Shown: positions 1 through 64,000, counted from the stretch's first letter. The stretch: 64,000 nucleotides of DNA from a virus (IMGVR_UViG_3300032259_000003:1-64000); one strand, 5' to 3'. The notes: generated by a model not told the origin, from the letters alone. Translations and numbers: made by a program.

Positions 1-101
1 TACTTGGCGGCCCAAAATATAAAGAATGGTGTATGGATCCCCTACGTCATGCCGATTACGTGCAATTCTCGAATAGATGGTTATGGAAAGAGGCTGAATA
101 A
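1..101 (+). CDS. 3' end of early hypothetical protein (partial; same as 36230-36565)
   Basis: Identical to the end of the 36230-36565 ORF; TAATG stop/start overlap. Confidence 0.75.
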   Translation, partial: LGGPKYKEWCMDPLRHADYVQFSNRWLWKEAE

Positions 102-358
102 TGAAGCACATCAACAATATTTACAACATCACCGTTTACGACCCAACCAATTTGATGCTACAACACGGCATCGAATTTTTGGATAACGAGACCGATGAGT
201 TGATAGAAGTACGTAATTGGTCTTATATCAGTGAGTGGCTCGATCTAAGCGAGTCGTTCACGCCTAAAAATGAACACTGCGTAATTTATAATGTAGGCGA
301 GATATTTGACGGTCGCGCGGTATACGGTCGGGACTATGCCATTGTGAGGTTATCATGA
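101..358 (+). CDS. Hypothetical early protein
   Basis: 85-aa ORF; homologue at 37526-37783; overlaps with neighbours. Confidence 0.8.
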   Translation: MKHINNIYNITVYDPTNLMLQHGIEFLDNETDELIEVRNWSYISEWLDLSESFTPKNEHCVIYNVGEIFDGRAVYGRDYAIVRLS

Positions 359-561
359 GCGAATTAGAACGCTTAGAGTTAAAGATTACGCCTGAGATAA
401 AGGATACGTTAGGCTGGTTAAAAAAAGAGCTTGACTGTCGCTCGAATAGCGAAGTGGTTAGGCTGGCCATTGTCAAACTGGCGTTGGATAGCGGTATCAA
501 ATTAGAAGACGACACGCCGGCTTGGGGTAGTGGGTTGAATAGAGAGGATAAGTCATCATGA
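355..561 (+). CDS. Ribbon-helix-helix (CopG/Arc-like) DNA-binding protein
   Basis: RLELKITPEIKDTL...SNSEVVRLAI strand-helix-helix pattern; homologue at 37780. Confidence 0.6.
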   Translation: MSELERLELKITPEIKDTLGWLKKELDCRSNSEVVRLAIVKLALDSGIKLEDDTPAWGSGLNREDKSS

Positions 562-770
562 TAATTAACATCAAAACTGTAGCTCAAGAAGCCATCCAAC
601 AGTGTGATGACTTTCCAGGGTTGCCGATGTTGATGGCTATCAATGATACCCGTCACCGGCTAACCGTTGCTAACAAATATACTCAGGAAGATGTGTTAAT
701 TCAGGTAGCACTAATGCGTGGCTCACGTCGGGGCAATTCAAACCGTATTTTTAGAATAGGGGAGTGGTAA
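558..770 (+). CDS. Hypothetical protein
   Basis: ATGA overlap, GAGGATAAG RBS; homologue at 37983. Confidence 0.75.
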   Translation: MIINIKTVAQEAIQQCDDFPGLPMLMAINDTRHRLTVANKYTQEDVLIQVALMRGSRRGNSNRIFRIGEW

Positions 771-771
771 A

Positions 772-951
772 ATGAAGATCAAGTTAAACGAAGAACAAGA
801 GAATAAGTTTTTGATAGGTGTCGTTGAGGCGCGGGCCGCGTTGGTGGCAATATTGAATATCACGGCTGATGAAGAATATCGCGCGGACCTGCGGCTGGTG
901 ATTGCCAGCATTACCGACTTGCAAGACAAATATTCACCGCTGCCATTCTGA
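772..951 (+). CDS. Small protein (59 aa, MKIKLNEEQENKFLIG...), tandem copy 1; not in ORF track
   Basis: GGGGAG RBS; paralogues at 979-1155 and 38475-38651. Confidence 0.75.
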   Translation: MKIKLNEEQENKFLIGVVEARAALVAILNITADEEYRADLRLVIASITDLQDKYSPLPF

Positions 952-978
952 TGCACAACAAAAAGGAGAGTAACTAGC

Positions 979-1155
979 ATGATCAAGTTAAACGAAGAAC
1001 AAGAAAACAAGTTTTTGCTGCGTGTCGTTGAGGCGCGGCTGGCGTTGGTGGCGATATTGAATATCACGGATGACGAAGAATATCGCGCGGACCTGCGGCA
1101 GGTGCTCGCCAGCATCCGCGACCTGCAAGACAAATATTTACCGTTGTCATTCTGA
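979..1155 (+). CDS. Small protein (58 aa, MIKLNEEQENKFLLR...), tandem copy 2; not in ORF track
   Basis: AAGGAG RBS; frame conserved in three copies. Confidence 0.8.
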   Translation: MIKLNEEQENKFLLRVVEARLALVAILNITDDEEYRADLRQVLASIRDLQDKYLPLSF

Positions 1156-1247
1156 TGCACATCTTATTCTGTTGTGGCCTGTGGTTGGTGGCCTCGTTTG
1201 CCGGGTCGCTATTGATAGCAAAGTTTATCAAGGTTGGCAAGGGATAA
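1155..1247 (+). CDS. 30-aa single-pass membrane peptide MHILFCCGLWLVASFAGSLLIAKFIKVGKG; not in ORF track
   Basis: TGATG coupling; copy at 38651-38743 differs by two synonymous changes and A->V. Confidence 0.65.
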   Translation: MHILFCCGLWLVASFAGSLLIAKFIKVGKG

Positions 1248-1251
1248 ACGC

Positions 1252-1288
1252 AAAACGCGCGACTAGCTGGGTAGTAGTCGCGCGTTTT
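1252..1288. terminator. Bidirectional intrinsic terminator
   Basis: 14-bp perfect stem AAAACGCGCGACTA/TAGTCGCGCGTTTT between convergent operons. Confidence 0.8.
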
Positions 1289-1357
1289 ATAGGATAAGGC
1301 GGGTAATGAATCCGCATTATCAGTCTAGCAGATAATAACCTGATATGCAAACGCAAA

Positions 1358-1389
1358 AAGCGGCGACTACGTTTAAATAGTCGCCGCTT
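1358..1389 (-). terminator. Intrinsic terminator for minus-strand late operon
   Basis: 12-bp stem AAGCGGCGACTA/TAGTCGCCGCTT followed by a T-run on minus; compensatory change in copy 2. Confidence 0.8.
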
Positions 1390-1434
1390 CCGATGTGTAG
1401 CCTAGTCAAAACAACTAGAATTATAGTATAGCGT

Positions 1435-3006
1435 TTATTCGTTATCTTGCAAGTCAACCACGATAACCTTGCCGATGGCTTGCTCCAATGTTGAATTCCA
1501 ATTCCGAATTAATAGCGCGTAGCCCTCAAGTAGCGCGGCGTGTGCTTCGGCTTCGGCTTGTGTTGCGAATCCCTGTTCGGGCAAGGGTAACGTGATAAAA
1601 TACTTGGTGTCGGGTTCCGGTTCGGGTTCCTCTGGCACATAGTCCGTTAGGGTGACATAGTCGCCATGAATCCAACCCAATAAGTTAAATAGTCCATCTT
1701 CAACCGTTACACTTGTATCGGTATCGAATCGGGCCGGTAACCACGGGCCGTTTTGCTCTTCTCTCAATACGTAACCGTAACGCTGGTTAATTGCCAATAT
1801 CGGCGGGTTGGTCGGGTCAGTGTTGGGTAACGCGCGGACATTCACCTTATAATTACCGGCGGGCGTGAATAGGGCTGGTTGCCAGCGTGGGTCAGATAAT
1901 TCTATCATTGGCTCCTCGTTTTCCGGTTCGTTATTCTCTCGTAGCAATTCAGACCATATCACCATATAGTTGTGTAGTTCGGTATCGGCTCCAAAATTAA
2001 ATGCGTCGATGGTATCCCAATTATCACCAAATGACCACATGAACGGCAAAAACCCTTCGACCCATTCATTATAGTTTTTCTCGGCCCATATCCATTGCTC
2101 CCAAATGGCCTGCGAGATAGTCCATTCTGGCCAATAGTATGCCCAAAGGTATTCATGAGAATAAGCGCCGCGCATAGTCCAATAGGGTAAGGGTACGCCA
2201 TGCTGGTTCTCAAGAATATCATACATATTCGTACCGTCGTTGGCCTTCACATCTGGGAACCGATCAAACCCAAATTCTGTGAATACAAATTTTACAGGGT
2301 CTAGCCCTAATCCAAATATGGCGCGGTGCTGTAACCAAGTCCAGCGGAATTGATGATAATAGTAAGGGATAAATTCCACGCGATAGTCGGGTAATATCCG
2401 CGCTTCGTCTTCGTTATCGAGGTATAACCATGTGTCAGGGTGTACCCGTTCCTTATAGCGCAGGTCATCAGCTAACCACCGCGCTTGTCCAAGTGGCAAT
2501 AAAAGCGCGGCATACTCATGATAGCCTAGTTTTAACACATCGCTACGGGTCGATAAAACACGCAATAGATAATCATACGCGCCAGCTTGTAGATGGTTCC
2601 TATCAATGCTACCGGCTGCAAAATTCCCAATTACGCCTTTATACCCATTATCGGCTAGATGGATCGACACATCAGCCAACCAATTATTCCGGGCGCGACA
2701 CTCGGCCTCACTCCCAACGTTTGGCTCGTTGAGGACATATTTCCATATATGCCGTCTACCATCCATCAAACCATTGGCATAATTAATCGGGTCTTCGTTA
2801 CGCCATTGGTTTCCCTCTTTTGTGGAATAGGCGCGGTCAATAACGTTAGTTTGGCCTTGCGTCTGGCTATAGATGGCTTCTGCTATGTCTACATTTGACA
2901 TAACGAGCATCCAGGCCGGCCGGGTTTTGTCAATGTAATCTAAAAAATATTGGACATTGCCCAGCCGTTGGCCATTGGCATTAAACCCCCAGCGGAAGGT
3001 ATTCAT
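1435..3006 (-). CDS. Putative lysin: clan GH-A-like TIM-barrel glycoside hydrolase with C-terminal SH3-like domain
   Basis: LNEPN and FTEFG catalytic-type motifs, GYHEY; VNVR...GWIHGDYV SH3b-like segment; next to holin-like gene at end of late operon. Confidence 0.55.
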   Translation of the reverse strand: MNTFRWGFNANGQRLGNVQYFLDYIDKTRPAWMLVMSNVDIAEAIYSQTQGQTNVIDRAYSTKEGNQWRNEDPINYANGLMDGRRHIWKYVLNEPNVGSEAECRARNNWLADVSIHLADNGYKGVIGNFAAGSIDRNHLQAGAYDYLLRVLSTRSDVLKLGYHEYAALLLPLGQARWLADDLRYKERVHPDTWLYLDNEDEARILPDYRVEFIPYYYHQFRWTWLQHRAIFGLGLDPVKFVFTEFGFDRFPDVKANDGTNMYDILENQHGVPLPYWTMRGAYSHEYLWAYYWPEWTISQAIWEQWIWAEKNYNEWVEGFLPFMWSFGDNWDTIDAFNFGADTELHNYMVIWSELLRENNEPENEEPMIELSDPRWQPALFTPAGNYKVNVRALPNTDPTNPPILAINQRYGYVLREEQNGPWLPARFDTDTSVTVEDGLFNLLGWIHGDYVTLTDYVPEEPEPEPDTKYFITLPLPEQGFATQAEAEAHAALLEGYALLIRNWNSTLEQAIGKVIVVDLQDNE

Positions 3007-3248
3007 TAGCCTACCGTTTCGGTGGGTTCATCTTCTCCGCGTGACGGTCTCAAATTATTGAGCATACGCGCGAATCCAATTAGTATATCGTCTATTGTGG
3101 TCTTCGTCTTCGATGCTAACCGTTGCGCAATATCAAGCAAGCGGTTGACTTCTTGTTTTGTCACGTGGCGCTCGACTTTTAGACCTGCAATCATCACAAT
3201 GAGAATGATAATCATTTGTGTGACCTGGTTAAATGTTTGTGAATCCAT
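3006..3248 (-). CDS. Holin-like small membrane protein
   Basis: N-terminal hydrophobic helix; upstream of lysin; identical protein at 40502. Confidence 0.5.
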   Translation of the reverse strand: MDSQTFNQVTQMIIILIVMIAGLKVERHVTKQEVNRLLDIAQRLASKTKTTIDDILIGFARMLNNLRPSRGEDEPTETVG

Positions 3249-3263
3249 GTTATGCCTCTTTCG

Positions 3264-3974
3264 TTAGGTACTAATGAGTTGTAGAAATATCATTGCATAA
3301 ATTTCGGTGCTGCCGTCGCTTGTGGCATTGCCTAGTCCAGTTGTCGCTTGCGCGCCGGCGGTATAATGGCGTAGTTCGTATGCGTCGGTTCCGTTGGCTG
3401 TAAAGTAGGTTTCCATCAACGCGCGGGTTTGAACATTATTTCCTGATGCGTTATAAGTACTTGCACCATAGTCTACATAGGCGGTCCCTGTGACGTTGTA
3501 TATTGCTAATCGGTGGCCGTTAACTTTAAAGGCAGGGGCCGAAGCTCGCAGGTAGTAATTGCCGGCTATCGGTGTAAATTGGTTAGTTGATATTGTAACC
3601 AACGATTTTAGATCGCTTGCCTCTGTATTTAAGTCTCTGACGTTCCAGGTTGTGGCCGAAGATGACCCGCCATCAGTGCCGCTGGTTTTTTCATCCCGGA
3701 TAATTGCAAAATGAGCAACCCCCGGAGCCCACAATAAACCGGTCGTTTCACCGCTGGCAACGGTTAATACTTGCCCGTTGGTTGTCCCAACCGGTAGCCG
3801 GGCGGCGGCGGTTGAATAGGTGCTTATGTCGCCTTTGGTTGTGGTCGGGTTGGCCGCTGCTATATTGGTGGCGTTGGTTGTAATTGCACTATCGAGTTCT
3901 GATAAGGGGCTGTTCAAAGTCGTATTATTGAGTGTTGCACCGCTAGAGTGTGCGGTATGATGATTGGTCGTCAT
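3264..3974 (-). CDS. Tail fibre / minor tail protein (module A)
   Basis: Last tail gene; Thr-rich N-terminus, KGDI..RLPVG motif and DEKTSGTDGG..RDLNTE domain typical of phage fibres. Confidence 0.6.
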   Translation of the reverse strand: MTTNHHTAHSSGATLNNTTLNSPLSELDSAITTNATNIAAANPTTTKGDISTYSTAAARLPVGTTNGQVLTVASGETTGLLWAPGVAHFAIIRDEKTSGTDGGSSSATTWNVRDLNTEASDLKSLVTISTNQFTPIAGNYYLRASAPAFKVNGHRLAIYNVTGTAYVDYGASTYNASGNNVQTRALMETYFTANGTDAYELRHYTAGAQATTGLGNATSDGSTEIYAMIFLQLIST

Positions 3975-5693
3975 TTATGTAACCCTTCCGGTTATTATCG
4001 TGCCGCGAATTAAAAATTGTAACACAATTTGCCCACCTTGCCCTAATGGATTGGTAACGGTGACGGTATGCTGTCCTCTTCCATCATTACCATTATCTAC
4101 AACAATATCGGTTATATCTATCTCATACGCAACCATTTGCGTAGATGATGAGGCAGGGTAGCTACTTAATACGGTTGTGCCATCAACAACAAAGGTCATT
4201 GTGTCGGGGTACGTTCCCGCTATCACGCTCTCTTGTGTTGGACCGACCACAATTGGAAACGGGCCGTTATAGGTAAAATAGCGGGCTTCGTATGAGTCAA
4301 TTATCATTGTCACATTCTCAACGCTTAACACGTCGTCGGATATTTGAAAATGGAATACCGGGTTATTACCTGCTGCTGACTCAATCCATTCAGGATAGGG
4401 GCCCAATGACCATATATTGTATGTCGGTTTATACGAGACGCTATTAACCTCAATTGCATCTAACCCGCCTACAATAATTTTGCCGGCGTTGTTGGTTTCG
4501 CGGTCAATATTTGACGCTTTGATTCGCACCTCACTACCGGTCATTCCAACCGCTTCGTTAATTGAGGTAATATAAAAATTGCCGTCAATGTTTTTGAGGG
4601 TATACGGTACGCCTTCAATATTAACCGTCTCTACATATTGGACTTCAATTAGATCGCCGATATACAATGGTGTTTGTAAATTCCTAAGCGAGATATGCAA
4701 CGTTTGCAACGGGTCCTTATGCCTTAATAACCACTCGGCCGCTGCATCATATAATATATTCGCACTATTCCGCAATGATATTGTAGATGTTCCGATAGGT
4801 GCGATTTGCTTAAAATTTAACCGGCGCTCAATTTGTCCGTAGGTAGTAATTGACGCGCTATCACTCAAATAGTATAACGTTCTGGAATCGGGGCCAAGCA
4901 TGGTTTGAATTGTGTAGGGGCTGGTTCGAGTTGCTTTTTCGAGTGTAACCGCTGCGTCTCCGTCGCCTGCGCCCACTGGCAATATCCAGTTAACCAGGTC
5001 GCGCGAATCGTCTACAACTTCAATGTTATCCGCAATCACCACGTCCGTATTGAATCGGATCTCCGGCTTATCGCCTTTGGCAAAGGCCACACGAACCGCG
5101 CTTTGTACGTCGTTGGTTCCAATGATTAATTCCTTTTTGACAGTATCCGATTCTCGCATCCGATTGCCGCCAAAGTCATTTATAAATTGGATCGCTTGTA
5201 GCACCGATTGACCATCAAAGCGGGTATCTATTTGACCGCCTAGATTGGTTATCCCATTGTCGTTTAAGGTCCAACCGGCCAATGTGAGGAGCGACGTTAC
5301 CACTATTTTTTGAGATGTGCCGGTATATTCACGCGCTAATAAGGTGCTGATATTACTCAATAGATCAAGCGTTTGCGGCCCGTTGACGCTTAACGATAAG
5401 CCCCCGACTTGATGCGAATAACTAACGTCATCAGCAATAAACGATTGGACTTTGCGCTTGCTACTGCCGGGTGTCTGTACCCAAATCTCAACGACAACCT
5501 TCGAGCTTAACAGATCCATCGCGCGAATTGTAAAGTCAGGGTGTAGCGGGATTGTTTCAATACCGCCGGTTCCCACTCCGTTTAATTCCTGAGTCGCGCT
5601 TGCAGACACTAAACGGATGGGACCTACGCCTATTTTGCTTGTATAACTTGCGTCCCAAATTTCGGCCCATAAATGATAGGTGTCAAACGACAT
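3975..5693 (-). CDS. Tail tip hub / minor tail protein
   Basis: 572 aa, follows distal-tail gene; LVNWILPVGAG motif typical of siphovirus hub proteins. Confidence 0.65.
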   Translation of the reverse strand: MSFDTYHLWAEIWDASYTSKIGVGPIRLVSASATQELNGVGTGGIETIPLHPDFTIRAMDLLSSKVVVEIWVQTPGSSKRKVQSFIADDVSYSHQVGGLSLSVNGPQTLDLLSNISTLLAREYTGTSQKIVVTSLLTLAGWTLNDNGITNLGGQIDTRFDGQSVLQAIQFINDFGGNRMRESDTVKKELIIGTNDVQSAVRVAFAKGDKPEIRFNTDVVIADNIEVVDDSRDLVNWILPVGAGDGDAAVTLEKATRTSPYTIQTMLGPDSRTLYYLSDSASITTYGQIERRLNFKQIAPIGTSTISLRNSANILYDAAAEWLLRHKDPLQTLHISLRNLQTPLYIGDLIEVQYVETVNIEGVPYTLKNIDGNFYITSINEAVGMTGSEVRIKASNIDRETNNAGKIIVGGLDAIEVNSVSYKPTYNIWSLGPYPEWIESAAGNNPVFHFQISDDVLSVENVTMIIDSYEARYFTYNGPFPIVVGPTQESVIAGTYPDTMTFVVDGTTVLSSYPASSSTQMVAYEIDITDIVVDNGNDGRGQHTVTVTNPLGQGGQIVLQFLIRGTIITGRVT

Positions 5694-6544
5694 TATATAT
5701 ACGCCTCATCAAAGTGAATAGTTAAATTCGCATCAGCGCTAAACGTGCCGCTAATGGTCAAGGTTTGCGCGCCGGGTGCAATCTCTAACCATGCGCCATG
5801 TGTCACGGTTAAATTAGAGAACGTAGGGCTGACGCTCATTTTGCGGCAATCAATAATAACCACGTCACCGGCGGTCAACGTGTCGCTATACAGGATCGAG
5901 TATACCGTTTCTCCGCCTTCATTATTCCATGTGATAGTCGGATTGGTAACGGTCACACCGGCCGGTATATCCCAGCGGATATAGGGCGACACTGGCGCTA
6001 TACCGTAATTCGTAACCGTTACCGTGTCGGTGTCTGCTACTGGTGATTGGTCTAACTTGATAGGTGGCATGACCAAGCCGCCATCCATGACATGTCCGTC
6101 ATTCATAAATAGTTGGCTTTCGGCATAATACCATTTGCTATCAGGGCATTGGAAGTTAAGCTGTATGACTTGCCGTAGGTGTGGTGTTTGTTGGACGTTC
6201 TGCGCACTCCGAACATTGGATACATGCGCCCAGGTCCATACCACGCGGCCGTTCCGGTGCTGCATAAATAATTTACGCATGCCTTGATAGGCCAACGCGC
6301 GAATCATATCTATTTGTGTTCCTACGTCAAAGGAATCGTTACCCTCGATGATATACGAGACGGACAAATTACCCATTTCCGCAGGGGCGCGCCCGGTTCC
6401 GTACGGGTTTATTGCACCATCCTTACCGATAACACGAACTGATTGCTGTAGGGTATCGGCAAAGTTGTAATCAATGCTAACCTGTTTGTTTTGTTGGAAT
6501 AGGTAGGCTGTGGTTCCCAGTCCAAAGCGGATTAACATATCCAT
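5693..6544 (-). CDS. Distal tail (Dit-like) protein
   Basis: Directly after TMP; FQCPDSKWY and VTNYG..VSPYIRW patterns. Confidence 0.65.
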   Translation of the reverse strand: MDMLIRFGLGTTAYLFQQNKQVSIDYNFADTLQQSVRVIGKDGAINPYGTGRAPAEMGNLSVSYIIEGNDSFDVGTQIDMIRALAYQGMRKLFMQHRNGRVVWTWAHVSNVRSAQNVQQTPHLRQVIQLNFQCPDSKWYYAESQLFMNDGHVMDGGLVMPPIKLDQSPVADTDTVTVTNYGIAPVSPYIRWDIPAGVTVTNPTITWNNEGGETVYSILYSDTLTAGDVVIIDCRKMSVSPTFSNLTVTHGAWLEIAPGAQTLTISGTFSADANLTIHFDEAYI

Positions 6545-8271
6545 TAACGAACACCCCCTCGTATAAGTTCACGCTGTATATCCTGCCCAATTTGTCGACC
6601 GTTGGTGGCGTTGGTCTGTACGGTAACGTTAACCGCCCCTTGGTTTGAGGATTGGTTAAGCAAGGTTACGCCGGCCGCCCCGCCAGCATTAGCAAGCGCT
6701 AGGGCTGATTGGAAAGCGCCGCCCGCGCCGATATGTGAGGCTTTGAATTGATTGGCATAACTTTTATTGTGCGAATCTTGAACGGTTCGCATCTCATTAG
6801 ATATTGCACCGCCGGCCGCATTTAATACATCTTGAGGAGTCCACGACCCGTTTTGTAGTCCCTGGATAATTGTTTGTACATTCCGTAACGCGGGCGCGAC
6901 TACGTTATCAATTAAATCAGCAAAACCAAACCAATTATTTTTATAAGCCGCAACCATTCCACCGCCTAACACAATAGCCAAGCCTAGCGGACTCAATGCG
7001 GTTGCAATCAACGCGCCTATTCCTGATTTGACAACGCTAACCGCCATTCCAAGTCCAGTTAAAGCCCCCGTTCCGCCAACAAAGGCCGCGGCAAGGGTGA
7101 GAACAGTATTGGTTAATTCCGGGTTTTTACTTGCAAATATCCCCACCTGGTTAATTACTTCTGTAAAATCTTTGACAATAGGCTTTAAAACATCTTCCAT
7201 AAATGGCGTAAATGCCAAAATATTCATATTTTGGATTGACCCCCCAAGCGCATCCATCGCAAACGCAAAGGTGTCGAGTTTGCTGTCGGCTATTTCGACG
7301 GCGGACCGTTGGGAGTCCATTGCGTTCCGCATTTGTTCAATGCCGCCTTGAGCGCGAAGGGCCGATATTGCCGTAATACCATAAGATCCGGCCAGGTCTT
7401 TCATAATGGCGTTTTGCTCTTCTGGCGTTTTGGTGTCTAATGCAACAAACATTTCCTTCAATACCGTGTTAAAATCGCGGTAGCCTCCCTCCGCGGTGTA
7501 CATTGAGGTCCCCAAAGTGGACCACGCTTTTTCGGATCTTTCGGTTCTGTCTGTCATAGCTAAAAGCATCGACTTGAGCGCCGTTCCTGCTTCGGTTCCT
7601 TTTATATTGTTTTCTGCAAATATGGCCATTGTTGCCGCGGTATCTTTTAACCCAATATTATAATTGGCTGCGATGTTCCCGCCGCCGGCCATTGCATCCA
7701 ACATCATGCTAACCGTTGCGCTTGATGAGCTTGATGCCCTAGATAAAGTATCGACTACATCAGCGGTATCGCCAAGTTCCAACCTCATAGCGGCCATTAC
7801 ATCGGTTACACCATCAGCGGACCGCTTGAGGTCAATGCCCCCAACCGTCGCCAATAGCATCACCTGGTCAATACGTTCCATTGCCTGAGTCAGGTTATCA
7901 CCACTGGCCATTAATTCGAGCATACCATTTGCAGCATCTTGAGCGCTAAAAAATGTATCCTGCCCTAGTTGCAGCGCTTTATTCCGTACCGCGTCCATGT
8001 CTTCGCCTACCACACCGGTACGCGCGGAAATCTCATTCATTGCAGATTCAAAGGCACTCGCATCTGCAATACCTTTACCCAACGCCAACCCGATTGGGAT
8101 CGCCGCCATTTGTGCTTGCCGCCCAAAGTCGGACCACTTGCTTTTAACGTCGTCCATTGAATTTCCAAAGGTTCGCATTTTGGAATCGGCGGTGTTTAGC
8201 TTGTTATTGAATTGTGAGTCATCTATGCCTAATGTCGCGTGTAGGCTGGCAACTTCAACGCCTAAACCCAT
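6544..8271 (-). CDS. Tape measure protein (TP901-family core)
   Basis: FESAMNEISA...GIKGTEAGTALKSML; Ala/Gly-rich helical protein after chaperone. Confidence 0.9.
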   Translation of the reverse strand: MGLGVEVASLHATLGIDDSQFNNKLNTADSKMRTFGNSMDDVKSKWSDFGRQAQMAAIPIGLALGKGIADASAFESAMNEISARTGVVGEDMDAVRNKALQLGQDTFFSAQDAANGMLELMASGDNLTQAMERIDQVMLLATVGGIDLKRSADGVTDVMAAMRLELGDTADVVDTLSRASSSSSATVSMMLDAMAGGGNIAANYNIGLKDTAATMAIFAENNIKGTEAGTALKSMLLAMTDRTERSEKAWSTLGTSMYTAEGGYRDFNTVLKEMFVALDTKTPEEQNAIMKDLAGSYGITAISALRAQGGIEQMRNAMDSQRSAVEIADSKLDTFAFAMDALGGSIQNMNILAFTPFMEDVLKPIVKDFTEVINQVGIFASKNPELTNTVLTLAAAFVGGTGALTGLGMAVSVVKSGIGALIATALSPLGLAIVLGGGMVAAYKNNWFGFADLIDNVVAPALRNVQTIIQGLQNGSWTPQDVLNAAGGAISNEMRTVQDSHNKSYANQFKASHIGAGGAFQSALALANAGGAAGVTLLNQSSNQGAVNVTVQTNATNGRQIGQDIQRELIRGGVR

Positions 8272-8279
8272 AATTAATC

Positions 8280-8470
8280 CTAACTATTTTGTACATGATT
8301 GACCGCTAATATCATAGCGGCCTCATGGCGTGATAGATTCTCAATCTCTTCTCGTGACCGCAAAATTATCATCAATTGCGCCCACTCAATATCTCGAAGT
8401 TCGTCCGGTTCAAATTGGATAAACCCAGGCGCGTCAATGCTAATCTGTAGCGCGTCAATTATTTTTTTTT
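8280..8470 (-). other. -1 frameshift extension (GT-type) of tail assembly chaperone
   Basis: A9 run at 8462-8470 just before the TAA stop; -1 frame open for 60 codons to TAG at 8280. Confidence 0.75.
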
Positions 8471-8818
8471 GTAGGTATCTCTTGCAAATGCCAGGTCTTG
8501 AGCCAATAGGTTCATGGACGCGAACCGCATTGCATCAATCACTTTTTCGGGGTTATCATAATTGATGCTTTCTGGGTCAACGCCTTCAATCACATAGTCC
8601 TCTGGTAGGTATGTGACAACACGAACCATCAACTGCAAACTTTCTTCCTCGACCGCTGATAATTCTTCTATCAATGCGTCAATATCATCAGTGGGTTTGC
8701 TGGCTTGAATACGTTTGTCAAGATGAGCCATGCGAATACGCAAGGCTGACATTTTAGCCTCATCACGATAACCCATCTTTCTAAAATTAAATTCAGGCGC
8801 TCCGTTTTTGTTTGTCAT
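8459..8818 (-). CDS. Tail assembly chaperone (gpG-like)
   Basis: Between tail tube and TMP; ends at slippery site. Confidence 0.75.
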   Translation of the reverse strand: MTNKNGAPEFNFRKMGYRDEAKMSALRIRMAHLDKRIQASKPTDDIDALIEELSAVEEESLQLMVRVVTYLPEDYVIEGVDPESINYDNPEKVIDAMRFASMNLLAQDLAFARDTYKKK

Positions 8819-9237
8819 TAAATCGTGCCACCTGCAAACATGTCAGTCGTAGGCGCGCCGGTTCCGATTGCGGATACTTCAAACATAACCGCGGGCTTGT
8901 CAACGGCTACCGGTGTTTGCTTTACGCTGGTGATGAGAATATTTTGTACATGTTGCGGTTTGCCGCCGGTGTTGCCTTCGGGCTGCCATATCATAGCTAC
9001 CGTTTCTCCGGCTTGAATCTTCTGGATATAGGTAGAGACGGATGTTACATCATAGGCAATCTTGATAGATACGCCTAATTCCTTCAACTTAGGACCAAAT
9101 GATTTATCCGTTGCACTATATCCGGCGGTTGTTTCCTCTTCGCTAATGGTACGGGTAAGGTCACATTCTGTCATGAATCCGCTTACATCCGTTCCGCCTA
9201 AACTCAATACTGCGTCGTTTGCTTGTAGTGTTGCCAT
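8818..9237 (-). CDS. Major tail tube protein
   Basis: Position, size and beta-rich sequence (GTDVSG...EETTAG...WQPEG). Confidence 0.75.
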   Translation of the reverse strand: MATLQANDAVLSLGGTDVSGFMTECDLTRTISEEETTAGYSATDKSFGPKLKELGVSIKIAYDVTSVSTYIQKIQAGETVAMIWQPEGNTGGKPQHVQNILITSVKQTPVAVDKPAVMFEVSAIGTGAPTTDMFAGGTI

Positions 9238-9692
9238 TATATAATCTCCATTGTTACTCGATAGGTTTTACCATCCATAAAAACAACTTTAGCATTTTCA
9301 AACTGTTGTGTGGTGCTTATTGTACGGCCGGCGGTGACGCTAGTAATAACCCACGTTTGACCGTCCAACCAATTCACCGCGCTACTTTCTTGTGTTCCGT
9401 AACCGTCAAGAGCATTGTCAATAGACAACGCACCGGCTTCGGCCTCTTCTGCATTATCACTATAACATACAACCTGCATAGACAATTCTGCGTCTTTGGT
9501 TCGTGTTACATCCTGGTCGCCACCGCCTACGAATACCATCACGACATACGGGAATATTTGTTCTTCAATGTTCGCACTAAACGGATGGAACCGGGCATAA
9601 ACACGGTCTTCAAAATTCGCACTTAACGCGGTTAACTTGTCGCCAATGGCGCGATATAACGCGCGCGGGGCTATTTCGGTTTGAATACTCAT
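9237..9692 (-). CDS. Tail terminator/completion protein
   Basis: Start reassigned to MSIQTEI (ATGA overlap); FPYVVM..G..D and SMQVVCYS patterns. Confidence 0.65.
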   Translation of the reverse strand: MSIQTEIAPRALYRAIGDKLTALSANFEDRVYARFHPFSANIEEQIFPYVVMVFVGGGDQDVTRTKDAELSMQVVCYSDNAEEAEAGALSIDNALDGYGTQESSAVNWLDGQTWVITSVTAGRTISTTQQFENAKVVFMDGKTYRVTMEII

Positions 9693-10066
9693 GATATGAC
9701 CCCCTGCTCTTTCATATCCCGCCCTATATATTGCTTCCAAAATGTGAATTGGGGACGCATAAATGGTCGCGCTTCAACCGTTGCGGTTCCCAATTCCAAC
9801 TCGATCCCGTACGGTTCTCCATCAAATACAACCATCTTAAGCTCACTTATTTCGTCCCAGTCTATTGACGAGACCAGGAATCCCTGGTCAACGTTTGGCG
9901 GGTCTCCGGGTAAACTTGCCTCATGATCGCCATAATCCCGACCGGGGCTGACTTCTTCCATACTTAACTTAATATCATTGACAATTTCTTCGGCCAGTCC
10001 ACGCAGGTACGGGTTCAACTTCGGGTTATTAATTAGTGCCTTTAGCTTGCTATTGTTGTAAGTCAT
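9689..10066 (-). CDS. HK97 gp10-like neck protein
   Basis: PNVDQGFLVSSI, YGIELELGT..ARPFMRP motifs. Confidence 0.75.
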   Translation of the reverse strand: MTYNNSKLKALINNPKLNPYLRGLAEEIVNDIKLSMEEVSPGRDYGDHEASLPGDPPNVDQGFLVSSIDWDEISELKMVVFDGEPYGIELELGTATVEARPFMRPQFTFWKQYIGRDMKEQGVIS

Positions 10067-10434
10067 GGTTTAACTGCCAATACTTTAACATAGGCTTTAT
10101 CTGTTAGTTGCGTTTCTATCGTCACCACGTTATACACTTCGCTACCGGTTTCAATGATATAACCAGCTTTGACCGCTTGACCGTAGGGTAACAATATCTC
10201 ATACTGTTGGCCTACAATTTGACGCTCGCCCAATAGTTCCGCGTTGGTGGTTGACCCTTGTCCGCCGGTTATAACGCGGCAACTTACACCGCTTGCAACA
10301 ACGGCATAGAGATTATCCGGGGCATAACTAGCGCTCCGACCGCTTGACTTGCTTTTTATCGTGCAAGTGTCCGTTAAAAAGTTTGTGACCTGATTCCTGA
10401 GATAGGCCAGGGCCGCCGTGTTGATATTCGCCAT
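10063..10434 (-). CDS. Head closure protein
   Basis: Position; DTCTI..YEILLPY..VKAGYII pattern. Confidence 0.65.
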   Translation of the reverse strand: MANINTAALAYLRNQVTNFLTDTCTIKSKSSGRSASYAPDNLYAVVASGVSCRVITGGQGSTTNAELLGERQIVGQQYEILLPYGQAVKAGYIIETGSEVYNVVTIETQLTDKAYVKVLAVKP

Positions 10435-10790
10435 TAGGTATACGGCTCCTCGGTTGCGCTGCTATCGGCTCTGTAGGTATAGGTTACGCTACTGACATAA
10501 CGCTGCAAGCTAAATTCTAACTCTTTTTCTTTGATTAGATCACGGTAGGATTGAACCGCGGCGGCGTGTTGGTCAATTGATATTTCGTCCGCCTCAACAT
10601 CCGGGCGCATCAAGTTCTGCATCTTGTAACGCAGACCCGCAATAACCGCGCGTTGTTTGCTGGACTCCGTCGCTAACAATGACGCAATGATTTCGTCGCT
10701 TAACTCGGATTCGCTTTCTATTGTGTCGTGCGTGTGGAACCGCACAAAGTCGCGGTTAACGGTTAAGTCTTCGGTGTATGTATACGTCAT
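10434..10790 (-). CDS. Head-tail adaptor
   Basis: VRFHTHDT...LSDEII pattern; position. Confidence 0.6.
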   Translation of the reverse strand: MTYTYTEDLTVNRDFVRFHTHDTIESESELSDEIIASLLATESSKQRAVIAGLRYKMQNLMRPDVEADEISIDQHAAAVQSYRDLIKEKELEFSLQRYVSSVTYTYRADSSATEEPYT

Positions 10791-10791
10791 A

Positions 10792-11232
10792 TTAATTCCC
10801 TACCTGCTCAATTAATCTCAGAATCGCGCGGCCATCGGTTGTATGCAAACTACATTCATGACGGGCTTGGTCCAATTCTCGCATATACCATGTGTCCGAG
10901 AAGCCGCTATAGATAAACTGAATTGTACCGACTAACCCGAAGCTATCATATAACACCATATCCATAGGTGTATGCGTTATTATATCCGTCTCCGTGATCG
11001 AGTCGCCTAGCATATCCTCGATGTATATCAAAGCGCTTACATTATTCGCCCGTGTAACCGGTGCATCTGGATACCCATAATACACGTCATTCACCGTATT
11101 AAGGTTGGTGCATAGTCCGCTATGGGGGATAAGATTCGCGCTATACACTACGGCAATAACAAAGACCGATAAAATAAACCAAATAGTATCCGATACCCGT
11201 ATAAGCGGCAGGCCACTATTTTTCCGTTTCAT
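10792..11232 (-). CDS. Hypothetical membrane-anchored protein
   Basis: One N-terminal hydrophobic helix; coupled to neighbours. Confidence 0.55.
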   Translation of the reverse strand: MKRKNSGLPLIRVSDTIWFILSVFVIAVVYSANLIPHSGLCTNLNTVNDVYYGYPDAPVTRANNVSALIYIEDMLGDSITETDIITHTPMDMVLYDSFGLVGTIQFIYSGFSDTWYMRELDQARHECSLHTTDGRAILRLIEQVGN

Positions 11233-11717
11233 TATCGGCCCTCTGTCAATAGGTCTATCCTCACAAGCAACGTTCCACTTGTGGCGCTATAGGTTGGTGT
11301 TGAGCCGTTTAACACTAGATAGGCCCATATCGTATTAATACCGGCCGTCGGGCTACTGATAAATGCCTTGTCAAAGTCTGCAAAGGCATAGTTATTGCTG
11401 TTGATGGTGGTATAAGTTGATATAGCTTTTTTAGGGACAATCAACTTAGATAAACTCGCAAAGGTCAAGGCGCTGGCAAAGGCCGCGTTATCGGCTATCG
11501 TTTGCGGTTCGGTGTGGAATAGGTAAAGGTCAAAAACAGCACTCTGATTATCATCGTCAAATATGGCCACCTGGTTAATTACCGCGCCGCCAATACTTGA
11601 GTCATAATCAAACCGAATTAACCCGCCTACCACGTCGCCATCACTATACGCGCCGGCTGTAACGGTTAGTGCCGTTTGCCCTTTGGTGACTCCGTTTACA
11701 CTTAAAAACCTACTCAT
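11232..11717 (-). CDS. Hypothetical beta-rich protein, probably virion-associated
   Basis: 161-aa ORF with AGGAAG RBS in head region. Confidence 0.55.
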   Translation of the reverse strand: MSRFLSVNGVTKGQTALTVTAGAYSDGDVVGGLIRFDYDSSIGGAVINQVAIFDDDNQSAVFDLYLFHTEPQTIADNAAFASALTFASLSKLIVPKKAISTYTTINSNNYAFADFDKAFISSPTAGINTIWAYLVLNGSTPTYSATSGTLLVRIDLLTEGR

Positions 11718-11739
11718 AAACTTCCTCGATTCTAAAGAG

Positions 11740-11757
11740 AGGGGGACAATGCCCCCT
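11740..11757 (-). terminator. Possible terminator/attenuator hairpin
   Basis: AGGGGG/CCCCCT 6-bp stem after 305-aa gene; weak U-tract. Confidence 0.4.
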
Positions 11758-11763
11758 ATCTTA

Positions 11764-12681
11764 TTATGTTGATAGCGTCTCAGGTGTAATTAACCCGGAC
11801 TCATCAACGGCGTTAACTGTATAGTTATTGACGCAAAGTGTTGCCCCTGCGTCAAAAGCTGTTTCTGGTGCGGTTGCGAACAATGTGAAGGCGTGATTCC
11901 CGGATGTGATGCCGGTTGTTGCGTCGGTATGATCCAGGGTTAACCCTGCGGTTGTGTCGCGGTTCTCAATCAAGTTGTCAATGACTGCAAAATTCGTAGA
12001 GGCGGCAGCACTCCCCGCATTGCCACTAATGGCGGCGGTTGTGAAGTCCCCTCTAAATTCTGAGTTTTTGATAACTGAATCAATACACGCATCAATGCGA
12101 ATTGCGTTGTTTGTGCCGGCGGTCGCGCTGGCAATGAATCGGCAATTGTCAACAACGGCGCGAGTTGCTGCGTCAATGTCCAACATTTGCAAAAACTCAA
12201 GGATTGCGCTTCCAACTTCAAAGTCACAATTAGCAAGGGTCACATCGTCGCCTGTAATGGTTACACCGCTGACAATGTCTGCAACAGCGCCCAAAAATAC
12301 TAGACCACTGATATAGACATTATCGGCGCTTACAGGTATGCGGCTTGCCGTGGCGCTAAAGGACAACACCGGGCGGTTCCGACCAACACCGAGACCAACA
12401 ATTGAGATTCCAGCTACATCAACTACCAACGAAGTAGCGGACGCAATGGTTTCGGCGTGACCTGGCATAACGATAATGACATCGTTCTGGCTGGCGGTTG
12501 TGCTATTTACTGCCGCGTCGATAGTCGCCAATGGCGCGCTGGGGTCTGTCCCCGCGTTGTTATCATTGCCCGAAGTGGCATGTACAAAATAGAAGTTACC
12601 GGTTGTAGTGGGGACTGATGCCCCACCTAGAACCGGGACTCCAAAGGAACTGATCCCATTAGGAAAGTTTGTGATTGTCAT
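11764..12681 (-). CDS. Beta-helix (pectin-lyase-like) protein, possible head fibre
   Basis: ATIDAAVN..DVIIVMPGH start motif and repeated parallel beta-helix coils; follows capsid gene. Confidence 0.5.
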   Translation of the reverse strand: MTITNFPNGISSFGVPVLGGASVPTTTGNFYFVHATSGNDNNAGTDPSAPLATIDAAVNSTTASQNDVIIVMPGHAETIASATSLVVDVAGISIVGLGVGRNRPVLSFSATASRIPVSADNVYISGLVFLGAVADIVSGVTITGDDVTLANCDFEVGSAILEFLQMLDIDAATRAVVDNCRFIASATAGTNNAIRIDACIDSVIKNSEFRGDFTTAAISGNAGSAAASTNFAVIDNLIENRDTTAGLTLDHTDATTGITSGNHAFTLFATAPETAFDAGATLCVNNYTVNAVDESGLITPETLST

Positions 12682-12695
12682 ATTGTCATTATCCC

Positions 12696-13592
12696 TTAAC
12701 TAGGATTCGAGCCAACAATCCAACGGAAATCAGACCAACCGAAGCTATAACGCATCCGTCCGCGATATTTGCGAATCAATGTGTCAAAGCTGTCTTCGGC
12801 GGTAAATTCTGTACCGATACGGTTATACCATTTGAGGTATCGGCGTGACATTGCGCTGTCAACAACGAACCAGGCATTGGTATCGGTCAAGTAAGGACTA
12901 ACAATGGCGGTCAACCCTGAGTGTACGTTAACCGCATTGTTTGCTGATTCCGGTGTTAACTCAGAACCGGTCAATTCAAGCGCGGTTTTGCGTAGCGCCC
13001 GTGGAACAATGAGATAATCCGGCATGACTGCAATCTCTTCGCCTAAGTCATCGCCCAAACTCATCAGCGTTGTAATTGCTGTTTCTAAGTTTGTGCTATT
13101 GAGTGCAAGCGTTAAGTTGTTGTCCACTGATGTACTGTCAGATTTACTCCGTGGGTGGTCGTCAGCACAAAGGGCTTTAACATCATACCCTGTGGTTGAG
13201 AACGCATTATTGAATACACTGGCGCGATCTTTTGCGCGTTTGCGTCCGAAGGCGGTCCCCATGTTGGCGGCGCTGTCAAAAATAGCGTTATACTGCATAT
13301 CTTCAAGCATAACCTGTGTTATTTGGAAACCACGGACCCATTGTGTATGGGAGTATTCAACTTCGTAACCCTCATCAGCGGTATCATATACGATGCTGCC
13401 GTGTTGGTCGAAGTCTACCGGGTCACTAAACCCACCGACGCGTAAGTCCGTCTCTTTATTCTTGCTCGATTCTTGCACGTTGAATATCGTTTCCAACATG
13501 TCCGTCGGTTGCGTGTAGTGGTCAAAAAATACCTCGTCTAATACTGGGTCCAAGTCTACCAAGGAGCCAAATTGTGATTCGTGTTGTACCAT
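12696..13592 (-). CDS. Major capsid protein (Mu gpT-like family)
   Basis: PDYLIVPRAL, SPYLTDTNAWF, RYSFGWSDFRWI motifs; follows scaffold and decoration genes. Confidence 0.85.
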   Translation of the reverse strand: MVQHESQFGSLVDLDPVLDEVFFDHYTQPTDMLETIFNVQESSKNKETDLRVGGFSDPVDFDQHGSIVYDTADEGYEVEYSHTQWVRGFQITQVMLEDMQYNAIFDSAANMGTAFGRKRAKDRASVFNNAFSTTGYDVKALCADDHPRSKSDSTSVDNNLTLALNSTNLETAITTLMSLGDDLGEEIAVMPDYLIVPRALRKTALELTGSELTPESANNAVNVHSGLTAIVSPYLTDTNAWFVVDSAMSRRYLKWYNRIGTEFTAEDSFDTLIRKYRGRMRYSFGWSDFRWIVGSNPS

Positions 13593-13605
13593 GATCTAAG
13601 TCTCC

Positions 13606-14013
13606 TTAACTAGCGACTTGTGTATAGTGGGTAAGGTTCCACGTTACGTATGTGGGTTGGGTTGCTGTACTCGTTTGTACAACAAGAACATCACTATTGC
13701 TATCATCTGTCACACCCATTGCACCCGACGCAAGGTCAAGCGCAGCATTGGCGGAACGAGCATTAGCATCAGCGACACTATAAACGGCGTAGGGGTTAAC
13801 GATAACTTTACAGCTTAACCCGTCGTTGGTGTTGTCACAATCTTCAACAGCGACACCGGCAAATACAGCGTCATTACTAGCGCCCGCGTCAATTTCCGCG
13901 CCGTCAATTGAGACAACTTCGCCCGCGCTGATGACAGCGCCACTCTTTACTACAAATTCACGGATAATCGGAGCTGCTCCGGTTAAATCGTATGCAAATG
14001 TAAAACCTGCCAT
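13606..14013 (-). CDS. Capsid decoration/cement-like protein
   Basis: Small beta-rich protein directly upstream of MCP. Confidence 0.55.
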   Translation of the reverse strand: MAGFTFAYDLTGAAPIIREFVVKSGAVISAGEVVSIDGAEIDAGASNDAVFAGVAVEDCDNTNDGLSCKVIVNPYAVYSVADANARSANAALDLASGAMGVTDDSNSDVLVVQTSTATQPTYVTWNLTHYTQVAS

Positions 14014-14051
14014 GATCTTTGTTTCCTTTCATAGTCAAAATCGGTCAATCC

Positions 14052-14612
14052 TTACCGCCGTAAGTAATTATTCCGTTTTGCCAACTCTCGAAGGCGCTTT
14101 TGTGCGTCGGTCAAATTACTATCTTCTGGCGGTTTGGGGTCGCCTACTGTGCCGGAGTCTGTCTTCGGCGGTGTAGGCTTTGAGAACAAACCGGCGCGTT
14201 TTGCATTGCGTACCCAGGTTAATTGGGCCGATGCGTCACCACTAGGGACTAAGCCGCGCATCACGTCATCAAGCGCTTCAAGTTCGGCTTCAAGTTCGGC
14301 CTGGTCGCGCTCTTGATATTTTGCGAGGGTTTCCGCTAGGTCTTTAGCGCGTTGTGCTTCTGGCTCTAGAGCTTCTATAATTTGCTTATAGTTCCCTTCG
14401 GCCTCGAGCTTGGCGCGTTGCCGTTCCTGTTCTGCCTTTTCTAATGCCTCAAGTCGCTTCTGTAGCTCGTTTTTTTGGTCATTGACCTGTTTAAAGCGAT
14501 CATACGGAATTGAATGCTGGACATTATTAACTGTGTTTTGCGTCTCATCAGACGGTGGCGTTACAGGCGTTTGCTCATTTGTTGCATTGGTGTTCTCTTC
14601 GCTCATTCTCAT
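14052..14612 (-). CDS. Capsid scaffolding protein
   Basis: IPYDRFKQVN motif and long charged coiled coil. Confidence 0.8.
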   Translation of the reverse strand: MRMSEENTNATNEQTPVTPPSDETQNTVNNVQHSIPYDRFKQVNDQKNELQKRLEALEKAEQERQRAKLEAEGNYKQIIEALEPEAQRAKDLAETLAKYQERDQAELEAELEALDDVMRGLVPSGDASAQLTWVRNAKRAGLFSKPTPPKTDSGTVGDPKPPEDSNLTDAQKRLRELAKRNNYLRR

Positions 14613-14693
14613 TACTCCGATAGTTTACGGGGTCGCCCCTCGAATAAAAATTATTGTTACCATAACCTGGTAGGGAGTTGCACCCTACTTATA

Positions 14694-14894
14694 CTACTCA
14701 GGTTTACTTTTTGTCTTACGTGTTACCTTGCGCGTGGGTTTTGGTTTTGCTGGCTCTTCTATTTTGTCACGGCTGAATATATAACCTTCGCCAGGTACAT
14801 ATTGCAACAATTGCCAACCATTCACCGCGCGACTATTCAAAAAATTCTCTAGCGGTTGGTCATTGGGTTTAGATAGTACGATGTATTCGGTCAT
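14694..14894 (-). CDS. Small hypothetical protein (basic tail)
   Basis: ATGA overlap; NGWQL motif. Confidence 0.6.
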   Translation of the reverse strand: MTEYIVLSKPNDQPLENFLNSRAVNGWQLLQYVPGEGYIFSRDKIEEPAKPKPTRKVTRKTKSKPE

Positions 14895-15961
14895 TGATTC
14901 CTCATATAATACTGTTGTGCCTGGGGTCCTAAAATACCCACTAGGCTATTCTCTTGTACAATGCTACCAAAAATAGGGTCATCCCCTTTTTTAACAAAGT
15001 CATTCAACGTTACCGCGCCATCTTGTAGGGCGTTAAAATTCGCACCGCCGGCTATTTTACGCTGTCGGTCCTCACTTTGTTTGTTGAACCATATCCCCCC
15101 TGATTCAATGCTCCGCGGTCGTCCTTTGACTTCGGTTATAGAGATGCACCGCCCGCGCCTATGGTCGTCTACACGCTCTCCTAATGGGATCTCGGTTCCG
15201 TGTAGCGCTATGCAAGTTAAGCATGTCCGCAGGTCAAGCGCCGCGATACGAATCACCCGACTTATAATGTCAGCATTGGCTACTTGGTGTAAGGCTTGAC
15301 TATCACGTTGTGCGGTTAATACCAATGACCGTGTGAGTGAATCCGCCGCTGATATTGTTAGTGCGGGCTTATCCCCTATGCCTTGCATCAAGTCAAACAA
15401 CTGCATCACTGTTTCGCCCGGGTTAACACCCATAGCAAAATTGCGTATGATGGTATTCTCTACTACTTCATTGATATACCCACGATACCCACTAAGCGAT
15501 TCAACCCACGCATCACTATCTACATATTGCACGATACGCTGTAATGCTTCGGGGTCGGGTGTATTCCACACAATACCAAAGGTTTGCAGCGCATCATCGC
15601 TTAAATTGCCGAAGGCCAATTCCCGTGTAAGGATACCGGCCTGTTTTATGCCTACCGCTTGCAGGGCTTCGGCGCTACCATCAATCAGCGTCACCGAAGC
15701 TCGCAAAAAGTCATCAAGGTCACTCTGGAACATACGATAAACGGTATTATTAGGGTTCAATTGTTGCCCTAAACCCGCTAACCGTGCCGCCTCAACTTCT
15801 AAGGCTTGCAAACTCCGACCCATTGCACCGCGGTTCGCACCCACGCCAATAGCATCAAGCGTTTGACCAATGACTTTGTAATATTCACGGTCTAATAACT
15901 CATCCACTAATTGCTTAGTGCGGTATATCGCATTTGGATCTATTGCAATGGGTTGTACCAT
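14891..15961 (-). CDS. Minor head protein (SPP1 gp7/Mu gpF-like)
   Basis: DLRTCLTCIALHG...HRRGRC metal-ligand motif; after portal. Confidence 0.75.
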   Translation of the reverse strand: MVQPIAIDPNAIYRTKQLVDELLDREYYKVIGQTLDAIGVGANRGAMGRSLQALEVEAARLAGLGQQLNPNNTVYRMFQSDLDDFLRASVTLIDGSAEALQAVGIKQAGILTRELAFGNLSDDALQTFGIVWNTPDPEALQRIVQYVDSDAWVESLSGYRGYINEVVENTIIRNFAMGVNPGETVMQLFDLMQGIGDKPALTISAADSLTRSLVLTAQRDSQALHQVANADIISRVIRIAALDLRTCLTCIALHGTEIPLGERVDDHRRGRCISITEVKGRPRSIESGGIWFNKQSEDRQRKIAGGANFNALQDGAVTLNDFVKKGDDPIFGSIVQENSLVGILGPQAQQYYMRNQ

Positions 15962-16390
15962 TTAGGTTACGTCCGCGGCATACTCGACACCGGTGTTAAT
16001 GATCCCAATTTGTAGGGATGAACTAGATACCGCCACGCCTAACACGGTCGCGTATAATGTACCGGCGGCTACTGCGTCATCAATCGGCATAATACCGCCG
16101 GGTGTGCCTGATAACACGTAGACCTTACCCGTTGATAGTGAGGCGCTTGCCCCAAGTGTGACAAATCCGCCGGTTTGAATTGTCCCCGGTTGGCCACTTG
16201 CGCCACTGGTTAGCGCGAATCCAATCACAGTATCCAGCCCCGCGTCACTTGCATCAGCAAGCTGTAACACGCCTGAGACAACACATAAGACTTTGCCCTG
16301 TGTGATAGTTGCGCCATAGTTATAATTGCTATTTTTGACCGCGCTTGTTCCAGGTAGGACTTCAGCGGCAGTAATTGATAAATCGGCCAT
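15962..16390 (-). CDS. Small Gly/Ala-rich beta protein (decoration-like); distant relative of 46172-46573
   Basis: GATITQGKVL...IGFAL..GASG pattern. Confidence 0.5.
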   Translation of the reverse strand: MADLSITAAEVLPGTSAVKNSNYNYGATITQGKVLCVVSGVLQLADASDAGLDTVIGFALTSGASGQPGTIQTGGFVTLGASASLSTGKVYVLSGTPGGIMPIDDAVAAGTLYATVLGVAVSSSSLQIGIINTGVEYAADVT

Positions 16391-17907
16391 TAGTTTAGGT
16401 CTCCATTATTATTATTGGCTTCTAATTGTGGTGGTGCTAACGCGCCGAAGGGGTCCCCAATAGATCCCAACCGCGCGACTCGTGCCTGTGCTTCGGTGTC
16501 ATTACCTTCTGTTAGTTCCTTAATCTTCTTATCGTCCCAACCAAATACCGGCGCGACAATCTTATAATACTCTTTTATTGGAAATGTTGGGTTGGCTGCC
16601 ATCAATAGCGCGGCATTTTCTAATATCTCTTTGTCATTCCTAATTTCACCCTTGGCCCACTGTGCATTAAATGACTCATACGCCGGCGGTCGCTTCCCAT
16701 ATTGTGTCTCAACAATCCAGGCCATTTCTAAAACCTGTTCCCACGATGCACCGTAACTAATTTGGGCGCGTTTAATTCGCCCTAAAAGCGCGGCCTCGTT
16801 TTGCTTCTTGGCTTCGCCTGATTCATTGGCTCCGCCGCCGGGCTTGGGTGTTTTGGATACGGCATAAATTTGGTCAATGATCCATTCGCCTTGACTGATA
16901 AACGGGACAATGCCACCGGCCGCAAATTCTCCGGCTTCAATCTTCTCATCATTACTTGCAGGTTGCCCACCGGTTAAATTTAAAAACATGCCTGGCGTGA
17001 CCTTTGACGGGAATGTAAACCCACCGATACCATAACGTACCGGGAACGCGGTTAACTCACTTGTTGCGACCATGCTTACCATTGTGCGATTGAGTGCGTC
17101 TTGTAACGGGATCGAGTCATCTATATCACTTCGCCCGTAATTATCATATCGTGTAGAATTGTTGCGGAAATGAACAACGGGAATAATACCTAACGGGTTC
17201 GGTTGTATGTAGTCTATACCATCCTCTGTATATGGTGATAATTGATCGCCACCGTCTGATATGTAGCGGTGTATCGCGTCATTGGTATAGGTATTGACGC
17301 GCATTGTATCGGCCGTTTGCCCGCCTTCGCTTGTAATGTGCCATATCTTTATGGCGATGGTTGGGTTCTTTGCATACGTGCTAGGATATAACACCACCAT
17401 GCCAGATATGCCATCATAGGCCGGCTCATGTACCCAATTGCAAAATTCCGCGCCGTCTTCAAAGTCAACAAAAAGGAATGTATCGCCATCTCTTGATGTG
17501 CTTTCCGCAATCTGTAATTGTAATTGGTCTGCGCGGTTGCGCCTAAGTTGGTCATTGGCCCACTCGGCCGCCGCGTCGTTGTCTGCCTCAATACGTATTA
17601 ACTCCAAACGGTCTACTTTGGTATCCACAATCATTGGCATAAGGTTTACATTAAACGGCGCGCTGTTTGGGTCATACTCATTGCTATCGCTCGATACACG
17701 GCGGCCAATGCTAGAGACGCGTAGCAATTGTCGCATCTCGTTAGTTAACCCTGCGTCGTGGTCTCCGTCGTAATATCTACGATAGCGGTGTATCCGGTTT
17801 CCGCGTTCCTGCTCGGTTTGCGCGAAAGCATCAAATGACATTTGGCTTTTATTTAAATTGTTTTGTACGGTCCCACGTAACGCCGATTGTAAAAGGTTGA
17901 GGCTCAT
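16390..17907 (-). CDS. Portal protein (SPP1 gp6-like)
   Basis: YRRYYDGDH, IPVVHFRN...YGRSDI, SGEAKK motifs; after TerL. Confidence 0.9.
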   Translation of the reverse strand: MSLNLLQSALRGTVQNNLNKSQMSFDAFAQTEQERGNRIHRYRRYYDGDHDAGLTNEMRQLLRVSSIGRRVSSDSNEYDPNSAPFNVNLMPMIVDTKVDRLELIRIEADNDAAAEWANDQLRRNRADQLQLQIAESTSRDGDTFLFVDFEDGAEFCNWVHEPAYDGISGMVVLYPSTYAKNPTIAIKIWHITSEGGQTADTMRVNTYTNDAIHRYISDGGDQLSPYTEDGIDYIQPNPLGIIPVVHFRNNSTRYDNYGRSDIDDSIPLQDALNRTMVSMVATSELTAFPVRYGIGGFTFPSKVTPGMFLNLTGGQPASNDEKIEAGEFAAGGIVPFISQGEWIIDQIYAVSKTPKPGGGANESGEAKKQNEAALLGRIKRAQISYGASWEQVLEMAWIVETQYGKRPPAYESFNAQWAKGEIRNDKEILENAALLMAANPTFPIKEYYKIVAPVFGWDDKKIKELTEGNDTEAQARVARLGSIGDPFGALAPPQLEANNNNGDLN

Positions 17908-17916
17908 AATGTACCT

Positions 17917-19128
17917 TTACGCATAATTCGTAACAATAGGGGTGTAAACCCGTTTCTTTAGTAGTCGCGCGCGGTTGGCAAGTGCTAGGGCCATTACACA
18001 GTCATCGTGCAGTCCCGACGGCGCGGTGTACCGATAATTCCCGCTTGGCAGCGTCTCAACGGTGTAGGCTTGTAATTCACCTAATAACACCGGGTCGTTT
18101 AATATGCCAATGCTTTCTTGCTCCAAGTTTAACGCTAGGCTGTTGATAATCTCGGCTTTGCTCTGTTGTGTGGTTGTGAATCCCTTGACCGGAAGCCCGC
18201 GCTTAACTAGCTCTTCGATGTTTGGGCCGCCGATGCTGTTCTCTTCGGCTAATATCATGTGTGGCTGATAGCGTTCAAACATAACCATCAACCGGTTACG
18301 TTGCATAGTCCAGTCAATTTGATTGAACCGATCTATAGCGACCATGTGGCCGGTATCTTCGTCAATCGCTATGATAACCGTGTAATCGTTGGACCGTCCC
18401 CAATCAACACCGAATACAATTTTATCACTTGGCGCTGGTGCAGGTTGCAGACAGGCGTTTAAATTACGAAAGACCGCGCCGCCGTCTTCGAGAAACTCCG
18501 CCATGTATTCTTGCTGGAAGACCCGTTCCGGTGTGTTGCGCTTAATATCATTAATCTCGTTTGCATCTAATAACGGGTTATCATAGCTTGTATAATGCCA
18601 GGATTGCCAATCAGGTTCGTTTGGGTCAAGCCCGCGTTGGTAGAGCTTCCAAAAATAATTGCGACCGTTGGTGCTACTTAAAAATGTAGCGGTTCCTTTA
18701 CTCTCTAATAACATCGGCCTAATTTGATACTCCCATAGCGTTTCAAGGTCACAGAACGCGGCCTCATCTATCGTCACATGTTCTATCCCAGTGCCGCGCT
18801 TAAAATTATTTGCGCCTAACATGCGAAGGCGACCACCGCCTGGGACTCGTATCTCTCGACGTGACTTATTAATATCGTCACGGCTTACAAATTGCTCAAA
18901 AAATTGTACGAACTCATGCCAGGTGTCGGTCGTGTTATCAAAGGTTGGGTTAACCCACCACGTATTTTTTTTGTCATCCATAACACGGAGGATGTCGCCT
19001 AACTTCTCCGCCTCTGTTTTGCCAAAACGACGGCCGGCAGCTATTACATTAAATCGTGCCGTTGGCCTCACAAGATGCTTTTGGTTCACGTGTGGCCGGA
19101 TGGGTAGTCTCAGCTTAACCTCATTCAT
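17917..19128 (-). CDS. terL: Terminase large subunit (Terminase_6-type)
   Basis: AAGRRFGKT Walker A, TIDEAA Walker B, FGVDWGRSND nuclease motif, HDDCVMALAL. Confidence 0.95.
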   Translation of the reverse strand: MNEVKLRLPIRPHVNQKHLVRPTARFNVIAAGRRFGKTEAEKLGDILRVMDDKKNTWWVNPTFDNTTDTWHEFVQFFEQFVSRDDINKSRREIRVPGGGRLRMLGANNFKRGTGIEHVTIDEAAFCDLETLWEYQIRPMLLESKGTATFLSSTNGRNYFWKLYQRGLDPNEPDWQSWHYTSYDNPLLDANEINDIKRNTPERVFQQEYMAEFLEDGGAVFRNLNACLQPAPAPSDKIVFGVDWGRSNDYTVIIAIDEDTGHMVAIDRFNQIDWTMQRNRLMVMFERYQPHMILAEENSIGGPNIEELVKRGLPVKGFTTTQQSKAEIINSLALNLEQESIGILNDPVLLGELQAYTVETLPSGNYRYTAPSGLHDDCVMALALANRARLLKKRVYTPIVTNYA

Positions 19129-19516
19129 CGTCTGGGTATTCTAGTTTATAGACAACGGCTGACCCGTCAGGGCCGCTTATCTCTCGGCGCTCAACTTCTA
19201 AACCTAATATCTTATCTAGTCTCGATTGCGCTTTAATTGCCGCGGCCCAATCTTCTGCCTCAAGAGCTTGCTGGAATATTAAGTCATATCGTGCGGCGGC
19301 TTGCCCGCGCTCGTGGTCGCGTTCCATTTTTAAGCGCTGACTCATGTACTTTCTAGCACGTGCGATGTATTTATCCATCATTGATTCAGATAGTTGCCAC
19401 TCATCTAGACCATATTGCAATATTTCTTGCCGGTCATAACCTGCAATCTGTTTTTTGTATACCTCATTGACACGCTGTAACATAATCGCGTGTGTTGCTT
19501 TTGTGTTTTTTGGCAT
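19121..19516 (-). CDS. terS: Terminase small subunit
   Basis: Directly upstream of TerL; HTH-like N-terminus, ISGPDG tail; start reassigned to MPKN. Confidence 0.75.
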   Translation of the reverse strand: MPKNTKATHAIMLQRVNEVYKKQIAGYDRQEILQYGLDEWQLSESMMDKYIARARKYMSQRLKMERDHERGQAAARYDLIFQQALEAEDWAAAIKAQSRLDKILGLEVERREISGPDGSAVVYKLEYPDDE

Positions 19517-19517
19517 A

Positions 19518-20258
19518 CTATCGTCCTGCAAGTTCTAAAAGTGCCGCGATAAGCGTACCTATTGCACCACCACCGGCCGCGGTTGCGCCGCCTTTGATGG
19601 CTATCTCTTTGGCGATGCTTTTGATGTTGTCAATACGAGCGCGCCGGGCTTCGATCTGTTGCTTGCGTTCCAATTCGCGGGCCGTCTCCCGTGACTCAAT
19701 TTTGAGAAGTTCCGCTCTCATCTTATTAATATCAAGCTGAAGCGCTTTGACATTCTCTAACGTTTGTTGCGTCTCTTTATTATAACCGTCCAATTCAACG
19801 CGGAACATATTCATGCGACCAACTAACCCGGCATTATCCCCGTTGCCCTTTAAGACGTTAAGGATCTCTGGTACATTCTGCGATAACATATTGTTGTTGG
19901 CTGCCAGGGTTGCTATTTGATCGCGTTGTTTTATATCAGTTTTGTCTAAGACCTCGATGGCTTTGGCGTTGGTACGAATATCGGCTTGTAACATCGCGTT
20001 TTGATCCGTAATTTTAGAGGATAACTCTTCAAATAAACCTTGCAACGTATGGAAGCCGTCGCTTAAAAATTTATCCACCACTTTAGACGGCATATAGTCG
20101 TTAAGCGTATCGCTAATCATAGCTTGAACGGCGCTATGCGTGACTAGGTCCTTTTTGAAAGCTGCAAACTTTTTATCAAATAGGGCCTCAATTAATTCAA
20201 TTGTAATTTCTTGCGTGTCCTTTTTAGGGGCCTCGATGTTATTGTTAGGTTCGTTCAT
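19518..20258 (-). CDS. Coiled-coil protein with C-terminal Gly-rich membrane helix
   Basis: Heptad-rich body, GGATAAGGGAIGTLIAALL tail; homologue at 56582. Confidence 0.7.
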   Translation of the reverse strand: MNEPNNNIEAPKKDTQEITIELIEALFDKKFAAFKKDLVTHSAVQAMISDTLNDYMPSKVVDKFLSDGFHTLQGLFEELSSKITDQNAMLQADIRTNAKAIEVLDKTDIKQRDQIATLAANNNMLSQNVPEILNVLKGNGDNAGLVGRMNMFRVELDGYNKETQQTLENVKALQLDINKMRAELLKIESRETARELERKQQIEARRARIDNIKSIAKEIAIKGGATAAGGGAIGTLIAALLELAGR

Positions 20259-20349
20259 TTGGACCCCGTGTTATAATTAACATAGTGTATAACCTCATTT
20301 TATACGCTCATGGCTCCGGGTGTTTTTCCGTCACCGCGGGGCCTTCAAA

Positions 20350-20763
20350 TTATTGTAAATAAACACCACACGACGGATGGAAGATAAGCAAGCCGTTGAT
20401 CGACGCGCCAATATCCCACCAAATGCCTGCATACACCAATACCGTATGATCGGCATAACTACCGCTTGACGCATACCAGACATTATCAATGACATAGAAC
20501 GAATAGGCGCGCCCGTAGTCATCAAAGGCGCGGTTCGTGCCGGCTTTCCAGTCCTGCCAGAGGGTGGTCACGTTGTAGCCGTCAACAGTAGGGCAGTATT
20601 CATAGGGCGCGGTCGGTGCTGGGACATACTCACACATCCATAACGTGCAATCGTCTTGAGCGTCCGTTACCAGAACCAATCCGAACATTAGCAATAACAC
20701 CCACGCTATCATCACGCGGCGCAGGGCGGCGTGTCCACTTGGGTCATCTATCCATCTATCCAT
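20350..20763 (-). CDS. Membrane-anchored hypothetical protein
   Basis: N-terminal TM helix, Cys-containing outer domain; homologue at 57413. Confidence 0.7.
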   Translation of the reverse strand: MDRWIDDPSGHAALRRVMIAWVLLLMFGLVLVTDAQDDCTLWMCEYVPAPTAPYEYCPTVDGYNVTTLWQDWKAGTNRAFDDYGRAYSFYVIDNVWYASSGSYADHTVLVYAGIWWDIGASINGLLIFHPSCGVYLQ

Positions 20764-21580
20764 AACCGGCCAACTCCGATTCTAATGCCAGTTCAACCGT
20801 TATCAAATTACTGCCACCATCAGGCAGAACGCCGTCGAGTGCCAATTGTAAGGCCGCGATCTCATCAATCAGACGTTGTTTTTCTGCGACGTGGTTAGCA
20901 ATGCGTGTATTAATTCCATTGTCTGCACGAATAATGAGGTTAATTAAACCATTGTGACTATCACGTATGCCTTGCAGACAATCGACCTTCGGTGTTTTTA
21001 CCTCAACATCATCCACAAACTCTCTAAAATTATTCGTATTCTCAAACGTGGTATCTACTTCAGTTACAATGTCCTCAACCACGCCAATAAAAACAGCATC
21101 ACGAATATCTTGTAGGTTATTCTTGAGTGCCACCAACTGCACACGGCTGGCTTCACGGTTGGCTCTATACCCATCCTTACGCGCGATGGTCGCCTCTGTA
21201 CGGGCAATCAAGTTTTGCACACGGTTCAGTTTACGAACCACTTTGTGTTGGCGTCGTCGCTCATCGTTGGTGTTGGCGTTGGCGTTGCTCTCGTAGAGAA
21301 TACCATCAACGGTTAAGTTGCCGTTTATATCACGGTCGTCAGGTAGTCCGGCGTAGGTATAAGTCGCGCCAATGGTGTCGTGCGTCGCTTGCGGTGCGTT
21401 GACTGTCACGACGCATGTATTGGTTCCCGATACGCTGGGTCGGTTGCCATCGGCTACTTGCATACTATCCCATGCTGGGACGAATATACCGTCAATCTCA
21501 ATGTCAGGGAGTGCGAGAAGATCAATTTGTATGCTGGGACGGTTGCCCGTCCATGTGCTTAGATACGCTTTTACTGTCAT
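20756..21580 (-). CDS. Coiled-coil protein (possible fibre stalk/adaptor)
   Basis: Beta N-domain then long coiled coil; coupled to LamG gene; homologue at 57819. Confidence 0.65.
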   Translation of the reverse strand: MTVKAYLSTWTGNRPSIQIDLLALPDIEIDGIFVPAWDSMQVADGNRPSVSGTNTCVVTVNAPQATHDTIGATYTYAGLPDDRDINGNLTVDGILYESNANANTNDERRRQHKVVRKLNRVQNLIARTEATIARKDGYRANREASRVQLVALKNNLQDIRDAVFIGVVEDIVTEVDTTFENTNNFREFVDDVEVKTPKVDCLQGIRDSHNGLINLIIRADNGINTRIANHVAEKQRLIDEIAALQLALDGVLPDGGSNLITVELALESELAGYG

Positions 21581-24500
21581 GACAACACCGTCCCGACTGC
21601 ATCCGTATAATCGCTTAGTCCATCTGCTGGGATACTCGTAATTTGTAGGTTGGTCGCATAGCCTTGCAGGTGTGACGTGTTGCTGGTATTTAACGCGCCC
21701 ACAACTGTATTGCCATCACTCAATGTAGTCCCAACCATATCATTGGTCAATACGACGGTATCGGTTGACGTGCCATTGATAAATAATTCAGCAGTTCCGC
21801 CACTGGCCGGTATATCAATCTCAACGAGATAGTTTACCGTAGCGGCGGCGGTGTCAAATGTCATTTGGTTGGTTGCACCGGCGGCGCGATAATCGACAAT
21901 CAACTGGCTGGCCGTTGTGCCAAAATAACCACTGATATAATTATCTGCATCCACGTAAATTAAAAACGCTTGGCATAATGTGGTGCTTACCGTATTGGTC
22001 GCAGGTTGGACATAAAAACTATATCGCTTGTTATTCATGCTCAAGCTGGTTAATCCAATATTGAGATGTCCCGCGCTTGTGAAGTCTATATATTGTTGGG
22101 CATTGGGCGCATATAATGCCGATACCGTTGCCGAGCTTAAGGTATCCGCTGAACCGCCACTACTCATCAGATTATTGCCATAGGAATTATTGAGTTTGGT
22201 TAGTGTATACGTGTCACTGAGATGTTTATACCAGGTCGCGCCGTTTGCCGTTATCAGGTTTGATGCTCGCATAATATCGGTCACGCTTAGGGCTGATGTG
22301 GAATATGAGAATTGAGATAATTTGCCATCTAAGCCCCGGAAGAAACTCCCTTGTGACCCTGTGCCAATGCCAACGATTGAATACGTCCCTGTACTAAATG
22401 CACTTGGCGTTGTATCGGTGTCGGTTAACACGCCATCAACCCACAATTCATAAAGACCTGCACTAACAGAACAGCGCACGACATAATCATGTAGGTCGGT
22501 GTCTGTTACGGTATAATTTACCAGCATTGAGTCGCTAGGATCTAAACGATAAAATTCAATCCTAGCAGAGCTATTATTCCGATAAAACGTTATTTCATTA
22601 GACCCGTTTAGATAGAGTCGTGCTAGATACTCAATGTTCCCCGTTGTATTCGTGACGTTATCAAACGCCAGGCGGAAATAAAGGACAAACTCATCAGCGT
22701 TAAAACTCGATGTAAATGTAGTTGTGTTTAAATTCAAATACCCCGTACTACCATCAAAATTTAACGCATATTGACCAATGCTGTCACGGACTGTTGATAC
22801 TGTTAGGTTTGTTCCTGTAACCGTTGTGCCTGTCATATCATCCTCAAACGTCGCGTCTGGCTGTGGAACGAGTGCCAGAGTAGGTGATAAAATGCTTTTG
22901 AGGTTCGCGTGATAGTTCTTGATAACCATCTCCGCCTGAATCATATCGTTCAGGCTCTCGGTTGCGAGCTGATGCAATTTGGCCATCCGTTGGAATGTTC
23001 CATACCATGCGTCATTTCCGCTGGTGGCTAAATCATTACCATAGATATAATTGCCTGTCCCTGTTGTGCGACCCCCTACGCCCGCCGTGTCGGTGCTTAA
23101 TGTATTGGCCGTTGCGTTGGTGTATAGTTCGGCGGTGTCGGTTGCTTCGTCCATGCTTGCAATAACTAACGTGTTGTCACCTAATACAATCCCACCGCTA
23201 GTCAATTTGGCTTGAAGGTCGGTGGTCACATAATTGACCTCATAATTTAAGCCCGTTGTGCTGGCAAGTTCTAACACATCATTGCTGGATAGTTGTTTAA
23301 AAAATTTACCGGTTGAATTGCCACCTAGACTATAGGCGTTGCCCTCAAACATCCATGATCCTGAGTCGGTGTTTAATTCTGCGGCATAGGTTTGCAACAG
23401 TGAGCTATCACTCTCTGAGAATAAAAAGCGGTCGCCTTCGACAAGTCGGACTTCGTTAGGTGATAAGTCTCGGCCTGTTCCGAGGCGTTCCGTCAATGAC
23501 CCGTTTTTAAAATACATATCGGCATTCAAATAATTCAGAACTTGAATGTCATTTGCAAACCGTTGTGTGTAAGTGTCGTATACCGTCATATCAAAATTGT
23601 GCGTACCGGCTACAGTAGCATAGTATTTTGTGCCATATTCGGCTTCGGTGGCCAGGGTCACGGCAAGGCTGGCCGTTGTTGCACCATTTTTATATGCTGT
23701 TAGTGCTGTGCCTGCAAAAACAAACTTCAATAATGCACCATCAACCGCCGTTATTGTGCCGATCAATGTCGCGGTCGGGTCATACTCGTAGACCTCACAC
23801 GCACCGGCTACCGTAAAACGAAGTTCCACCATCTCCGACACATTAACCGAATGCCGCAGGAATAGACTCGTAACGTCCGTTACGGGATCGGCGTTGCTTG
23901 TAACCTCAACCGTGTAGTCGGATACGCCTAAGTCACTGACGGCAATGCTCGTAGTCCGCCCGCTGTATGACGCTTGACTCAACGAGTCGCCCGTAGGTGA
24001 CAGGTTGTAGAGTGGTGCATCAGCCAACGTCACCGCTAACGCATCATATACCGCTTGCACTTGTGCTTGTGTCTTGGCGACGTTGTAGAAACCAACGGCA
24101 TTTATTGCCATACCTTGCTTTAATGGTAATGACCCGTCATTCATTGCACCTATCGTTAACGATGTAAATGCACCACTGATTGACCCTGCATAGGTGTCGG
24201 TATCAGTTACAATACCGTCAGCATGAGGGATATATAAATTATAGGCTGTACTAGCCACTACGGGCGCAATAACAATTAACTCATTTTCAGGAACTCCGGT
24301 TGTAACAGTTGTAACGGTTGTGCCAGTTTGTATATGTGTCGTGGTTAATTGGTTCGCTGCGGTGTGTTGAATTTTAAATTGGTTGTTTGCGTCCGTATAA
24401 AAATGTACAATAGTTTCCGCGGTTGTATCATAAACGCCTAATTTAATGGCAATGATTGCGCTAAACGTGCCAACATCCAAACCTACTGCCGTTGGAACAC

Positions 24501-24738
24501 TCGCATACCGCTCACCGTTCCCACGAAACGCCTTCCGCGCTCCGCTGTGGTTGCTGTACGCGGTGTAGTTATGGCCGCCCGTAATCGTGGCGGTACGTGC
24601 GGCTACCTGTTCGGTCATGGTTGCGCCGCTTGACCCGTCCGCGGTGTAGAGGGCTATTGCGCCGTCAAGCATAACATCAAACCACTGAGCGCCACCGGCC
24701 ATTAATATAGGTATTGCATACGCTAAATTCCGTAACAT
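21577..24738 (-). CDS. Large multi-LamG/concanavalin-like protein (putative adhesin/receptor-binding protein)
   Basis: ALNFDGSTGY, ELWVDGVL, LFINGT lectin-type motifs; Thr/Ser-rich; mosaic homologue at 58640. Confidence 0.65.
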   Translation of the reverse strand: MLRNLAYAIPILMAGGAQWFDVMLDGAIALYTADGSSGATMTEQVAARTATITGGHNYTAYSNHSGARKAFRGNGERYASVPTAVGLDVGTFSAIIAIKLGVYDTTAETIVHFYTDANNQFKIQHTAANQLTTTHIQTGTTVTTVTTGVPENELIVIAPVVASTAYNLYIPHADGIVTDTDTYAGSISGAFTSLTIGAMNDGSLPLKQGMAINAVGFYNVAKTQAQVQAVYDALAVTLADAPLYNLSPTGDSLSQASYSGRTTSIAVSDLGVSDYTVEVTSNADPVTDVTSLFLRHSVNVSEMVELRFTVAGACEVYEYDPTATLIGTITAVDGALLKFVFAGTALTAYKNGATTASLAVTLATEAEYGTKYYATVAGTHNFDMTVYDTYTQRFANDIQVLNYLNADMYFKNGSLTERLGTGRDLSPNEVRLVEGDRFLFSESDSSLLQTYAAELNTDSGSWMFEGNAYSLGGNSTGKFFKQLSSNDVLELASTTGLNYEVNYVTTDLQAKLTSGGIVLGDNTLVIASMDEATDTAELYTNATANTLSTDTAGVGGRTTGTGNYIYGNDLATSGNDAWYGTFQRMAKLHQLATESLNDMIQAEMVIKNYHANLKSILSPTLALVPQPDATFEDDMTGTTVTGTNLTVSTVRDSIGQYALNFDGSTGYLNLNTTTFTSSFNADEFVLYFRLAFDNVTNTTGNIEYLARLYLNGSNEITFYRNNSSARIEFYRLDPSDSMLVNYTVTDTDLHDYVVRCSVSAGLYELWVDGVLTDTDTTPSAFSTGTYSIVGIGTGSQGSFFRGLDGKLSQFSYSTSALSVTDIMRASNLITANGATWYKHLSDTYTLTKLNNSYGNNLMSSGGSADTLSSATVSALYAPNAQQYIDFTSAGHLNIGLTSLSMNNKRYSFYVQPATNTVSTTLCQAFLIYVDADNYISGYFGTTASQLIVDYRAAGATNQMTFDTAAATVNYLVEIDIPASGGTAELFINGTSTDTVVLTNDMVGTTLSDGNTVVGALNTSNTSHLQGYATNLQITSIPADGLSDYTDAVGTVLS

Positions 24739-24758
24739 ACATACACCTGTAAGTTTAA

Positions 24759-24783
24759 AAGCCCTATAGGTTATATAGGGCTT
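24759..24783 (-). terminator. Hairpin, candidate terminator of a short minus-strand RNA
   Basis: 10-bp stem AAGCCCTATA/TATAGGGCTT followed by TTTT on minus; loop differs but stem conserved at 62212-62237. Confidence 0.55.
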
Positions 24784-24809
24784 CGCAAAGGAGGAGAGTA
24801 AATATATTT

Positions 24810-24869
24810 ATGACTCTACTCCCATTATATCACATTTTACTTATAGTCATTCCGCTATTATTACAATAA
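24810..24869 (+). CDS. Candidate 19-aa hydrophobic peptide MTLLPLYHILLIVIPLLLQ (antisense to late genes)
   Basis: AAAGGAGGAG at 24787-24796 (long spacing); frame and stop kept at 62265-62324. Confidence 0.35.
   Translation: MTLLPLYHILLIVIPLLLQ
24824..24832 (-). promoter_or_regulatory. Extended -10 promoter (TGA-TATAAT)
   Basis: Perfect TGnTATAAT on minus strand, conserved in copy 2; no clear -35. Confidence 0.55.
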
Positions 24870-24871
24870 CA

Positions 24872-25267
24872 TTACAATGACAATTCAATATCCGCTATCA
24901 CTTCGCTTGCAAACTCTAAAATGCCTTTAACGTCGCGCCAGGTGTAATGACTTTTAAAGCGGATAGACATACATCGTGCAATGTCCGCCTGCAATTGTTG
25001 ACCTCTCAATACACTACCCAGCATATATTTACGTTCCAACCGTAGCGCATAACGCTCTTCAACGCCTAGATAATTGCGATATGTGCGGTGTCGGTTCTCA
25101 CTCGCATTGCTAAAGCGCCGCTTACCGAAGGCTTGAAAATTGATATTCTGAAATGCCGCGCGTTCTATTGCGAAGCTGTTATGTGTATTGAGATGATACT
25201 CCGGCAGGGTGACAATATCATTTAATAGCGTTGGGTTGGCTCTAATGGCCTGTATAATATCGTTCAA
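24872..25267 (-). CDS. Hypothetical protein (TTG start)
   Basis: GAGAGGAG RBS; homologue at 62327. Confidence 0.75.
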   Translation of the reverse strand: MNDIIQAIRANPTLLNDIVTLPEYHLNTHNSFAIERAAFQNINFQAFGKRRFSNASENRHRTYRNYLGVEERYALRLERKYMLGSVLRGQQLQADIARCMSIRFKSHYTWRDVKGILEFASEVIADIELSL

Positions 25268-25359
25268 ATGTAGCTCCTCTCTTATCTTACATAGTATAAC
25301 ACATTATTGAATCGTTCCTTGTTTGGGTTAATTTGTGATAAACTTGGGATAACACACAA

Positions 25360-25433
25360 CCCACCTATACCCACCTATACCCACCTACAACCATTAACAC
25401 CCACCCGTACTTTTTTTGTGGAGTGGGTGTTAA
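25360..25433. repeat. CCCACCTATA tandem 10-mer (x3) plus 11-bp inverted repeat
   Basis: 25360-25389 tandem array; TTAACACCCAC (25394-25404) / GTGGGTGTTAA (25423-25433). Confidence 0.85.
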
Positions 25434-25447
25434 CACGGTAGGGTAGG

Positions 25448-25819
25448 TTAACCGGTTCGTTTTTGTTTGTGACGCTCGGCGCTCTCTTCGTGATACTCTA
25501 AAATTTTAAAATACTCATTGGCTAACGTGGTGCGGTCGTCAATCGCTCTATTTTTTGTTACCACACCATACACCACAACATCACGCATTTTTTTAGTCCG
25601 TACGATCTGGTTCTTTTTACCGACAGCTTTGACCATACCGCGCGACCGCAACTCTTCCAGGCCGCGACGGCTCCGGTTGCCTTTACCCTGACTATACCGT
25701 TCTGACACATCGTACTGAGTCGCGTCGCCGTAACGAATAAAACCGGTTAATACCTCAATGCACCGCTGTAATTGCGCCATACGTGCGACCCGTTGATTAT
25801 AGTTAAATTCTCCGGCCAT
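25448..25819 (-). CDS. Putative winged-helix DNA-binding protein
   Basis: TQYDVSE...RRGLEELRSRGMVKAV pattern; homologue at 62905. Confidence 0.5.
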   Translation of the reverse strand: MAGEFNYNQRVARMAQLQRCIEVLTGFIRYGDATQYDVSERYSQGKGNRSRRGLEELRSRGMVKAVGKKNQIVRTKKMRDVVVYGVVTKNRAIDDRTTLANEYFKILEYHEESAERHKQKRTG

Positions 25820-26070
25820 TAGTCGATCCCTTCCAGCGCGTCGCGCCCTAATGTATAATCGAGTTCATGTAAATAGAGTAGTGCATCTTGCCGCGCGTCG
25901 TCATCTTCAATTTGCCGTATAACCTCTGCCATAAAATCAATATGTTCTATTAGGTCATCCGATGTCATCTGTACGCAATTAATACACAATCGCAAATCAT
26001 GGTAGGCGTATAAATAGTTACCCTGCTCGATCTCGTGGTTGGCTTGTTGGATGTATCCGTCACGTGTCAT
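25819..26070 (-). CDS. Hypothetical protein
   Basis: Coupled ORF; homologue at 63276. Confidence 0.7.
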   Translation of the reverse strand: MTRDGYIQQANHEIEQGNYLYAYHDLRLCINCVQMTSDDLIEHIDFMAEVIRQIEDDDARQDALLYLHELDYTLGRDALEGID

Positions 26071-26588
26071 GACCCCTTATCCTCTCCGTATAAAAACGTA
26101 TTCAGCAAATCAATACTGCCTAACCCGACTTTGACATACAGGCTATCGGCGCTCTTTTTTGCAATCACTCTGGCGCGAAAGTCGGCATATGTCCCCCAAA
26201 AACAGCCCGTTTTAACCATCAGCATATCAGCATGTTCAACAGCATAGACCAGATCATCACGCGACGACATGCCAGCGATATAGAACAAATGGATACCTTT
26301 CGCCCCATAGAAATTCGCACGTGTCAGATTCGCACGTGTCAGATCCGCGCCGGTCAAATGCGCGTGTGCCATATTTGCGTCTACCAGATACGCGTGTGCC
26401 AGGTCCGCTTTTGACAGATCCGCACGTATCAGCTTCGCGCCTCTCAGATACGCCCGTGTCAGATTCGCACGTGTCAGATCCGCGCCTGTGAGATTCGCGC
26501 CTTTGAGATCCGCACGATAGAGATTCGCGCCTGAAAGATCCGCGCTCGGCTTAATATCGTATTCTTTACCATTAATTTCCTTTATCAT
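26067..26588 (-). CDS. Pentapeptide-repeat protein
   Basis: A(D/N)LxG/R repeats and C-terminal GCFWGT domain. Confidence 0.9.
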   Translation of the reverse strand: MIKEINGKEYDIKPSADLSGANLYRADLKGANLTGADLTRANLTRAYLRGAKLIRADLSKADLAHAYLVDANMAHAHLTGADLTRANLTRANFYGAKGIHLFYIAGMSSRDDLVYAVEHADMLMVKTGCFWGTYADFRARVIAKKSADSLYVKVGLGSIDLLNTFLYGEDKGS

Positions 26589-26803
26589 AATGCCTTATCC
26601 TTTCTTATAAAGCGCTTCCATTCCCCATTAGTAATCTCATCGCGTAACATCGACCACACATCACGCATATTATTTAGCGTAAATAATAAGCGGCTGACGG
26701 CTATCGGGTCATGTAGTCCGATATGGTCTCGCTCATCCCGGTACAACATGGCATAGGTCGCGTCCGGGTTAATCCAAATTGTACAAAATTCATCAATATT
26801 CAT
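26585..26803 (-). CDS. Hypothetical protein
   Basis: First gene after promoter; homologue at 63718. Confidence 0.7.
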   Translation of the reverse strand: MNIDEFCTIWINPDATYAMLYRDERDHIGLHDPIAVSRLLFTLNNMRDVWSMLRDEITNGEWKRFIRKDKAL

Positions 26804-26836
26804 AATGCTTATCCTTTGTAATTATTCTATGCTCTA

Positions 26837-26865
26837 ATGATAGCATACACTATTAGATAGTGCAA
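26837..26865 (-). promoter_or_regulatory. Sigma70-type promoter TTGCAC-17-TATCAT with TGn extension
   Basis: Spacing counted; identical copy at 63970-63998. Confidence 0.7.
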
Positions 26866-27210
26866 CTAACCCAAGTCTATAACCTTCAACGCCTTTAAAT
26901 TCACGCCGTTACACGTTCCCCTCGGATGGACTAAGTAGGCGTAACGCTCTCCGCCATAGTGGACTATGCGCGTTATCGTTGCCCCGTAATATGCACATTG
27001 CCTAATTACGGTTAACCCAATAAACGGGTGCGCTTTTGGCGCAGGTAATAAACCAGCGATAACCGGCGCGGTCAATAGGGGGGGGTATGTTTTTGGCGGC
27101 GTGGGTGCGATATTACACGGGCGCGCTTGCGGTGGCGTGACATATGTTAGCGCATCCGCAAAACTTAGAAATTTTGTGCGTGGTTGGGTGTTACTGTAAC
27201 TTAAATTCAT
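26866..27210 (-). CDS. Hypothetical Pro-rich protein in a cassette flanked by 13-bp direct repeats
   Basis: AAGGATAAGG RBS; ATAGTGCAACTAA at 26857-26869 and 27231-27243. Confidence 0.65.
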   Translation of the reverse strand: MNLSYSNTQPRTKFLSFADALTYVTPPQARPCNIAPTPPKTYPPLLTAPVIAGLLPAPKAHPFIGLTVIRQCAYYGATITRIVHYGGERYAYLVHPRGTCNGVNLKALKVIDLG

Positions 27211-27243
27211 GATACCTTATCCTTTTTTGAATAGTGCAACTAA

Positions 27244-28266
27244 TTAGAATAACGGCAATTGGTTGGCTTCCCAATCGGTAGCAATGCGCTTCTCTGCCAT
27301 CGCTATATATTCCGGGTTAACCTCACATCCGATATAATGACGGTTTAGGCATTTAGCCACTAGCCCAACCGTTCCGGCTCCCATGAATGGGTCAATAACT
27401 ACATCGCCGCGTTTACTTCCGGCCTTGATGCAAATCTCGGGTAATTCAGGGGGGAACGTTGCAAAATGCGCACCTTTGTAGCCTTTTGTAGATATGTTCC
27501 ACACAGAACGCTTGTTTGCAAGTGATGGATAATTATATTCATCTCCATTAGCGCGGGCTTGGTGCATCGTGTGTAAGGATTGTCCCTTGTATTCTAAATT
27601 CTTATGGTTGTCGCTTCGTCCTCTTTTGTACCGTTCATCCGTGTTTTCTTTTATCGGTGTTGCTATTGCATCCCTATCATAATAATACTGTGCTGACTTC
27701 GACAATAAGAATATGTATTCATGCGCTTTGGTCGGTCTATCGGTTACGCTCTCCGGCATGGGATTCGGTTTATTCCAAACGTTATCCATTCTTACCCACC
27801 ACCCTGCATCCTGTAGCGCAATCGCTACACGGTGCGGAACTAGCATAAGGTCTTTATTCTTGAAACCCTGAGTTTTTAATGATCTTGTATTTCGTGTTAC
27901 AGATAACCCTTTTGGTATAATGTGTGCCTCTTCATTTTTCCCACCAATGGCAAGCGTTTGCGCTACTCCTTTACAATCTTTATGAGAGGAAAACGAATCA
28001 CCCAAATTGAGCCAGAATACACCGTCAGGTTTTAATACCCGTCTCAATTCCTCGAATATCATAACCAGCTTATCAATGTATTCCTGTAAGGTTGGCTCAA
28101 GACCAAGCTGTCCGCCCACGCCATAATCACGAAGTCCATAGTAAGGGGGACTTGTAACGCAGCATTGCGCGTAATCCGACGGTAATGCCTTCAAGAAGTT
28201 TAGCGCGTCCATGTTGTAAATTTTGTCGTGTAACGTTTTTGTGTGGTGCATTGGTAGTAAATTCAT
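27244..28266 (-). CDS. Orphan DNA amino-methyltransferase (beta class, likely N4-cytosine)
   Basis: TSPPY motif IV precedes DPFMGAGT motif I; HFATFP. Confidence 0.9.
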   Translation of the reverse strand: MNLLPMHHTKTLHDKIYNMDALNFLKALPSDYAQCCVTSPPYYGLRDYGVGGQLGLEPTLQEYIDKLVMIFEELRRVLKPDGVFWLNLGDSFSSHKDCKGVAQTLAIGGKNEEAHIIPKGLSVTRNTRSLKTQGFKNKDLMLVPHRVAIALQDAGWWVRMDNVWNKPNPMPESVTDRPTKAHEYIFLLSKSAQYYYDRDAIATPIKENTDERYKRGRSDNHKNLEYKGQSLHTMHQARANGDEYNYPSLANKRSVWNISTKGYKGAHFATFPPELPEICIKAGSKRGDVVIDPFMGAGTVGLVAKCLNRHYIGCEVNPEYIAMAEKRIATDWEANQLPLF

Positions 28267-30194
28267 GATACTTTATCCTTTAGTGATTGATGCCCGGCAT
28301 ATCCCGGAACAAAATAATATTTAGGGTTATATAGCCATGACTTATCGGGGTCGGTCTCGAATCGCAAGCGGTGCGGTATCATCTCCATAGGGATACGTTT
28401 TACAATTTTGCCGTCTTCAAATGGCCGGTTGCCTACGCTGGCTTTTACAATATCGAGCCAAAAGCAAGGGGTCTCCTGCCATTGCTCATCCTCGGACTGA
28501 CTAAAGACCTGGTTAATCATATAACCGGTGTTGGCCTTATCGAATCGGATATAATTCGCGTCGGTTGCTCTTAGTGGTTTGCCGGCTTCTTTATCGGCTT
28601 GAGCGACTTTGTTAACCTGCGTGGACATGACGATATGCACATTATTCTGTATAGCGAATCGCTTCACATCCTCAAATGCTTGCTCGTATCTATTGATGGC
28701 GGAGTCGCTTGGCTTGGCGTTTAATAGTTGCGCGTAATCAAAGAAGACGATCCATATACGCTGACCCTGAGCGCGTTTGCTCTCTAATACCAATTGCATA
28801 TCGGCTAGGGTCTCGTCAAGCGTGTCCTTCATCTCGAAATAGTCCGTTTTGCCGGTCCAGGCTTGTATCCGCATACGCGCTTCTCCGAGTGCTTCCATGT
28901 GTAACGAGCTTAACTTACGGCCAACCTGCTTCACATTATCTTGCTTCGATCCGAGATAAGCAAAGTGGTCCATCAGTTCCGACAATGTGATAGCGCGCGG
29001 TTTATTATCCACTCTTGATATATAATTGCCGGCATGACGGACCAACGCGCGGCACATCATCTCCGTTTTGCTCCACTCCGGACCCCACCATAGGACATTC
29101 TCCCCGCGCATGTTTAGCCCGTCTTTGATCGTCTCTAAAAATTGCGTTTTGCCGGTCCCTGTACCGCCACCAATTAAAGTGGTTTTGCCCGTAATAAAAT
29201 ATTTGATGGTTCCCTCGAATAAGTGTAGGGCGATGATAGGGTTTAGAATGTATCGTTCTACGATAGGCTTCTCTTCTAGCAATGTGAGGAAGATGCTATC
29301 TAAAATTGCGTCACTAGAATTTGCGCCACTCAAGACCGGGTCGGGTTCGGGCTTCGGGTTCTGTTCGTCTGATAATTTAAGCAATTGTTTGAGACTATCG
29401 CCCTCATATAACTTGCAATAGTCCGCTAGGTCGCCATGCTCCGACAGGGGCATATCCACCAATTCAATCATGGGTATTTGCGCTTTTACCTTTTTGGATA
29501 CCGCCGCGCCTTTGTCATCCTTATCATAGGCGTATAGTATCCGGCCTTGCCACTTCTCACTAAGTTCTGTGAGTAGTTCGGGTTTGATAGCATGTTCTCC
29601 GCCGGTTTGAGCAAAGGCCGGTACACCGTGGTACTGTGCCGATATGGTGCTGATCTCTCCATTGCATAACACAATTACGCCTTTACCCATGGCTATCGCT
29701 TTATCGAGCCAATACCAACACGCCTTATACCCTGGCGATGATATATACTTGTCTTTTTTGCTGCCGTCAGCATTTACAAGGTTATCAAGGAACCGATAAC
29801 GTAGGCCTGTATCGGTCGGATACATGGCGGCTCTCCGGCCCTTATGGGTGCACAATTCCCATTTGGCCGCTTCTAATGCTTTGCCGGGTATGCCGTGATC
29901 CTGCCCTAGTGCATTAAGGTCGATATATTCTTTGGTTGTATCGGTCGCAGGGTGTAAACCGTGTTCGGGTGTCTCAATGCCTAACTTTTTGGCCAGGTCG
30001 TATAGGCTACCCTCATCTTCTCCGGCGTGATACTTAAATGCACCGTGTTCTCCGTCTAACGCGACCGTTATTTTAAATGACATGCTATCTGACCCCGGCT
30101 TGGTTGGATGGTTACATATCCATTGTCCGTTTTGATATTTGAGTGGGCCGCGGCTCTCCAGGTTCGCTTTGATCTTATCCCAGGTTGTCATCAT
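28263..30194 (-). CDS. Primase-helicase fusion (Toprim + SF4/DnaB-like)
   Basis: YAYDKDDKG Toprim acidic motif; GGTGTGKT Walker A; FFDYAQLL Walker B; STQVNK. Confidence 0.8.
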   Translation of the reverse strand: MMTTWDKIKANLESRGPLKYQNGQWICNHPTKPGSDSMSFKITVALDGEHGAFKYHAGEDEGSLYDLAKKLGIETPEHGLHPATDTTKEYIDLNALGQDHGIPGKALEAAKWELCTHKGRRAAMYPTDTGLRYRFLDNLVNADGSKKDKYISSPGYKACWYWLDKAIAMGKGVIVLCNGEISTISAQYHGVPAFAQTGGEHAIKPELLTELSEKWQGRILYAYDKDDKGAAVSKKVKAQIPMIELVDMPLSEHGDLADYCKLYEGDSLKQLLKLSDEQNPKPEPDPVLSGANSSDAILDSIFLTLLEEKPIVERYILNPIIALHLFEGTIKYFITGKTTLIGGGTGTGKTQFLETIKDGLNMRGENVLWWGPEWSKTEMMCRALVRHAGNYISRVDNKPRAITLSELMDHFAYLGSKQDNVKQVGRKLSSLHMEALGEARMRIQAWTGKTDYFEMKDTLDETLADMQLVLESKRAQGQRIWIVFFDYAQLLNAKPSDSAINRYEQAFEDVKRFAIQNNVHIVMSTQVNKVAQADKEAGKPLRATDANYIRFDKANTGYMINQVFSQSEDEQWQETPCFWLDIVKASVGNRPFEDGKIVKRIPMEMIPHRLRFETDPDKSWLYNPKYYFVPGYAGHQSLKDKVS

Positions 30195-30406
30195 TGCCCT
30201 CTCAGGTTGGTTAGTTTGCGGTCAATATGTATCAGTTCGCGGTGTAGCGCGGTCAATACCTGGTTACATTCCCGCGCGGTTACGGGTATGCCTTGAATGG
30301 TTTCCCGCTCTTCTCTGAGTATTTTCCACTCATCAATGAGGCGTTGTGTGTCAGTTTCCCATTGTTCGTAATAGAGAATTGTCGCCATGTTATCATATGC
30401 ACCCAT
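30191..30406 (-). CDS. Hypothetical protein
   Basis: AGGATAAGG RBS; ATGA overlap. Confidence 0.7.
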   Translation of the reverse strand: MGAYDNMATILYYEQWETDTQRLIDEWKILREERETIQGIPVTARECNQVLTALHRELIHIDRKLTNLRGQ

Positions 30407-30411
30407 TGTCC

Positions 30412-31329
30412 TTATCCTGTCGCTAAAATTCGGTTACGGCGTTCAATCTCTTCTTGTGATAGTTTGGGCTTGCTTTTGTTCTCAGCATAAAATTCGTGAT
30501 AATGTTCCCCGAACTTGGTCGCGTCTCTCGGAATAGATACGTCGGGGTATTTTTTTGTATACCACACTTTGAACCGTTTTAGATGTTCCGCGGTACAGTC
30601 CGTGTTATTCGCCTTGTGGATACCACACACTACTTTTTTAACTTTGCCAATTCGCGCTCCAATGGTTTTACGTGTGTCTTTATCCATCGCGTCATACGAC
30701 TCTATATTGTTATTCCATACGGTAGTCAATAACCAGTCAAATACTTCGTTGCGCTTACGTGGTGCTTTTGGTTCGGGCTTGGGGTCTTTACCGTTGCCGA
30801 TGTCCGTTATGCTATCGGCTTGTTGGTCGGAGATGGATTGAGGAACATAGGGTAAAAGCCCCGCGTCGGATTTATCCGACATAGTATTTGTTTTTTCTTT
30901 CTTTACTACCTCTTTATTTTGTACCTCTTTATTTTGTAGTGTGGGGTTTTCCGTGTCCTGGGTTTCCGTAAACGGCTTTCCAGTCAGCGGCTTATAGTCT
31001 GGATTATCGGTCTTTACTTCATAAATGAGGTGGGGTGTGTAGCTCGTAATGCGTTTTGTTTTTTCATCAATGATTTTAGTACGTTCTTTGATGTAGCCAG
31101 CGCTTATCAGCTCTCGAAGGATACGACGGACTTTATCACGGCCACATTGCTGTTGTAAATCAGCTATAATAATGAGCCAATCACTAGGCTGACTCAATAA
31201 ATAACCTAATAACCCGCGCGCCTCAAATGATAAAGTCCTATCTTGCAACATATCACGGCGTATCATTGCATAAGGGTTATCTTTATCGTGCTTTGCTTTT
31301 TTTAGTGTCTCGGTCTTTTTTGTGGTCAT
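30412..31329 (-). CDS. Replication initiator / replisome organizer (N-terminal wHTH)
   Basis: NPYAMI..LSFEARGLLGYLLS..VRRILRELISAGYI; low-complexity linker; upstream of primase-helicase. Confidence 0.75.
   Translation of the reverse strand: MTTKKTETLKKAKHDKDNPYAMIRRDMLQDRTLSFEARGLLGYLLSQPSDWLIIIADLQQQCGRDKVRRILRELISAGYIKERTKIIDEKTKRITSYTPHLIYEVKTDNPDYKPLTGKPFTETQDTENPTLQNKEVQNKEVVKKEKTNTMSDKSDAGLLPYVPQSISDQQADSITDIGNGKDPKPEPKAPRKRNEVFDWLLTTVWNNNIESYDAMDKDTRKTIGARIGKVKKVVCGIHKANNTDCTAEHLKRFKVWYTKKYPDVSIPRDATKFGEHYHEFYAENKSKPKLSQEEIERRNRILATG
30895..30995. repeat. 15-nt periodic array in initiator linker (candidate origin)
   Basis: TACCTCTTTATTTTG x2 at 30907-30936; KPLTG/KPFTE/TQDTE/NPTLQ/NKEVQ/NKEVV periodicity. 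Confidence 0.55.
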
Positions 31330-31331
31330 GA

Positions 31332-31604
31332 CTATTCTTCTCCTTCAAAGTCTGATAAATACCCTGCCTCTGTCAATTCTTTGATAATGCGTTTGGCGAA
31401 GATTTCCGAACTCTGACGCACGATGTCTGCATAACCAATAGGCTGGTCATCTGTCTGGCTCGCTAAATACACCAATACGCCAATCGCTTCAAATGATAGG
31501 CTCTCATCCTGTACTGTTTCCCGACTCAGGATAAAATAGGCTTTACTGGTTCCGTGTTGGTCGCGGATAATATTAACATCTTCGCTCTTTTTGTTCGTTG
31601 CCAT
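31332..31604 (-). CDS. Short paralogue of initiator wHTH domain
   Basis: YFILSRETVQDESLSFEAIGVLVYLAS...IKELTEAGYL mirrors the initiator N-terminus. Confidence 0.7.
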   Translation of the reverse strand: MATNKKSEDVNIIRDQHGTSKAYFILSRETVQDESLSFEAIGVLVYLASQTDDQPIGYADIVRQSSEIFAKRIIKELTEAGYLSDFEGEE

Positions 31605-31628
31605 AACTCAAATACTCCTTGAACTAGT

Positions 31629-31724
31629 AAGCCCTAGTTGCATAGAGTCGGGGTTTGTGTTACACTTGGGGTACTTAAGCATATGCTTCCCTTCCCCGGC
31701 TCTACTTTTCGCGAAGTAGGGCTT
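31629..31724. ncRNA. Candidate structured RNA element (leader or antisense RNA)
   Basis: Nested helices 31629-36/31717-24 and 31643-53/31694-704; competing hairpin 31702-19. Confidence 0.4.
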
Positions 31725-31749
31725 TCACTTTTATTTTGTTGTACCTCTC

Positions 31750-31778
31750 AGTATAACCGAAGTCCTTTTTTGACGCAA
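31750..31778 (-). promoter_or_regulatory. Sigma70-type promoter TTGCGT-17-TATACT for replication genes
   Basis: Spacing counted. Confidence 0.55.
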
Positions 31779-31791
31779 CTAGTTAATGGTG

Positions 31792-32562
31792 TTAGTTTTG
31801 GTCTACTGACTTAAAATAGTCGTTAATTCGCTTGAGTATCTTCTTTGCGTTGCGGTTCCCGTATACCTCGATAAGCCACGTCTCAGGATGTTTGTTACTC
31901 TTAGATGGATTGCAACCTGTATAACCATTAAACCCGTGTCTATTACCACATAATGGGACCATATTCGTCACTACTGTACCCGGACATTCTACGCCTGATA
32001 TTGATGTATCTATTGGTAGCCAATGATCCAATTCGTAGCCTGTGAATAGATCAAATGGCCGCTTACATACCGCGCAAGCGTGGTTAAAGTATTCGAGCAT
32101 CGCCTTACAATGTTCATCGGTAAACGTATCAGGCAATGAGTTTTTGCGAGCGATATAACGTTGGTCGTGTACGCGCATCTTATCTCTATTTTCTTGTCGA
32201 TATTGACGCGCATACTCAGCATAGTATTCTTTATTTTCTTGATAGTGTTGACGCTTATACCCAGCATAGTATTCTTTATTCTCTTGATAGTGTTGACGAT
32301 TATATTCAGCGATAGCATCTTTATTCTCTTGTCGACGTTGACGATCATACTCAGCATAGTATTCTTTATTCTCTTGATAATATTGACGACAACGCTTAGT
32401 GATAGCATCTTTATTCTCTTGATAATATTGACGCTTATGCTCAGCCTCACAAACTTTACACGAGCCCCTTAGCTTACCGGTCTTTTTGCTTCTAAGGCTA
32501 TAATATTCAGTTGTCGCAGGCTTACACTCTCCGCATTTCTTGCATGCCTTGGTTTCAGTCAT
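31792..32562 (-). CDS. HNH endonuclease with N-terminal Zn motifs and helical repeats
   Basis: CKKC/CKVC; CAVC..DHWLP..NMVPLC..CNPSK. Confidence 0.85.
   Translation of the reverse strand: MTETKACKKCGECKPATTEYYSLRSKKTGKLRGSCKVCEAEHKRQYYQENKDAITKRCRQYYQENKEYYAEYDRQRRQENKDAIAEYNRQHYQENKEYYAGYKRQHYQENKEYYAEYARQYRQENRDKMRVHDQRYIARKNSLPDTFTDEHCKAMLEYFNHACAVCKRPFDLFTGYELDHWLPIDTSISGVECPGTVVTNMVPLCGNRHGFNGYTGCNPSKSNKHPETWLIEVYGNRNAKKILKRINDYFKSVDQN
32190..32445. repeat. 45-nt coding tandem repeat (~6 copies; RQYYQENKEYYAEY-like)
   Basis: TCTTTATTCTCTTG recurs every 45 nt. Confidence 0.85.
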
Positions 32563-32607
32563 GTTCGCTCCGTTTTAACTCGTTATGGTGTTAGTTTTGG
32601 TCTTCAT

Positions 32608-32820
32608 TTATTCATTCCCTTCCTCAAATAATGTCGCCGGGTCAACACCTAACACGTTACAGATAGCAATCATTTTACTAACCCGTAACCACGCATCGCC
32701 GCGCTCCAGGTGGGATATGGTTTCCCGTCCATAACCTAGTTGGTCAGCAATGTCCTTTTGCGTGTAGCCGAGTGCTTTGCGTCGTTGTTTGAGTTTGGCA
32801 ATGATGGCTTGCTCATTCAT
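32608..32820 (-). CDS. XRE-family HTH regulator (Cro/CI-like, no peptidase domain)
   Basis: LKQRRKALGYTQKDIADQLGYGRETISHLERG; start reassigned to MNEQ. Confidence 0.9.
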   Translation of the reverse strand: MNEQAIIAKLKQRRKALGYTQKDIADQLGYGRETISHLERGDAWLRVSKMIAICNVLGVDPATLFEEGNE

Positions 32821-33055
32821 GGTCTTCGCGTTCCTTCCATTGCTCATATGAATAATTCCAATCGCTTAATTTGCGCGTGTATTCGATAGTCTGCGGTGTA
32901 GGCTTTATTATATATTTGACATACCATTGGCCGTTAGAATAGAACAAGCTCCGCATGATGTAACGGCGGTCAAAATAGCGATATTCAAACCCGTGTACAA
33001 TTGGCAGCGGGGTCGGTCTACATTCCGAACATTCGCATAATTCGTTATGATTCAT
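32813..33055 (-). CDS. Hypothetical protein
   Basis: CECSEC motif; coupled; start reassigned to MNHN. Confidence 0.6.
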   Translation of the reverse strand: MNHNELCECSECRPTPLPIVHGFEYRYFDRRYIMRSLFYSNGQWYVKYIIKPTPQTIEYTRKLSDWNYSYEQWKEREDHE

Positions 33056-33731
33056 CGTTGGCCTCAACCTCATACACTTTTACGAGATAGGTTTTGCTTG
33101 TGTCTAACCAACCAACAGAATCAGGAATGTCTATTATCTGCGCTCCCCCGTTCAAATCGTCTATTTCATTGGTTATAAACTCTGCAACTAGCGTTGTCTT
33201 CGGCTTCGGTTCGTTGCCGCGTATGTTCACGGCAATGTATCGTTCCAACCAGGCGCAGGTCATAAAATTGTTACCCGCCGCTTTTAGCGCGTCAAGCGCG
33301 GTTTGCATCCCATACTCAGGATTATTGACAATACCATTTAGCGTTTTGAGATGTGAGTATTTAATGACGGTCGGTTCCCCGTCTTCGGTATACAGCAAAG
33401 GCCAACGGATGTTATCCGGCCATGTCCGCACCGTGTGTAGGTAACTTTGTAGTGTCGCCGGTTTTTTGCCGGTCATGTCCGCTATCATTTTGATGTCATC
33501 TGGCGACGGGTTTAATAGGGCTAATATGTCGCCTATAGTCCATTGTGACAACTCGGCTTGTTCTAATAGGTTTTCGATTACCAATTGTGCCGATTCAGTT
33601 AAATAGTCGCCGGCGTTTTGTAATTGGTGCATCACGTCTCTATGGTGTTTTGGCGCGTGGTGGTGTGTTTGTACCTGAGTCACGTTAAATTCGCTATTTT
33701 GCGCGTGTTGGGGTTCAATTTGGGTATTCAT
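33045..33731 (-). CDS. Hypothetical protein, possible LmbU-like DNA-binding domain
   Basis: WTIGD...TLQSY...YSH pattern recalled from that family. Confidence 0.45.
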   Translation of the reverse strand: MNTQIEPQHAQNSEFNVTQVQTHHHAPKHHRDVMHQLQNAGDYLTESAQLVIENLLEQAELSQWTIGDILALLNPSPDDIKMIADMTGKKPATLQSYLHTVRTWPDNIRWPLLYTEDGEPTVIKYSHLKTLNGIVNNPEYGMQTALDALKAAGNNFMTCAWLERYIAVNIRGNEPKPKTTLVAEFITNEIDDLNGGAQIIDIPDSVGWLDTSKTYLVKVYEVEANDES

Positions 33732-34009
33732 TCGTCGGTCGCTCCTATTATATTTAGTGCCTGGTCGATGCTATACACTTTTGGGACCTCATAACCGGTT
33801 TGCTCCAATATGTGAGCGTGTAATTTTTGCTGATAGGGAGTCAACCGTCCGCTTTTGTCTTTAACTTCCATTGCGTAGAGTCCGCCGCGATAGAATACAT
33901 ATAGGTCAATGTTGGTTTCAGCGACCACGACAGCCCCGACTTTTGTCAGGGCTTGAATTATCGCGGGTTCGTTTGCGTCTCGTTTTGCGGCGCGGCGGTG
34001 TTTACTCAT
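33728..34009 (-). CDS. VRR-NUC/PD-(D/E)XK nuclease (resolvase-like)
   Basis: DLYV..AMEVKD..RLTPYQQK; start reassigned to MSKHRRAAKRDANE. Confidence 0.75.
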   Translation of the reverse strand: MSKHRRAAKRDANEPAIIQALTKVGAVVVAETNIDLYVFYRGGLYAMEVKDKSGRLTPYQQKLHAHILEQTGYEVPKVYSIDQALNIIGATDE

Positions 34010-34679
34010 TCTCAACTTCTTTACGTGCGAGTAAATTAGCCTTGACGGTATCAAGCCCGTGCTCAATGGGTTCCGCACCAAATTCATCGGTGTATAACTT
34101 CATAGTATTAACGAGGTGGTTTTCGTGTTGGTATAGGAACCGTATATCAATATCATTTTTGATCTGTTCCCATAGTGCGCCCTTATTGGTCAAGCGTTTT
34201 TCTAGCATCGTTTGCTCCCAATTTTTTGGTTCTATGGGTGTTCCCTTTGTGTATTGGTTTTCTGAGTCGCTCCCGTCAATGTCCGTTTCGTCACGGTCAC
34301 TGATAAGGAAGAGCTTCATTAAAAAATAGCGGTGTGCGTAGGTGGTCGCTTTTCCTATCGCCTTATCATCTAAGTAAGGGCCTTTATTGCCTTTGGCCTC
34401 GATGGGTATTGACTGCGCCCACTGCTGGACAATGACATTTTCCGGCTCGTCAGGGTCTATCAATGTAAACTCATAACTAACCAGGTATAGCGTATCGGTT
34501 ACGGTGATATTGGTCATGGCTGGCAGACAAACTAAGCCAATCTCTGACATATGTTTTCGAGCAACGGTTAGCATAGCGTCAGCTGACACATAGCTATAGT
34601 TCTGATACGTGTTTGTTTTATCGTCTTTAACTGCACCAATGACACTCATAATTTGAACGATTTTACTTGCTACGGACAT
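34002..34679 (-). CDS. erf: ERF-family ssDNA-annealing recombinase
   Basis: NTYQNYSYVS, KAIGKATTYAHRYFL..D.D signature. Confidence 0.8.
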   Translation of the reverse strand: MSVASKIVQIMSVIGAVKDDKTNTYQNYSYVSADAMLTVARKHMSEIGLVCLPAMTNITVTDTLYLVSYEFTLIDPDEPENVIVQQWAQSIPIEAKGNKGPYLDDKAIGKATTYAHRYFLMKLFLISDRDETDIDGSDSENQYTKGTPIEPKNWEQTMLEKRLTNKGALWEQIKNDIDIRFLYQHENHLVNTMKLYTDEFGAEPIEHGLDTVKANLLARKEVENE

Positions 34680-34724
34680 GATCTTATCCTTATTCTAAAA
34701 TGGAATTCCATTATTTTCTGGGGG

Positions 34725-34970
34725 TTACACATAGCTGTCGGGCATAATCTTATATATAGATTCTTCATTTGATCGCTGTTTGCAAATGTGCCGTGTTGTA
34801 CCATTAATTTGAATACTCAGCATATTCGGGTAAACTTCAATTAACTCAATCCGATTTAACTCAATCCAAATTTCCCCAATTACGTCAGTTTCAGAGATGT
34901 AAAGATTGTGTCTTTCTGATCCGCTTTTGCCCTCATTGGAAGCGTATCCATGTATACATTTAACTATCAT
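34725..34970 (-). CDS. Hypothetical protein
   Basis: RBS; in operon. Confidence 0.55.
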   Translation of the reverse strand: MIVKCIHGYASNEGKSGSERHNLYISETDVIGEIWIELNRIELIEVYPNMLSIQINGTTRHICKQRSNEESIYKIMPDSYV

Positions 34971-34987
34971 GTCGTTTTATCCTTATC

Positions 34988-35374
34988 CTAAAATGGGATT
35001 TCGCCACCATCAGCCGGTGGTAAACTTTGGGCCGTGTTGCCGTCGCTCTTGCCTAAAAACTGTACCGAAGTCGCGTTAAGGTCCAAACTGGCTGCGGCTT
35101 CTCCGTTGTTGTTCATATAGGCGCGGGTGGAAACGTTACCGATTGCCATCACCTGAGAGCCTTTTTTAAGGTACGTGTTACACGCCTCAGCCGGTGGACC
35201 GAAGATGGCCACTCGATACCACGTTACGCGTTCCCGTTTCTCATTGGTCGTTTTGTCCGTCCAGGACTCCGAGACCGCTACGCTAAAATTACAGACCGCT
35301 TTGCCGCTCTGCAAATATTTTAACTCCGGGTCGCCGCCCAAATTGCCTACAATAATTGTTTGATGGTAACTCAT
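34988..35374 (-). CDS. ssb: Single-stranded DNA-binding protein
   Basis: IVGNLGGDPELKY, KKGSQV, acidic EIPF tail; start reassigned to MSYHQ. Confidence 0.95.
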   Translation of the reverse strand: MSYHQTIIVGNLGGDPELKYLQSGKAVCNFSVAVSESWTDKTTNEKRERVTWYRVAIFGPPAEACNTYLKKGSQVMAIGNVSTRAYMNNNGEAAASLDLNATSVQFLGKSDGNTAQSLPPADGGEIPF

Positions 35375-35616
35375 GATTGTTCCGTATCCTTCCATATCAT
35401 ACCGATGCCCTGTGAGATAATACCGTGTTGCGCGGCTTTGTCTTTGAACCATTCGTAAGCGGACCATTGCGCCGCGTTCATGCCTAATTCATTCAAAATA
35501 GCGCGTATAGATACATGGTCGCTGGTTAGCTTGCGTATCATATCGCGCTCGGATATATCGGGGTGTTGCTTCATATAATTCTTCCATTGCTGGTTATACG
35601 TTGTTTTTTTTGGCAT
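35371..35616 (-). CDS. Hypothetical protein, first gene of leftward early operon
   Basis: AGGAG RBS just downstream of promoter. Confidence 0.7.
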   Translation of the reverse strand: MPKKTTYNQQWKNYMKQHPDISERDMIRKLTSDHVSIRAILNELGMNAAQWSAYEWFKDKAAQHGIISQGIGMIWKDTEQS

Positions 35617-35646
35617 ACTGGCTCCTATTGACTATCAATATACAAT

Positions 35647-35675
35647 ATTGTATCATATCTATAGTGATAGTGCAA
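35647..35675 (-). promoter_or_regulatory. Leftward early promoter TTGCAC-17-TACAAT (TGn extended)
   Basis: Spacing counted; divergent intergenic region. Confidence 0.8.
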
Positions 35676-35709
35676 TATAGAACAAATTAGAACACAGCAT
35701 GAGAGACAG

Positions 35710-35738
35710 TTGACAAGATACGTAACATGTAGTATACT
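35710..35738 (+). promoter_or_regulatory. Rightward early promoter TTGACA-17-TATACT
   Basis: Near-consensus; spacing counted. Confidence 0.85.
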
Positions 35739-35769
35739 GTAGGTAAGATAAACGATAAAGGATAAGCAA

Positions 35770-36153
35770 ATGACTCAGACAATCCGCTACTATAAAGACG
35801 AAACAACATGCAAAAACTGTGGCCGCCACATTAAAAATGTAGTTGAGGTAGACGGCGTAGAATATGGGATAGTTTGCTGTGATTTATTCATTGATAGCAA
35901 GTCAACAGTACGTAAAATTAAACGCTCCCAATTTGCTGACCTGGTTATGCAGCAGGAACGCGAAGAATTAAAAGCATTACGGTTTGCTTTACTCGACTAT
36001 GCAATAGCAATATTACCAGACGTTTTTGGTAAGCCATCACCATTTTTTAACAAGACATCCACCGACTTAAATACATGGTTGGAAAAACATGGGGACCATA
36101 AAAATGCTTTAGGTGTTATCGCAATCTTGCAATCACGCCTCATTAAATACTAA
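35770..36153 (+). CDS. Hypothetical early protein with Cys cluster
   Basis: CKNC...CC; AAAGGATAAG RBS. Confidence 0.75.
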   Translation: MTQTIRYYKDETTCKNCGRHIKNVVEVDGVEYGIVCCDLFIDSKSTVRKIKRSQFADLVMQQEREELKALRFALLDYAIAILPDVFGKPSPFFNKTSTDLNTWLEKHGDHKNALGVIAILQSRLIKY

Positions 36154-36229
36154 CCACCAACCCACGACAACAACCCAAGCCCGGCTATGCTGGGATTTTG
36201 GGGTAACTGACGATAGAAAGGATAAGATA

Positions 36230-36565
36230 ATGGAACGTAGACGCAAATTATCACGCGCGGAATATGAGGCGCGGAAGAGCAAGGCGGGCTTATTCTGTCG
36301 TGTCTGGCAGCTTGAAGTCGGGGACGTGATAGAGGTCACAGAATTAGAGACATGGGAACATGAATTCGGGCGCTCTTCGGTACGCGTCGCCAAAAAACAT
36401 ACGATTTTAGCCGGTGACGATTTATTAACCCTCAAACCCGGTCAACAGTACGCGGACATTGCTATACTTGGCGGCCCAAAATATAAAGAATGGTGTATGG
36501 ATCCCCTACGTCATGCCGATTACGTGCAATTCTCGAATAGATGGTTATGGAAAGAGGCTGAATAA
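36230..36565 (+). CDS. Hypothetical early protein
   Basis: Start reassigned to MERRR after AAAGGATAAG; 3' end repeated at window start. Confidence 0.75.
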   Translation: MERRRKLSRAEYEARKSKAGLFCRVWQLEVGDVIEVTELETWEHEFGRSSVRVAKKHTILAGDDLLTLKPGQQYADIAILGGPKYKEWCMDPLRHADYVQFSNRWLWKEAE

Positions 36566-36873
36566 TGAAAAGCTATATAGAATTTGCAATGGTTCCAAAA
36601 GAAGAAGACCGCTCACTATGGAATGAATCGTGCCAGTTGTGTTTTGGTAAAGTCGATCTTGATAATGTGGATACTGATGATCTTGAGCAATGGCTACGCC
36701 ATAGTATGCGTCATAGTGGTGTAAGCTCAAATGTAAATTTTACGGTTCGCACACAATCCCATTTTATCATGTTGATGCACGTATACGATTATCTCAATTC
36801 GCTTGGCCTAATCAGTGGCATGATTATGACCCAAAATATGATAAATTTTAATGAATTGCGGGAGATAGAATAA
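36565..36873 (+). CDS. Hypothetical protein (absent at the equivalent site, position 101)
   Basis: TAATG coupling on both sides. Confidence 0.7.
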   Translation: MKSYIEFAMVPKEEDRSLWNESCQLCFGKVDLDNVDTDDLEQWLRHSMRHSGVSSNVNFTVRTQSHFIMLMHVYDYLNSLGLISGMIMTQNMINFNELREIE

Positions 36874-37529
36874 TGAAACAAAAAATTAATGGTAAGACAT
36901 ACGATATTAAGCCGAACGCGGATCTATCAGGTGCGGATCTATCAGGTGCGTATCTATCAGGCGCGATTCTCACACGCGCGGATCTATCAGGCGCGGATCT
37001 CACAGGCGCGATTCTCACACGCGCGGATCTCTACCTGGCGAATCTATCAGGCGCGAATCTGGAACGTGCGTATCTATCAGGCGCGAATCTCTATCGTGCG
37101 GATCTCACAGGCGCGGATCTCACAGGCGCGAATCTGGAACGTGCGTATCTATCAGGCGCGAATCTCACACGCGCGGATCTCACAGGCGCGGATCTCACAG
37201 GCGCGGATCTCACAGGCGCGAATCTCACAGGCGCGAATCTATCAGGCGCGGATCTCACAGGCGCGAATCTCTATCGTGCGAATTTCTATGGTGCGAAAGG
37301 CATCCATTTGTTCTATATCGCGGGCATGTCTTCACGTAGTGATTACGTCTTTGCAGTAGAGCATACCGATATGCTGATGATTAAGGCCGGTTGCTTTTGG
37401 GGTACATACGCGGAGTTTCGCGCTAAAGTGATTGCAGAAAAAGGCGCGGATAGCATGTATGTTAGAGTCGGGTTAGTCGGTTTGGATGCATTGAACACAT
37501 TCTTGTATGGGGAGGATAAGACATCATGA
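36873..37529 (+). CDS. Pentapeptide-repeat protein (longer paralogue of 26067-26588)
   Basis: 15-nt GCG(G/A)ATCT.. repeats; same GCFWGT C-domain. Confidence 0.9.
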
Positions 37530-37783
37530 CACGAGTCAACAATAGTTACAACATCACCGTGTATGATAACGACAATTTGATGCTACATCACGGCATTGAA
37601 TTTTTGGACAACGAGACCGACGAACTAATTGAGGTTCGCAATTGGTCTTATATCAGTGAATGGCTTGACCTAAGCGAAGCATTTACGCCTAAAAATGAAC
37701 ATTGCGTAATTTACAATGTGGGCGCGATATTTAACGGTCGCGCGGTATACGGTCGTGACTATGCCATAGTGAGGTTATCATGA
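37526..37783 (+). CDS. Hypothetical early protein (homologue of 101-358)
   Basis: Direct comparison. Confidence 0.8.
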   Translation: MTRVNNSYNITVYDNDNLMLHHGIEFLDNETDELIEVRNWSYISEWLDLSEAFTPKNEHCVIYNVGAIFNGRAVYGRDYAIVRLS

Positions 37784-37986
37784 CGGAATTAGAACGCTTA
37801 GAGTTAAAGATTACGCCTGAGATAAAGGATACGTTAGGCTGGTTAAAAAAAGAGCTTAATTGTCGTTCCAATAGCGAAGTGGTTAGGCTGGCTATTGTCA
37901 AACTGGCGTTGGATAGCGGTATCAAATTAGAAGACGACACGCCGGCTTGGGGTAGTGGGTTGAATAGAGAGGATAAGCCATCATGA
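37780..37986 (+). CDS. Ribbon-helix-helix protein (homologue of 355-561)
   Basis: Direct comparison. Confidence 0.6.
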   Translation: MTELERLELKITPEIKDTLGWLKKELNCRSNSEVVRLAIVKLALDSGIKLEDDTPAWGSGLNREDKPS

Positions 37987-38195
37987 TAATTAACCTCAAA
38001 ACTGTAGCTCAAGAAGCTATTCAGCAATGTGATGACTTCCCAGGGTTGCCAATGTTGATGGCTATCAATGACACCCGTCACCGGTTAACCGTTGCTGATA
38101 AATATACTCAGGAAGATGTGCTCTATCAGGTAGCACTAATGCGCGGCTCACGTCGGGGCAATTTAAACCGTAATTTTAGAATAGGGGAGTGGTAA
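37983..38195 (+). CDS. Hypothetical protein (homologue of 558-770)
   Basis: Direct comparison. Confidence 0.75.
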   Translation: MIINLKTVAQEAIQQCDDFPGLPMLMAINDTRHRLTVADKYTQEDVLYQVALMRGSRRGNLNRNFRIGEW

Positions 38196-38196
38196 A

Positions 38197-38469
38197 ATGA
38201 AGGCTGAAAAGGTTCTAATTCCAATCGGGATTGCAGAAGATCCGACCTGGTGCAGGGCAATTTCTATAAACAATGATATGACTGTTCTCGACGTTAGTCA
38301 AAAGTTGACCATCGGCAATTTGAAGAACAGTGTTGGAGAGCGCCTAATGACATTACTCCTAGACGGCTATATATTACGTGTCGTTAGTGATAAGACCAAC
38401 ATGTTTATCGAGGCGGTGCATGAAGATTACCTTTTAGCAAACTATGATGCACAACAAGAAGGAGAGTAA
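38197..38469 (+). CDS. Hypothetical protein, replaced in unit A by duplicate small ORF
   Basis: Same RBS context as 772. Confidence 0.7.
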   Translation: MKAEKVLIPIGIAEDPTWCRAISINNDMTVLDVSQKLTIGNLKNSVGERLMTLLLDGYILRVVSDKTNMFIEAVHEDYLLANYDAQQEGE

Positions 38470-38474
38470 CTAGC

Positions 38475-38651
38475 ATGATCGAGTTAAACGAAGAACAAGA
38501 AAACAAGTTTTTGATCGGTGTCGTTGAGGCGCGGGCCGCGTTGGTGGCAATATTGAATATCACGGCTGATGAAGAATATCGCGCGGACCTGCGGCAGGTG
38601 ATCGCCAGCATTACCGACTTGCAAGACAAATATTCACCGCTGCCATTCTGA
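38475..38651 (+). CDS. 58-aa small protein (MIELNEEQENK...); not in ORF track
   Basis: Homologue of 772-951 and 979-1155. Confidence 0.8.
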   Translation: MIELNEEQENKFLIGVVEARAALVAILNITADEEYRADLRQVIASITDLQDKYSPLPF

Positions 38652-38743
38652 TGCACATCTTATTCTGTTGTGGTCTGTGGTTGGTGGTATCCTTTGCCGG
38701 GTCGCTATTGATAGCAAAGTTTATCAAGGTTGGCAAGGGATAA
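38651..38743 (+). CDS. 30-aa membrane peptide; not in ORF track
   Basis: Homologue of 1155-1247. Confidence 0.65.
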   Translation: MHILFCCGLWLVVSFAGSLLIAKFIKVGKG

Positions 38744-38747
38744 ACGC

Positions 38748-38784
38748 AAAACGCGCGACTAGCTGGGTAGTAGTCGCGCGTTTT
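38748..38784. terminator. Bidirectional terminator (copy 2)
   Basis: Identical 14-bp stem. Confidence 0.8.
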
Positions 38785-38853
38785 ATAGGATAAGGCGGGT
38801 AATGAATCCGCATTATCAGTCTAACAGATATTAACCTGATATGCAAACGCAAA

Positions 38854-38885
38854 AAGCGCCGACTACGTTTAAATAGTCGGCGCTT
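38854..38885 (-). terminator. Terminator (copy 2)
   Basis: AAGCGCCGACTA/TAGTCGGCGCTT; G-C to C-G covariation versus 1358-1389. Confidence 0.8.
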
Positions 38886-38930
38886 CCGATGTGTAGCCTA
38901 GTCTAAATAACTAGAATTATAGTATAGCGT

Positions 38931-40502
38931 TTATTCGTTATTTTGCAAGTCGATCACGATAACTTTACCGATGGCCTGCTCCAATGTATTATTCCAATTC
39001 CGAATTAATAGCGCGTAACCTTCGAGTAGCGCGGCGTGTGCTTCGGCTTCGGCTTGTGTTGCGAATCCCTGTTCAGGTAGGGGTAACGTGATAAACAGCT
39101 TGGTGTCGGGTTCCGGTTCGGGTTCCGCTGGCACATAGTCCGTTAGGGTTACATAGTCGCCATGAATCCAACCCAACAAGTTGAATAGTCCATCCTCAAC
39201 CGTTACACTTGTATCGGTATCGAATCGGACCGGTAACCACGGGCCGTTTTGCTCTTCTCTCAATACGTAACCGTAACGCTGGTTAATGGCCAATATCGGC
39301 GGGTTGGTCGGGTCAGTGTTGGGTAACGCGCGGACATTCACCTTATAATTACCGTTGGGTGTGAATAGAGCAGGTTTCCATCGTGGGTCAGATAATTCTA
39401 TCATTGGCTCCTCGTTTTCCGGTTCGTTATTCTCTCGTAGCAATTCAGACCACGTTATCATATAGTTGTGTAGTTCGGTATCGGCTCCAAAATTAAATGC
39501 GTCGATGGTATCCCAATTGTCACCAAAGGACCACATGAACGGCAAAAACCCTTCGACCCAATTATTATAATTCTTCTCGGCCCATATCCACTGCTCCCAA
39601 ATGGCCAGCGAGAGTGTCCACTCTGGCCAATAGTATGCCCAAAGGTATTCATGAGAATAAGCGCCGCGCATCGTCCAATAGGGTAGGGGGACGCCATGCT
39701 GGTTCTCAAGAATATCATACATATTCGTGCCGTCGTTGGCCTTCACATCTGGGAACCGATCAAACCCAAATTCTGTAAATACAAACTTTACAGGGTCTAG
39801 CCCTAATCCAAATATGGCGCGGTGCTGTAACCAAGTCCAGCGGAATTGATGATAATAGTAAGGGATAAATTCCACGCGATAGTCGGGTAATATCCGCGCT
39901 TCGTCTTCGTTATCGAGGTATAACCATGTGTCAGGGTGTACCCGTTCCTTATAGCGCAGGTCATCAGCTAACCACCGCGCTTGTCCAAGTGGCAGTAAGA
40001 GCGCGGCATACTCATGATAGCCCAGTTTTAGCACATCGCTACGAGTCGATAAAACACGCAATAGATAATCATACGCGCCAGCTTGTAGATGGTTCCTATC
40101 AATGCTACCGGCTGCAAAATTACCAATCACGCCCTTATAACCATTATCAGCTAGATGGATCGACACATCAGCCAACCAATTATTCCGGGCGCGGCACTCG
40201 GCCTCAGTCCCGACGTTTGGCTCGTTGAGGACATATTTCCATATATGCCGTCTACCATCCATCAAACCATTGGCATAATTAATCGGGTCTTCGTTACGCC
40301 ACTGGTCCCCCTCTTTTGTGGAATAGGCGCGGTCAATAACATTTGTTTGGCCTTGTGTCTGACTGTAGATGGCTTCTGCTATGTCTACATTTGACATAAC
40401 AAGCATCCAGGCCGGCCGGGTTTTGTCAATGTAATCTAAAAAATATTGAACATTGCCCAACCGTTGGCCATTGGCATTATATCCCCACCGAAAGGTATTC
40501 AT
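38931..40502 (-). CDS. Putative GH-A-like lysin with SH3-like domain (copy 2)
   Basis: Same length and near-identical to 1435-3006. Confidence 0.55.
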   Translation of the reverse strand: MNTFRWGYNANGQRLGNVQYFLDYIDKTRPAWMLVMSNVDIAEAIYSQTQGQTNVIDRAYSTKEGDQWRNEDPINYANGLMDGRRHIWKYVLNEPNVGTEAECRARNNWLADVSIHLADNGYKGVIGNFAAGSIDRNHLQAGAYDYLLRVLSTRSDVLKLGYHEYAALLLPLGQARWLADDLRYKERVHPDTWLYLDNEDEARILPDYRVEFIPYYYHQFRWTWLQHRAIFGLGLDPVKFVFTEFGFDRFPDVKANDGTNMYDILENQHGVPLPYWTMRGAYSHEYLWAYYWPEWTLSLAIWEQWIWAEKNYNNWVEGFLPFMWSFGDNWDTIDAFNFGADTELHNYMITWSELLRENNEPENEEPMIELSDPRWKPALFTPNGNYKVNVRALPNTDPTNPPILAINQRYGYVLREEQNGPWLPVRFDTDTSVTVEDGLFNLLGWIHGDYVTLTDYVPAEPEPEPDTKLFITLPLPEQGFATQAEAEAHAALLEGYALLIRNWNNTLEQAIGKVIVIDLQNNE

Positions 40503-40744
40503 TAACCTACGGTTTCAGTGGGTTCATCTTCGCCGCGTGACGGTCTCAAATTATTGAGCATACGCGCGAATCCTATTAGTATATCATCAATTGTGGTCTT
40601 CGTCTTCGATGCTAACCGTTGCGCTATATCAAGCAAGCGGTTGACTTCTTGTTTTGTTACGTGGCGCTCGACTTTTAGACCTGCAATCATCACAATGAGA
40701 ATGATAATCATTTGTGTGACCTGGTTAAATGTTTGTGAATCCAT
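40502..40744 (-). CDS. Holin-like protein (copy 2)
   Basis: Protein identical to 3006-3248. Confidence 0.5.
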   Translation of the reverse strand: MDSQTFNQVTQMIIILIVMIAGLKVERHVTKQEVNRLLDIAQRLASKTKTTIDDILIGFARMLNNLRPSRGEDEPTETVG

Positions 40745-40745
40745 G

Positions 40746-40922
40746 TTATGCCTCTTTCATGAGATATAAGATAAGCTGTGACTGTAACGTCACAATTTGC
40801 ATTAACGTCTCGATCTTTGCTTGTTCGGTGTTTTGATCTTCAAGGGTTGCCATAGTCCGTTTGAGTTGCTGTAATGCCTTATGCTTTTTTTGCTCCGGGT
40901 GTTGTGGTTTAATTTGTACCAT
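40746..40922 (-). CDS. Small helical hypothetical protein (58 aa)
   Basis: Start reassigned to MVQIKPQ to remove overlap with 40909-41343. Confidence 0.55.
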   Translation of the reverse strand: MVQIKPQHPEQKKHKALQQLKRTMATLEDQNTEQAKIETLMQIVTLQSQLILYLMKEA

Positions 40923-41343
40923 AGTCACCCACTGAGATCGTATTGAATCCGCTATTATACGGCGCAACGGCGCGACATATATATATATCATAATCGCCCG
41001 TCTCAGGCTCGAATAAATCAATCCGCGCTTGTCCGTTTTGGGTCGGTGCATCACCCCAGGCATATAACCCGGTATTACGCAATACCACATAGACAAAACG
41101 CGGTTCTGCTATATCGGCAATACACGCTAACCCGTCAGCATGAACCGGCAACGTGTCCCATTGCTCTATTGCGGTGTCTGCTATAGTTTGCTGTGCGTCG
41201 CTTGCGGTGTCTGCTAGGTGTACCGTTGTCATTGTCATATCACGCGATACCCCAATGAGTAGATCACCCAACAAATAAGGATTAGCAAGTATTTTATGCA
41301 ATACCTTAACCACGGCTGGCTTAGGGTTTGATACACCTATCAT
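40909..41343 (-). CDS. Hypothetical protein at end of tail module B
   Basis: Abuts the stop of the tail-fibre gene. Confidence 0.65.
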   Translation of the reverse strand: MIGVSNPKPAVVKVLHKILANPYLLGDLLIGVSRDMTMTTVHLADTASDAQQTIADTAIEQWDTLPVHADGLACIADIAEPRFVYVVLRNTGLYAWGDAPTQNGQARIDLFEPETGDYDIYICRAVAPYNSGFNTISVGDYGTN

Positions 41344-41862
41344 TTATCCCTCGAATACCCCAAACTGTGGGTGTAAGTCGTGGTTTGTCGTGCCGGCTCC
41401 GGCCCACATTTTTGCATCGCCACCGCTGGTCTTCCAATGTAATTGGACGGTCTGAACGCCGGCCGTGGGTGCTGGGATATGATAAAAGAAACTTGCATTG
41501 CCTGCGTCGCCGGCGGTGTCTACCGTAACTTCTACAATACCATCATCGCCACCAACATACGCGCTATTGAGGTAAATGTCAAAATAGGTACGGTCAGCAC
41601 CGTTGGACGGGTGCGTAATAGACCCTGCAAACCAAACGAATAACGGTCCGCCGGTTGTGGTGATGGCAAGGCCAAAACCTGCATCAACTAGTGTAAACGT
41701 AGAGCTTGATGTGCTAATATCCGCGCCGGCGTTGAGGTTGTAATATTCGACGCTGTTCGCCCGGTCGTATAGGTGGTTAAAATTATCGCGTACATAGGTG
41801 TTTAAGTCGGTCGACGTTAAAGTTTCCGCGGCCCATGTTTTTGGGCTTGTCCAGTCGGTCAT
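41344..41862 (-). CDS. Minor tail / fibre protein (module B)
   Basis: WTSPKTW..LTSTDLNTYVRDN anchor motif plus beta-sandwich C-domain. Confidence 0.6.
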   Translation of the reverse strand: MTDWTSPKTWAAETLTSTDLNTYVRDNFNHLYDRANSVEYYNLNAGADISTSSSTFTLVDAGFGLAITTTGGPLFVWFAGSITHPSNGADRTYFDIYLNSAYVGGDDGIVEVTVDTAGDAGNASFFYHIPAPTAGVQTVQLHWKTSGGDAKMWAGAGTTNHDLHPQFGVFEG

Positions 41863-41876
41863 GTTGTATTGCTCCT

Positions 41877-43466
41877 TTAGTAGCTAATTAGATCAGGACC
41901 ATCAATTACACTCGTATCAATAACAAAATACGGTGTCGTGCTATTGCTTCGTAAATACCATGTGAGGTTATATAAACCGGTGGCTATGTTATACTGGTGA
42001 TATTCTCCCAATATAACATACTCTGAGTCGTGATTGCTCCAGGACTCTTCTATTTGGACGACATCGCCTATCGTCAGCGGCATAATATCCGCAAAATTAT
42101 CATCTGTTATCACAAACATAACCGACTCAAACACGCGCCGCATATCCTTATGGCGCAATACGGCAAAACCTGTTATTCCTAAGGCCAACGAGTCATTAGT
42201 AATATAGTTGGATCGAATATCAGGAAGCGGTGTCCAATTGTACTTGTACATACTCGCCGGGTCTTTATCAATAGCAATTTGTTCGTCATACGCTGTAACG
42301 GCGGTCCCGCGTACCTGGAATGTGTCAATGGTAACGGTTCCGTCGGTGGTATTGTTAAAATAGACGGTTCCGCCGGCCCCTCTAAGGTCTGTGCCGTCAA
42401 ATACATTCAGCGTCACGTCGTTGCTTGAGGAGTCCGTGATAATTATATCCGTTCCGGCTACGGGGTCAATCACATCAAGCGCCGCGGCAGGTCTGCTAAA
42501 GTCATCAGGGTCTCGATATTTAACCCGTATTGTCTTCTCTTCGCCGGTTCGCATCTCTAACGGTACACTATCCGAGCTAAAGATAACCGCGGCCGGTGTG
42601 CCGACCTTGCGCGGCGTATAATGCAGTCGGACCTCATTATATACAGGCGTGGTCACACTGTTGGCTTGCACATAGTCCGCGCCGGTCACTGTTAAGCTGG
42701 TTGCTGTGGACTTATCATGGAATCGGTTATGGAAATGTAGTTTTCCATCGCGTGGCTGGTAAAAGAACCGTCCAAATGCTTCAGCCATACACATATCCGC
42801 AACAAATAATTGCATCATTTGTTGATCTATCCCGGTGCGGCTCTCATGAATAATATCTCCGACGTAGTCCATTGTGGTCAAGCCGGTCTCAAAATTACTT
42901 ATTAACGGCACATGGGTGGCGATGTCATACAGCACATCAGTTCCGTCTATTTGGCTATGGTCAATCATAAAATAGCTTGACGTGTAAGGTAACGGTAACA
43001 CGGCCGATTCTATCATCGTTGTCAGCGCGGCTGATGTCGTGACATTCTGCGTGACTAGTGGTTCATAATGCGCGCGTTGTACCCGTGGCATAGCACAAAC
43101 ACAATTAAGCAAAACGGTTTGTTCCCCATACTGTCCAGGCGCTTCTATGAGTTGCTGTGCAAAATAGGTGAATGTATAACTTAGCGCGGCGTATGTAACC
43201 GTCACACGAACCATAATGCCGGTATATAACTTATCGTAGAATAGCGCGGTTGGGTTCTCAAATGATAGTTGACCGTCGCTATTGTCTAGAACCAATTGGA
43301 GCGCGTTTACCGGGCTGACATGCGCGGCAACGTTGCTTTCCACTTGGCCGACATTGGTCCAGCCACTTGTGAAGGATAACGCGTCAATTACACGGTCGCT
43401 TATATCAGCAAGTGGATGGCTAAAGGTTCCATCTCGATCTAGGTCAATTGTTACTTTTATATCCAT
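41877..43466 (-). CDS. Tail tip protein (Dit/hub-like)
   Basis: Directly after TMP; GRFFYQPRDGKLHFHNR pattern. Confidence 0.65.
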   Translation of the reverse strand: MDIKVTIDLDRDGTFSHPLADISDRVIDALSFTSGWTNVGQVESNVAAHVSPVNALQLVLDNSDGQLSFENPTALFYDKLYTGIMVRVTVTYAALSYTFTYFAQQLIEAPGQYGEQTVLLNCVCAMPRVQRAHYEPLVTQNVTTSAALTTMIESAVLPLPYTSSYFMIDHSQIDGTDVLYDIATHVPLISNFETGLTTMDYVGDIIHESRTGIDQQMMQLFVADMCMAEAFGRFFYQPRDGKLHFHNRFHDKSTATSLTVTGADYVQANSVTTPVYNEVRLHYTPRKVGTPAAVIFSSDSVPLEMRTGEEKTIRVKYRDPDDFSRPAAALDVIDPVAGTDIIITDSSSNDVTLNVFDGTDLRGAGGTVYFNNTTDGTVTIDTFQVRGTAVTAYDEQIAIDKDPASMYKYNWTPLPDIRSNYITNDSLALGITGFAVLRHKDMRRVFESVMFVITDDNFADIMPLTIGDVVQIEESWSNHDSEYVILGEYHQYNIATGLYNLTWYLRSNSTTPYFVIDTSVIDGPDLISY

Positions 43467-45475
43467 TATTCAGGTATTCGCCCCCCGTTATTATTGACGG
43501 CTGTCTTCATCTGTTCCCCAATTAATTTTTGGCCGTTGGGGTCGTTGTATTTGACATCTACCTCGACCGTCACCTTAGTTGTATATTCGCTTCCGCCGAT
43601 AGACTCCAATACACCGCCAACCTCTTCAATATATGAGATGCTTTGGACTAAACTCTCATTTAATGGGGCCATTGATATGTCTTTAGATTGTCCATCTAGG
43701 ATGACTAGCGCGCCCTCTATTTCTCCGATGGTTTGAATGACTGATTGCGCTTGTGACTCTATCCCCGTGTCGCCCTCTTCGCCCTCACCCCCCCCAAATA
43801 AATTGCCGAAGACATTACCGGCTAGTTCACCGGCTCCGGCAATATTAGACTCAAATGATGGATATTTGGTCTTGAGCAAGTCAAGCCCGGCCGTTCCGAT
43901 GATTTGGTTATCCGTTTGGCCACTAGTTACACCGGATGTTATGGTTTTTTCTAACCCCTTTAAGGCTTCGGTGGCTGCTTCGACGCCTAACTTTTCCGCA
44001 ATAGACGCGATAGCCGGCGCGAATTGTTCACTTGTTGCGAGACTTAATTCCGTCTCTCGGCCACTCGCAAGGTCAAATTCACGCTGGGTTGCTTTTTGTA
44101 GGTCTTCATCTTCGATATTGGATAGGACCTGATCTCCTAATTCACCCACACGACCGCCTGACGTTTGTCCCTGCATTTGTGCTAGGCTTATGCTATCTAA
44201 GTCAACCTTAATTGCGCTGGCTTCGTCTCGCATCCCTTTAAATTTGTTAAGCATTAATTCGCCCTTTGCAAGCTGGTCATCGTTAATGATGCCTTGCTCG
44301 TTAAGGTCTTTCATTTCTGCAAATGTGGCTTCCATTAATGCAATTTGTTTATCTAATGCGCCAATGTCGGTTGCTTGCGTAAACTTACCCTGTCCGGGCA
44401 ATACTCCGCCGTTATTGGTTGTAAAATCCATTAGCGTACCAAAGTGGTTCCCCTGGTTCATTAACATGCGCATAGCTTCTTGCGATTGTTCACGGGTAAA
44501 GGTTGCAAGTTGTCGCTCGGCAATGGCGTTTTGGGTTGCGACCAGGTCAAAGTTAAATGTGCCTGTGGATGCACCAAAATTCCCGCTTCCAGTTGCACCG
44601 GCTAGGTTACGCTCGGCCATAGTATCTTGACCGGCGGCTATTCTTGCGCCAATATTGGTGGTCGGATCGGCTGCTAAATTTTGTAAGGCCAATTGTGTCA
44701 TCATGGTATCTAATATGACCAATTGCGCACCGGCTTCTACCGCCTTTGCCACAAACATGCCAAGTTCGGCGGTTGCGTTTTCTACTGATGTTCTGACTTT
44801 AGCAAAAGCGGTTTCTCCCACTGTGGCCGCGTCGCCTAACCGTTCAATGGCGGCCGCACCCTGTTCCATGACGGCCATCTTAAAGGCCTCTTCACGATTC
44901 AACGCTTGGCCTGACTCCAATAATTCCTCTATACGCTGTCGGACCTGACTCGACGCGATGCCAAAACTATCAAGACGCGCGACGGATTGATTAGCCAACA
45001 TTAAACTAAAATTCTCGATGGCTTCTCCAGCGGACTCTGTCGGTTTCTTTAATTTGGTCGCCATGTCTATCAGTTGGTCAACCTCTTCGGCGCTATTGGC
45101 CAACCCCATGCGCATTAATTGACCGGCTCCCGCCATTAAGTCGAAGTCAGACACAACATTTCCGGTTGTAGCACGAAGGGTATTCAATAGCTTATCCGCG
45201 TCTTTGACGCCGCCGGCCATGTTCTGGAATATCGAAGTAACGCCTTGTACCTCATTGCCTAACTTATTAAGGTCACCTATTGCGCCTGCAACTTGCATCA
45301 AGCCATAACCGGCAATCGCGCCCTGAACTTCTTTTCCTATGCCCCCCAAAAAACCACCGTCTTTAGAAACCTTTTTACCCGTTTTTACGGTCTTGTCCAT
45401 TTCGGCGTTAAATTTTTTAAGTTGTGGTGTCGCGGTATCGGTTGCGCTTAGGATCACATTAATACGGTTTGACAT
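43466..45475 (-). CDS. Tape measure protein (module B)
   Basis: VILSATDTATPQL N-terminus; helical Ala/Gly-rich; after chaperone pair. Confidence 0.85.
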   Translation of the reverse strand: MSNRINVILSATDTATPQLKKFNAEMDKTVKTGKKVSKDGGFLGGIGKEVQGAIAGYGLMQVAGAIGDLNKLGNEVQGVTSIFQNMAGGVKDADKLLNTLRATTGNVVSDFDLMAGAGQLMRMGLANSAEEVDQLIDMATKLKKPTESAGEAIENFSLMLANQSVARLDSFGIASSQVRQRIEELLESGQALNREEAFKMAVMEQGAAAIERLGDAATVGETAFAKVRTSVENATAELGMFVAKAVEAGAQLVILDTMMTQLALQNLAADPTTNIGARIAAGQDTMAERNLAGATGSGNFGASTGTFNFDLVATQNAIAERQLATFTREQSQEAMRMLMNQGNHFGTLMDFTTNNGGVLPGQGKFTQATDIGALDKQIALMEATFAEMKDLNEQGIINDDQLAKGELMLNKFKGMRDEASAIKVDLDSISLAQMQGQTSGGRVGELGDQVLSNIEDEDLQKATQREFDLASGRETELSLATSEQFAPAIASIAEKLGVEAATEALKGLEKTITSGVTSGQTDNQIIGTAGLDLLKTKYPSFESNIAGAGELAGNVFGNLFGGGEGEEGDTGIESQAQSVIQTIGEIEGALVILDGQSKDISMAPLNESLVQSISYIEEVGGVLESIGGSEYTTKVTVEVDVKYNDPNGQKLIGEQMKTAVNNNGGRIPE

Positions 45476-45487
45476 GGCTATACCTTT

Positions 45488-45707
45488 TTATCCGTGTAGC
45501 GCTTCGCTCAATGTGGCGTAGGCTTCCGGGCTTAGTTTTTTGTCATCAGCTAGGGCTTTAATGAGGTCTGATATTCTTACGACGCGGTCCCGTTCTTGCT
45601 TGAATAATAACTTCTTATCCCAATCAGGCAGCTCTATGAATTGGCTTACAGGCATACGTAATTGTTTACAGACTCTCATTAGATTCAGACTGTAGGCGCT
45701 GAAATCG
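45488..45707 (-). CDS. GT-type C-terminal chaperone extension (probably reached by +1 frameshift; in-frame ATG at 45679)
   Basis: QFIELPDWDK motif; frame is +1 relative to upstream gene; CGA TTT CAG at 45707-45699. Confidence 0.6.
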
Positions 45708-46136
45708 TTGCGCGGCGCTCTCGGCGCTCACCCCTTTGCCTAGTGTCCAGTTACGCAACCCGACAATTAAAGCATTAAAGGTTAATACGTCAATCGCTTG
45801 TAATTGTTCGGCCTTCTCAAGTAAGGTTTCGGGTTCATTCCCCCCCCAATCTATTCCTTCCCCACCTTCCAGGCTCTCGACAACACGCATGGCATTGCGC
45901 ATCACTTCGGCTTCTGCATCTAACCGCCGCTGAGTAGCAAGATCCTGGATATAGTCTTTAGGGTTTTTGGGGTCTTTAATTTTAGGCGCTTCATCAGCGA
46001 CGACTTGTAAGCCTATCTCATTCCATCGCATATAGGACAATGGTTTAAGTTCATATTCAGCCACCTGATTGCCGTCATTGTCATGTATCACGATAAAAAA
46101 GTTTTCGCCTTTATGCTCGCTTATTTTAAATGCCAT
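45666..46136 (-). CDS. Tail assembly chaperone (module B)
   Basis: Position before TMP; AAGGATAAGG RBS. Confidence 0.7.
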   Translation of the reverse strand: MAFKISEHKGENFFIVIHDNDGNQVAEYELKPLSYMRWNEIGLQVVADEAPKIKDPKNPKDYIQDLATQRRLDAEAEVMRNAMRVVESLEGGEGIDWGGNEPETLLEKAEQLQAIDVLTFNALIVGLRNWTLGKGVSAESAAQRFQRLQSESNESL

Positions 46137-46154
46137 ACCTTATCCTTTATATAG

Positions 46155-46170
46155 AGGGGAGACCGCCCCT
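46155..46170 (-). terminator. Possible weak hairpin terminator
   Basis: AGGGG/CCCCT stem; resembles 11740-11757. Confidence 0.3.
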
Positions 46171-46171
46171 A

Positions 46172-46573
46172 TTAGGCGGTCAATCCTGTTACGTTAATAT
46201 CAATTACTAGCGTTGTCGTTGCGGTCGCATATCCTACTTCACTGATATACTCACCGCCCGTTAAGTCTGATTGTAGCTCAATGTCACCTGCCGTGCCTGA
46301 TACTACCAAGCGCGTTTTGGCTGTCAATCCACCGCCAACCGTTAAGGTTGTGCCATCGGTCGCCACTAACACATATTCACCGCTTGACGCGGCGTGTAGG
46401 GCGATCCCATAAACTACAGCGGTTGCAGCAGCACCGGCGGCGGCTTCTTTGACTTTGTTGTTGTCGGTTGTGTCAATATACACGGCTGCATGTTTGCCAA
46501 TAGTCCCACCTGCAATACGGACCGTTGGCTTTTTGTCGGGTGTTGCGACTCCTGAGAATGTTACAGTTGCCAT
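46172..46573 (-). CDS. Small Gly/Ala-rich beta protein (decoration-like; relative of 15962-16390)
   Basis: AGGTIGKHAAVY...VYGIALHAASSG pattern. Confidence 0.5.
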   Translation of the reverse strand: MATVTFSGVATPDKKPTVRIAGGTIGKHAAVYIDTTDNNKVKEAAAGAAATAVVYGIALHAASSGEYVLVATDGTTLTVGGGLTAKTRLVVSGTAGDIELQSDLTGGEYISEVGYATATTTLVIDINVTGLTA

Positions 46574-46585
46574 TTATGCACCCCT

Positions 46586-47032
46586 TTAACTTATTGTGGT
46601 TTCAGTGATTGCGCCGTCCACATTAAACGTAATGCTTAAGAGTTCGGGATCACCTGCGCCGGCGGTCTTATTTGTGATTTGTGCACCACCACCTAGACGG
46701 GCCTCAAAGTCATATTGGATTGACCCGGCTACCGCGTCGGGGTTTTGAATACGGAACGAGCGCGCGCCGCCCTTACTGGTTGCATGTAGCAACATGGCGC
46801 GAATATAACCTGCAAACGAGGTTGCGCTTGTATCATTATAGTAATTGACCGTTACCGTTGCCATGATGCCACCTTCGGACGCGCTGGCCCAACGGCTTGC
46901 AAGACTAAAATAGGTTGCACCGTTAACGCTAGGGTCAATTGTGATAGTCTGAATATCATCACTAACGTTCTGTAAAGCGTCGGATGCGTTGTCAAACTGT
47001 ACGATTGCACTATCTTGAATTATGATTGTCAT
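46586..47032 (-). CDS. Major tail tube protein (module B)
   Basis: Size, position and beta-rich pattern. Confidence 0.65.
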   Translation of the reverse strand: MTIIIQDSAIVQFDNASDALQNVSDDIQTITIDPSVNGATYFSLASRWASASEGGIMATVTVNYYNDTSATSFAGYIRAMLLHATSKGGARSFRIQNPDAVAGSIQYDFEARLGGGAQITNKTAGAGDPELLSITFNVDGAITETTIS

Positions 47033-47379
47033 TATTTGTCACCTTCCACCGCCGGTTTTGACGGCTTGCTTGTTTTTTTAGTTGCGACAATATCAAACTC
47101 TACCAACCGAGCATAGTCTTCGTGTGTCGCGTCCACAATCTCGATAGCGTATCCTAGCAATAAGTTTAGATCCTTTTGGCTACGTTCAGCCAAGAATGAC
47201 GGACGCCATAAAATAGGGGGTGGGGCTTGACGCACATTTTGCACCGCCTCACCCGTCGCTATTTCGGTCACACCATCATCAGGGTTATACTTTCCTTCGT
47301 CGGAGAAGTATGTGCCTGATAGGATTACTTCTTGTGATTCACGCCTAACGAGATTGGTCAATGCTTTATAGATTGTCAT
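47032..47379 (-). CDS. Hypothetical protein
   Basis: Coupled ORF in neck region. Confidence 0.65.
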   Translation of the reverse strand: MTIYKALTNLVRRESQEVILSGTYFSDEGKYNPDDGVTEIATGEAVQNVRQAPPPILWRPSFLAERSQKDLNLLLGYAIEIVDATHEDYARLVEFDIVATKKTSKPSKPAVEGDK

Positions 47380-47837
47380 GTAACCACCTCTTTAACTTGT
47401 ACCATCATTAACACGCCATAGTATTCATTCTCTGACCCTTCGGGGTACTCGAATTGGTTCCACTCATAGTCTATATTCTCAATGGTAACGTGTTGTAACC
47501 CAAGTTTGCGCTGTATCTTAAATGCGGTTACATAATTGCCAACGTAGGCGACCAATTCCGGTAAACTCGATTGTAACCGTGAATTGCTCCCAACCGGCTT
47601 ATATAACATCAAGTCCGCGATATTCCAGGATACACTTACCACATTGCCGAGCGATATATATTCCATGTTTTTACCGTCGTTCTCCCCCAATTGCATGGGA
47701 AAGACCACACGAGCCGGTGTGCCCTTGATAGACAACTGTGGGTTATCTACATCGAATATCACCGGCGTTTTACTCAAAGTATTCACTTCTATCTGACTGA
47801 TGGCGTTGATGATTTGTAGAATTTGACTCATAACCAT
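47376..47837 (-). CDS. Tail terminator-like protein
   Basis: Position; C-terminal YYGVLMMVQVKE strand. Confidence 0.55.
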   Translation of the reverse strand: MVMSQILQIINAISQIEVNTLSKTPVIFDVDNPQLSIKGTPARVVFPMQLGENDGKNMEYISLGNVVSVSWNIADLMLYKPVGSNSRLQSSLPELVAYVGNYVTAFKIQRKLGLQHVTIENIDYEWNQFEYPEGSENEYYGVLMMVQVKEVVT

Positions 47838-48397
47838 TGAACCTTACGCTTGAATGGCTTAAGCAACATACACACATCATCCGGCATATCTTTAGATACC
47901 GCTTGCGATTCGACCCGTAACCAGTGCAATACCAATTGCATACAGGCTAGGACTACATCACTTGGCGGTGTGATCGAATACCCCCAATACCCCTCTATAC
48001 TAATCGCGCTCTCTGGTGACGTGTCATACTCCCATGATACATCGGAATCACTTTTTAATTCGATGCCATAAATAGGGGTATGGTTACGCGGTAACGTCAC
48101 ATAGTCCGTACCTGTAACCGTGGTTGCGTCACCGTTGGTGATAACGAGATCGGTTGTACTAGCAAGCCAATTGTCAAAATAGAGTTTATCGTATTCATCG
48201 TCTGTGCTTGCTGTGCGAGCCGTGGGTGCATCGAATACCCGCGTGCTAACCGCGGATATTTCAAAGACATTGTTTGTATATGATTCTATAGCCGATTGTG
48301 CCCGTGGTATCAATGCCGATATTTCCGCATCTTGCCCGGTGTCGCCAGGGTCATAGTCTCCATGTTGCCGTATTTGTGCGAGTGTCACATAAGCCAT
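47828..48397 (-). CDS. Head-tail connector (gp6-like)
   Basis: YVTLAQIR, AQSAIESYTN, GYWGY..PPSDVVLAC motifs. Confidence 0.8.
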   Translation of the reverse strand: MAYVTLAQIRQHGDYDPGDTGQDAEISALIPRAQSAIESYTNNVFEISAVSTRVFDAPTARTASTDDEYDKLYFDNWLASTTDLVITNGDATTVTGTDYVTLPRNHTPIYGIELKSDSDVSWEYDTSPESAISIEGYWGYSITPPSDVVLACMQLVLHWLRVESQAVSKDMPDDVCMLLKPFKRKVQWL

Positions 48398-48411
48398 TAG
48401 GTTGTCCTATT

Positions 48412-48867
48412 TTACGCTATGATTTCCGTTACACTTGCAAGGTCCTGGGATGTAACATCGCTATAGTCTTCACGCCAACCGATTGCGACCATACCCGCGT
48501 CACTGGTTGCGGTTCCAACTGTCATTGTACCCTCAATAAAATTGAGGCCCTGTGCAGCACACTCTTCGGCTGATACTTCGACAATATATTGCTTGTCACT
48601 GCCATCGGTTCCGGCTTGTGTGACTTGTGTAATGCTTTTACCGGTTACGGCTGTCGCATGTGAACCGGCGTTTGTGGATGCACCACCTTTGACAATAAAG
48701 TCAAGTGTAGCACTCGATCCAAGTGTACCTGCGGCAACAATAAACATCACGCGATTCCATTTGTTCATGTCAATCTCATCACAAATATACGCGGCGGCGG
48801 TGTGTACGTCGGGGTCAATCGTGGCCACGACTCCTATACATTCTGTTAGTCTGATATTTTGAGGCAT
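48412..48867 (-). CDS. Capsid-associated/decoration-like protein
   Basis: Directly after MCP; beta-rich. Confidence 0.55.
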   Translation of the reverse strand: MPQNIRLTECIGVVATIDPDVHTAAAYICDEIDMNKWNRVMFIVAAGTLGSSATLDFIVKGGASTNAGSHATAVTGKSITQVTQAGTDGSDKQYIVEVSAEECAAQGLNFIEGTMTVGTATSDAGMVAIGWREDYSDVTSQDLASVTEIIA

Positions 48868-48885
48868 TATATGTTACTCCTTATA

Positions 48886-50808
48886 CTAGTCGTTAAAGTA
48901 AACGAATGGGCTTACAGTAAACGACCCTTGAGGATCTGCTAAAGTAATGGCGTTATTCAGCCACGGCTTACCGTCTACACGTGCACCATAGCGCCAGGTA
49001 TCGTTCCCGTTGAGGAAGTCTACATGCTCCGAGAAGTCAATATAGAATCCGCCAAGTTCAAACAAGATATAACTTGCCAGGTCCGCAAGGATAACACATC
49101 CTGAGTTATTGGCCTGTGGCAGGTGTTCCGAGAAGATAATTGGACGGCCGTCGTGCACCATTGTCGGCCCTTGTGATGGGTTCGCGTTCCATACGCTCCC
49201 GCCGGTCCCGACTTCAAAGTTATAGATGTCTGGAAGGATGCTACGATGGGTCAACCATGCACCGCCACCGGTTCCGTTATCACTTGTCAAGCCTGCCATT
49301 GCTTTAAAACGGCTCGCCATTTCCGCAGCATCAGCATAAGCAAAAACATTGTCCGCGTCCGGTGTTACGGCTACGGCGGCGCTTGAATTAAGGATACCTA
49401 ACGGTTGTGCTGCACCGGTTCCGCGCAAAATACCTTTTTCTACTTTTTCGGTATAGGCGCGTACCATTAGGTTACGGAACAACGACTCAAGGCCGCTGAC
49501 TTCTTGTGATAATTCACGGGATGCTTTTACATAACCGCTTGCATAGTCCGATACATTGTAAAGCAATTGGTCAAAAGCTGGTGTCTCTTCGGTGTAGGCA
49601 CCACCTTCGGCGCGGATATTGGTTCCTACACCTGATTGTTCCGCTGATTCACCACCGCCGGCGGTTGGGGCTGTCGTAACGTCAAGGCTAGGATAGCGAC
49701 CACTGCGGACGCTTACCGACTGACGGGTTACGCCGTTCACAATTGGGGATGACCGCAATACAGCTTGTAAAAGCGTGTTGCTAAATGCTTCCGGGATAAG
49801 ATACCCACCGGCTGCCCCACTGTCACCACTTGCGGCTTTATAGTAGCCTGATTTATAAACGACTGCTAGACGTTCTTGATCGTTACGCCGTACCGCCATC
49901 ATAAAGTCGCCTAATGACTTCACAGTCTCATCAGCCTTACCGCCGTCTTGGGTATAGTACCCGGACTTGCGAACCGTGGGGCTGTTCTCCATATGGTCTA
50001 GCAATTTGGCCATTGTGTCAGCCATGCCTTTAACTTCACCGCGGAATTCGGCTTGCTCACCTTCGAGCTTAGACATTGCGTCTTTGATCTTTGCATCTAC
50101 AACCTGCGATACGTCATCAGGCTGTACATTTTGGATATTCTCATCTTTATCCATTGTATTACTCCTACTTGATATTTGAACTAAAGAACCGTCGTGACTG
50201 ACTTCACTTTTTAACGCCTTCGCTTGTACAGCCTGCGCGTTCTCTTCGGTTTCCGCAGTCGTAACGGGTAACTCACGATAATTAATAGGCAACATCTCAA
50301 TCGTTTTATACGTTGCCTTGTTGCGATAGTCCGCAGGGGTATGGGTTAAGCTCGCATCAGCCCCTAACGGCCATTTGGTGATCTCATAAATGCCACTTTT
50401 AACCTCAACCGACTTGACCAGGTGCGACGCGCTCCCACTTGACCAACCAATACTTTTCCCCTGGCTTGACCGGGCCTCAATGAGCGCAATCACCATTGCG
50501 TCGTATTCGTTGGCCTCGTCAAGTAGCCCACTCACCCAAACACCTTTATCTTTTAAGGATAGTTCGGCCTTCATGCCGTGGTTGAGCTTGTGGTGCTTTA
50601 AGACCGGATCCATGCCGTGATTGAAATACATCGTGGCTTTGCCGTTTCCATCGTCAAGATCAAAATCGGTATCTTTAGTAAAATAATCCCCTACAAAATC
50701 GGCCTCATTAGGGTTCCCAAATAGCACAAGATACCCCTCGACCTGTCGCTTATTGTCGCCTATGGCCTTCATAGCCACGTCACTGCCAAGTGTAATTAAA
50801 TTTGTCAT
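48886..50808 (-). CDS. Fused prohead protease + HK97-type major capsid protein
   Basis: N-term VEGYLVLFG..FNHG..GWSSGS..SLTHTPAD; C-term GGYLIPE, GTGAAQPLGIL, RVDGKP. Confidence 0.9.
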   Translation of the reverse strand: MTNLITLGSDVAMKAIGDNKRQVEGYLVLFGNPNEADFVGDYFTKDTDFDLDDGNGKATMYFNHGMDPVLKHHKLNHGMKAELSLKDKGVWVSGLLDEANEYDAMVIALIEARSSQGKSIGWSSGSASHLVKSVEVKSGIYEITKWPLGADASLTHTPADYRNKATYKTIEMLPINYRELPVTTAETEENAQAVQAKALKSEVSHDGSLVQISSRSNTMDKDENIQNVQPDDVSQVVDAKIKDAMSKLEGEQAEFRGEVKGMADTMAKLLDHMENSPTVRKSGYYTQDGGKADETVKSLGDFMMAVRRNDQERLAVVYKSGYYKAASGDSGAAGGYLIPEAFSNTLLQAVLRSSPIVNGVTRQSVSVRSGRYPSLDVTTAPTAGGGESAEQSGVGTNIRAEGGAYTEETPAFDQLLYNVSDYASGYVKASRELSQEVSGLESLFRNLMVRAYTEKVEKGILRGTGAAQPLGILNSSAAVAVTPDADNVFAYADAAEMASRFKAMAGLTSDNGTGGGAWLTHRSILPDIYNFEVGTGGSVWNANPSQGPTMVHDGRPIIFSEHLPQANNSGCVILADLASYILFELGGFYIDFSEHVDFLNGNDTWRYGARVDGKPWLNNAITLADPQGSFTVSPFVYFND

Positions 50809-50809
50809 C

Positions 50810-51193
50810 TTATATGCTCCGGTTTACTTCATTTTGGATAATTTCTACCACGCGGTTACGCTCTCGCCCTACTACCGACCGGACGGAATGGCTACCCCAA
50901 ACACGCCTAAAATATGGGTTGCCCTTTTGCTCTCCCTGGACATCATCGGCATATAGCGCGTTATTGCCTATCGTTTGAGTAAAGCCGGATTTACTGGGTT
51001 TATTCGTCCAACGGTTTTTAAGGTTCCCGGTTCTAACGTAAGATACCCCGACCGGTTGGACCGGGTATTCTTGTAATTGGCCTTTTAAATATAACGCGGC
51101 TACTGATAACCCACGTTTAGCGCCGTCCATACGCATTAATGACTTGGCCAAGTCTGGCACATCGCCACTGTCAATTTTTAACCTTATCTTCAT
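50810..51193 (-). CDS. HK97 gp10-like protein (unusually upstream of capsid)
   Basis: YVRTGNLKNRW, IGNNALYA..VQG motifs. Confidence 0.7.
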   Translation of the reverse strand: MKIRLKIDSGDVPDLAKSLMRMDGAKRGLSVAALYLKGQLQEYPVQPVGVSYVRTGNLKNRWTNKPSKSGFTQTIGNNALYADDVQGEQKGNPYFRRVWGSHSVRSVVGRERNRVVEIIQNEVNRSI

Positions 51194-51306
51194 AGTCCAC
51201 CTCTGGAAAGACGATAATATTATCCGGTGTTGACTCTATCATATCACTATTATCAAAATAAATATCTATCAACGCTTGAATATCACTATTGATAAGATCG
51301 AATAGA

Positions 51307-52032
51307 TCACCCATTGTTTAATATCTCATTCTCGTATTCGTAGCGTATCCCACAGCGACAACGCATATGTGCCGGTGGGGCATAGTATCCGATGCCTGAT
51401 ACAGGGTGTGCAAAATGTGCATCAAACCCAAAATTGCTCGCTTGTACACCATCCAACGGTTCGCAGATAGGGCATACTTTTTTGTCGCGCACCGTCAACC
51501 ATACTTTGCGCATCATAACGCCCTGGTCGGTCAATTCATTGACAACTAATTTTTCCCCCTGCACCGCGGCTCGCGTAACCTCGGTTACGGCTATGGCTTC
51601 ACTATGTGCCGGGCCGTAGAGACGACTCACACGGTCTATCATCCCTTGCCGGTCAATCTTATTCTCATAATAATCAGCGACGGCTTGACCGACGCTATTG
51701 CGCCGTGTATCAATTAGTTGCCCGGATAATGTGCCGCTATATTCACGCGCCCAAAGTGCGGCCCGTTCATTTATCAGATCGAAAGACACACCACTAAAGC
51801 CGGTTTCCCGTACCATGTTCTCAACGCCGGCAATGAAGACAGACTCTAATTGAGGCGTTAATACTTGTTGGTAGTCAATAAGGATCTCTCTCCAAACATC
51901 ATCCGTAAAATTATCTAGTTTTGGTGGGTCGCCAATTAACTTTAATAACTTGCGCCGTGTTCGTGCGTTGAGCTTACCAACTTCGGTCGCCATCGCGGCT
52001 TCTATCGCATCGCGGTCCTGTAAGACGGGCAT
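51307..52032 (-). CDS. Minor head protein (SPP1 gp7/Mu gpF-like)
   Basis: IAVTEVTRA, KVWLTVRD..VCPICEPLDG, PPAHMRCRC. Confidence 0.85.
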   Translation of the reverse strand: MPVLQDRDAIEAAMATEVGKLNARTRRKLLKLIGDPPKLDNFTDDVWREILIDYQQVLTPQLESVFIAGVENMVRETGFSGVSFDLINERAALWAREYSGTLSGQLIDTRRNSVGQAVADYYENKIDRQGMIDRVSRLYGPAHSEAIAVTEVTRAAVQGEKLVVNELTDQGVMMRKVWLTVRDKKVCPICEPLDGVQASNFGFDAHFAHPVSGIGYYAPPAHMRCRCGIRYEYENEILNNG

Positions 52033-52352
52033 TATTTGAGCGCTCGCAAAGTACGTAATAGGTCTTCGTTGGCTCGATAGGTTGGGATGGTGATATTGGC
52101 CTTGACCACATTAAAGAATGTTAATGGGTCAATGGTAGACCCACCCTTATTATAAGTTATCCCAATCTCATCTAAGACAGCATTTACAGCTTTGACCTTT
52201 GCCGCGCTTAGTTTTGGCGTTTTGCTATCGTTAAATAACGCGCTTAACACGGCGGCCGCGTCTTCGTCACCACCTACCAACAAGCTGATAAGCCCGTCAT
52301 AGGTGAGCTGGTTATGTTGTGCTACATATTCGAGTTGTGCCTTTACTGTCAT
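52032..52352 (-). CDS. Hypothetical protein
   Basis: Coupled between portal and minor head genes. Confidence 0.7.
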   Translation of the reverse strand: MTVKAQLEYVAQHNQLTYDGLISLLVGGDEDAAAVLSALFNDSKTPKLSAAKVKAVNAVLDEIGITYNKGGSTIDPLTFFNVVKANITIPTYRANEDLLRTLRALK

Positions 52353-53803
52353 TAGTACTCACTTTCTGCATGATGATCGGTTAGGTCTATCGCGTGTTTG
52401 AATACATCGCTAATCTCGGACCTAATTTCTATCTCTGATAAATGGCCACGTATCGCGGCTTGTAATGACTCCGGTATAAGATGGGACTCAAAATTAACCT
52501 CGGCGTTACCTACCCGTTTAAAAGCTTTGGTCGCTTTGGTCTCCCATTGGTCTAAGTGGGTGGCAATGGATACCACCGGCTTAAATGACCGGACCTCTAT
52601 AATATCGTCTTCGGTCACAGACACGGCCGGTATATTGCCGTCTTCCATCTGTAGTGGTTCATCTTGCGTATCACTTATTGAACGGACCGCGGCCCATTGC
52701 TCTTCGTTGAGGTCATACCCTAATATCTCTAAGGCGGTAACGAGCGGTATCCCTACATTTACCAAATTAGCCAATGAATCCGACCGTTGTGCCTCGTCAG
52801 CCTGGAATAGGTCTAGCTCTTGTTCTCTAAACTCAAGTTGGATATTGATATTATGGTTTAAAAAGTACGGGTTAATCATACCCTCAATCTTGCGGGCCAA
52901 TGGGATGACTGTTTTTTGGTAAAAGTGTTTATTGTCTTCACGGGCCGTAGCATAATTCGCGGCTGATGAGAATAACAACGACTGCGGTATTCCTAACGAT
53001 GTACTTATATCTTCGCGCTTTTTGTCGGTCAATTCTCCGACGGCCAATTCCGACATGGGACTACCCAATGCATGGACTTTTGTCTCAGAACTAATAGGAA
53101 AAACCTCATGTGCTTTAGTCATGCCGGCGCTAAACATACGCTTGAATATGTTACTTGTTCGCTCTTGTTCGGCGGCTGGCATGGCCTCGAATCCTGGTAT
53201 CTCGACCATTGTTGGGTTAATTGCACCACTATCAAAATATTTTTTGCCGTATGTATCAATGGCCATCAATAGACCGGCAGCCTTTAACGCATTTTGCGCG
53301 GGCGATGTGCCGATGGCTATCTCATTCTCCCGTGATGGAATCCACGCATAACCTATCTCACCGCGCTTGAATGGGATCTCATTGGCTCCGAGTTTGCGCT
53401 TAAAACCGACTAGGCCATACTGTGAATCTGTCACCAATTCCATAGCGTCAGGATGGAACCGCCGCAATTCTTGACTCTTACCATACTTGTTATCCTCGAT
53501 GATACAAAACATCGCGCCGGTTAATAAATAGTCGCCTACAACCTCATCTAAAAAGTTGCTCCATTGCACATTCACGGGTAAGGCTTCCAGGTCTTCCTCG
53601 TTACGCGGTAGCCCGTTAATGGCTTCAATAATGGTTTGAATAGCGCGGTATAGCCACGGAACCGCGTCATACAACTTATATATATCGCTTGTGGTGGCTG
53701 TGCCTAATACACTTTCCCACACATTGGCCGGAAATGCGTCAATCGGTAGGCTCTTAATCCCGTTGGCTGATGTGAGGGTAAATTGTCGCGTTGGTTTGGG
53801 CAT
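52352..53803 (-). CDS. Portal protein (HK97-family)
   Basis: LYRAIQTI, GTSPAQ, DISTSLGIP, ANYAT motifs. Confidence 0.9.
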   Translation of the reverse strand: MPKPTRQFTLTSANGIKSLPIDAFPANVWESVLGTATTSDIYKLYDAVPWLYRAIQTIIEAINGLPRNEEDLEALPVNVQWSNFLDEVVGDYLLTGAMFCIIEDNKYGKSQELRRFHPDAMELVTDSQYGLVGFKRKLGANEIPFKRGEIGYAWIPSRENEIAIGTSPAQNALKAAGLLMAIDTYGKKYFDSGAINPTMVEIPGFEAMPAAEQERTSNIFKRMFSAGMTKAHEVFPISSETKVHALGSPMSELAVGELTDKKREDISTSLGIPQSLLFSSAANYATAREDNKHFYQKTVIPLARKIEGMINPYFLNHNINIQLEFREQELDLFQADEAQRSDSLANLVNVGIPLVTALEILGYDLNEEQWAAVRSISDTQDEPLQMEDGNIPAVSVTEDDIIEVRSFKPVVSIATHLDQWETKATKAFKRVGNAEVNFESHLIPESLQAAIRGHLSEIEIRSEISDVFKHAIDLTDHHAESEY

Positions 53804-53815
53804 ATGATGATACCT

Positions 53816-55132
53816 TTATATAAAGAATTTTTTACGGGCGCGGTCGAGCGTTACGATAGCGTAGCGCATCGCATCCATGCCGTGGTCATTGTCTTTGATG
53901 GGTTGCTCTTTGTTGGGTTTGCCGTCCACGCCTTCGGGGTAGCTATAGCTTGCTATCTCCTGAATGGTGGATGTTGGGCGGTTGGCCTCAACGAGTACAC
54001 GGTCAATCTCTACTGTCGCGCCTTCCATGAAGAAGATGCGCGGCTTACCGTCGCCGACATCACGTAACCGAAGTTGCACCAATTCGATGCCCGACTCAAT
54101 GGATACCGTCTTGTCTACGTTCCCAGTGGGTATGCCGTGTCGGTTGAGGGTTGCGGCGTTCTCCGGGTCGTGGTCGGTGACGGTATAGTCAATGCGTTCC
54201 CCCTGCGATAGTGTTTTGATCTGTTGTGCATGGTCACTCACCAACCGTTGACTCATGTATATCTCTCGATAGAGATACAATCGGCCGTCGGGGTCAATCG
54301 CCCACCACTGACACACAAACGGGTTGGTATAACCGAAGTCAACCACACGGATACGTCGCCATGACTTGGGTATATCAAAGGGATCTATAACGTGGCGCTC
54401 TCGGCGGTAGTCTTCATATACCGCGCCTTCGGCTCCGGCCCATTGCCCTAAATACCCACGCTTATGCCTTAACCCGGTCAAGCCTGATAATATTTGACGG
54501 GTGCGTTCCCCCTGTACCGTCCATTGCTTTTTGCGTTGGTCAAATAGCGCAGGGTTGTGAATATGTAATTGTTCAAACATTTTAAGCTGTTCGCGTTTAA
54601 GTATCCAATGTTCGGGGTGTCCAGGGTTACAGTCACTCATCACCTGCGGGTAAGGTGCGTTCCCGGCACGTCCGGTGCATCGTCCTAGTGCCAACTCGTA
54701 AGCGTTTAAAGGTGTCTCTTCAAGCTGTACAAATAAAATAAAGTCAAATTCGCCTGATAATAACTTTTGTGGTTTATCTAAGCCAACTAATAATAGGTGT
54801 GACCCATTGCCGTATTCATAATGTGTCGGTCGTGTACCGCCATACTTTTTAATAGGGCTATTGGGTGCATCCAAATTAAAGCCGAGTACCTTCTCTTCAT
54901 AGGTGACTACGGCCGTTGACAATAGGCTTGCATAGGTGTTACGTGTAATAACCGCGCGTGACCGTGGGTATAACCATAGTAGCGCGTTGAGCTTATACAG
55001 GTTGGCCAGCGTTTTGCCTGTCTCATATGGACCAGACAAAATATATTCATGGCCTTTATATCCCCATGTCTCGGATGCACCACCATAAAATGTTATGCCA
55101 TCGGTCGCTTGATGCTCAATTACGTAGCTCAT
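53816..55132 (-). CDS. terL: Terminase large subunit (PBSX-type)
   Basis: SGPYETGKT Walker A, SDCNPG, VVDFGYTNP, DNDHGMDAMRY. Confidence 0.95.
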   Translation of the reverse strand: MSYVIEHQATDGITFYGGASETWGYKGHEYILSGPYETGKTLANLYKLNALLWLYPRSRAVITRNTYASLLSTAVVTYEEKVLGFNLDAPNSPIKKYGGTRPTHYEYGNGSHLLLVGLDKPQKLLSGEFDFILFVQLEETPLNAYELALGRCTGRAGNAPYPQVMSDCNPGHPEHWILKREQLKMFEQLHIHNPALFDQRKKQWTVQGERTRQILSGLTGLRHKRGYLGQWAGAEGAVYEDYRRERHVIDPFDIPKSWRRIRVVDFGYTNPFVCQWWAIDPDGRLYLYREIYMSQRLVSDHAQQIKTLSQGERIDYTVTDHDPENAATLNRHGIPTGNVDKTVSIESGIELVQLRLRDVGDGKPRIFFMEGATVEIDRVLVEANRPTSTIQEIASYSYPEGVDGKPNKEQPIKDNDHGMDAMRYAIVTLDRARKKFFI

Positions 55133-55536
55133 AATTCGCTGACATCCATACCAGTCTTAATGACAATTGCACCGCCGTCAGTTCCGCTTATCTCTCGACG
55201 CTCGACTTCCAGCCCGTGGATCTTATCAATTCGCGCCTGCGCTTGTATCGCTGTTTTGTAGTCTTGCACCTTCAAGGCTTTTTGGAATAGCATCTCATAG
55301 CGTTCCGTCGCCTGCCCTAGCTCACTATCTCGATCCATCTCTAAGCGCCGGTTAAAATACTTCCTTGCTTTAGCAATGTACTTATCCATCATAGATTCGC
55401 CTATATCCCACTCTTCACGACCATGTTGTAGAATATCCTGACGGCTTGCACCTTTGAGTAGGAAAGTATAAACGTCATTTGTACGTTGTAATACTATTGT
55501 ATCGCTTACGCGGCCTTTGGTCTTTTTGTTTGCCAT
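55129..55536 (-). CDS. terS: Terminase small subunit (homologous to 19121-19516)
   Basis: Upstream of TerL; shared ESMMDKYIA.ARKY and GLEVERREISG.DG. Confidence 0.8.
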   Translation of the reverse strand: MANKKTKGRVSDTIVLQRTNDVYTFLLKGASRQDILQHGREEWDIGESMMDKYIAKARKYFNRRLEMDRDSELGQATERYEMLFQKALKVQDYKTAIQAQARIDKIHGLEVERREISGTDGGAIVIKTGMDVSEL

Positions 55537-56192
55537 TACTTGCCCCGTTTTTTGTCTAACATTACATTAAAATATTCACGAATATAGAAGTCGTAAACGT
55601 CGGGTGATGTGGTTAAATTATAGTTCTCTGTTCGTGGCTGCCAAGATAGGTTAGCGCTCCCGGTGATGGATACGGTTCTATCGTCAGGCGCTTTTAAACA
55701 TATCGCTTTAAGGTGGTTCTTAAACGTGATAAACGGTTGTTTGTGTTTTTGCATCCCTAAAATTAATATGTTGGCCGCTTCGGGCTTGACCCGTGGGAAA
55801 TACGGATCTGACATAACCACCAACGATTGAAATCCGCCGGTGTCCAATAGGTCAATTAACCCGTGTGCGTGGTTGGGGTTCATTGACCACGTGCTAATAT
55901 GAGCTTGAATACCATCACCGCCTAACAAGTCAACCAAATGATATAGGAATGTACCTAGATCAAATGCCTCATCTTGTTCCGCCATAATAGCCCGTGTGCC
56001 GGCTCCGTTGCCGATAACATATAGATCGGTATCAGGTGGCGGCAATGTTGGGATTAATTTAGATATGGCCTGACGCTTTAAGCCTGAGATAAGGTGACGT
56101 TTGGCGACAGTCTTAGTTAATACTTTGGGCCTACCGAGTGTCTCACCGGTTTGTATCAGGTCTTCTTCCGTCAATAGATCATTTAGGCTCAT
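55536..56192 (-). CDS. Single-motif phospholipase D (HKD)-family protein, possible nuclease
   Basis: HLK....TGSANLS motif. Confidence 0.65.
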   Translation of the reverse strand: MSLNDLLTEEDLIQTGETLGRPKVLTKTVAKRHLISGLKRQAISKLIPTLPPPDTDLYVIGNGAGTRAIMAEQDEAFDLGTFLYHLVDLLGGDGIQAHISTWSMNPNHAHGLIDLLDTGGFQSLVVMSDPYFPRVKPEAANILILGMQKHKQPFITFKNHLKAICLKAPDDRTVSITGSANLSWQPRTENYNLTTSPDVYDFYIREYFNVMLDKKRGK

Positions 56193-56194
56193 GA

Positions 56195-56563
56195 CTAGCG
56201 GTTCAATAGCAATCTAATGGTACGGTCCGCGCTTAATTGGTTGGTGCTTGACTTGAGTTTGATGTAACGCGGAAAATTGTACGTGTCTGAGATATTCAAA
56301 AATACAAATCGGCTTGTCGATACGGTTAGTGTATATTCTATACCGGCCTTGTCGTAAATCGCGTTAAAAGTGGTATCGTCAAGACTACCCTCAAAAGTAA
56401 TATCCGCGGCGGTCCAGGCAGCCGGCATGACAAGCGCCGTAATATGCCAGTCTTGAAGGTCCGCGCTTGCCGTTAGGTCCGCGTCTTCGGATATATCAAA
56501 CGTCACGTCAATGTAGGCTTCTTTAACACTGTTGATACTAACGATATTTGTATATGTGGCCAT
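56195..56563 (-). CDS. Hypothetical beta-rich protein
   Basis: MPAAWTAADITFEGS motif; AAGGA RBS; absent from unit A. Confidence 0.7.
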   Translation of the reverse strand: MATYTNIVSINSVKEAYIDVTFDISEDADLTASADLQDWHITALVMPAAWTAADITFEGSLDDTTFNAIYDKAGIEYTLTVSTSRFVFLNISDTYNFPRYIKLKSSTNQLSADRTIRLLLNR

Positions 56564-56581
56564 AGCTCAATCCTTTAATTA

Positions 56582-57322
56582 TTAGCGTCCTGCGAGTTCT
56601 AAAAGTGCCGCGATAAGCGTTCCTATTGCACCACCACCGGCCGCGGTTGCGCCGCCTTTGATGGCTATCTCTTTGGCGATGCTTTTAAAGCTATCAATCC
56701 GAGCGCGGCGGGCTTCAACTTGTTGCTTGCGTTCCAATTCGCGGGCCGTCTCCCGTGACTCAATTTTGAGAAGTTCCGCCCTCATCTTATTAATATCAAG
56801 CTGAAGCGCTTTGACATTCTCTAACGTTTGTTGTGTCTCTTTATTATACCCTTGCAATTCAACGCGGAACATATCCATGCGACCAACCAGCCCGGTATTA
56901 TCCCCGTTGCCCTTCAAGACGTTAAGGATCTCCGGGACATTCTGCGATAACATATGGTTGTTGGCTGCCAGGGTTGCTATTTGATCGCGTTGTTTTATAT
57001 CAGTTTTGTCTAAGACCTCGATGGCTTTAGCGTTGGTGCGAATATCGGCCTGCTGTTTTGCGTATTCGTCCAATATTTTTTGTGATAGATCCTCGAATAA
57101 ATTATGCAATGTAAAAAACCCGTCGCTAAAAATTTTATCAATTGTTTTAGACGGCATATAGTCGTTAAGCGTATCGCTAATCATAGCTTGAACGGCGCTA
57201 TGTGTTACCAAGTCCTTTTTGATAGATGCAAACTTTTTATCAAATAGGGCTTCTATTAATTCAATTGTAATTTCTTGCGTGTTTTTTTTAGGGGCCTCGA
57301 TGTTATTGTTAGGTTCGTTCAT
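56582..57322 (-). CDS. Coiled-coil protein with C-terminal TM (homologue of 19518)
   Basis: Direct comparison. Confidence 0.7.
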   Translation of the reverse strand: MNEPNNNIEAPKKNTQEITIELIEALFDKKFASIKKDLVTHSAVQAMISDTLNDYMPSKTIDKIFSDGFFTLHNLFEDLSQKILDEYAKQQADIRTNAKAIEVLDKTDIKQRDQIATLAANNHMLSQNVPEILNVLKGNGDNTGLVGRMDMFRVELQGYNKETQQTLENVKALQLDINKMRAELLKIESRETARELERKQQVEARRARIDSFKSIAKEIAIKGGATAAGGGAIGTLIAALLELAGR

Positions 57323-57412
57323 TTGGACCCCGTGTTATAATTAACATAGTGTATAACCTCATTTTATACGCTCATGGCTCCGGGTGTTTTTCCTCACCGC
57401 GGGGCCTTCAAA

Positions 57413-57826
57413 TTATTGTAAATAAACACCACACGACGGATGAAAGATAAGTAATCCGTTTATACTAGCGTTTATATCCCACCAAATGCCTGCATACACC
57501 AATACCGTATGATCGGCATAACTTCCGCTTGACGCATACCAGACACCATCAACGGCATAGAACGAATAGGCGCGCCCGTAGTCATCAAAGGCGCGGTTAT
57601 TGCCGTCTTTCCAATCCTGCCAGAGGGAGGTCACGTTGTAGCCGTCAACAGTAGGGCAAAATTCATAGGGCGCGGTCGGTGCTGGGACATACTCACATAT
57701 CCATAACGTGCAATCGTCTTGAGCGTCCGTTACCAGAACCAACCCGAACATAACCAATAATACCCATGCGATCATCACGCGGCGCAGGGCGGCGTGTCCG
57801 CTTGGGTCATCTATCCACCTATCCAT
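57413..57826 (-). CDS. Membrane-anchored protein (homologue of 20350)
   Basis: Direct comparison. Confidence 0.7.
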   Translation of the reverse strand: MDRWIDDPSGHAALRRVMIAWVLLVMFGLVLVTDAQDDCTLWICEYVPAPTAPYEFCPTVDGYNVTSLWQDWKDGNNRAFDDYGRAYSFYAVDGVWYASSGSYADHTVLVYAGIWWDINASINGLLIFHPSCGVYLQ

Positions 57827-58643
57827 AACCGGCTAACTCCGATTCTAGTGCTAATTCAACCGTCACTAAATTACTGCCACCATCAGGCAGAACGCCGTCA
57901 AGTGCCAACTGCAACGCCGCTATTTCATCAATCAAACGCTGTTTTTCTGCGACGTGGTTCGCAATGCGTGTGTTAATCCCATTGTCTGCACGAATAATGA
58001 GGTTAATTAAACCATTGTGACTATCGCGGATGCCTTGCAGACAATCGGCCTTCGGTGTTTTTACCTCAACATCATCCACAAACTCACTAAAATTATTCGT
58101 GTTCTCAAACGTGGTATCTACTTCGGTTACAATGTCCTCAACCACGCCAATAAAAACAGCGTCACGAATATCTTGCAGGTTATTTTTGAGTGCCACCAAT
58201 TGAACGCGGTTGGCTTCACGGTTGGCTCTAAACCCATCCTTACGCGCTATCGTCGCCTCTGTACGGGCAATCAAGTTTTGCACACGGTTCAGTTTACGAA
58301 CCACTTTATGCCTGCGTCGTCGTTCGTCGTTGGTGTTGGCGTTGGAGTTGCTCTCGTAAAGAATACCATCAACGGTTAAGTTGCCGTTTATATCACGGTC
58401 GTCAGGTAGTCCAGCGTAGGTATACGTTAATTCTATTGTGTCGTGTGTGGCCTGTGGTGCGCTGACTGTCACGACGCAGGTATTGGTTCCCGATACGCTG
58501 GGTCGGTTGCCATCGGCTACTTGCATACTATCCCACGCAGGGACGAATATACCGTCAATCTCAATGTCAGGGAGTGCGAGTAGATCAATTTGTATCGTTG
58601 GGCGGTTGCCCGTCCATGTGCTTAGATACGCTTTTACTGTCAT
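57819..58643 (-). CDS. Coiled-coil protein (homologue of 20756)
   Basis: Direct comparison. Confidence 0.65.
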   Translation of the reverse strand: MTVKAYLSTWTGNRPTIQIDLLALPDIEIDGIFVPAWDSMQVADGNRPSVSGTNTCVVTVSAPQATHDTIELTYTYAGLPDDRDINGNLTVDGILYESNSNANTNDERRRRHKVVRKLNRVQNLIARTEATIARKDGFRANREANRVQLVALKNNLQDIRDAVFIGVVEDIVTEVDTTFENTNNFSEFVDDVEVKTPKADCLQGIRDSHNGLINLIIRADNGINTRIANHVAEKQRLIDEIAALQLALDGVLPDGGSNLVTVELALESELAGYG

Positions 58644-61600
58644 GATAATACCGTCCCGACTGCATCCGTATAATCGCTTAGTCCATCCGCTGGGATACTC
58701 GTTATTTGTAGGTTAGTCGCATAGCCCTGTAGGTGTGACGTGTTGCTGGTATTTAACGCGCCCACAACAGTATTGCCATCACTCAATGCAGCCCCAACTA
58801 TATCATTAGTCAAAACGACGGTATCGGTTGACGTGCCATTGATAAATAATTCAGCAGTTCCGCCACTGGTCGGTATGTCAATCTCAACGAGATAGTTCAC
58901 CGTAGCGGCGGCGGTGTCAAATGTCATTTGGTTGGTTGCACCGGCTGCACGATAATCAACAATCAATTGGCTGGCCGTTGTGCCAAAATAACCACTAATA
59001 TAATTATCTGCATCCACGTAAATTAAAAACGCTTGGCATAATGTGGTGCTTACCGTATTGGTCGCAGGTTGGACATAAAAACTATAGCGCTTGTCATTCA
59101 TACTCAAGCTGGTTAATCCAATATTGAGATGTCCCGCGCTTGTGAAGTCTATATATTGTTGGCCATTGGGCGCGAATAATGCCGATACCGTTGCCGAGCT
59201 TAAGGTATCCGCTGCACCGCCACTACTCATCAAGTTATTGCCGTAAGAATTATTGAGTTTGGCTAGCGTATACGTGTCACTGAGATGTTTATACCAGGTC
59301 GCCCCGTTTGCCGTTATCAGGTTTGATGCACGTAGCGCGGTCAGTTGGTCTATCGTCTGGTTAACGCTGATATAGGCGGTATAGATATTTTTATCGTAAC
59401 TTGTTGTACCACTACTAGAATTTGCTGCGCCGATAGCGGTTACATTGGCTGTGTAACCTGTGAAGGCAACAAACGCCGTTGCATCACTTGCTACAAGCTG
59501 GCCATTAATCGAGAGTTTTAAACCGTCACTATCAATCTTGATAGCAATCTGACATAAATCACCGTCACCTAATGATAAACCGGAGAGCGTATAACTCGCA
59601 TTATGGGCGCTACCGTCGTCATAGCTTAGAACTAGCGCGGTTGTGCTGGTATATAGGTGTATAAAGTCGGTGCTATCGTTTTGAATGTATAGAATAGAAT
59701 TCACCGCGTCGGTTAAGTCGAGTTCAACGTCAAAGACAGCCGATAAACTACTTAAGGAAACGGGTAGGAAGCTCGCTATATCCGCATAACCAATAACACC
59801 ATATTGTCCCTTTGCTCCACGCACTGTGCCTAATGTGCCTGTTGTTGCTATCGCCGTATTCAATACATCATCGTAGAATGTACCGTCTGGGTTGGTAACA
59901 ATCCCGACCGTTGGCGATACGAGGCTGTTTAAATTCGCATAATAATCCTTGATAACCATCTCCGCCTGAATCATATCGTTCAGGCTCTCGGTTGCCAGTT
60001 GGTGCAATTTGGCCATCCGTTTGAATGTTCCGTACCATGCGTCGTTTCCGCTGGTGGCTAAATCATTACCATAGATATAATTACCTGTGCCCGTTGTGCG
60101 ACCACCAACGCCGGCGGTGTCGGTGCTTAATGTATTGGCCGTTGCATTAGTATATAGCTCGGCGGTGTCCGTCGCTTCGTTCATGCTTGCAATAACTAAC
60201 GTGTTGTCACCTAATACAATCCCACCGCTAGTCAATTTGGCTTGAAGGTCGGTGGTTACATAATTGACCTCATAATTTAAGCCGGTGGTACTCGCAAGTT
60301 CTAACACGTCATTGCTGGATAGTTGTTTAAAAAATTTACCCGTTGAATTGCCACCTAGTCTATAGGCGTTGCCCTCAAATATCCATGACCCCGTATCGGT
60401 GTTCAATTCTGCGACATAGGTCTGCAACAGTGAACTATCACTCTCTGAGAATAAAAAGCGGTCACCTTCGACAAGCCGGACTTCATTGGGAGATAAGTCC
60501 CGGCCTGTCCCGAGTCGTTCCGTCAATGATCCATTTTTAAAGTACATATCGGCATTTAAATAACTCAGGGCTTGAATGTCATTTGCAAACCGTTGTGTGT
60601 AAGTGTCGTATACCGTCATATCAAAGTTATGCGTACCGGCTACAGTAGCATAATATTTAGTGCCGTATTCGGCTTCGGCGGCTAGGGTCACGGCAAGGCT
60701 AGCCGTTGTTGCGCCATTTTTATATGCTGTTAGTGCTGTGCCTGCAAAGACAAATTTTAATAATGCCCCATCGACAGCCGTTATCGTGCCGATCAATGTC
60801 GCGGTCGGGTCATACTCGTAGACCTCACATGCACCGGCTACCGTAAAACGAAGTTCCACCATCTCCGACACATTAACGGAGTGCCTAAAGAATAAGCTCG
60901 TAACGTCCGTTACGGGATCGCCGTTGCTTGTAACCTCAACCGTGTAGTCGGATACGCCTAATTCGTTAACTGCTATGGATGTGGTTCGTGCGCTGTATGA
61001 TGCTTGACTCAGTAGGTCGCCTGTGGGTGACACGTTGTAGAGTGGTGCATCAGTGATTACACCTGTGTAGGTGACTTCTTGGAGTGACCAATTGTCCAGA
61101 GTTACAATTTGACCTGCTGACATTGCGTTCATAGCAATAAATGTATTTGTCACGCTTTTTGCCCCAAAATAAATCTCATAAACCGTAGGGGTCGTTGTTA
61201 TCGCCTGAACACTGTAACTTGCTCCATCATATACAACTATATTACATGCGCCTGTATTTACTGACGCGGTTACTTGATATTTATACACCCTGCCTAGTGT
61301 CAGATCAGTAGACAAATCTGATGTGTTTCGTAAAAAATTATACGCGCCGCTAGGGTTATCATTGTATGTGATCTGTAGCGCATTCCCAACATTGGCAATA
61401 GAATTTGTACCATATGCCAACCAACTATATATACCACTATCAAACGTTCCTGCGCCAGCATCTACCAAATCCGCACCGAGCTTCTTACCCATCAGCGCGT
61501 CATAAATCGCTTGCACTTGTGCCTGTGTTTTTGATACGTTGTAAATTCCGACCGCGTGGAAATTCGTCCCAGCTAAAATCGGCAACGTGCCTGCGTTGGT

Positions 61601-62191
61601 TGCCCCAATGGTCAGTGCAGTATATGATCCAGTCATCGCACCATGAGCGTATGTTTTCGCGCCTGTCTCTGTGCCATCAGCATGGCAAACTGTCCAGTTC
61701 GCGTCTGCGCCGTCCATCTCGTAGGCAATAACAATTGTCTCGTTCTCAGGTATGCCCGTAATTTGGTGAGATATTGTACCGCCTGCATCATGAAATACAT
61801 TTAACGTGTTCGCGGCGGTGTGACGGATGCTAAATGAGTTTGAAGCATCAATGTAACCGTGAAACAATGCCTCTGCTGTGCTATACGTGCCTAATGTGCC
61901 AACCCAAATAACCGTAAAATTCGATGATGATTTACCTATAGCCGTTGGAACAGTCCCACGATGCTCACCATTACCACGCAACGCCTTCCGCGCTCCGCTG
62001 TGGTTGCTGTAGGCGGTGTAGTTGTGACCACCTGTTATCGTCGCGGTACGTGCGGCTACCTGTTCGGTCATGGTTGCGCCGCTTGACCCGTCCGCGGTGT
62101 AGAGGGCTATTGCGTCGTCAAGCATAACATCAAACCACTGCGCGCCACCGGCCATCAATATAGGTATTGCAGAAGATAAATTCCGTAACAT
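58640..62191 (-). CDS. Large multi-LamG protein with extra CBM-like insert (mosaic homologue of 21577)
   Basis: Start reassigned to MLRN to match unit A. Confidence 0.65.
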   Translation of the reverse strand: MLRNLSSAIPILMAGGAQWFDVMLDDAIALYTADGSSGATMTEQVAARTATITGGHNYTAYSNHSGARKALRGNGEHRGTVPTAIGKSSSNFTVIWVGTLGTYSTAEALFHGYIDASNSFSIRHTAANTLNVFHDAGGTISHQITGIPENETIVIAYEMDGADANWTVCHADGTETGAKTYAHGAMTGSYTALTIGATNAGTLPILAGTNFHAVGIYNVSKTQAQVQAIYDALMGKKLGADLVDAGAGTFDSGIYSWLAYGTNSIANVGNALQITYNDNPSGAYNFLRNTSDLSTDLTLGRVYKYQVTASVNTGACNIVVYDGASYSVQAITTTPTVYEIYFGAKSVTNTFIAMNAMSAGQIVTLDNWSLQEVTYTGVITDAPLYNVSPTGDLLSQASYSARTTSIAVNELGVSDYTVEVTSNGDPVTDVTSLFFRHSVNVSEMVELRFTVAGACEVYEYDPTATLIGTITAVDGALLKFVFAGTALTAYKNGATTASLAVTLAAEAEYGTKYYATVAGTHNFDMTVYDTYTQRFANDIQALSYLNADMYFKNGSLTERLGTGRDLSPNEVRLVEGDRFLFSESDSSLLQTYVAELNTDTGSWIFEGNAYRLGGNSTGKFFKQLSSNDVLELASTTGLNYEVNYVTTDLQAKLTSGGIVLGDNTLVIASMNEATDTAELYTNATANTLSTDTAGVGGRTTGTGNYIYGNDLATSGNDAWYGTFKRMAKLHQLATESLNDMIQAEMVIKDYYANLNSLVSPTVGIVTNPDGTFYDDVLNTAIATTGTLGTVRGAKGQYGVIGYADIASFLPVSLSSLSAVFDVELDLTDAVNSILYIQNDSTDFIHLYTSTTALVLSYDDGSAHNASYTLSGLSLGDGDLCQIAIKIDSDGLKLSINGQLVASDATAFVAFTGYTANVTAIGAANSSSGTTSYDKNIYTAYISVNQTIDQLTALRASNLITANGATWYKHLSDTYTLAKLNNSYGNNLMSSGGAADTLSSATVSALFAPNGQQYIDFTSAGHLNIGLTSLSMNDKRYSFYVQPATNTVSTTLCQAFLIYVDADNYISGYFGTTASQLIVDYRAAGATNQMTFDTAAATVNYLVEIDIPTSGGTAELFINGTSTDTVVLTNDIVGAALSDGNTVVGALNTSNTSHLQGYATNLQITSIPADGLSDYTDAVGTVLS

Positions 62192-62211
62192 ACATACACC
62201 TGTAAGTTTAA

Positions 62212-62237
62212 AAGCCCTATAGGGTTGTATAGGGCTT
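62212..62237 (-). terminator. Hairpin (copy 2 of 24759-24783)
   Basis: Same 10-bp stem, different loop. Confidence 0.55.
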
Positions 62238-62264
62238 CGCAAAGGAGGAGAGTTAAATATATTT

Positions 62265-62324
62265 ATGACTCTACTCTCATTATATCACATTTTACTTATA
62301 GCCATTCCGCTATTATTACAATAG
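62265..62324 (+). CDS. Candidate 19-aa peptide MTLLSLYHILLIAIPLLLQ
   Basis: Copy of 24810-24869; AAAGGAGGAG at 62241-62250. Confidence 0.35.
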   Translation: MTLLSLYHILLIAIPLLLQ

Positions 62325-62326
62325 CA

Positions 62327-62722
62327 TTACAATGACAATTCAATATCCGCTATCACTTCGCTGGCAAACTCTAAAATGCCTTTAACGTCGCGCCAGGTGT
62401 AATGACTTTTAAAACGAATAGACATACAGCGCGCGATGTCCGCCTGCAATTGTTGACCTCTTAATACACTACCCAGCATATATTTACGTTCCAACCGTAG
62501 CGCGTAACGCTCTTCAACGCCTAAATAATTGCGATATGTGCGGTGCCGGTTCTCACTCGCTGTTCCAAACCGTCGCTTGCCGAACGCTTGAAAATTGATA
62601 TTCTGAAATGCCGCGCGTTCTATTGCAAAGCTGTTATGTGTATTAAGATGATACTCTGGCATCGTGACAATATCATTTAATAGCGTTGGGTTGGCTCTAA
62701 TGGCCTGTATAATATCGTTCAA
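62327..62722 (-). CDS. Hypothetical protein (homologue of 24872)
   Basis: Direct comparison. Confidence 0.75.
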   Translation of the reverse strand: MNDIIQAIRANPTLLNDIVTMPEYHLNTHNSFAIERAAFQNINFQAFGKRRFGTASENRHRTYRNYLGVEERYALRLERKYMLGSVLRGQQLQADIARCMSIRFKSHYTWRDVKGILEFASEVIADIELSL

Positions 62723-62816
62723 ATTGTAAGCTCCTCTCTTATCTTACATAGTATAACACATTATTGAATCGTTCCTCATTTGGGTAAATTTGCGATAAAC
62801 TTGGGATAACACACAA

Positions 62817-62864
62817 CCCCCCTATATCCCCCTATACCCCCCTTCAACCATTAACACCCCCCCC
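62817..62864. repeat. C6-TATAT-C5-TATA-C6...C8 array (variant of 25360-25406)
   Basis: Read directly. Confidence 0.85.
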
Positions 62865-62904
62865 GTATTTTTTTGTAGAGTGGGTGTTAACACGGTAGGG
62901 TAGG

Positions 62905-63276
62905 TTAACCGGTTCGTTTTTGTTTGTGACGCTCGGCGCTCTCTTCGTGATACTCTAAAATTTTAAAATACTCATTGGCCAACGTGGTGCGGTCGTCAAT
63001 CGCTCTATTTTTTGTTACTACACCATACACCACAACATCACGCATTTTTTTAGTCCGTACGATCTGGTTCTTTTTACCGACGGCTTTAACCATCCCGCGC
63101 GTCCGTAATTCTTCCAGGCCCCGGCGGCTCCGGTTGCCTTTACCCTGACTATAGCGTTCTGACACATCGTACTGGGTCGCGTCACCGTAACGAATAAAAC
63201 CGGTTAATACCTCAATGCACCGCTGTAATTGCGCCATACGTGCGACCCGTTGGTTATAGTTAAATTCTCCGGCCAT
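62905..63276 (-). CDS. Putative wHTH protein (homologue of 25448)
   Basis: Direct comparison. Confidence 0.5.
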   Translation of the reverse strand: MAGEFNYNQRVARMAQLQRCIEVLTGFIRYGDATQYDVSERYSQGKGNRSRRGLEELRTRGMVKAVGKKNQIVRTKKMRDVVVYGVVTKNRAIDDRTTLANEYFKILEYHEESAERHKQKRTG

Positions 63277-63527
63277 TAGTCCATCCCTTCCAGCGCATCG
63301 CGCCCTAATGTATAGTCGAGTTCATGTAAATAGAGTTGCGCATCTTGCCGCGCGTCGTCATCTTCAATTTGCATGACAACCCATGCTAAAAATTCGATAT
63401 GCTCCACTACTTCGGCGGCGGTCATCTGTACGCAATTAATACACAAGCGCAAATCATGGTAAGCATATAAATAGTTGCCCTGCTCGATCTCGTGGTTGGC
63501 CTGTTGGATGTATCCGTCACGTGTCAT
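63276..63527 (-). CDS. Hypothetical protein (homologue of 25819)
   Basis: Direct comparison. Confidence 0.7.
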   Translation of the reverse strand: MTRDGYIQQANHEIEQGNYLYAYHDLRLCINCVQMTAAEVVEHIEFLAWVVMQIEDDDARQDAQLYLHELDYTLGRDALEGMD

Positions 63528-63721
63528 GATCTTTTATCCATTTGGGCCTTTTGGATATTGATGAGGTCTGTCTCAAACATTTCAATATATTCAGTATCCC
63601 CTCTCATTCGAGCAAGGTACAACGCTAAACTAACAGTTATTCGCAACTCATTTAGTTTGTCTTTTGAGTGTCTACCATACACCCACCAAAACCCTATTTT
63701 ATTCATTATTTGTTTCCTCAT
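63524..63721 (-). CDS. Hypothetical protein in the slot held by the pentapeptide gene in unit A
   Basis: ATGA overlaps on both sides. Confidence 0.7.
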   Translation of the reverse strand: MRKQIMNKIGFWWVYGRHSKDKLNELRITVSLALYLARMRGDTEYIEMFETDLINIQKAQMDKRS

Positions 63722-63936
63722 GATGCCTTATCCTTTCTTACAAAACGCTTCCATTCTCCATTGGTAATCTCATCGCGTGACATCGCCCACACATCACGCA
63801 TATTATTGAGCGCAAATAATAAGCGGCTGACGGTTGCCGGGCCATGTAGTGCGATATGGTCCCGTTCAGCGCGGTATAACATGGCATGGTCTTCGGTCGG
63901 GTTAATCCAAATTGTACAAAATTCATCAATATTCAT
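63718..63936 (-). CDS. Hypothetical protein (homologue of 26585)
   Basis: Direct comparison. Confidence 0.7.
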   Translation of the reverse strand: MNIDEFCTIWINPTEDHAMLYRAERDHIALHGPATVSRLLFALNNMRDVWAMSRDEITNGEWKRFVRKDKAS

Positions 63937-63969
63937 AATGCTTATCCTTTGTAATTATTCTATGCTCTA

Positions 63970-63998
63970 ATGATAGCATACACTATTAGATAGTGCAA
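63970..63998 (-). promoter_or_regulatory. Promoter TTGCAC-17-TATCAT (copy 2)
   Basis: Identical to 26837-26865. Confidence 0.7.
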
Positions 63999-64000
63999 CT

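Follow-up and report, generated by a model that had tools for sequence, protein, structure and literature searches.

Results

Organization of the record

The window, a 64,000-nucleotide stretch of viral DNA (IMGVR_UViG_3300032259_000003:1-64000), is the first 64 kb of an IMG/VR contig of 76,588 bp that runs through a first unit (U1; 36,464 bp, with virion module A), a second unit (U2; 37,755 bp, with virion module B), and the initial 2.4 kb of U2 once more. Self-BLAST recovers the order S1, module A, S2, early region, S1', module B, S2' that an earlier, sequence-only reading had proposed; the early region of U2 sits beyond the window end. The path does not lead back to U1 as a U1-U2 ring would; it is U1-U2-U2, with an exact second copy of the start of U2. 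CheckV scores the record as 100% complete, and IMG/VR labels it 'linear'. The features are listed below, with the strand where one applies.

1..105, contig start: final 105 bp of the 181-bp exact stretch common to U1 and U2
106..3262, U1 head segment and block S1: 91-95% identical to 37536-40758
101-1297, plus strand: small U1 ORFs within the head/S1 segment
1197..1327, exact repeat of 131 bp, equal to 38693-38823 in U2 (maximal exact matches)
1435-3006, minus strand: 523-aa putative clan GH-A-like glycoside hydrolase of U1 (model and conserved motifs)
2291..2498, exact repeat of 208 bp, equal to 39787-39994 in U2: second assembly-graph branch node
3006-3248, minus strand: 80-aa TM holin-like protein of U1, product identical in both units
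3263..19515, minus strand: virion module A (Pfam and PHROGs)
19516..26868, minus strand: block S2 of U1, 89-93% identical to 56580-64001
26067-26588, minus strand: pentapeptide-repeat protein of U1 (PHROGs)
26869..36388, early/replication region of U1 (PHROGs)
35770-36153 and 36230-36565, plus strand: ORFs of the U1 early region
36389..36569, pivot: 181-bp stretch with the same sequence in both units; the contig crosses from U1 to U2 here
36570..37535, plus strand: U2-only cassette, with a 102-aa ORF and a 218-aa pentapeptide-repeat protein with 15-bp tandem repeats
37536..40758, block S1' of U2: small plus-strand ORFs, hydrolase, TM protein
38931-40502, minus strand: 523-aa hydrolase of U2, 97% aa identity to the U1 copy
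40502-40744, minus strand: 80-aa TM protein of U2, same product as in U1
40759..56579, minus strand: virion module B (Pfam and PHROGs)
56580..64000, minus strand: block S2' of U2, extending past the window end
58640-62242, minus strand: 1200-aa LamG protein of U2, the copy in which the LamG domain was detected

Two virion modules on related backbones

TerL, portal, capsid, and tail genes are present in both modules without obvious breaks. Module A carries a TerS-like ORF, TerL (Terminase_6), an SPP1-type portal, a Mu gpT/Phage_capsid_4 capsid, a tape measure, Dit, and a tail fibre, with Pfam and PHROGs matches to Terminase_6N/6C, SPP1_portal (PF05133, SPP1 Gp6-like, at 5e-23), Phage_capsid_4/Mu gpT (PF25209 at 2e-17 and PF10124 at 3e-12), PhageMin_Tail, and SPP1_Dit. 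Module B has two extra ORFs, a TerS-like ORF, TerL (PHROG), an HK97-type Phage_portal (PF04860 at 1.8e-26), a Mu F-like protein (Mu_F), a 640-aa protease-capsid fusion with Peptidase_S78 (PF04586) and Phage_capsid (PF05065) in one chain, and tail genes, including a 669-aa protein that is probably the tape measure. By BLASTP (E<1e-3) the sole match between the two modules is a TerS-like ORF, with 58% aa identity. The Pfam, PHROGs, and BLASTP results agree with the sequence-only reading that the TerL, portal, capsid, and tail proteins belong to different families, and Pfam with its description of A as combining an SPP1-like portal with a Mu gpT-like capsid and of B as HK97-like with a protease-capsid fusion.

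The same reading had called the flanking blocks S1/S1' and S2/S2' near-identical, which overstates an actual identity of 89-95%. The non-virion backbone (20.2 kb) aligns at 91.7% identity over 76% of its length and over 43% of U1. At the left border (3262/3263) identity falls 14 bp upstream of the start codon of the 80-aa gene, and at the right border (19515/19516) it falls beside the stop of the 246-aa gene. The pair thus has a homologous backbone, structural modules without detectable homology, and sharp borders at gene boundaries, and the alignments make a solid case for complete head-tail module exchange between the two backbones at gene-precise borders.

Block S2 of U1 encodes proteins of 246, 137, and 274 aa, a 1053-aa LamG-domain protein, and small ORFs. 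The LamG protein is mosaic; the 'adhesin' label of the earlier reading has a LamG/ConA-like domain as its sole basis and is putative. The U1 early region encodes a DNA methyltransferase, a primase-helicase, a DnaD-like initiator, an endonuclease VII-like protein, an HTH regulator, an HJ-resolvase-like protein, Erf, and SSB, with a divergent promoter region near 35616-35770. Against 65095-74143 of the full contig it shows patchy identity of 81-96%, and by this alignment the early regions of U1 and U2 are homologous. The 218-aa protein of the U2-only cassette matches PF00805 (E 2.7e-52); the cassette is missing from the corresponding position in U1, and it aligns in inverted orientation, at 76% nt identity, with the gene at 26063-26543 of U1.

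The 523-aa protein had no sequence match in Pfam, PHROG, or PDB. Its predicted model is of low confidence (pLDDT 56), with leads to TIM-barrel glycosidases, and it has invariant NEP and TEFG glutamates; the low-confidence model and the conserved motifs point to a putative hydrolase of clan GH-A, the clan of the GH5/GH17-type TIM-barrel enzymes. With the 80-aa TM protein adjoining this putative glycoside hydrolase, the earlier 'lysis' label is plausible.

Integration genes, host, and relatives

The reported absence of integrase and host genes was confirmed: no tyrosine or serine recombinase (PF00589, PF00239) was found in the entire contig, in a search whose positive controls worked. The contig likewise shows no host genes, host flank, or att site flanked by host DNA, and no partition gene was found among the ORFs scanned. 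A tandem-prophage reading was rejected, there being neither integrase nor host DNA. Relatives are scarce: IMG/VR has none for queries with the 150-aa pivot ORF or the primase-helicase, an exact 48-bp pivot pattern had no match among JGI metagenome contigs (a set that may lack the record of the window itself), megablast of 26600-38000 had none among GenBank phages, and an exact-protein look-up has no record of the 111-aa pivot ORF. The best primase-helicase homologue has 43% aa identity, and so there is no outside genome to show the natural unit length or arrangement. Chloroflexota is a weak lead for the host.

Exact repeats and self-closure

The first 105 bp of the contig, which encode the 3' end of the 111-aa plus-strand ORF and then the next start codon, recur exactly at 36465-36569 and 74220-74324. 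Over a longer span 36389-38833 equals 74144-76588, exact over 2,445 bp (period 37,755). With this terminal overlap U2 closes on itself, whereas a 74-kb U1-U2 ring would lead back to U1. U1 overlaps itself at a period of 36,464 over 105 bp, exactly, as expected of a closed U1; its closure is less direct than that of U2, since the overlap falls inside the shared pivot and the sequence preceding the U1 head beyond the pivot appears in no assembly. Closure of a unit as its own ~37-kb circle, one of the tests proposed earlier, was thus found for U2, and the sequence of U1 is consistent with it.

All 19 mismatches between the U1 and U2 tails lie within 36277-36388, and the units join within an exact repeat whose length is no less than that of typical assembler k-mers. 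The whole contig stops 10 bp past the U2 equivalent of the 131-bp repeat, and both contig ends are at, or at most 10 bp from, exact shared repeats. Neither the 105-bp offset at the start nor the position of the end could be matched cleanly to a known assembler k, and the start offset equals none of the standard assembler k values known to us.

Independent assembly and depth

We compared the contig with an independent ENA assembly (MEGAHIT, k=141), made apparently from the same data and 100% identical in overlaps. Its contigs begin or end exactly at the 181-bp and 208-bp repeats or 141 bp inside them. The U1-head (2,467 bp) and U2-head (3,499 bp) contigs open on the same 141 bp of pivot sequence, then diverge, and both terminate 141 bp into the 208-bp repeat; the U1-tail contig terminates 141 bp into the pivot, module A lies in an 18,112-bp contig that spans 2954-21065 at 100% identity, and the remainder of U2 is one contig of 34,498 bp, equal to 39787-74284. 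The U1-U2 join is in none of the five contigs recovered.

Depth was taken as Logan contig k-mer depth (k=31, one value per contig, one run), by which U1-specific pieces have depths of 11.4, 13.8, and 18 and U2-specific pieces 33-40, with 34.2 on the 15,923-bp contig that holds module B and 39-40 on the U2-only cassette. The A and B sides therefore differ 2-3-fold in Logan contig depth, the marked difference in coverage for which the sequence-only reading had proposed to look, and this inequality excludes a pure 1:1 cointegrate. In both assemblies each virion module sits on its own version of the backbone. Coverage gaps (31003-32336 in X1, all of module B in X2) were not counted as evidence, since filtering leaves holes. 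In X2, a second sediment study, low-depth contigs match early-region pieces specific to U1 and a single pentapeptide piece of U2 type. There also seems to be a third, recombinant haplotype, which would imply that recombination between the two lineages is active. A loose end at 40758, considered as an S1'-to-module-A recombinant, is explained by the module-A contig, whose first bases coincide with the 100-bp exact flank.

Discussion

Two co-occurring phages, probably chained by the assembler

The record is, with high probability, not one replicon but the path that an assembler took through a figure-8 graph formed by two co-occurring ~37-kb phages. This was the second of two readings offered from the sequence alone, and it gains support from the self-closure, the joint in the 181-bp repeat, the break in the independent assembly, and the gap in depth. 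Two separate circular or circularly permuted genomes would touch at the exact repeats (181, 208, and 131 bp); the path would begin inside the 181-bp repeat, circle U1 once, re-enter the repeat, exit on the U2 branch, circle U2 once, add 2.4 kb of U2, and halt. U1 and U2 would then be related, apparently non-integrating phages of siphovirus type from one sediment sample, in which there may be more than two variants.

The first of the two readings, a cointegrate of 74 kb with the units at 1:1, conflicts with the unequal depth and with the U1-U2-U2 path. A broader form, in which all or most U1 is covalently joined to U2 in a ~74-kb ring or mixed concatemer beside an excess of free U2, may be compatible with the Logan depth; it also draws on the probable recombinant third haplotype, on the encoded Erf, SSB, and resolvase-like proteins, and on the U1-tail/U2-head joint that one assembler, that of JGI, produced, which, if read pairs were used, lends weak support to a real joint in some molecules. 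Such a cointegrate would arise where homologous recombination joins the units at the identical 181-bp or 208-bp stretches, and it would resolve into two ~37-kb genomes. However, after U2 the contig re-enters U2 and not U1, the depth is not 1:1, the independent assembly leaves the pivot broken, the contig has no integrase, att site, host flank, or partition function for maintenance, and 74 kb would probably be too large for heads sized for ~37 kb, and we regard this form as improbable. A minor fraction of real cointegrates may be present. That a sizeable fraction of U1 is joined to U2 as a hetero-multimer of ~74 kb or longer, through Erf-type recombination at the 181- or 208-bp stretches, strikes us as slightly more doubtful again; if true, the hetero-multimer would be one intracellular molecule with two complete, unrelated virion modules, resolving into reassorted ~37-kb genomes.

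A heterotrimer of the form U1-U2-U2, or longer mixed concatemers arising by replication in co-infected cells, faithfully assembled, would account for the path order and may fit the depth (1:2 expected from unit stoichiometry; about 1:2 to 1:3 observed). Yet a de Bruijn graph merges identical copies of U2 and so gives the same contig without a trimer, replicative intermediates would be a small share of bulk sediment DNA, and the sequence has no feature that separates a trimer from a graph walk; we give this account very little credence. Equally remote is a monomeric reassortant, with module A and early region 1 closed by a U2-type head with the pentapeptide cassette and the contig stringing variants together: no assembly phases across either repeat, and the third haplotype and the X2 contigs would suit it, but the U2 head has a depth of 33-40, near the 34.2 of the rest of U2, where a sum of ~48 is expected if U1 used the U2 head, and the X2 pieces (150-250 bp, at 2-4x depth) need not share one genome. 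Under such reassortment the 181-bp and 208-bp repeats would delimit four segments, which the population would hold in any combination.

Relation to known systems

The assembler walk favored here has precedents. The CheckV authors found concatenated genomes among IMG/VR contigs and judged them probable assembly artefacts (PMC8116208). The present record resembles those in its length of about twice that expected of the genome, its head-to-tail units, its joint in an exact repeat, and a last unit that overlaps itself exactly. Whereas those cases hold copies of a single genome, this record joins two phages with unrelated virion modules, and for this reason the k-mer frequency of the contig is just 1.11, against 1.0 for a single-copy contig; screens for k-mer duplication would probably miss such a chained record. 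In Phables, variant phages share unitigs in assembly graphs (PMC10104058). The likeness lies in co-occurring mosaic phages whose shared segments create bubbles or figure-8 structures that are broken or mis-threaded; the difference is that variant regions there are small, whereas the unshared lobes here comprise entire virion modules of 16 kb that belong to different families. Tandem double lysogens and prophage cointegrates also place two related phage genomes head-to-tail, but the present record has no integrase, host-flanked att-like site, or host genes, its depth is unequal, and its third unit is U2.

Exchange of structural modules between related backbones is familiar from lambdoid phages. 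It is also described for dairy streptococcal phages (PMC5311409; Desiere, Lucchini and Brussow 1998, cited in that paper). Both share with the present pair related backbones, unrelated head and tail modules, borders at gene boundaries, and conserved flanks as recombination sites, and both differ from it in that this is an uncultivated sediment lineage without close relatives, with both partners from one sample. Between U1 and U2 the exchange would have run through homologous recombination in the conserved flanks, and the phages' own Erf, SSB, and resolvase genes could have assisted it. The sequence-only reading had considered whole-module exchange notable in itself, which goes too far for textbook phage mosaicism between backbones that are ~92% identical and not near-identical.

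The practical value of the record is one of caution, as a chain of two different phages passed as a complete record. It would have biological weight only if a single molecule truly held both virion types, which the evidence speaks against. Split at the 181-bp pivot, the record gives two genomes, probably complete, from a sediment phage lineage that is poorly sampled, and the pair provides a natural example of whole head-tail module replacement that is not new in kind and is useful for studies of mosaicism.

A record that re-enters its second unit

The two-unit arrangement of this record (76,588 bp in full; IMG/VR class 'linear', CheckV completeness 100%) is most likely not that of a real molecule. 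Self-comparison of the whole record finds an exact 105-bp repeat in three copies (1-105, 36465-36569, and 74220-74324), and the final 2,680 bp match 36154-38833 with 19 mismatches; because these are all confined to 36277-36388, 36389-38833 and 74144-76588 agree exactly (2,445 bp). Given the 105-bp and 2,445-bp exact repeats, the record follows a path through one phage unit (U1), another (U2), and then U2 again:

1-36464: U1, first unit of the record
36465-74219: U2, second unit, with a period of 37,755 bp
last 2.4 kb of the record: second U2 start, repeating the first 2.4 kb of U2

After U2, a cointegrate ring of U1 and U2 would lead back into U1, but the record re-enters U2. The U1-to-U2 joint falls within the pivot (36389-36569), a 181-bp stretch without a single difference between the units, which also share exact matches of 208 bp (2291-2498 and 39787-39994) and 131 bp (1197-1327 and 38693-38823). 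Since the record starts 105 bp ahead of the U1/U2 branch point at the pivot's end and stops 10 bp beyond the 131-bp repeat as it occurs in U2, it both begins and finishes at graph branch regions. Its k-mer frequency is merely 1.11, because U1 and U2 differ, and such a record would presumably escape a k-mer-frequency screen.

Assembly artefact or real joint

An independent MEGAHIT assembly from ENA (k=141) is broken at the same repeats as the record's joint. Five contigs were recovered, matching the record at 100% identity across overlaps except in the first ~100 bp of the contig for the U1 tail (the sequence before the pivot), and the U1-to-U2 junction is absent from all five. The head contigs, which follow the pivot in U1 (2,467 bp) and U2 (3,499 bp), share their initial 141 bp (pivot), diverge thereafter, and both stop once they have covered exactly 141 bp of the 208-bp repeat; the remainder of U2 is a single 34,498-bp contig (39787-74284). 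An 18,112-bp contig carries virion module A with U1-type flanks (2954-21065), and the U1 tail contig stops 141 bp into the pivot. This last contig, L003, is pure U1 from 35606 on (100%), while its first ~100 bp (35478-35605) carry U2 alleles of an 81-aa gene (35371-35616): either the sample has a third haplotype, produced by recombination, or MEGAHIT, running several k values, built a chimera.

Depth was taken from Logan contigs of the public run in which the record is best represented, a sediment metagenome with 0.89 of sampled words. U1-specific pieces have depths of 11.4, 13.8, and 18, and U2-specific pieces 40, 38.7, 33, and 35.1, with 34.2 for a 15.9-kb module-B contig. Logan run SRR9045813 is one in which a module-B contig occurs. 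The piece at 35640-36183 is somewhat deeper (18), consistent with the segment having a third carrier. The unequal depths exclude a population of 1:1 cointegrates, and fit alike two circles, U1 entirely cointegrated with surplus free U2, or a U1-U2-U2 trimer. The U2-type head segment, at 33-40, is close to the rest of U2 (34.2) and not to the sum of U1 and U2 (~48), which argues against U1 normally using a U2-type head.

The sequence-only reading had offered either a real ~74-kb cointegrate or an assembler's walk through a figure-8 graph of two phages. The walk is favored by the joint within an exact repeat, the broken independent assembly, and the depths, and we regard an assembly artefact as highly probable. 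Readings with a real joint, although two of them share the fit to depth, are together unlikely: the simple cointegrate is at odds with the return to U2 and the unequal depth, and a 74-kb form would have nothing found to maintain it. Tyrosine and serine recombinases are absent from the whole contig (positive controls worked), in line with the earlier claim of no integrase between units; the record lacks a host flank, and the ORFs scanned include no partition gene. The artefact is also of a known kind: IMG/VR contigs with concatenated genomes are held to be probable assembly artefacts in the CheckV paper (PMC8116208), and variant phages with common unitigs in assembly graphs are described by Phables (PMC10104058). 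That U1 closes on itself would follow from parsimony, the basis being such because the sequence preceding the U1 head appears in no assembly.

Two related phages and their genes

No fewer than two phages, related to each other and about 36.5 and 37.8 kb in size, occur in one sediment sample. Their parts are as follows:

3263-19515: module A, with Terminase_6 TerL, SPP1-type portal, Phage_capsid_4/Mu gpT capsid, PhageMin_Tail tape measure protein, SPP1_Dit protein, and tail fibre
40759-56579: module B, with TerL (by PHROGs), HK97-type portal, Mu F-like protein, and a 640-aa S78 protease-capsid fusion
19121-19531 (-): TerS-like ORF of A, directly upstream of TerL
55129-55536 (-): TerS-like ORF of B, directly upstream of TerL
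S1 and S1' (shared lysis-like blocks of U1 and U2): 80-aa single-TM protein adjoining a 523-aa protein
S2 and S2' (shared blocks): LamG-domain protein, 1053 aa in U1 and 1200 aa in U2
shared early region: DNA methyltransferase, primase-helicase, DnaD-like initiator, endonuclease VII-like protein, HTH regulator, HJ-resolvase-like protein, Erf, and SSB

The partly confident model of the 523-aa protein has structural matches to clan GH-A TIM-barrel glycosidases (PslG, GH17, GH5; E 5e-5 to 1e-3, with low TM-scores). The protein's few homologues retain an NEP motif along with the glutamate of TEFG, in which we see the acid/base and nucleophile pattern of clan GH-A; a function in lysis or as a depolymerase is plausible. 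The lineage is isolated: IMG/VR look-ups, an exact-pattern scan of JGI contigs, and a GenBank phage search returned no relatives, and the closest outside match of the primase-helicase has 43% identity.

The units also differ locally. A pentapeptide-repeat gene (PF00805, 15-bp DNA repeats) lies at 26067-26588 (-) in U1 and 36873-37529 (+) in U2, at different sites on opposite strands with 76% nucleotide identity; the cassette 36570-37535 is missing from U1, and the U2 S2/early border has 164 bp in place of the gene, which seems to behave like a mobile accessory gene. A run from another sediment study has contigs of low depth (2-4x) that align to early pieces specific to U1 with identities of 97% and above. 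One contig there aligns to the pentapeptide gene of U2 type across a joint that leaves out 37463-37982 (region 37462-37983), hinting at a further mosaic relative elsewhere. The U1 methyltransferase has 340 aa (27244-28266); its U2 counterpart (past the window end, at ~64.8-65.1 kb of the record) is in split calls, including an 89-aa PF00145 fragment. Imperfect direct repeats of 45, 90, and 135 bp (32182-32445) lie within the 256-aa endonuclease VII-like ORF (31792-32562), and 31003-32336 has no matched Logan contig, which is no evidence of absence, since contig filters leave such holes. Where the leftward early operon and the rightward ORFs diverge, both units conserve an intergenic region (35628-35700); it carries a perfect 14-bp palindrome, ATACAATATTGTAT, amid promoter-like sequence, making it a likely operator.

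Virion module exchange on a shared backbone

The layout proposed from sequence (S1, module A, S2, early region, S1', module B, S2') is borne out by repeat structure and alignments, but the shared blocks, described as near-identical, measure 89-95% identity. Between units, 43% of U1 aligns at 91.7% identity, equal to 76% of the 20.2-kb non-virion backbone; the early regions are also homologous, that of U2 lying beyond the window end, and the LamG-domain protein is mosaic, with two divergent internal stretches. The modules do belong to different families, as had been claimed for TerL, portal, capsid, and tail: BLASTP of all minus-strand ORFs gives a sole match, the TerS-like ORF (58% amino acid and 69% nucleotide identity). 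Since this gene is kept while TerL, portal, and capsid are replaced, the true exchange border may separate the small and large terminase genes.

The module borders are gene-precise. On the left (3262/3263), identity stops 14 bp upstream of the start codon of the 80-aa gene, adjoined by a 100-bp exact match; on the right (19515/19516), it stops beside the stop of a 246-aa gene. The swap would probably have taken place in co-infected cells, through homologous recombination within the conserved flanks. Erf-type annealing proteins tolerate diverged substrates, and lambdoid phages are one case of whole structural-module exchange. Such exchange has long been documented among related phages, including those of S. 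thermophilus (PMC5311409), so that the swap described here adds another example to a phenomenon already known.
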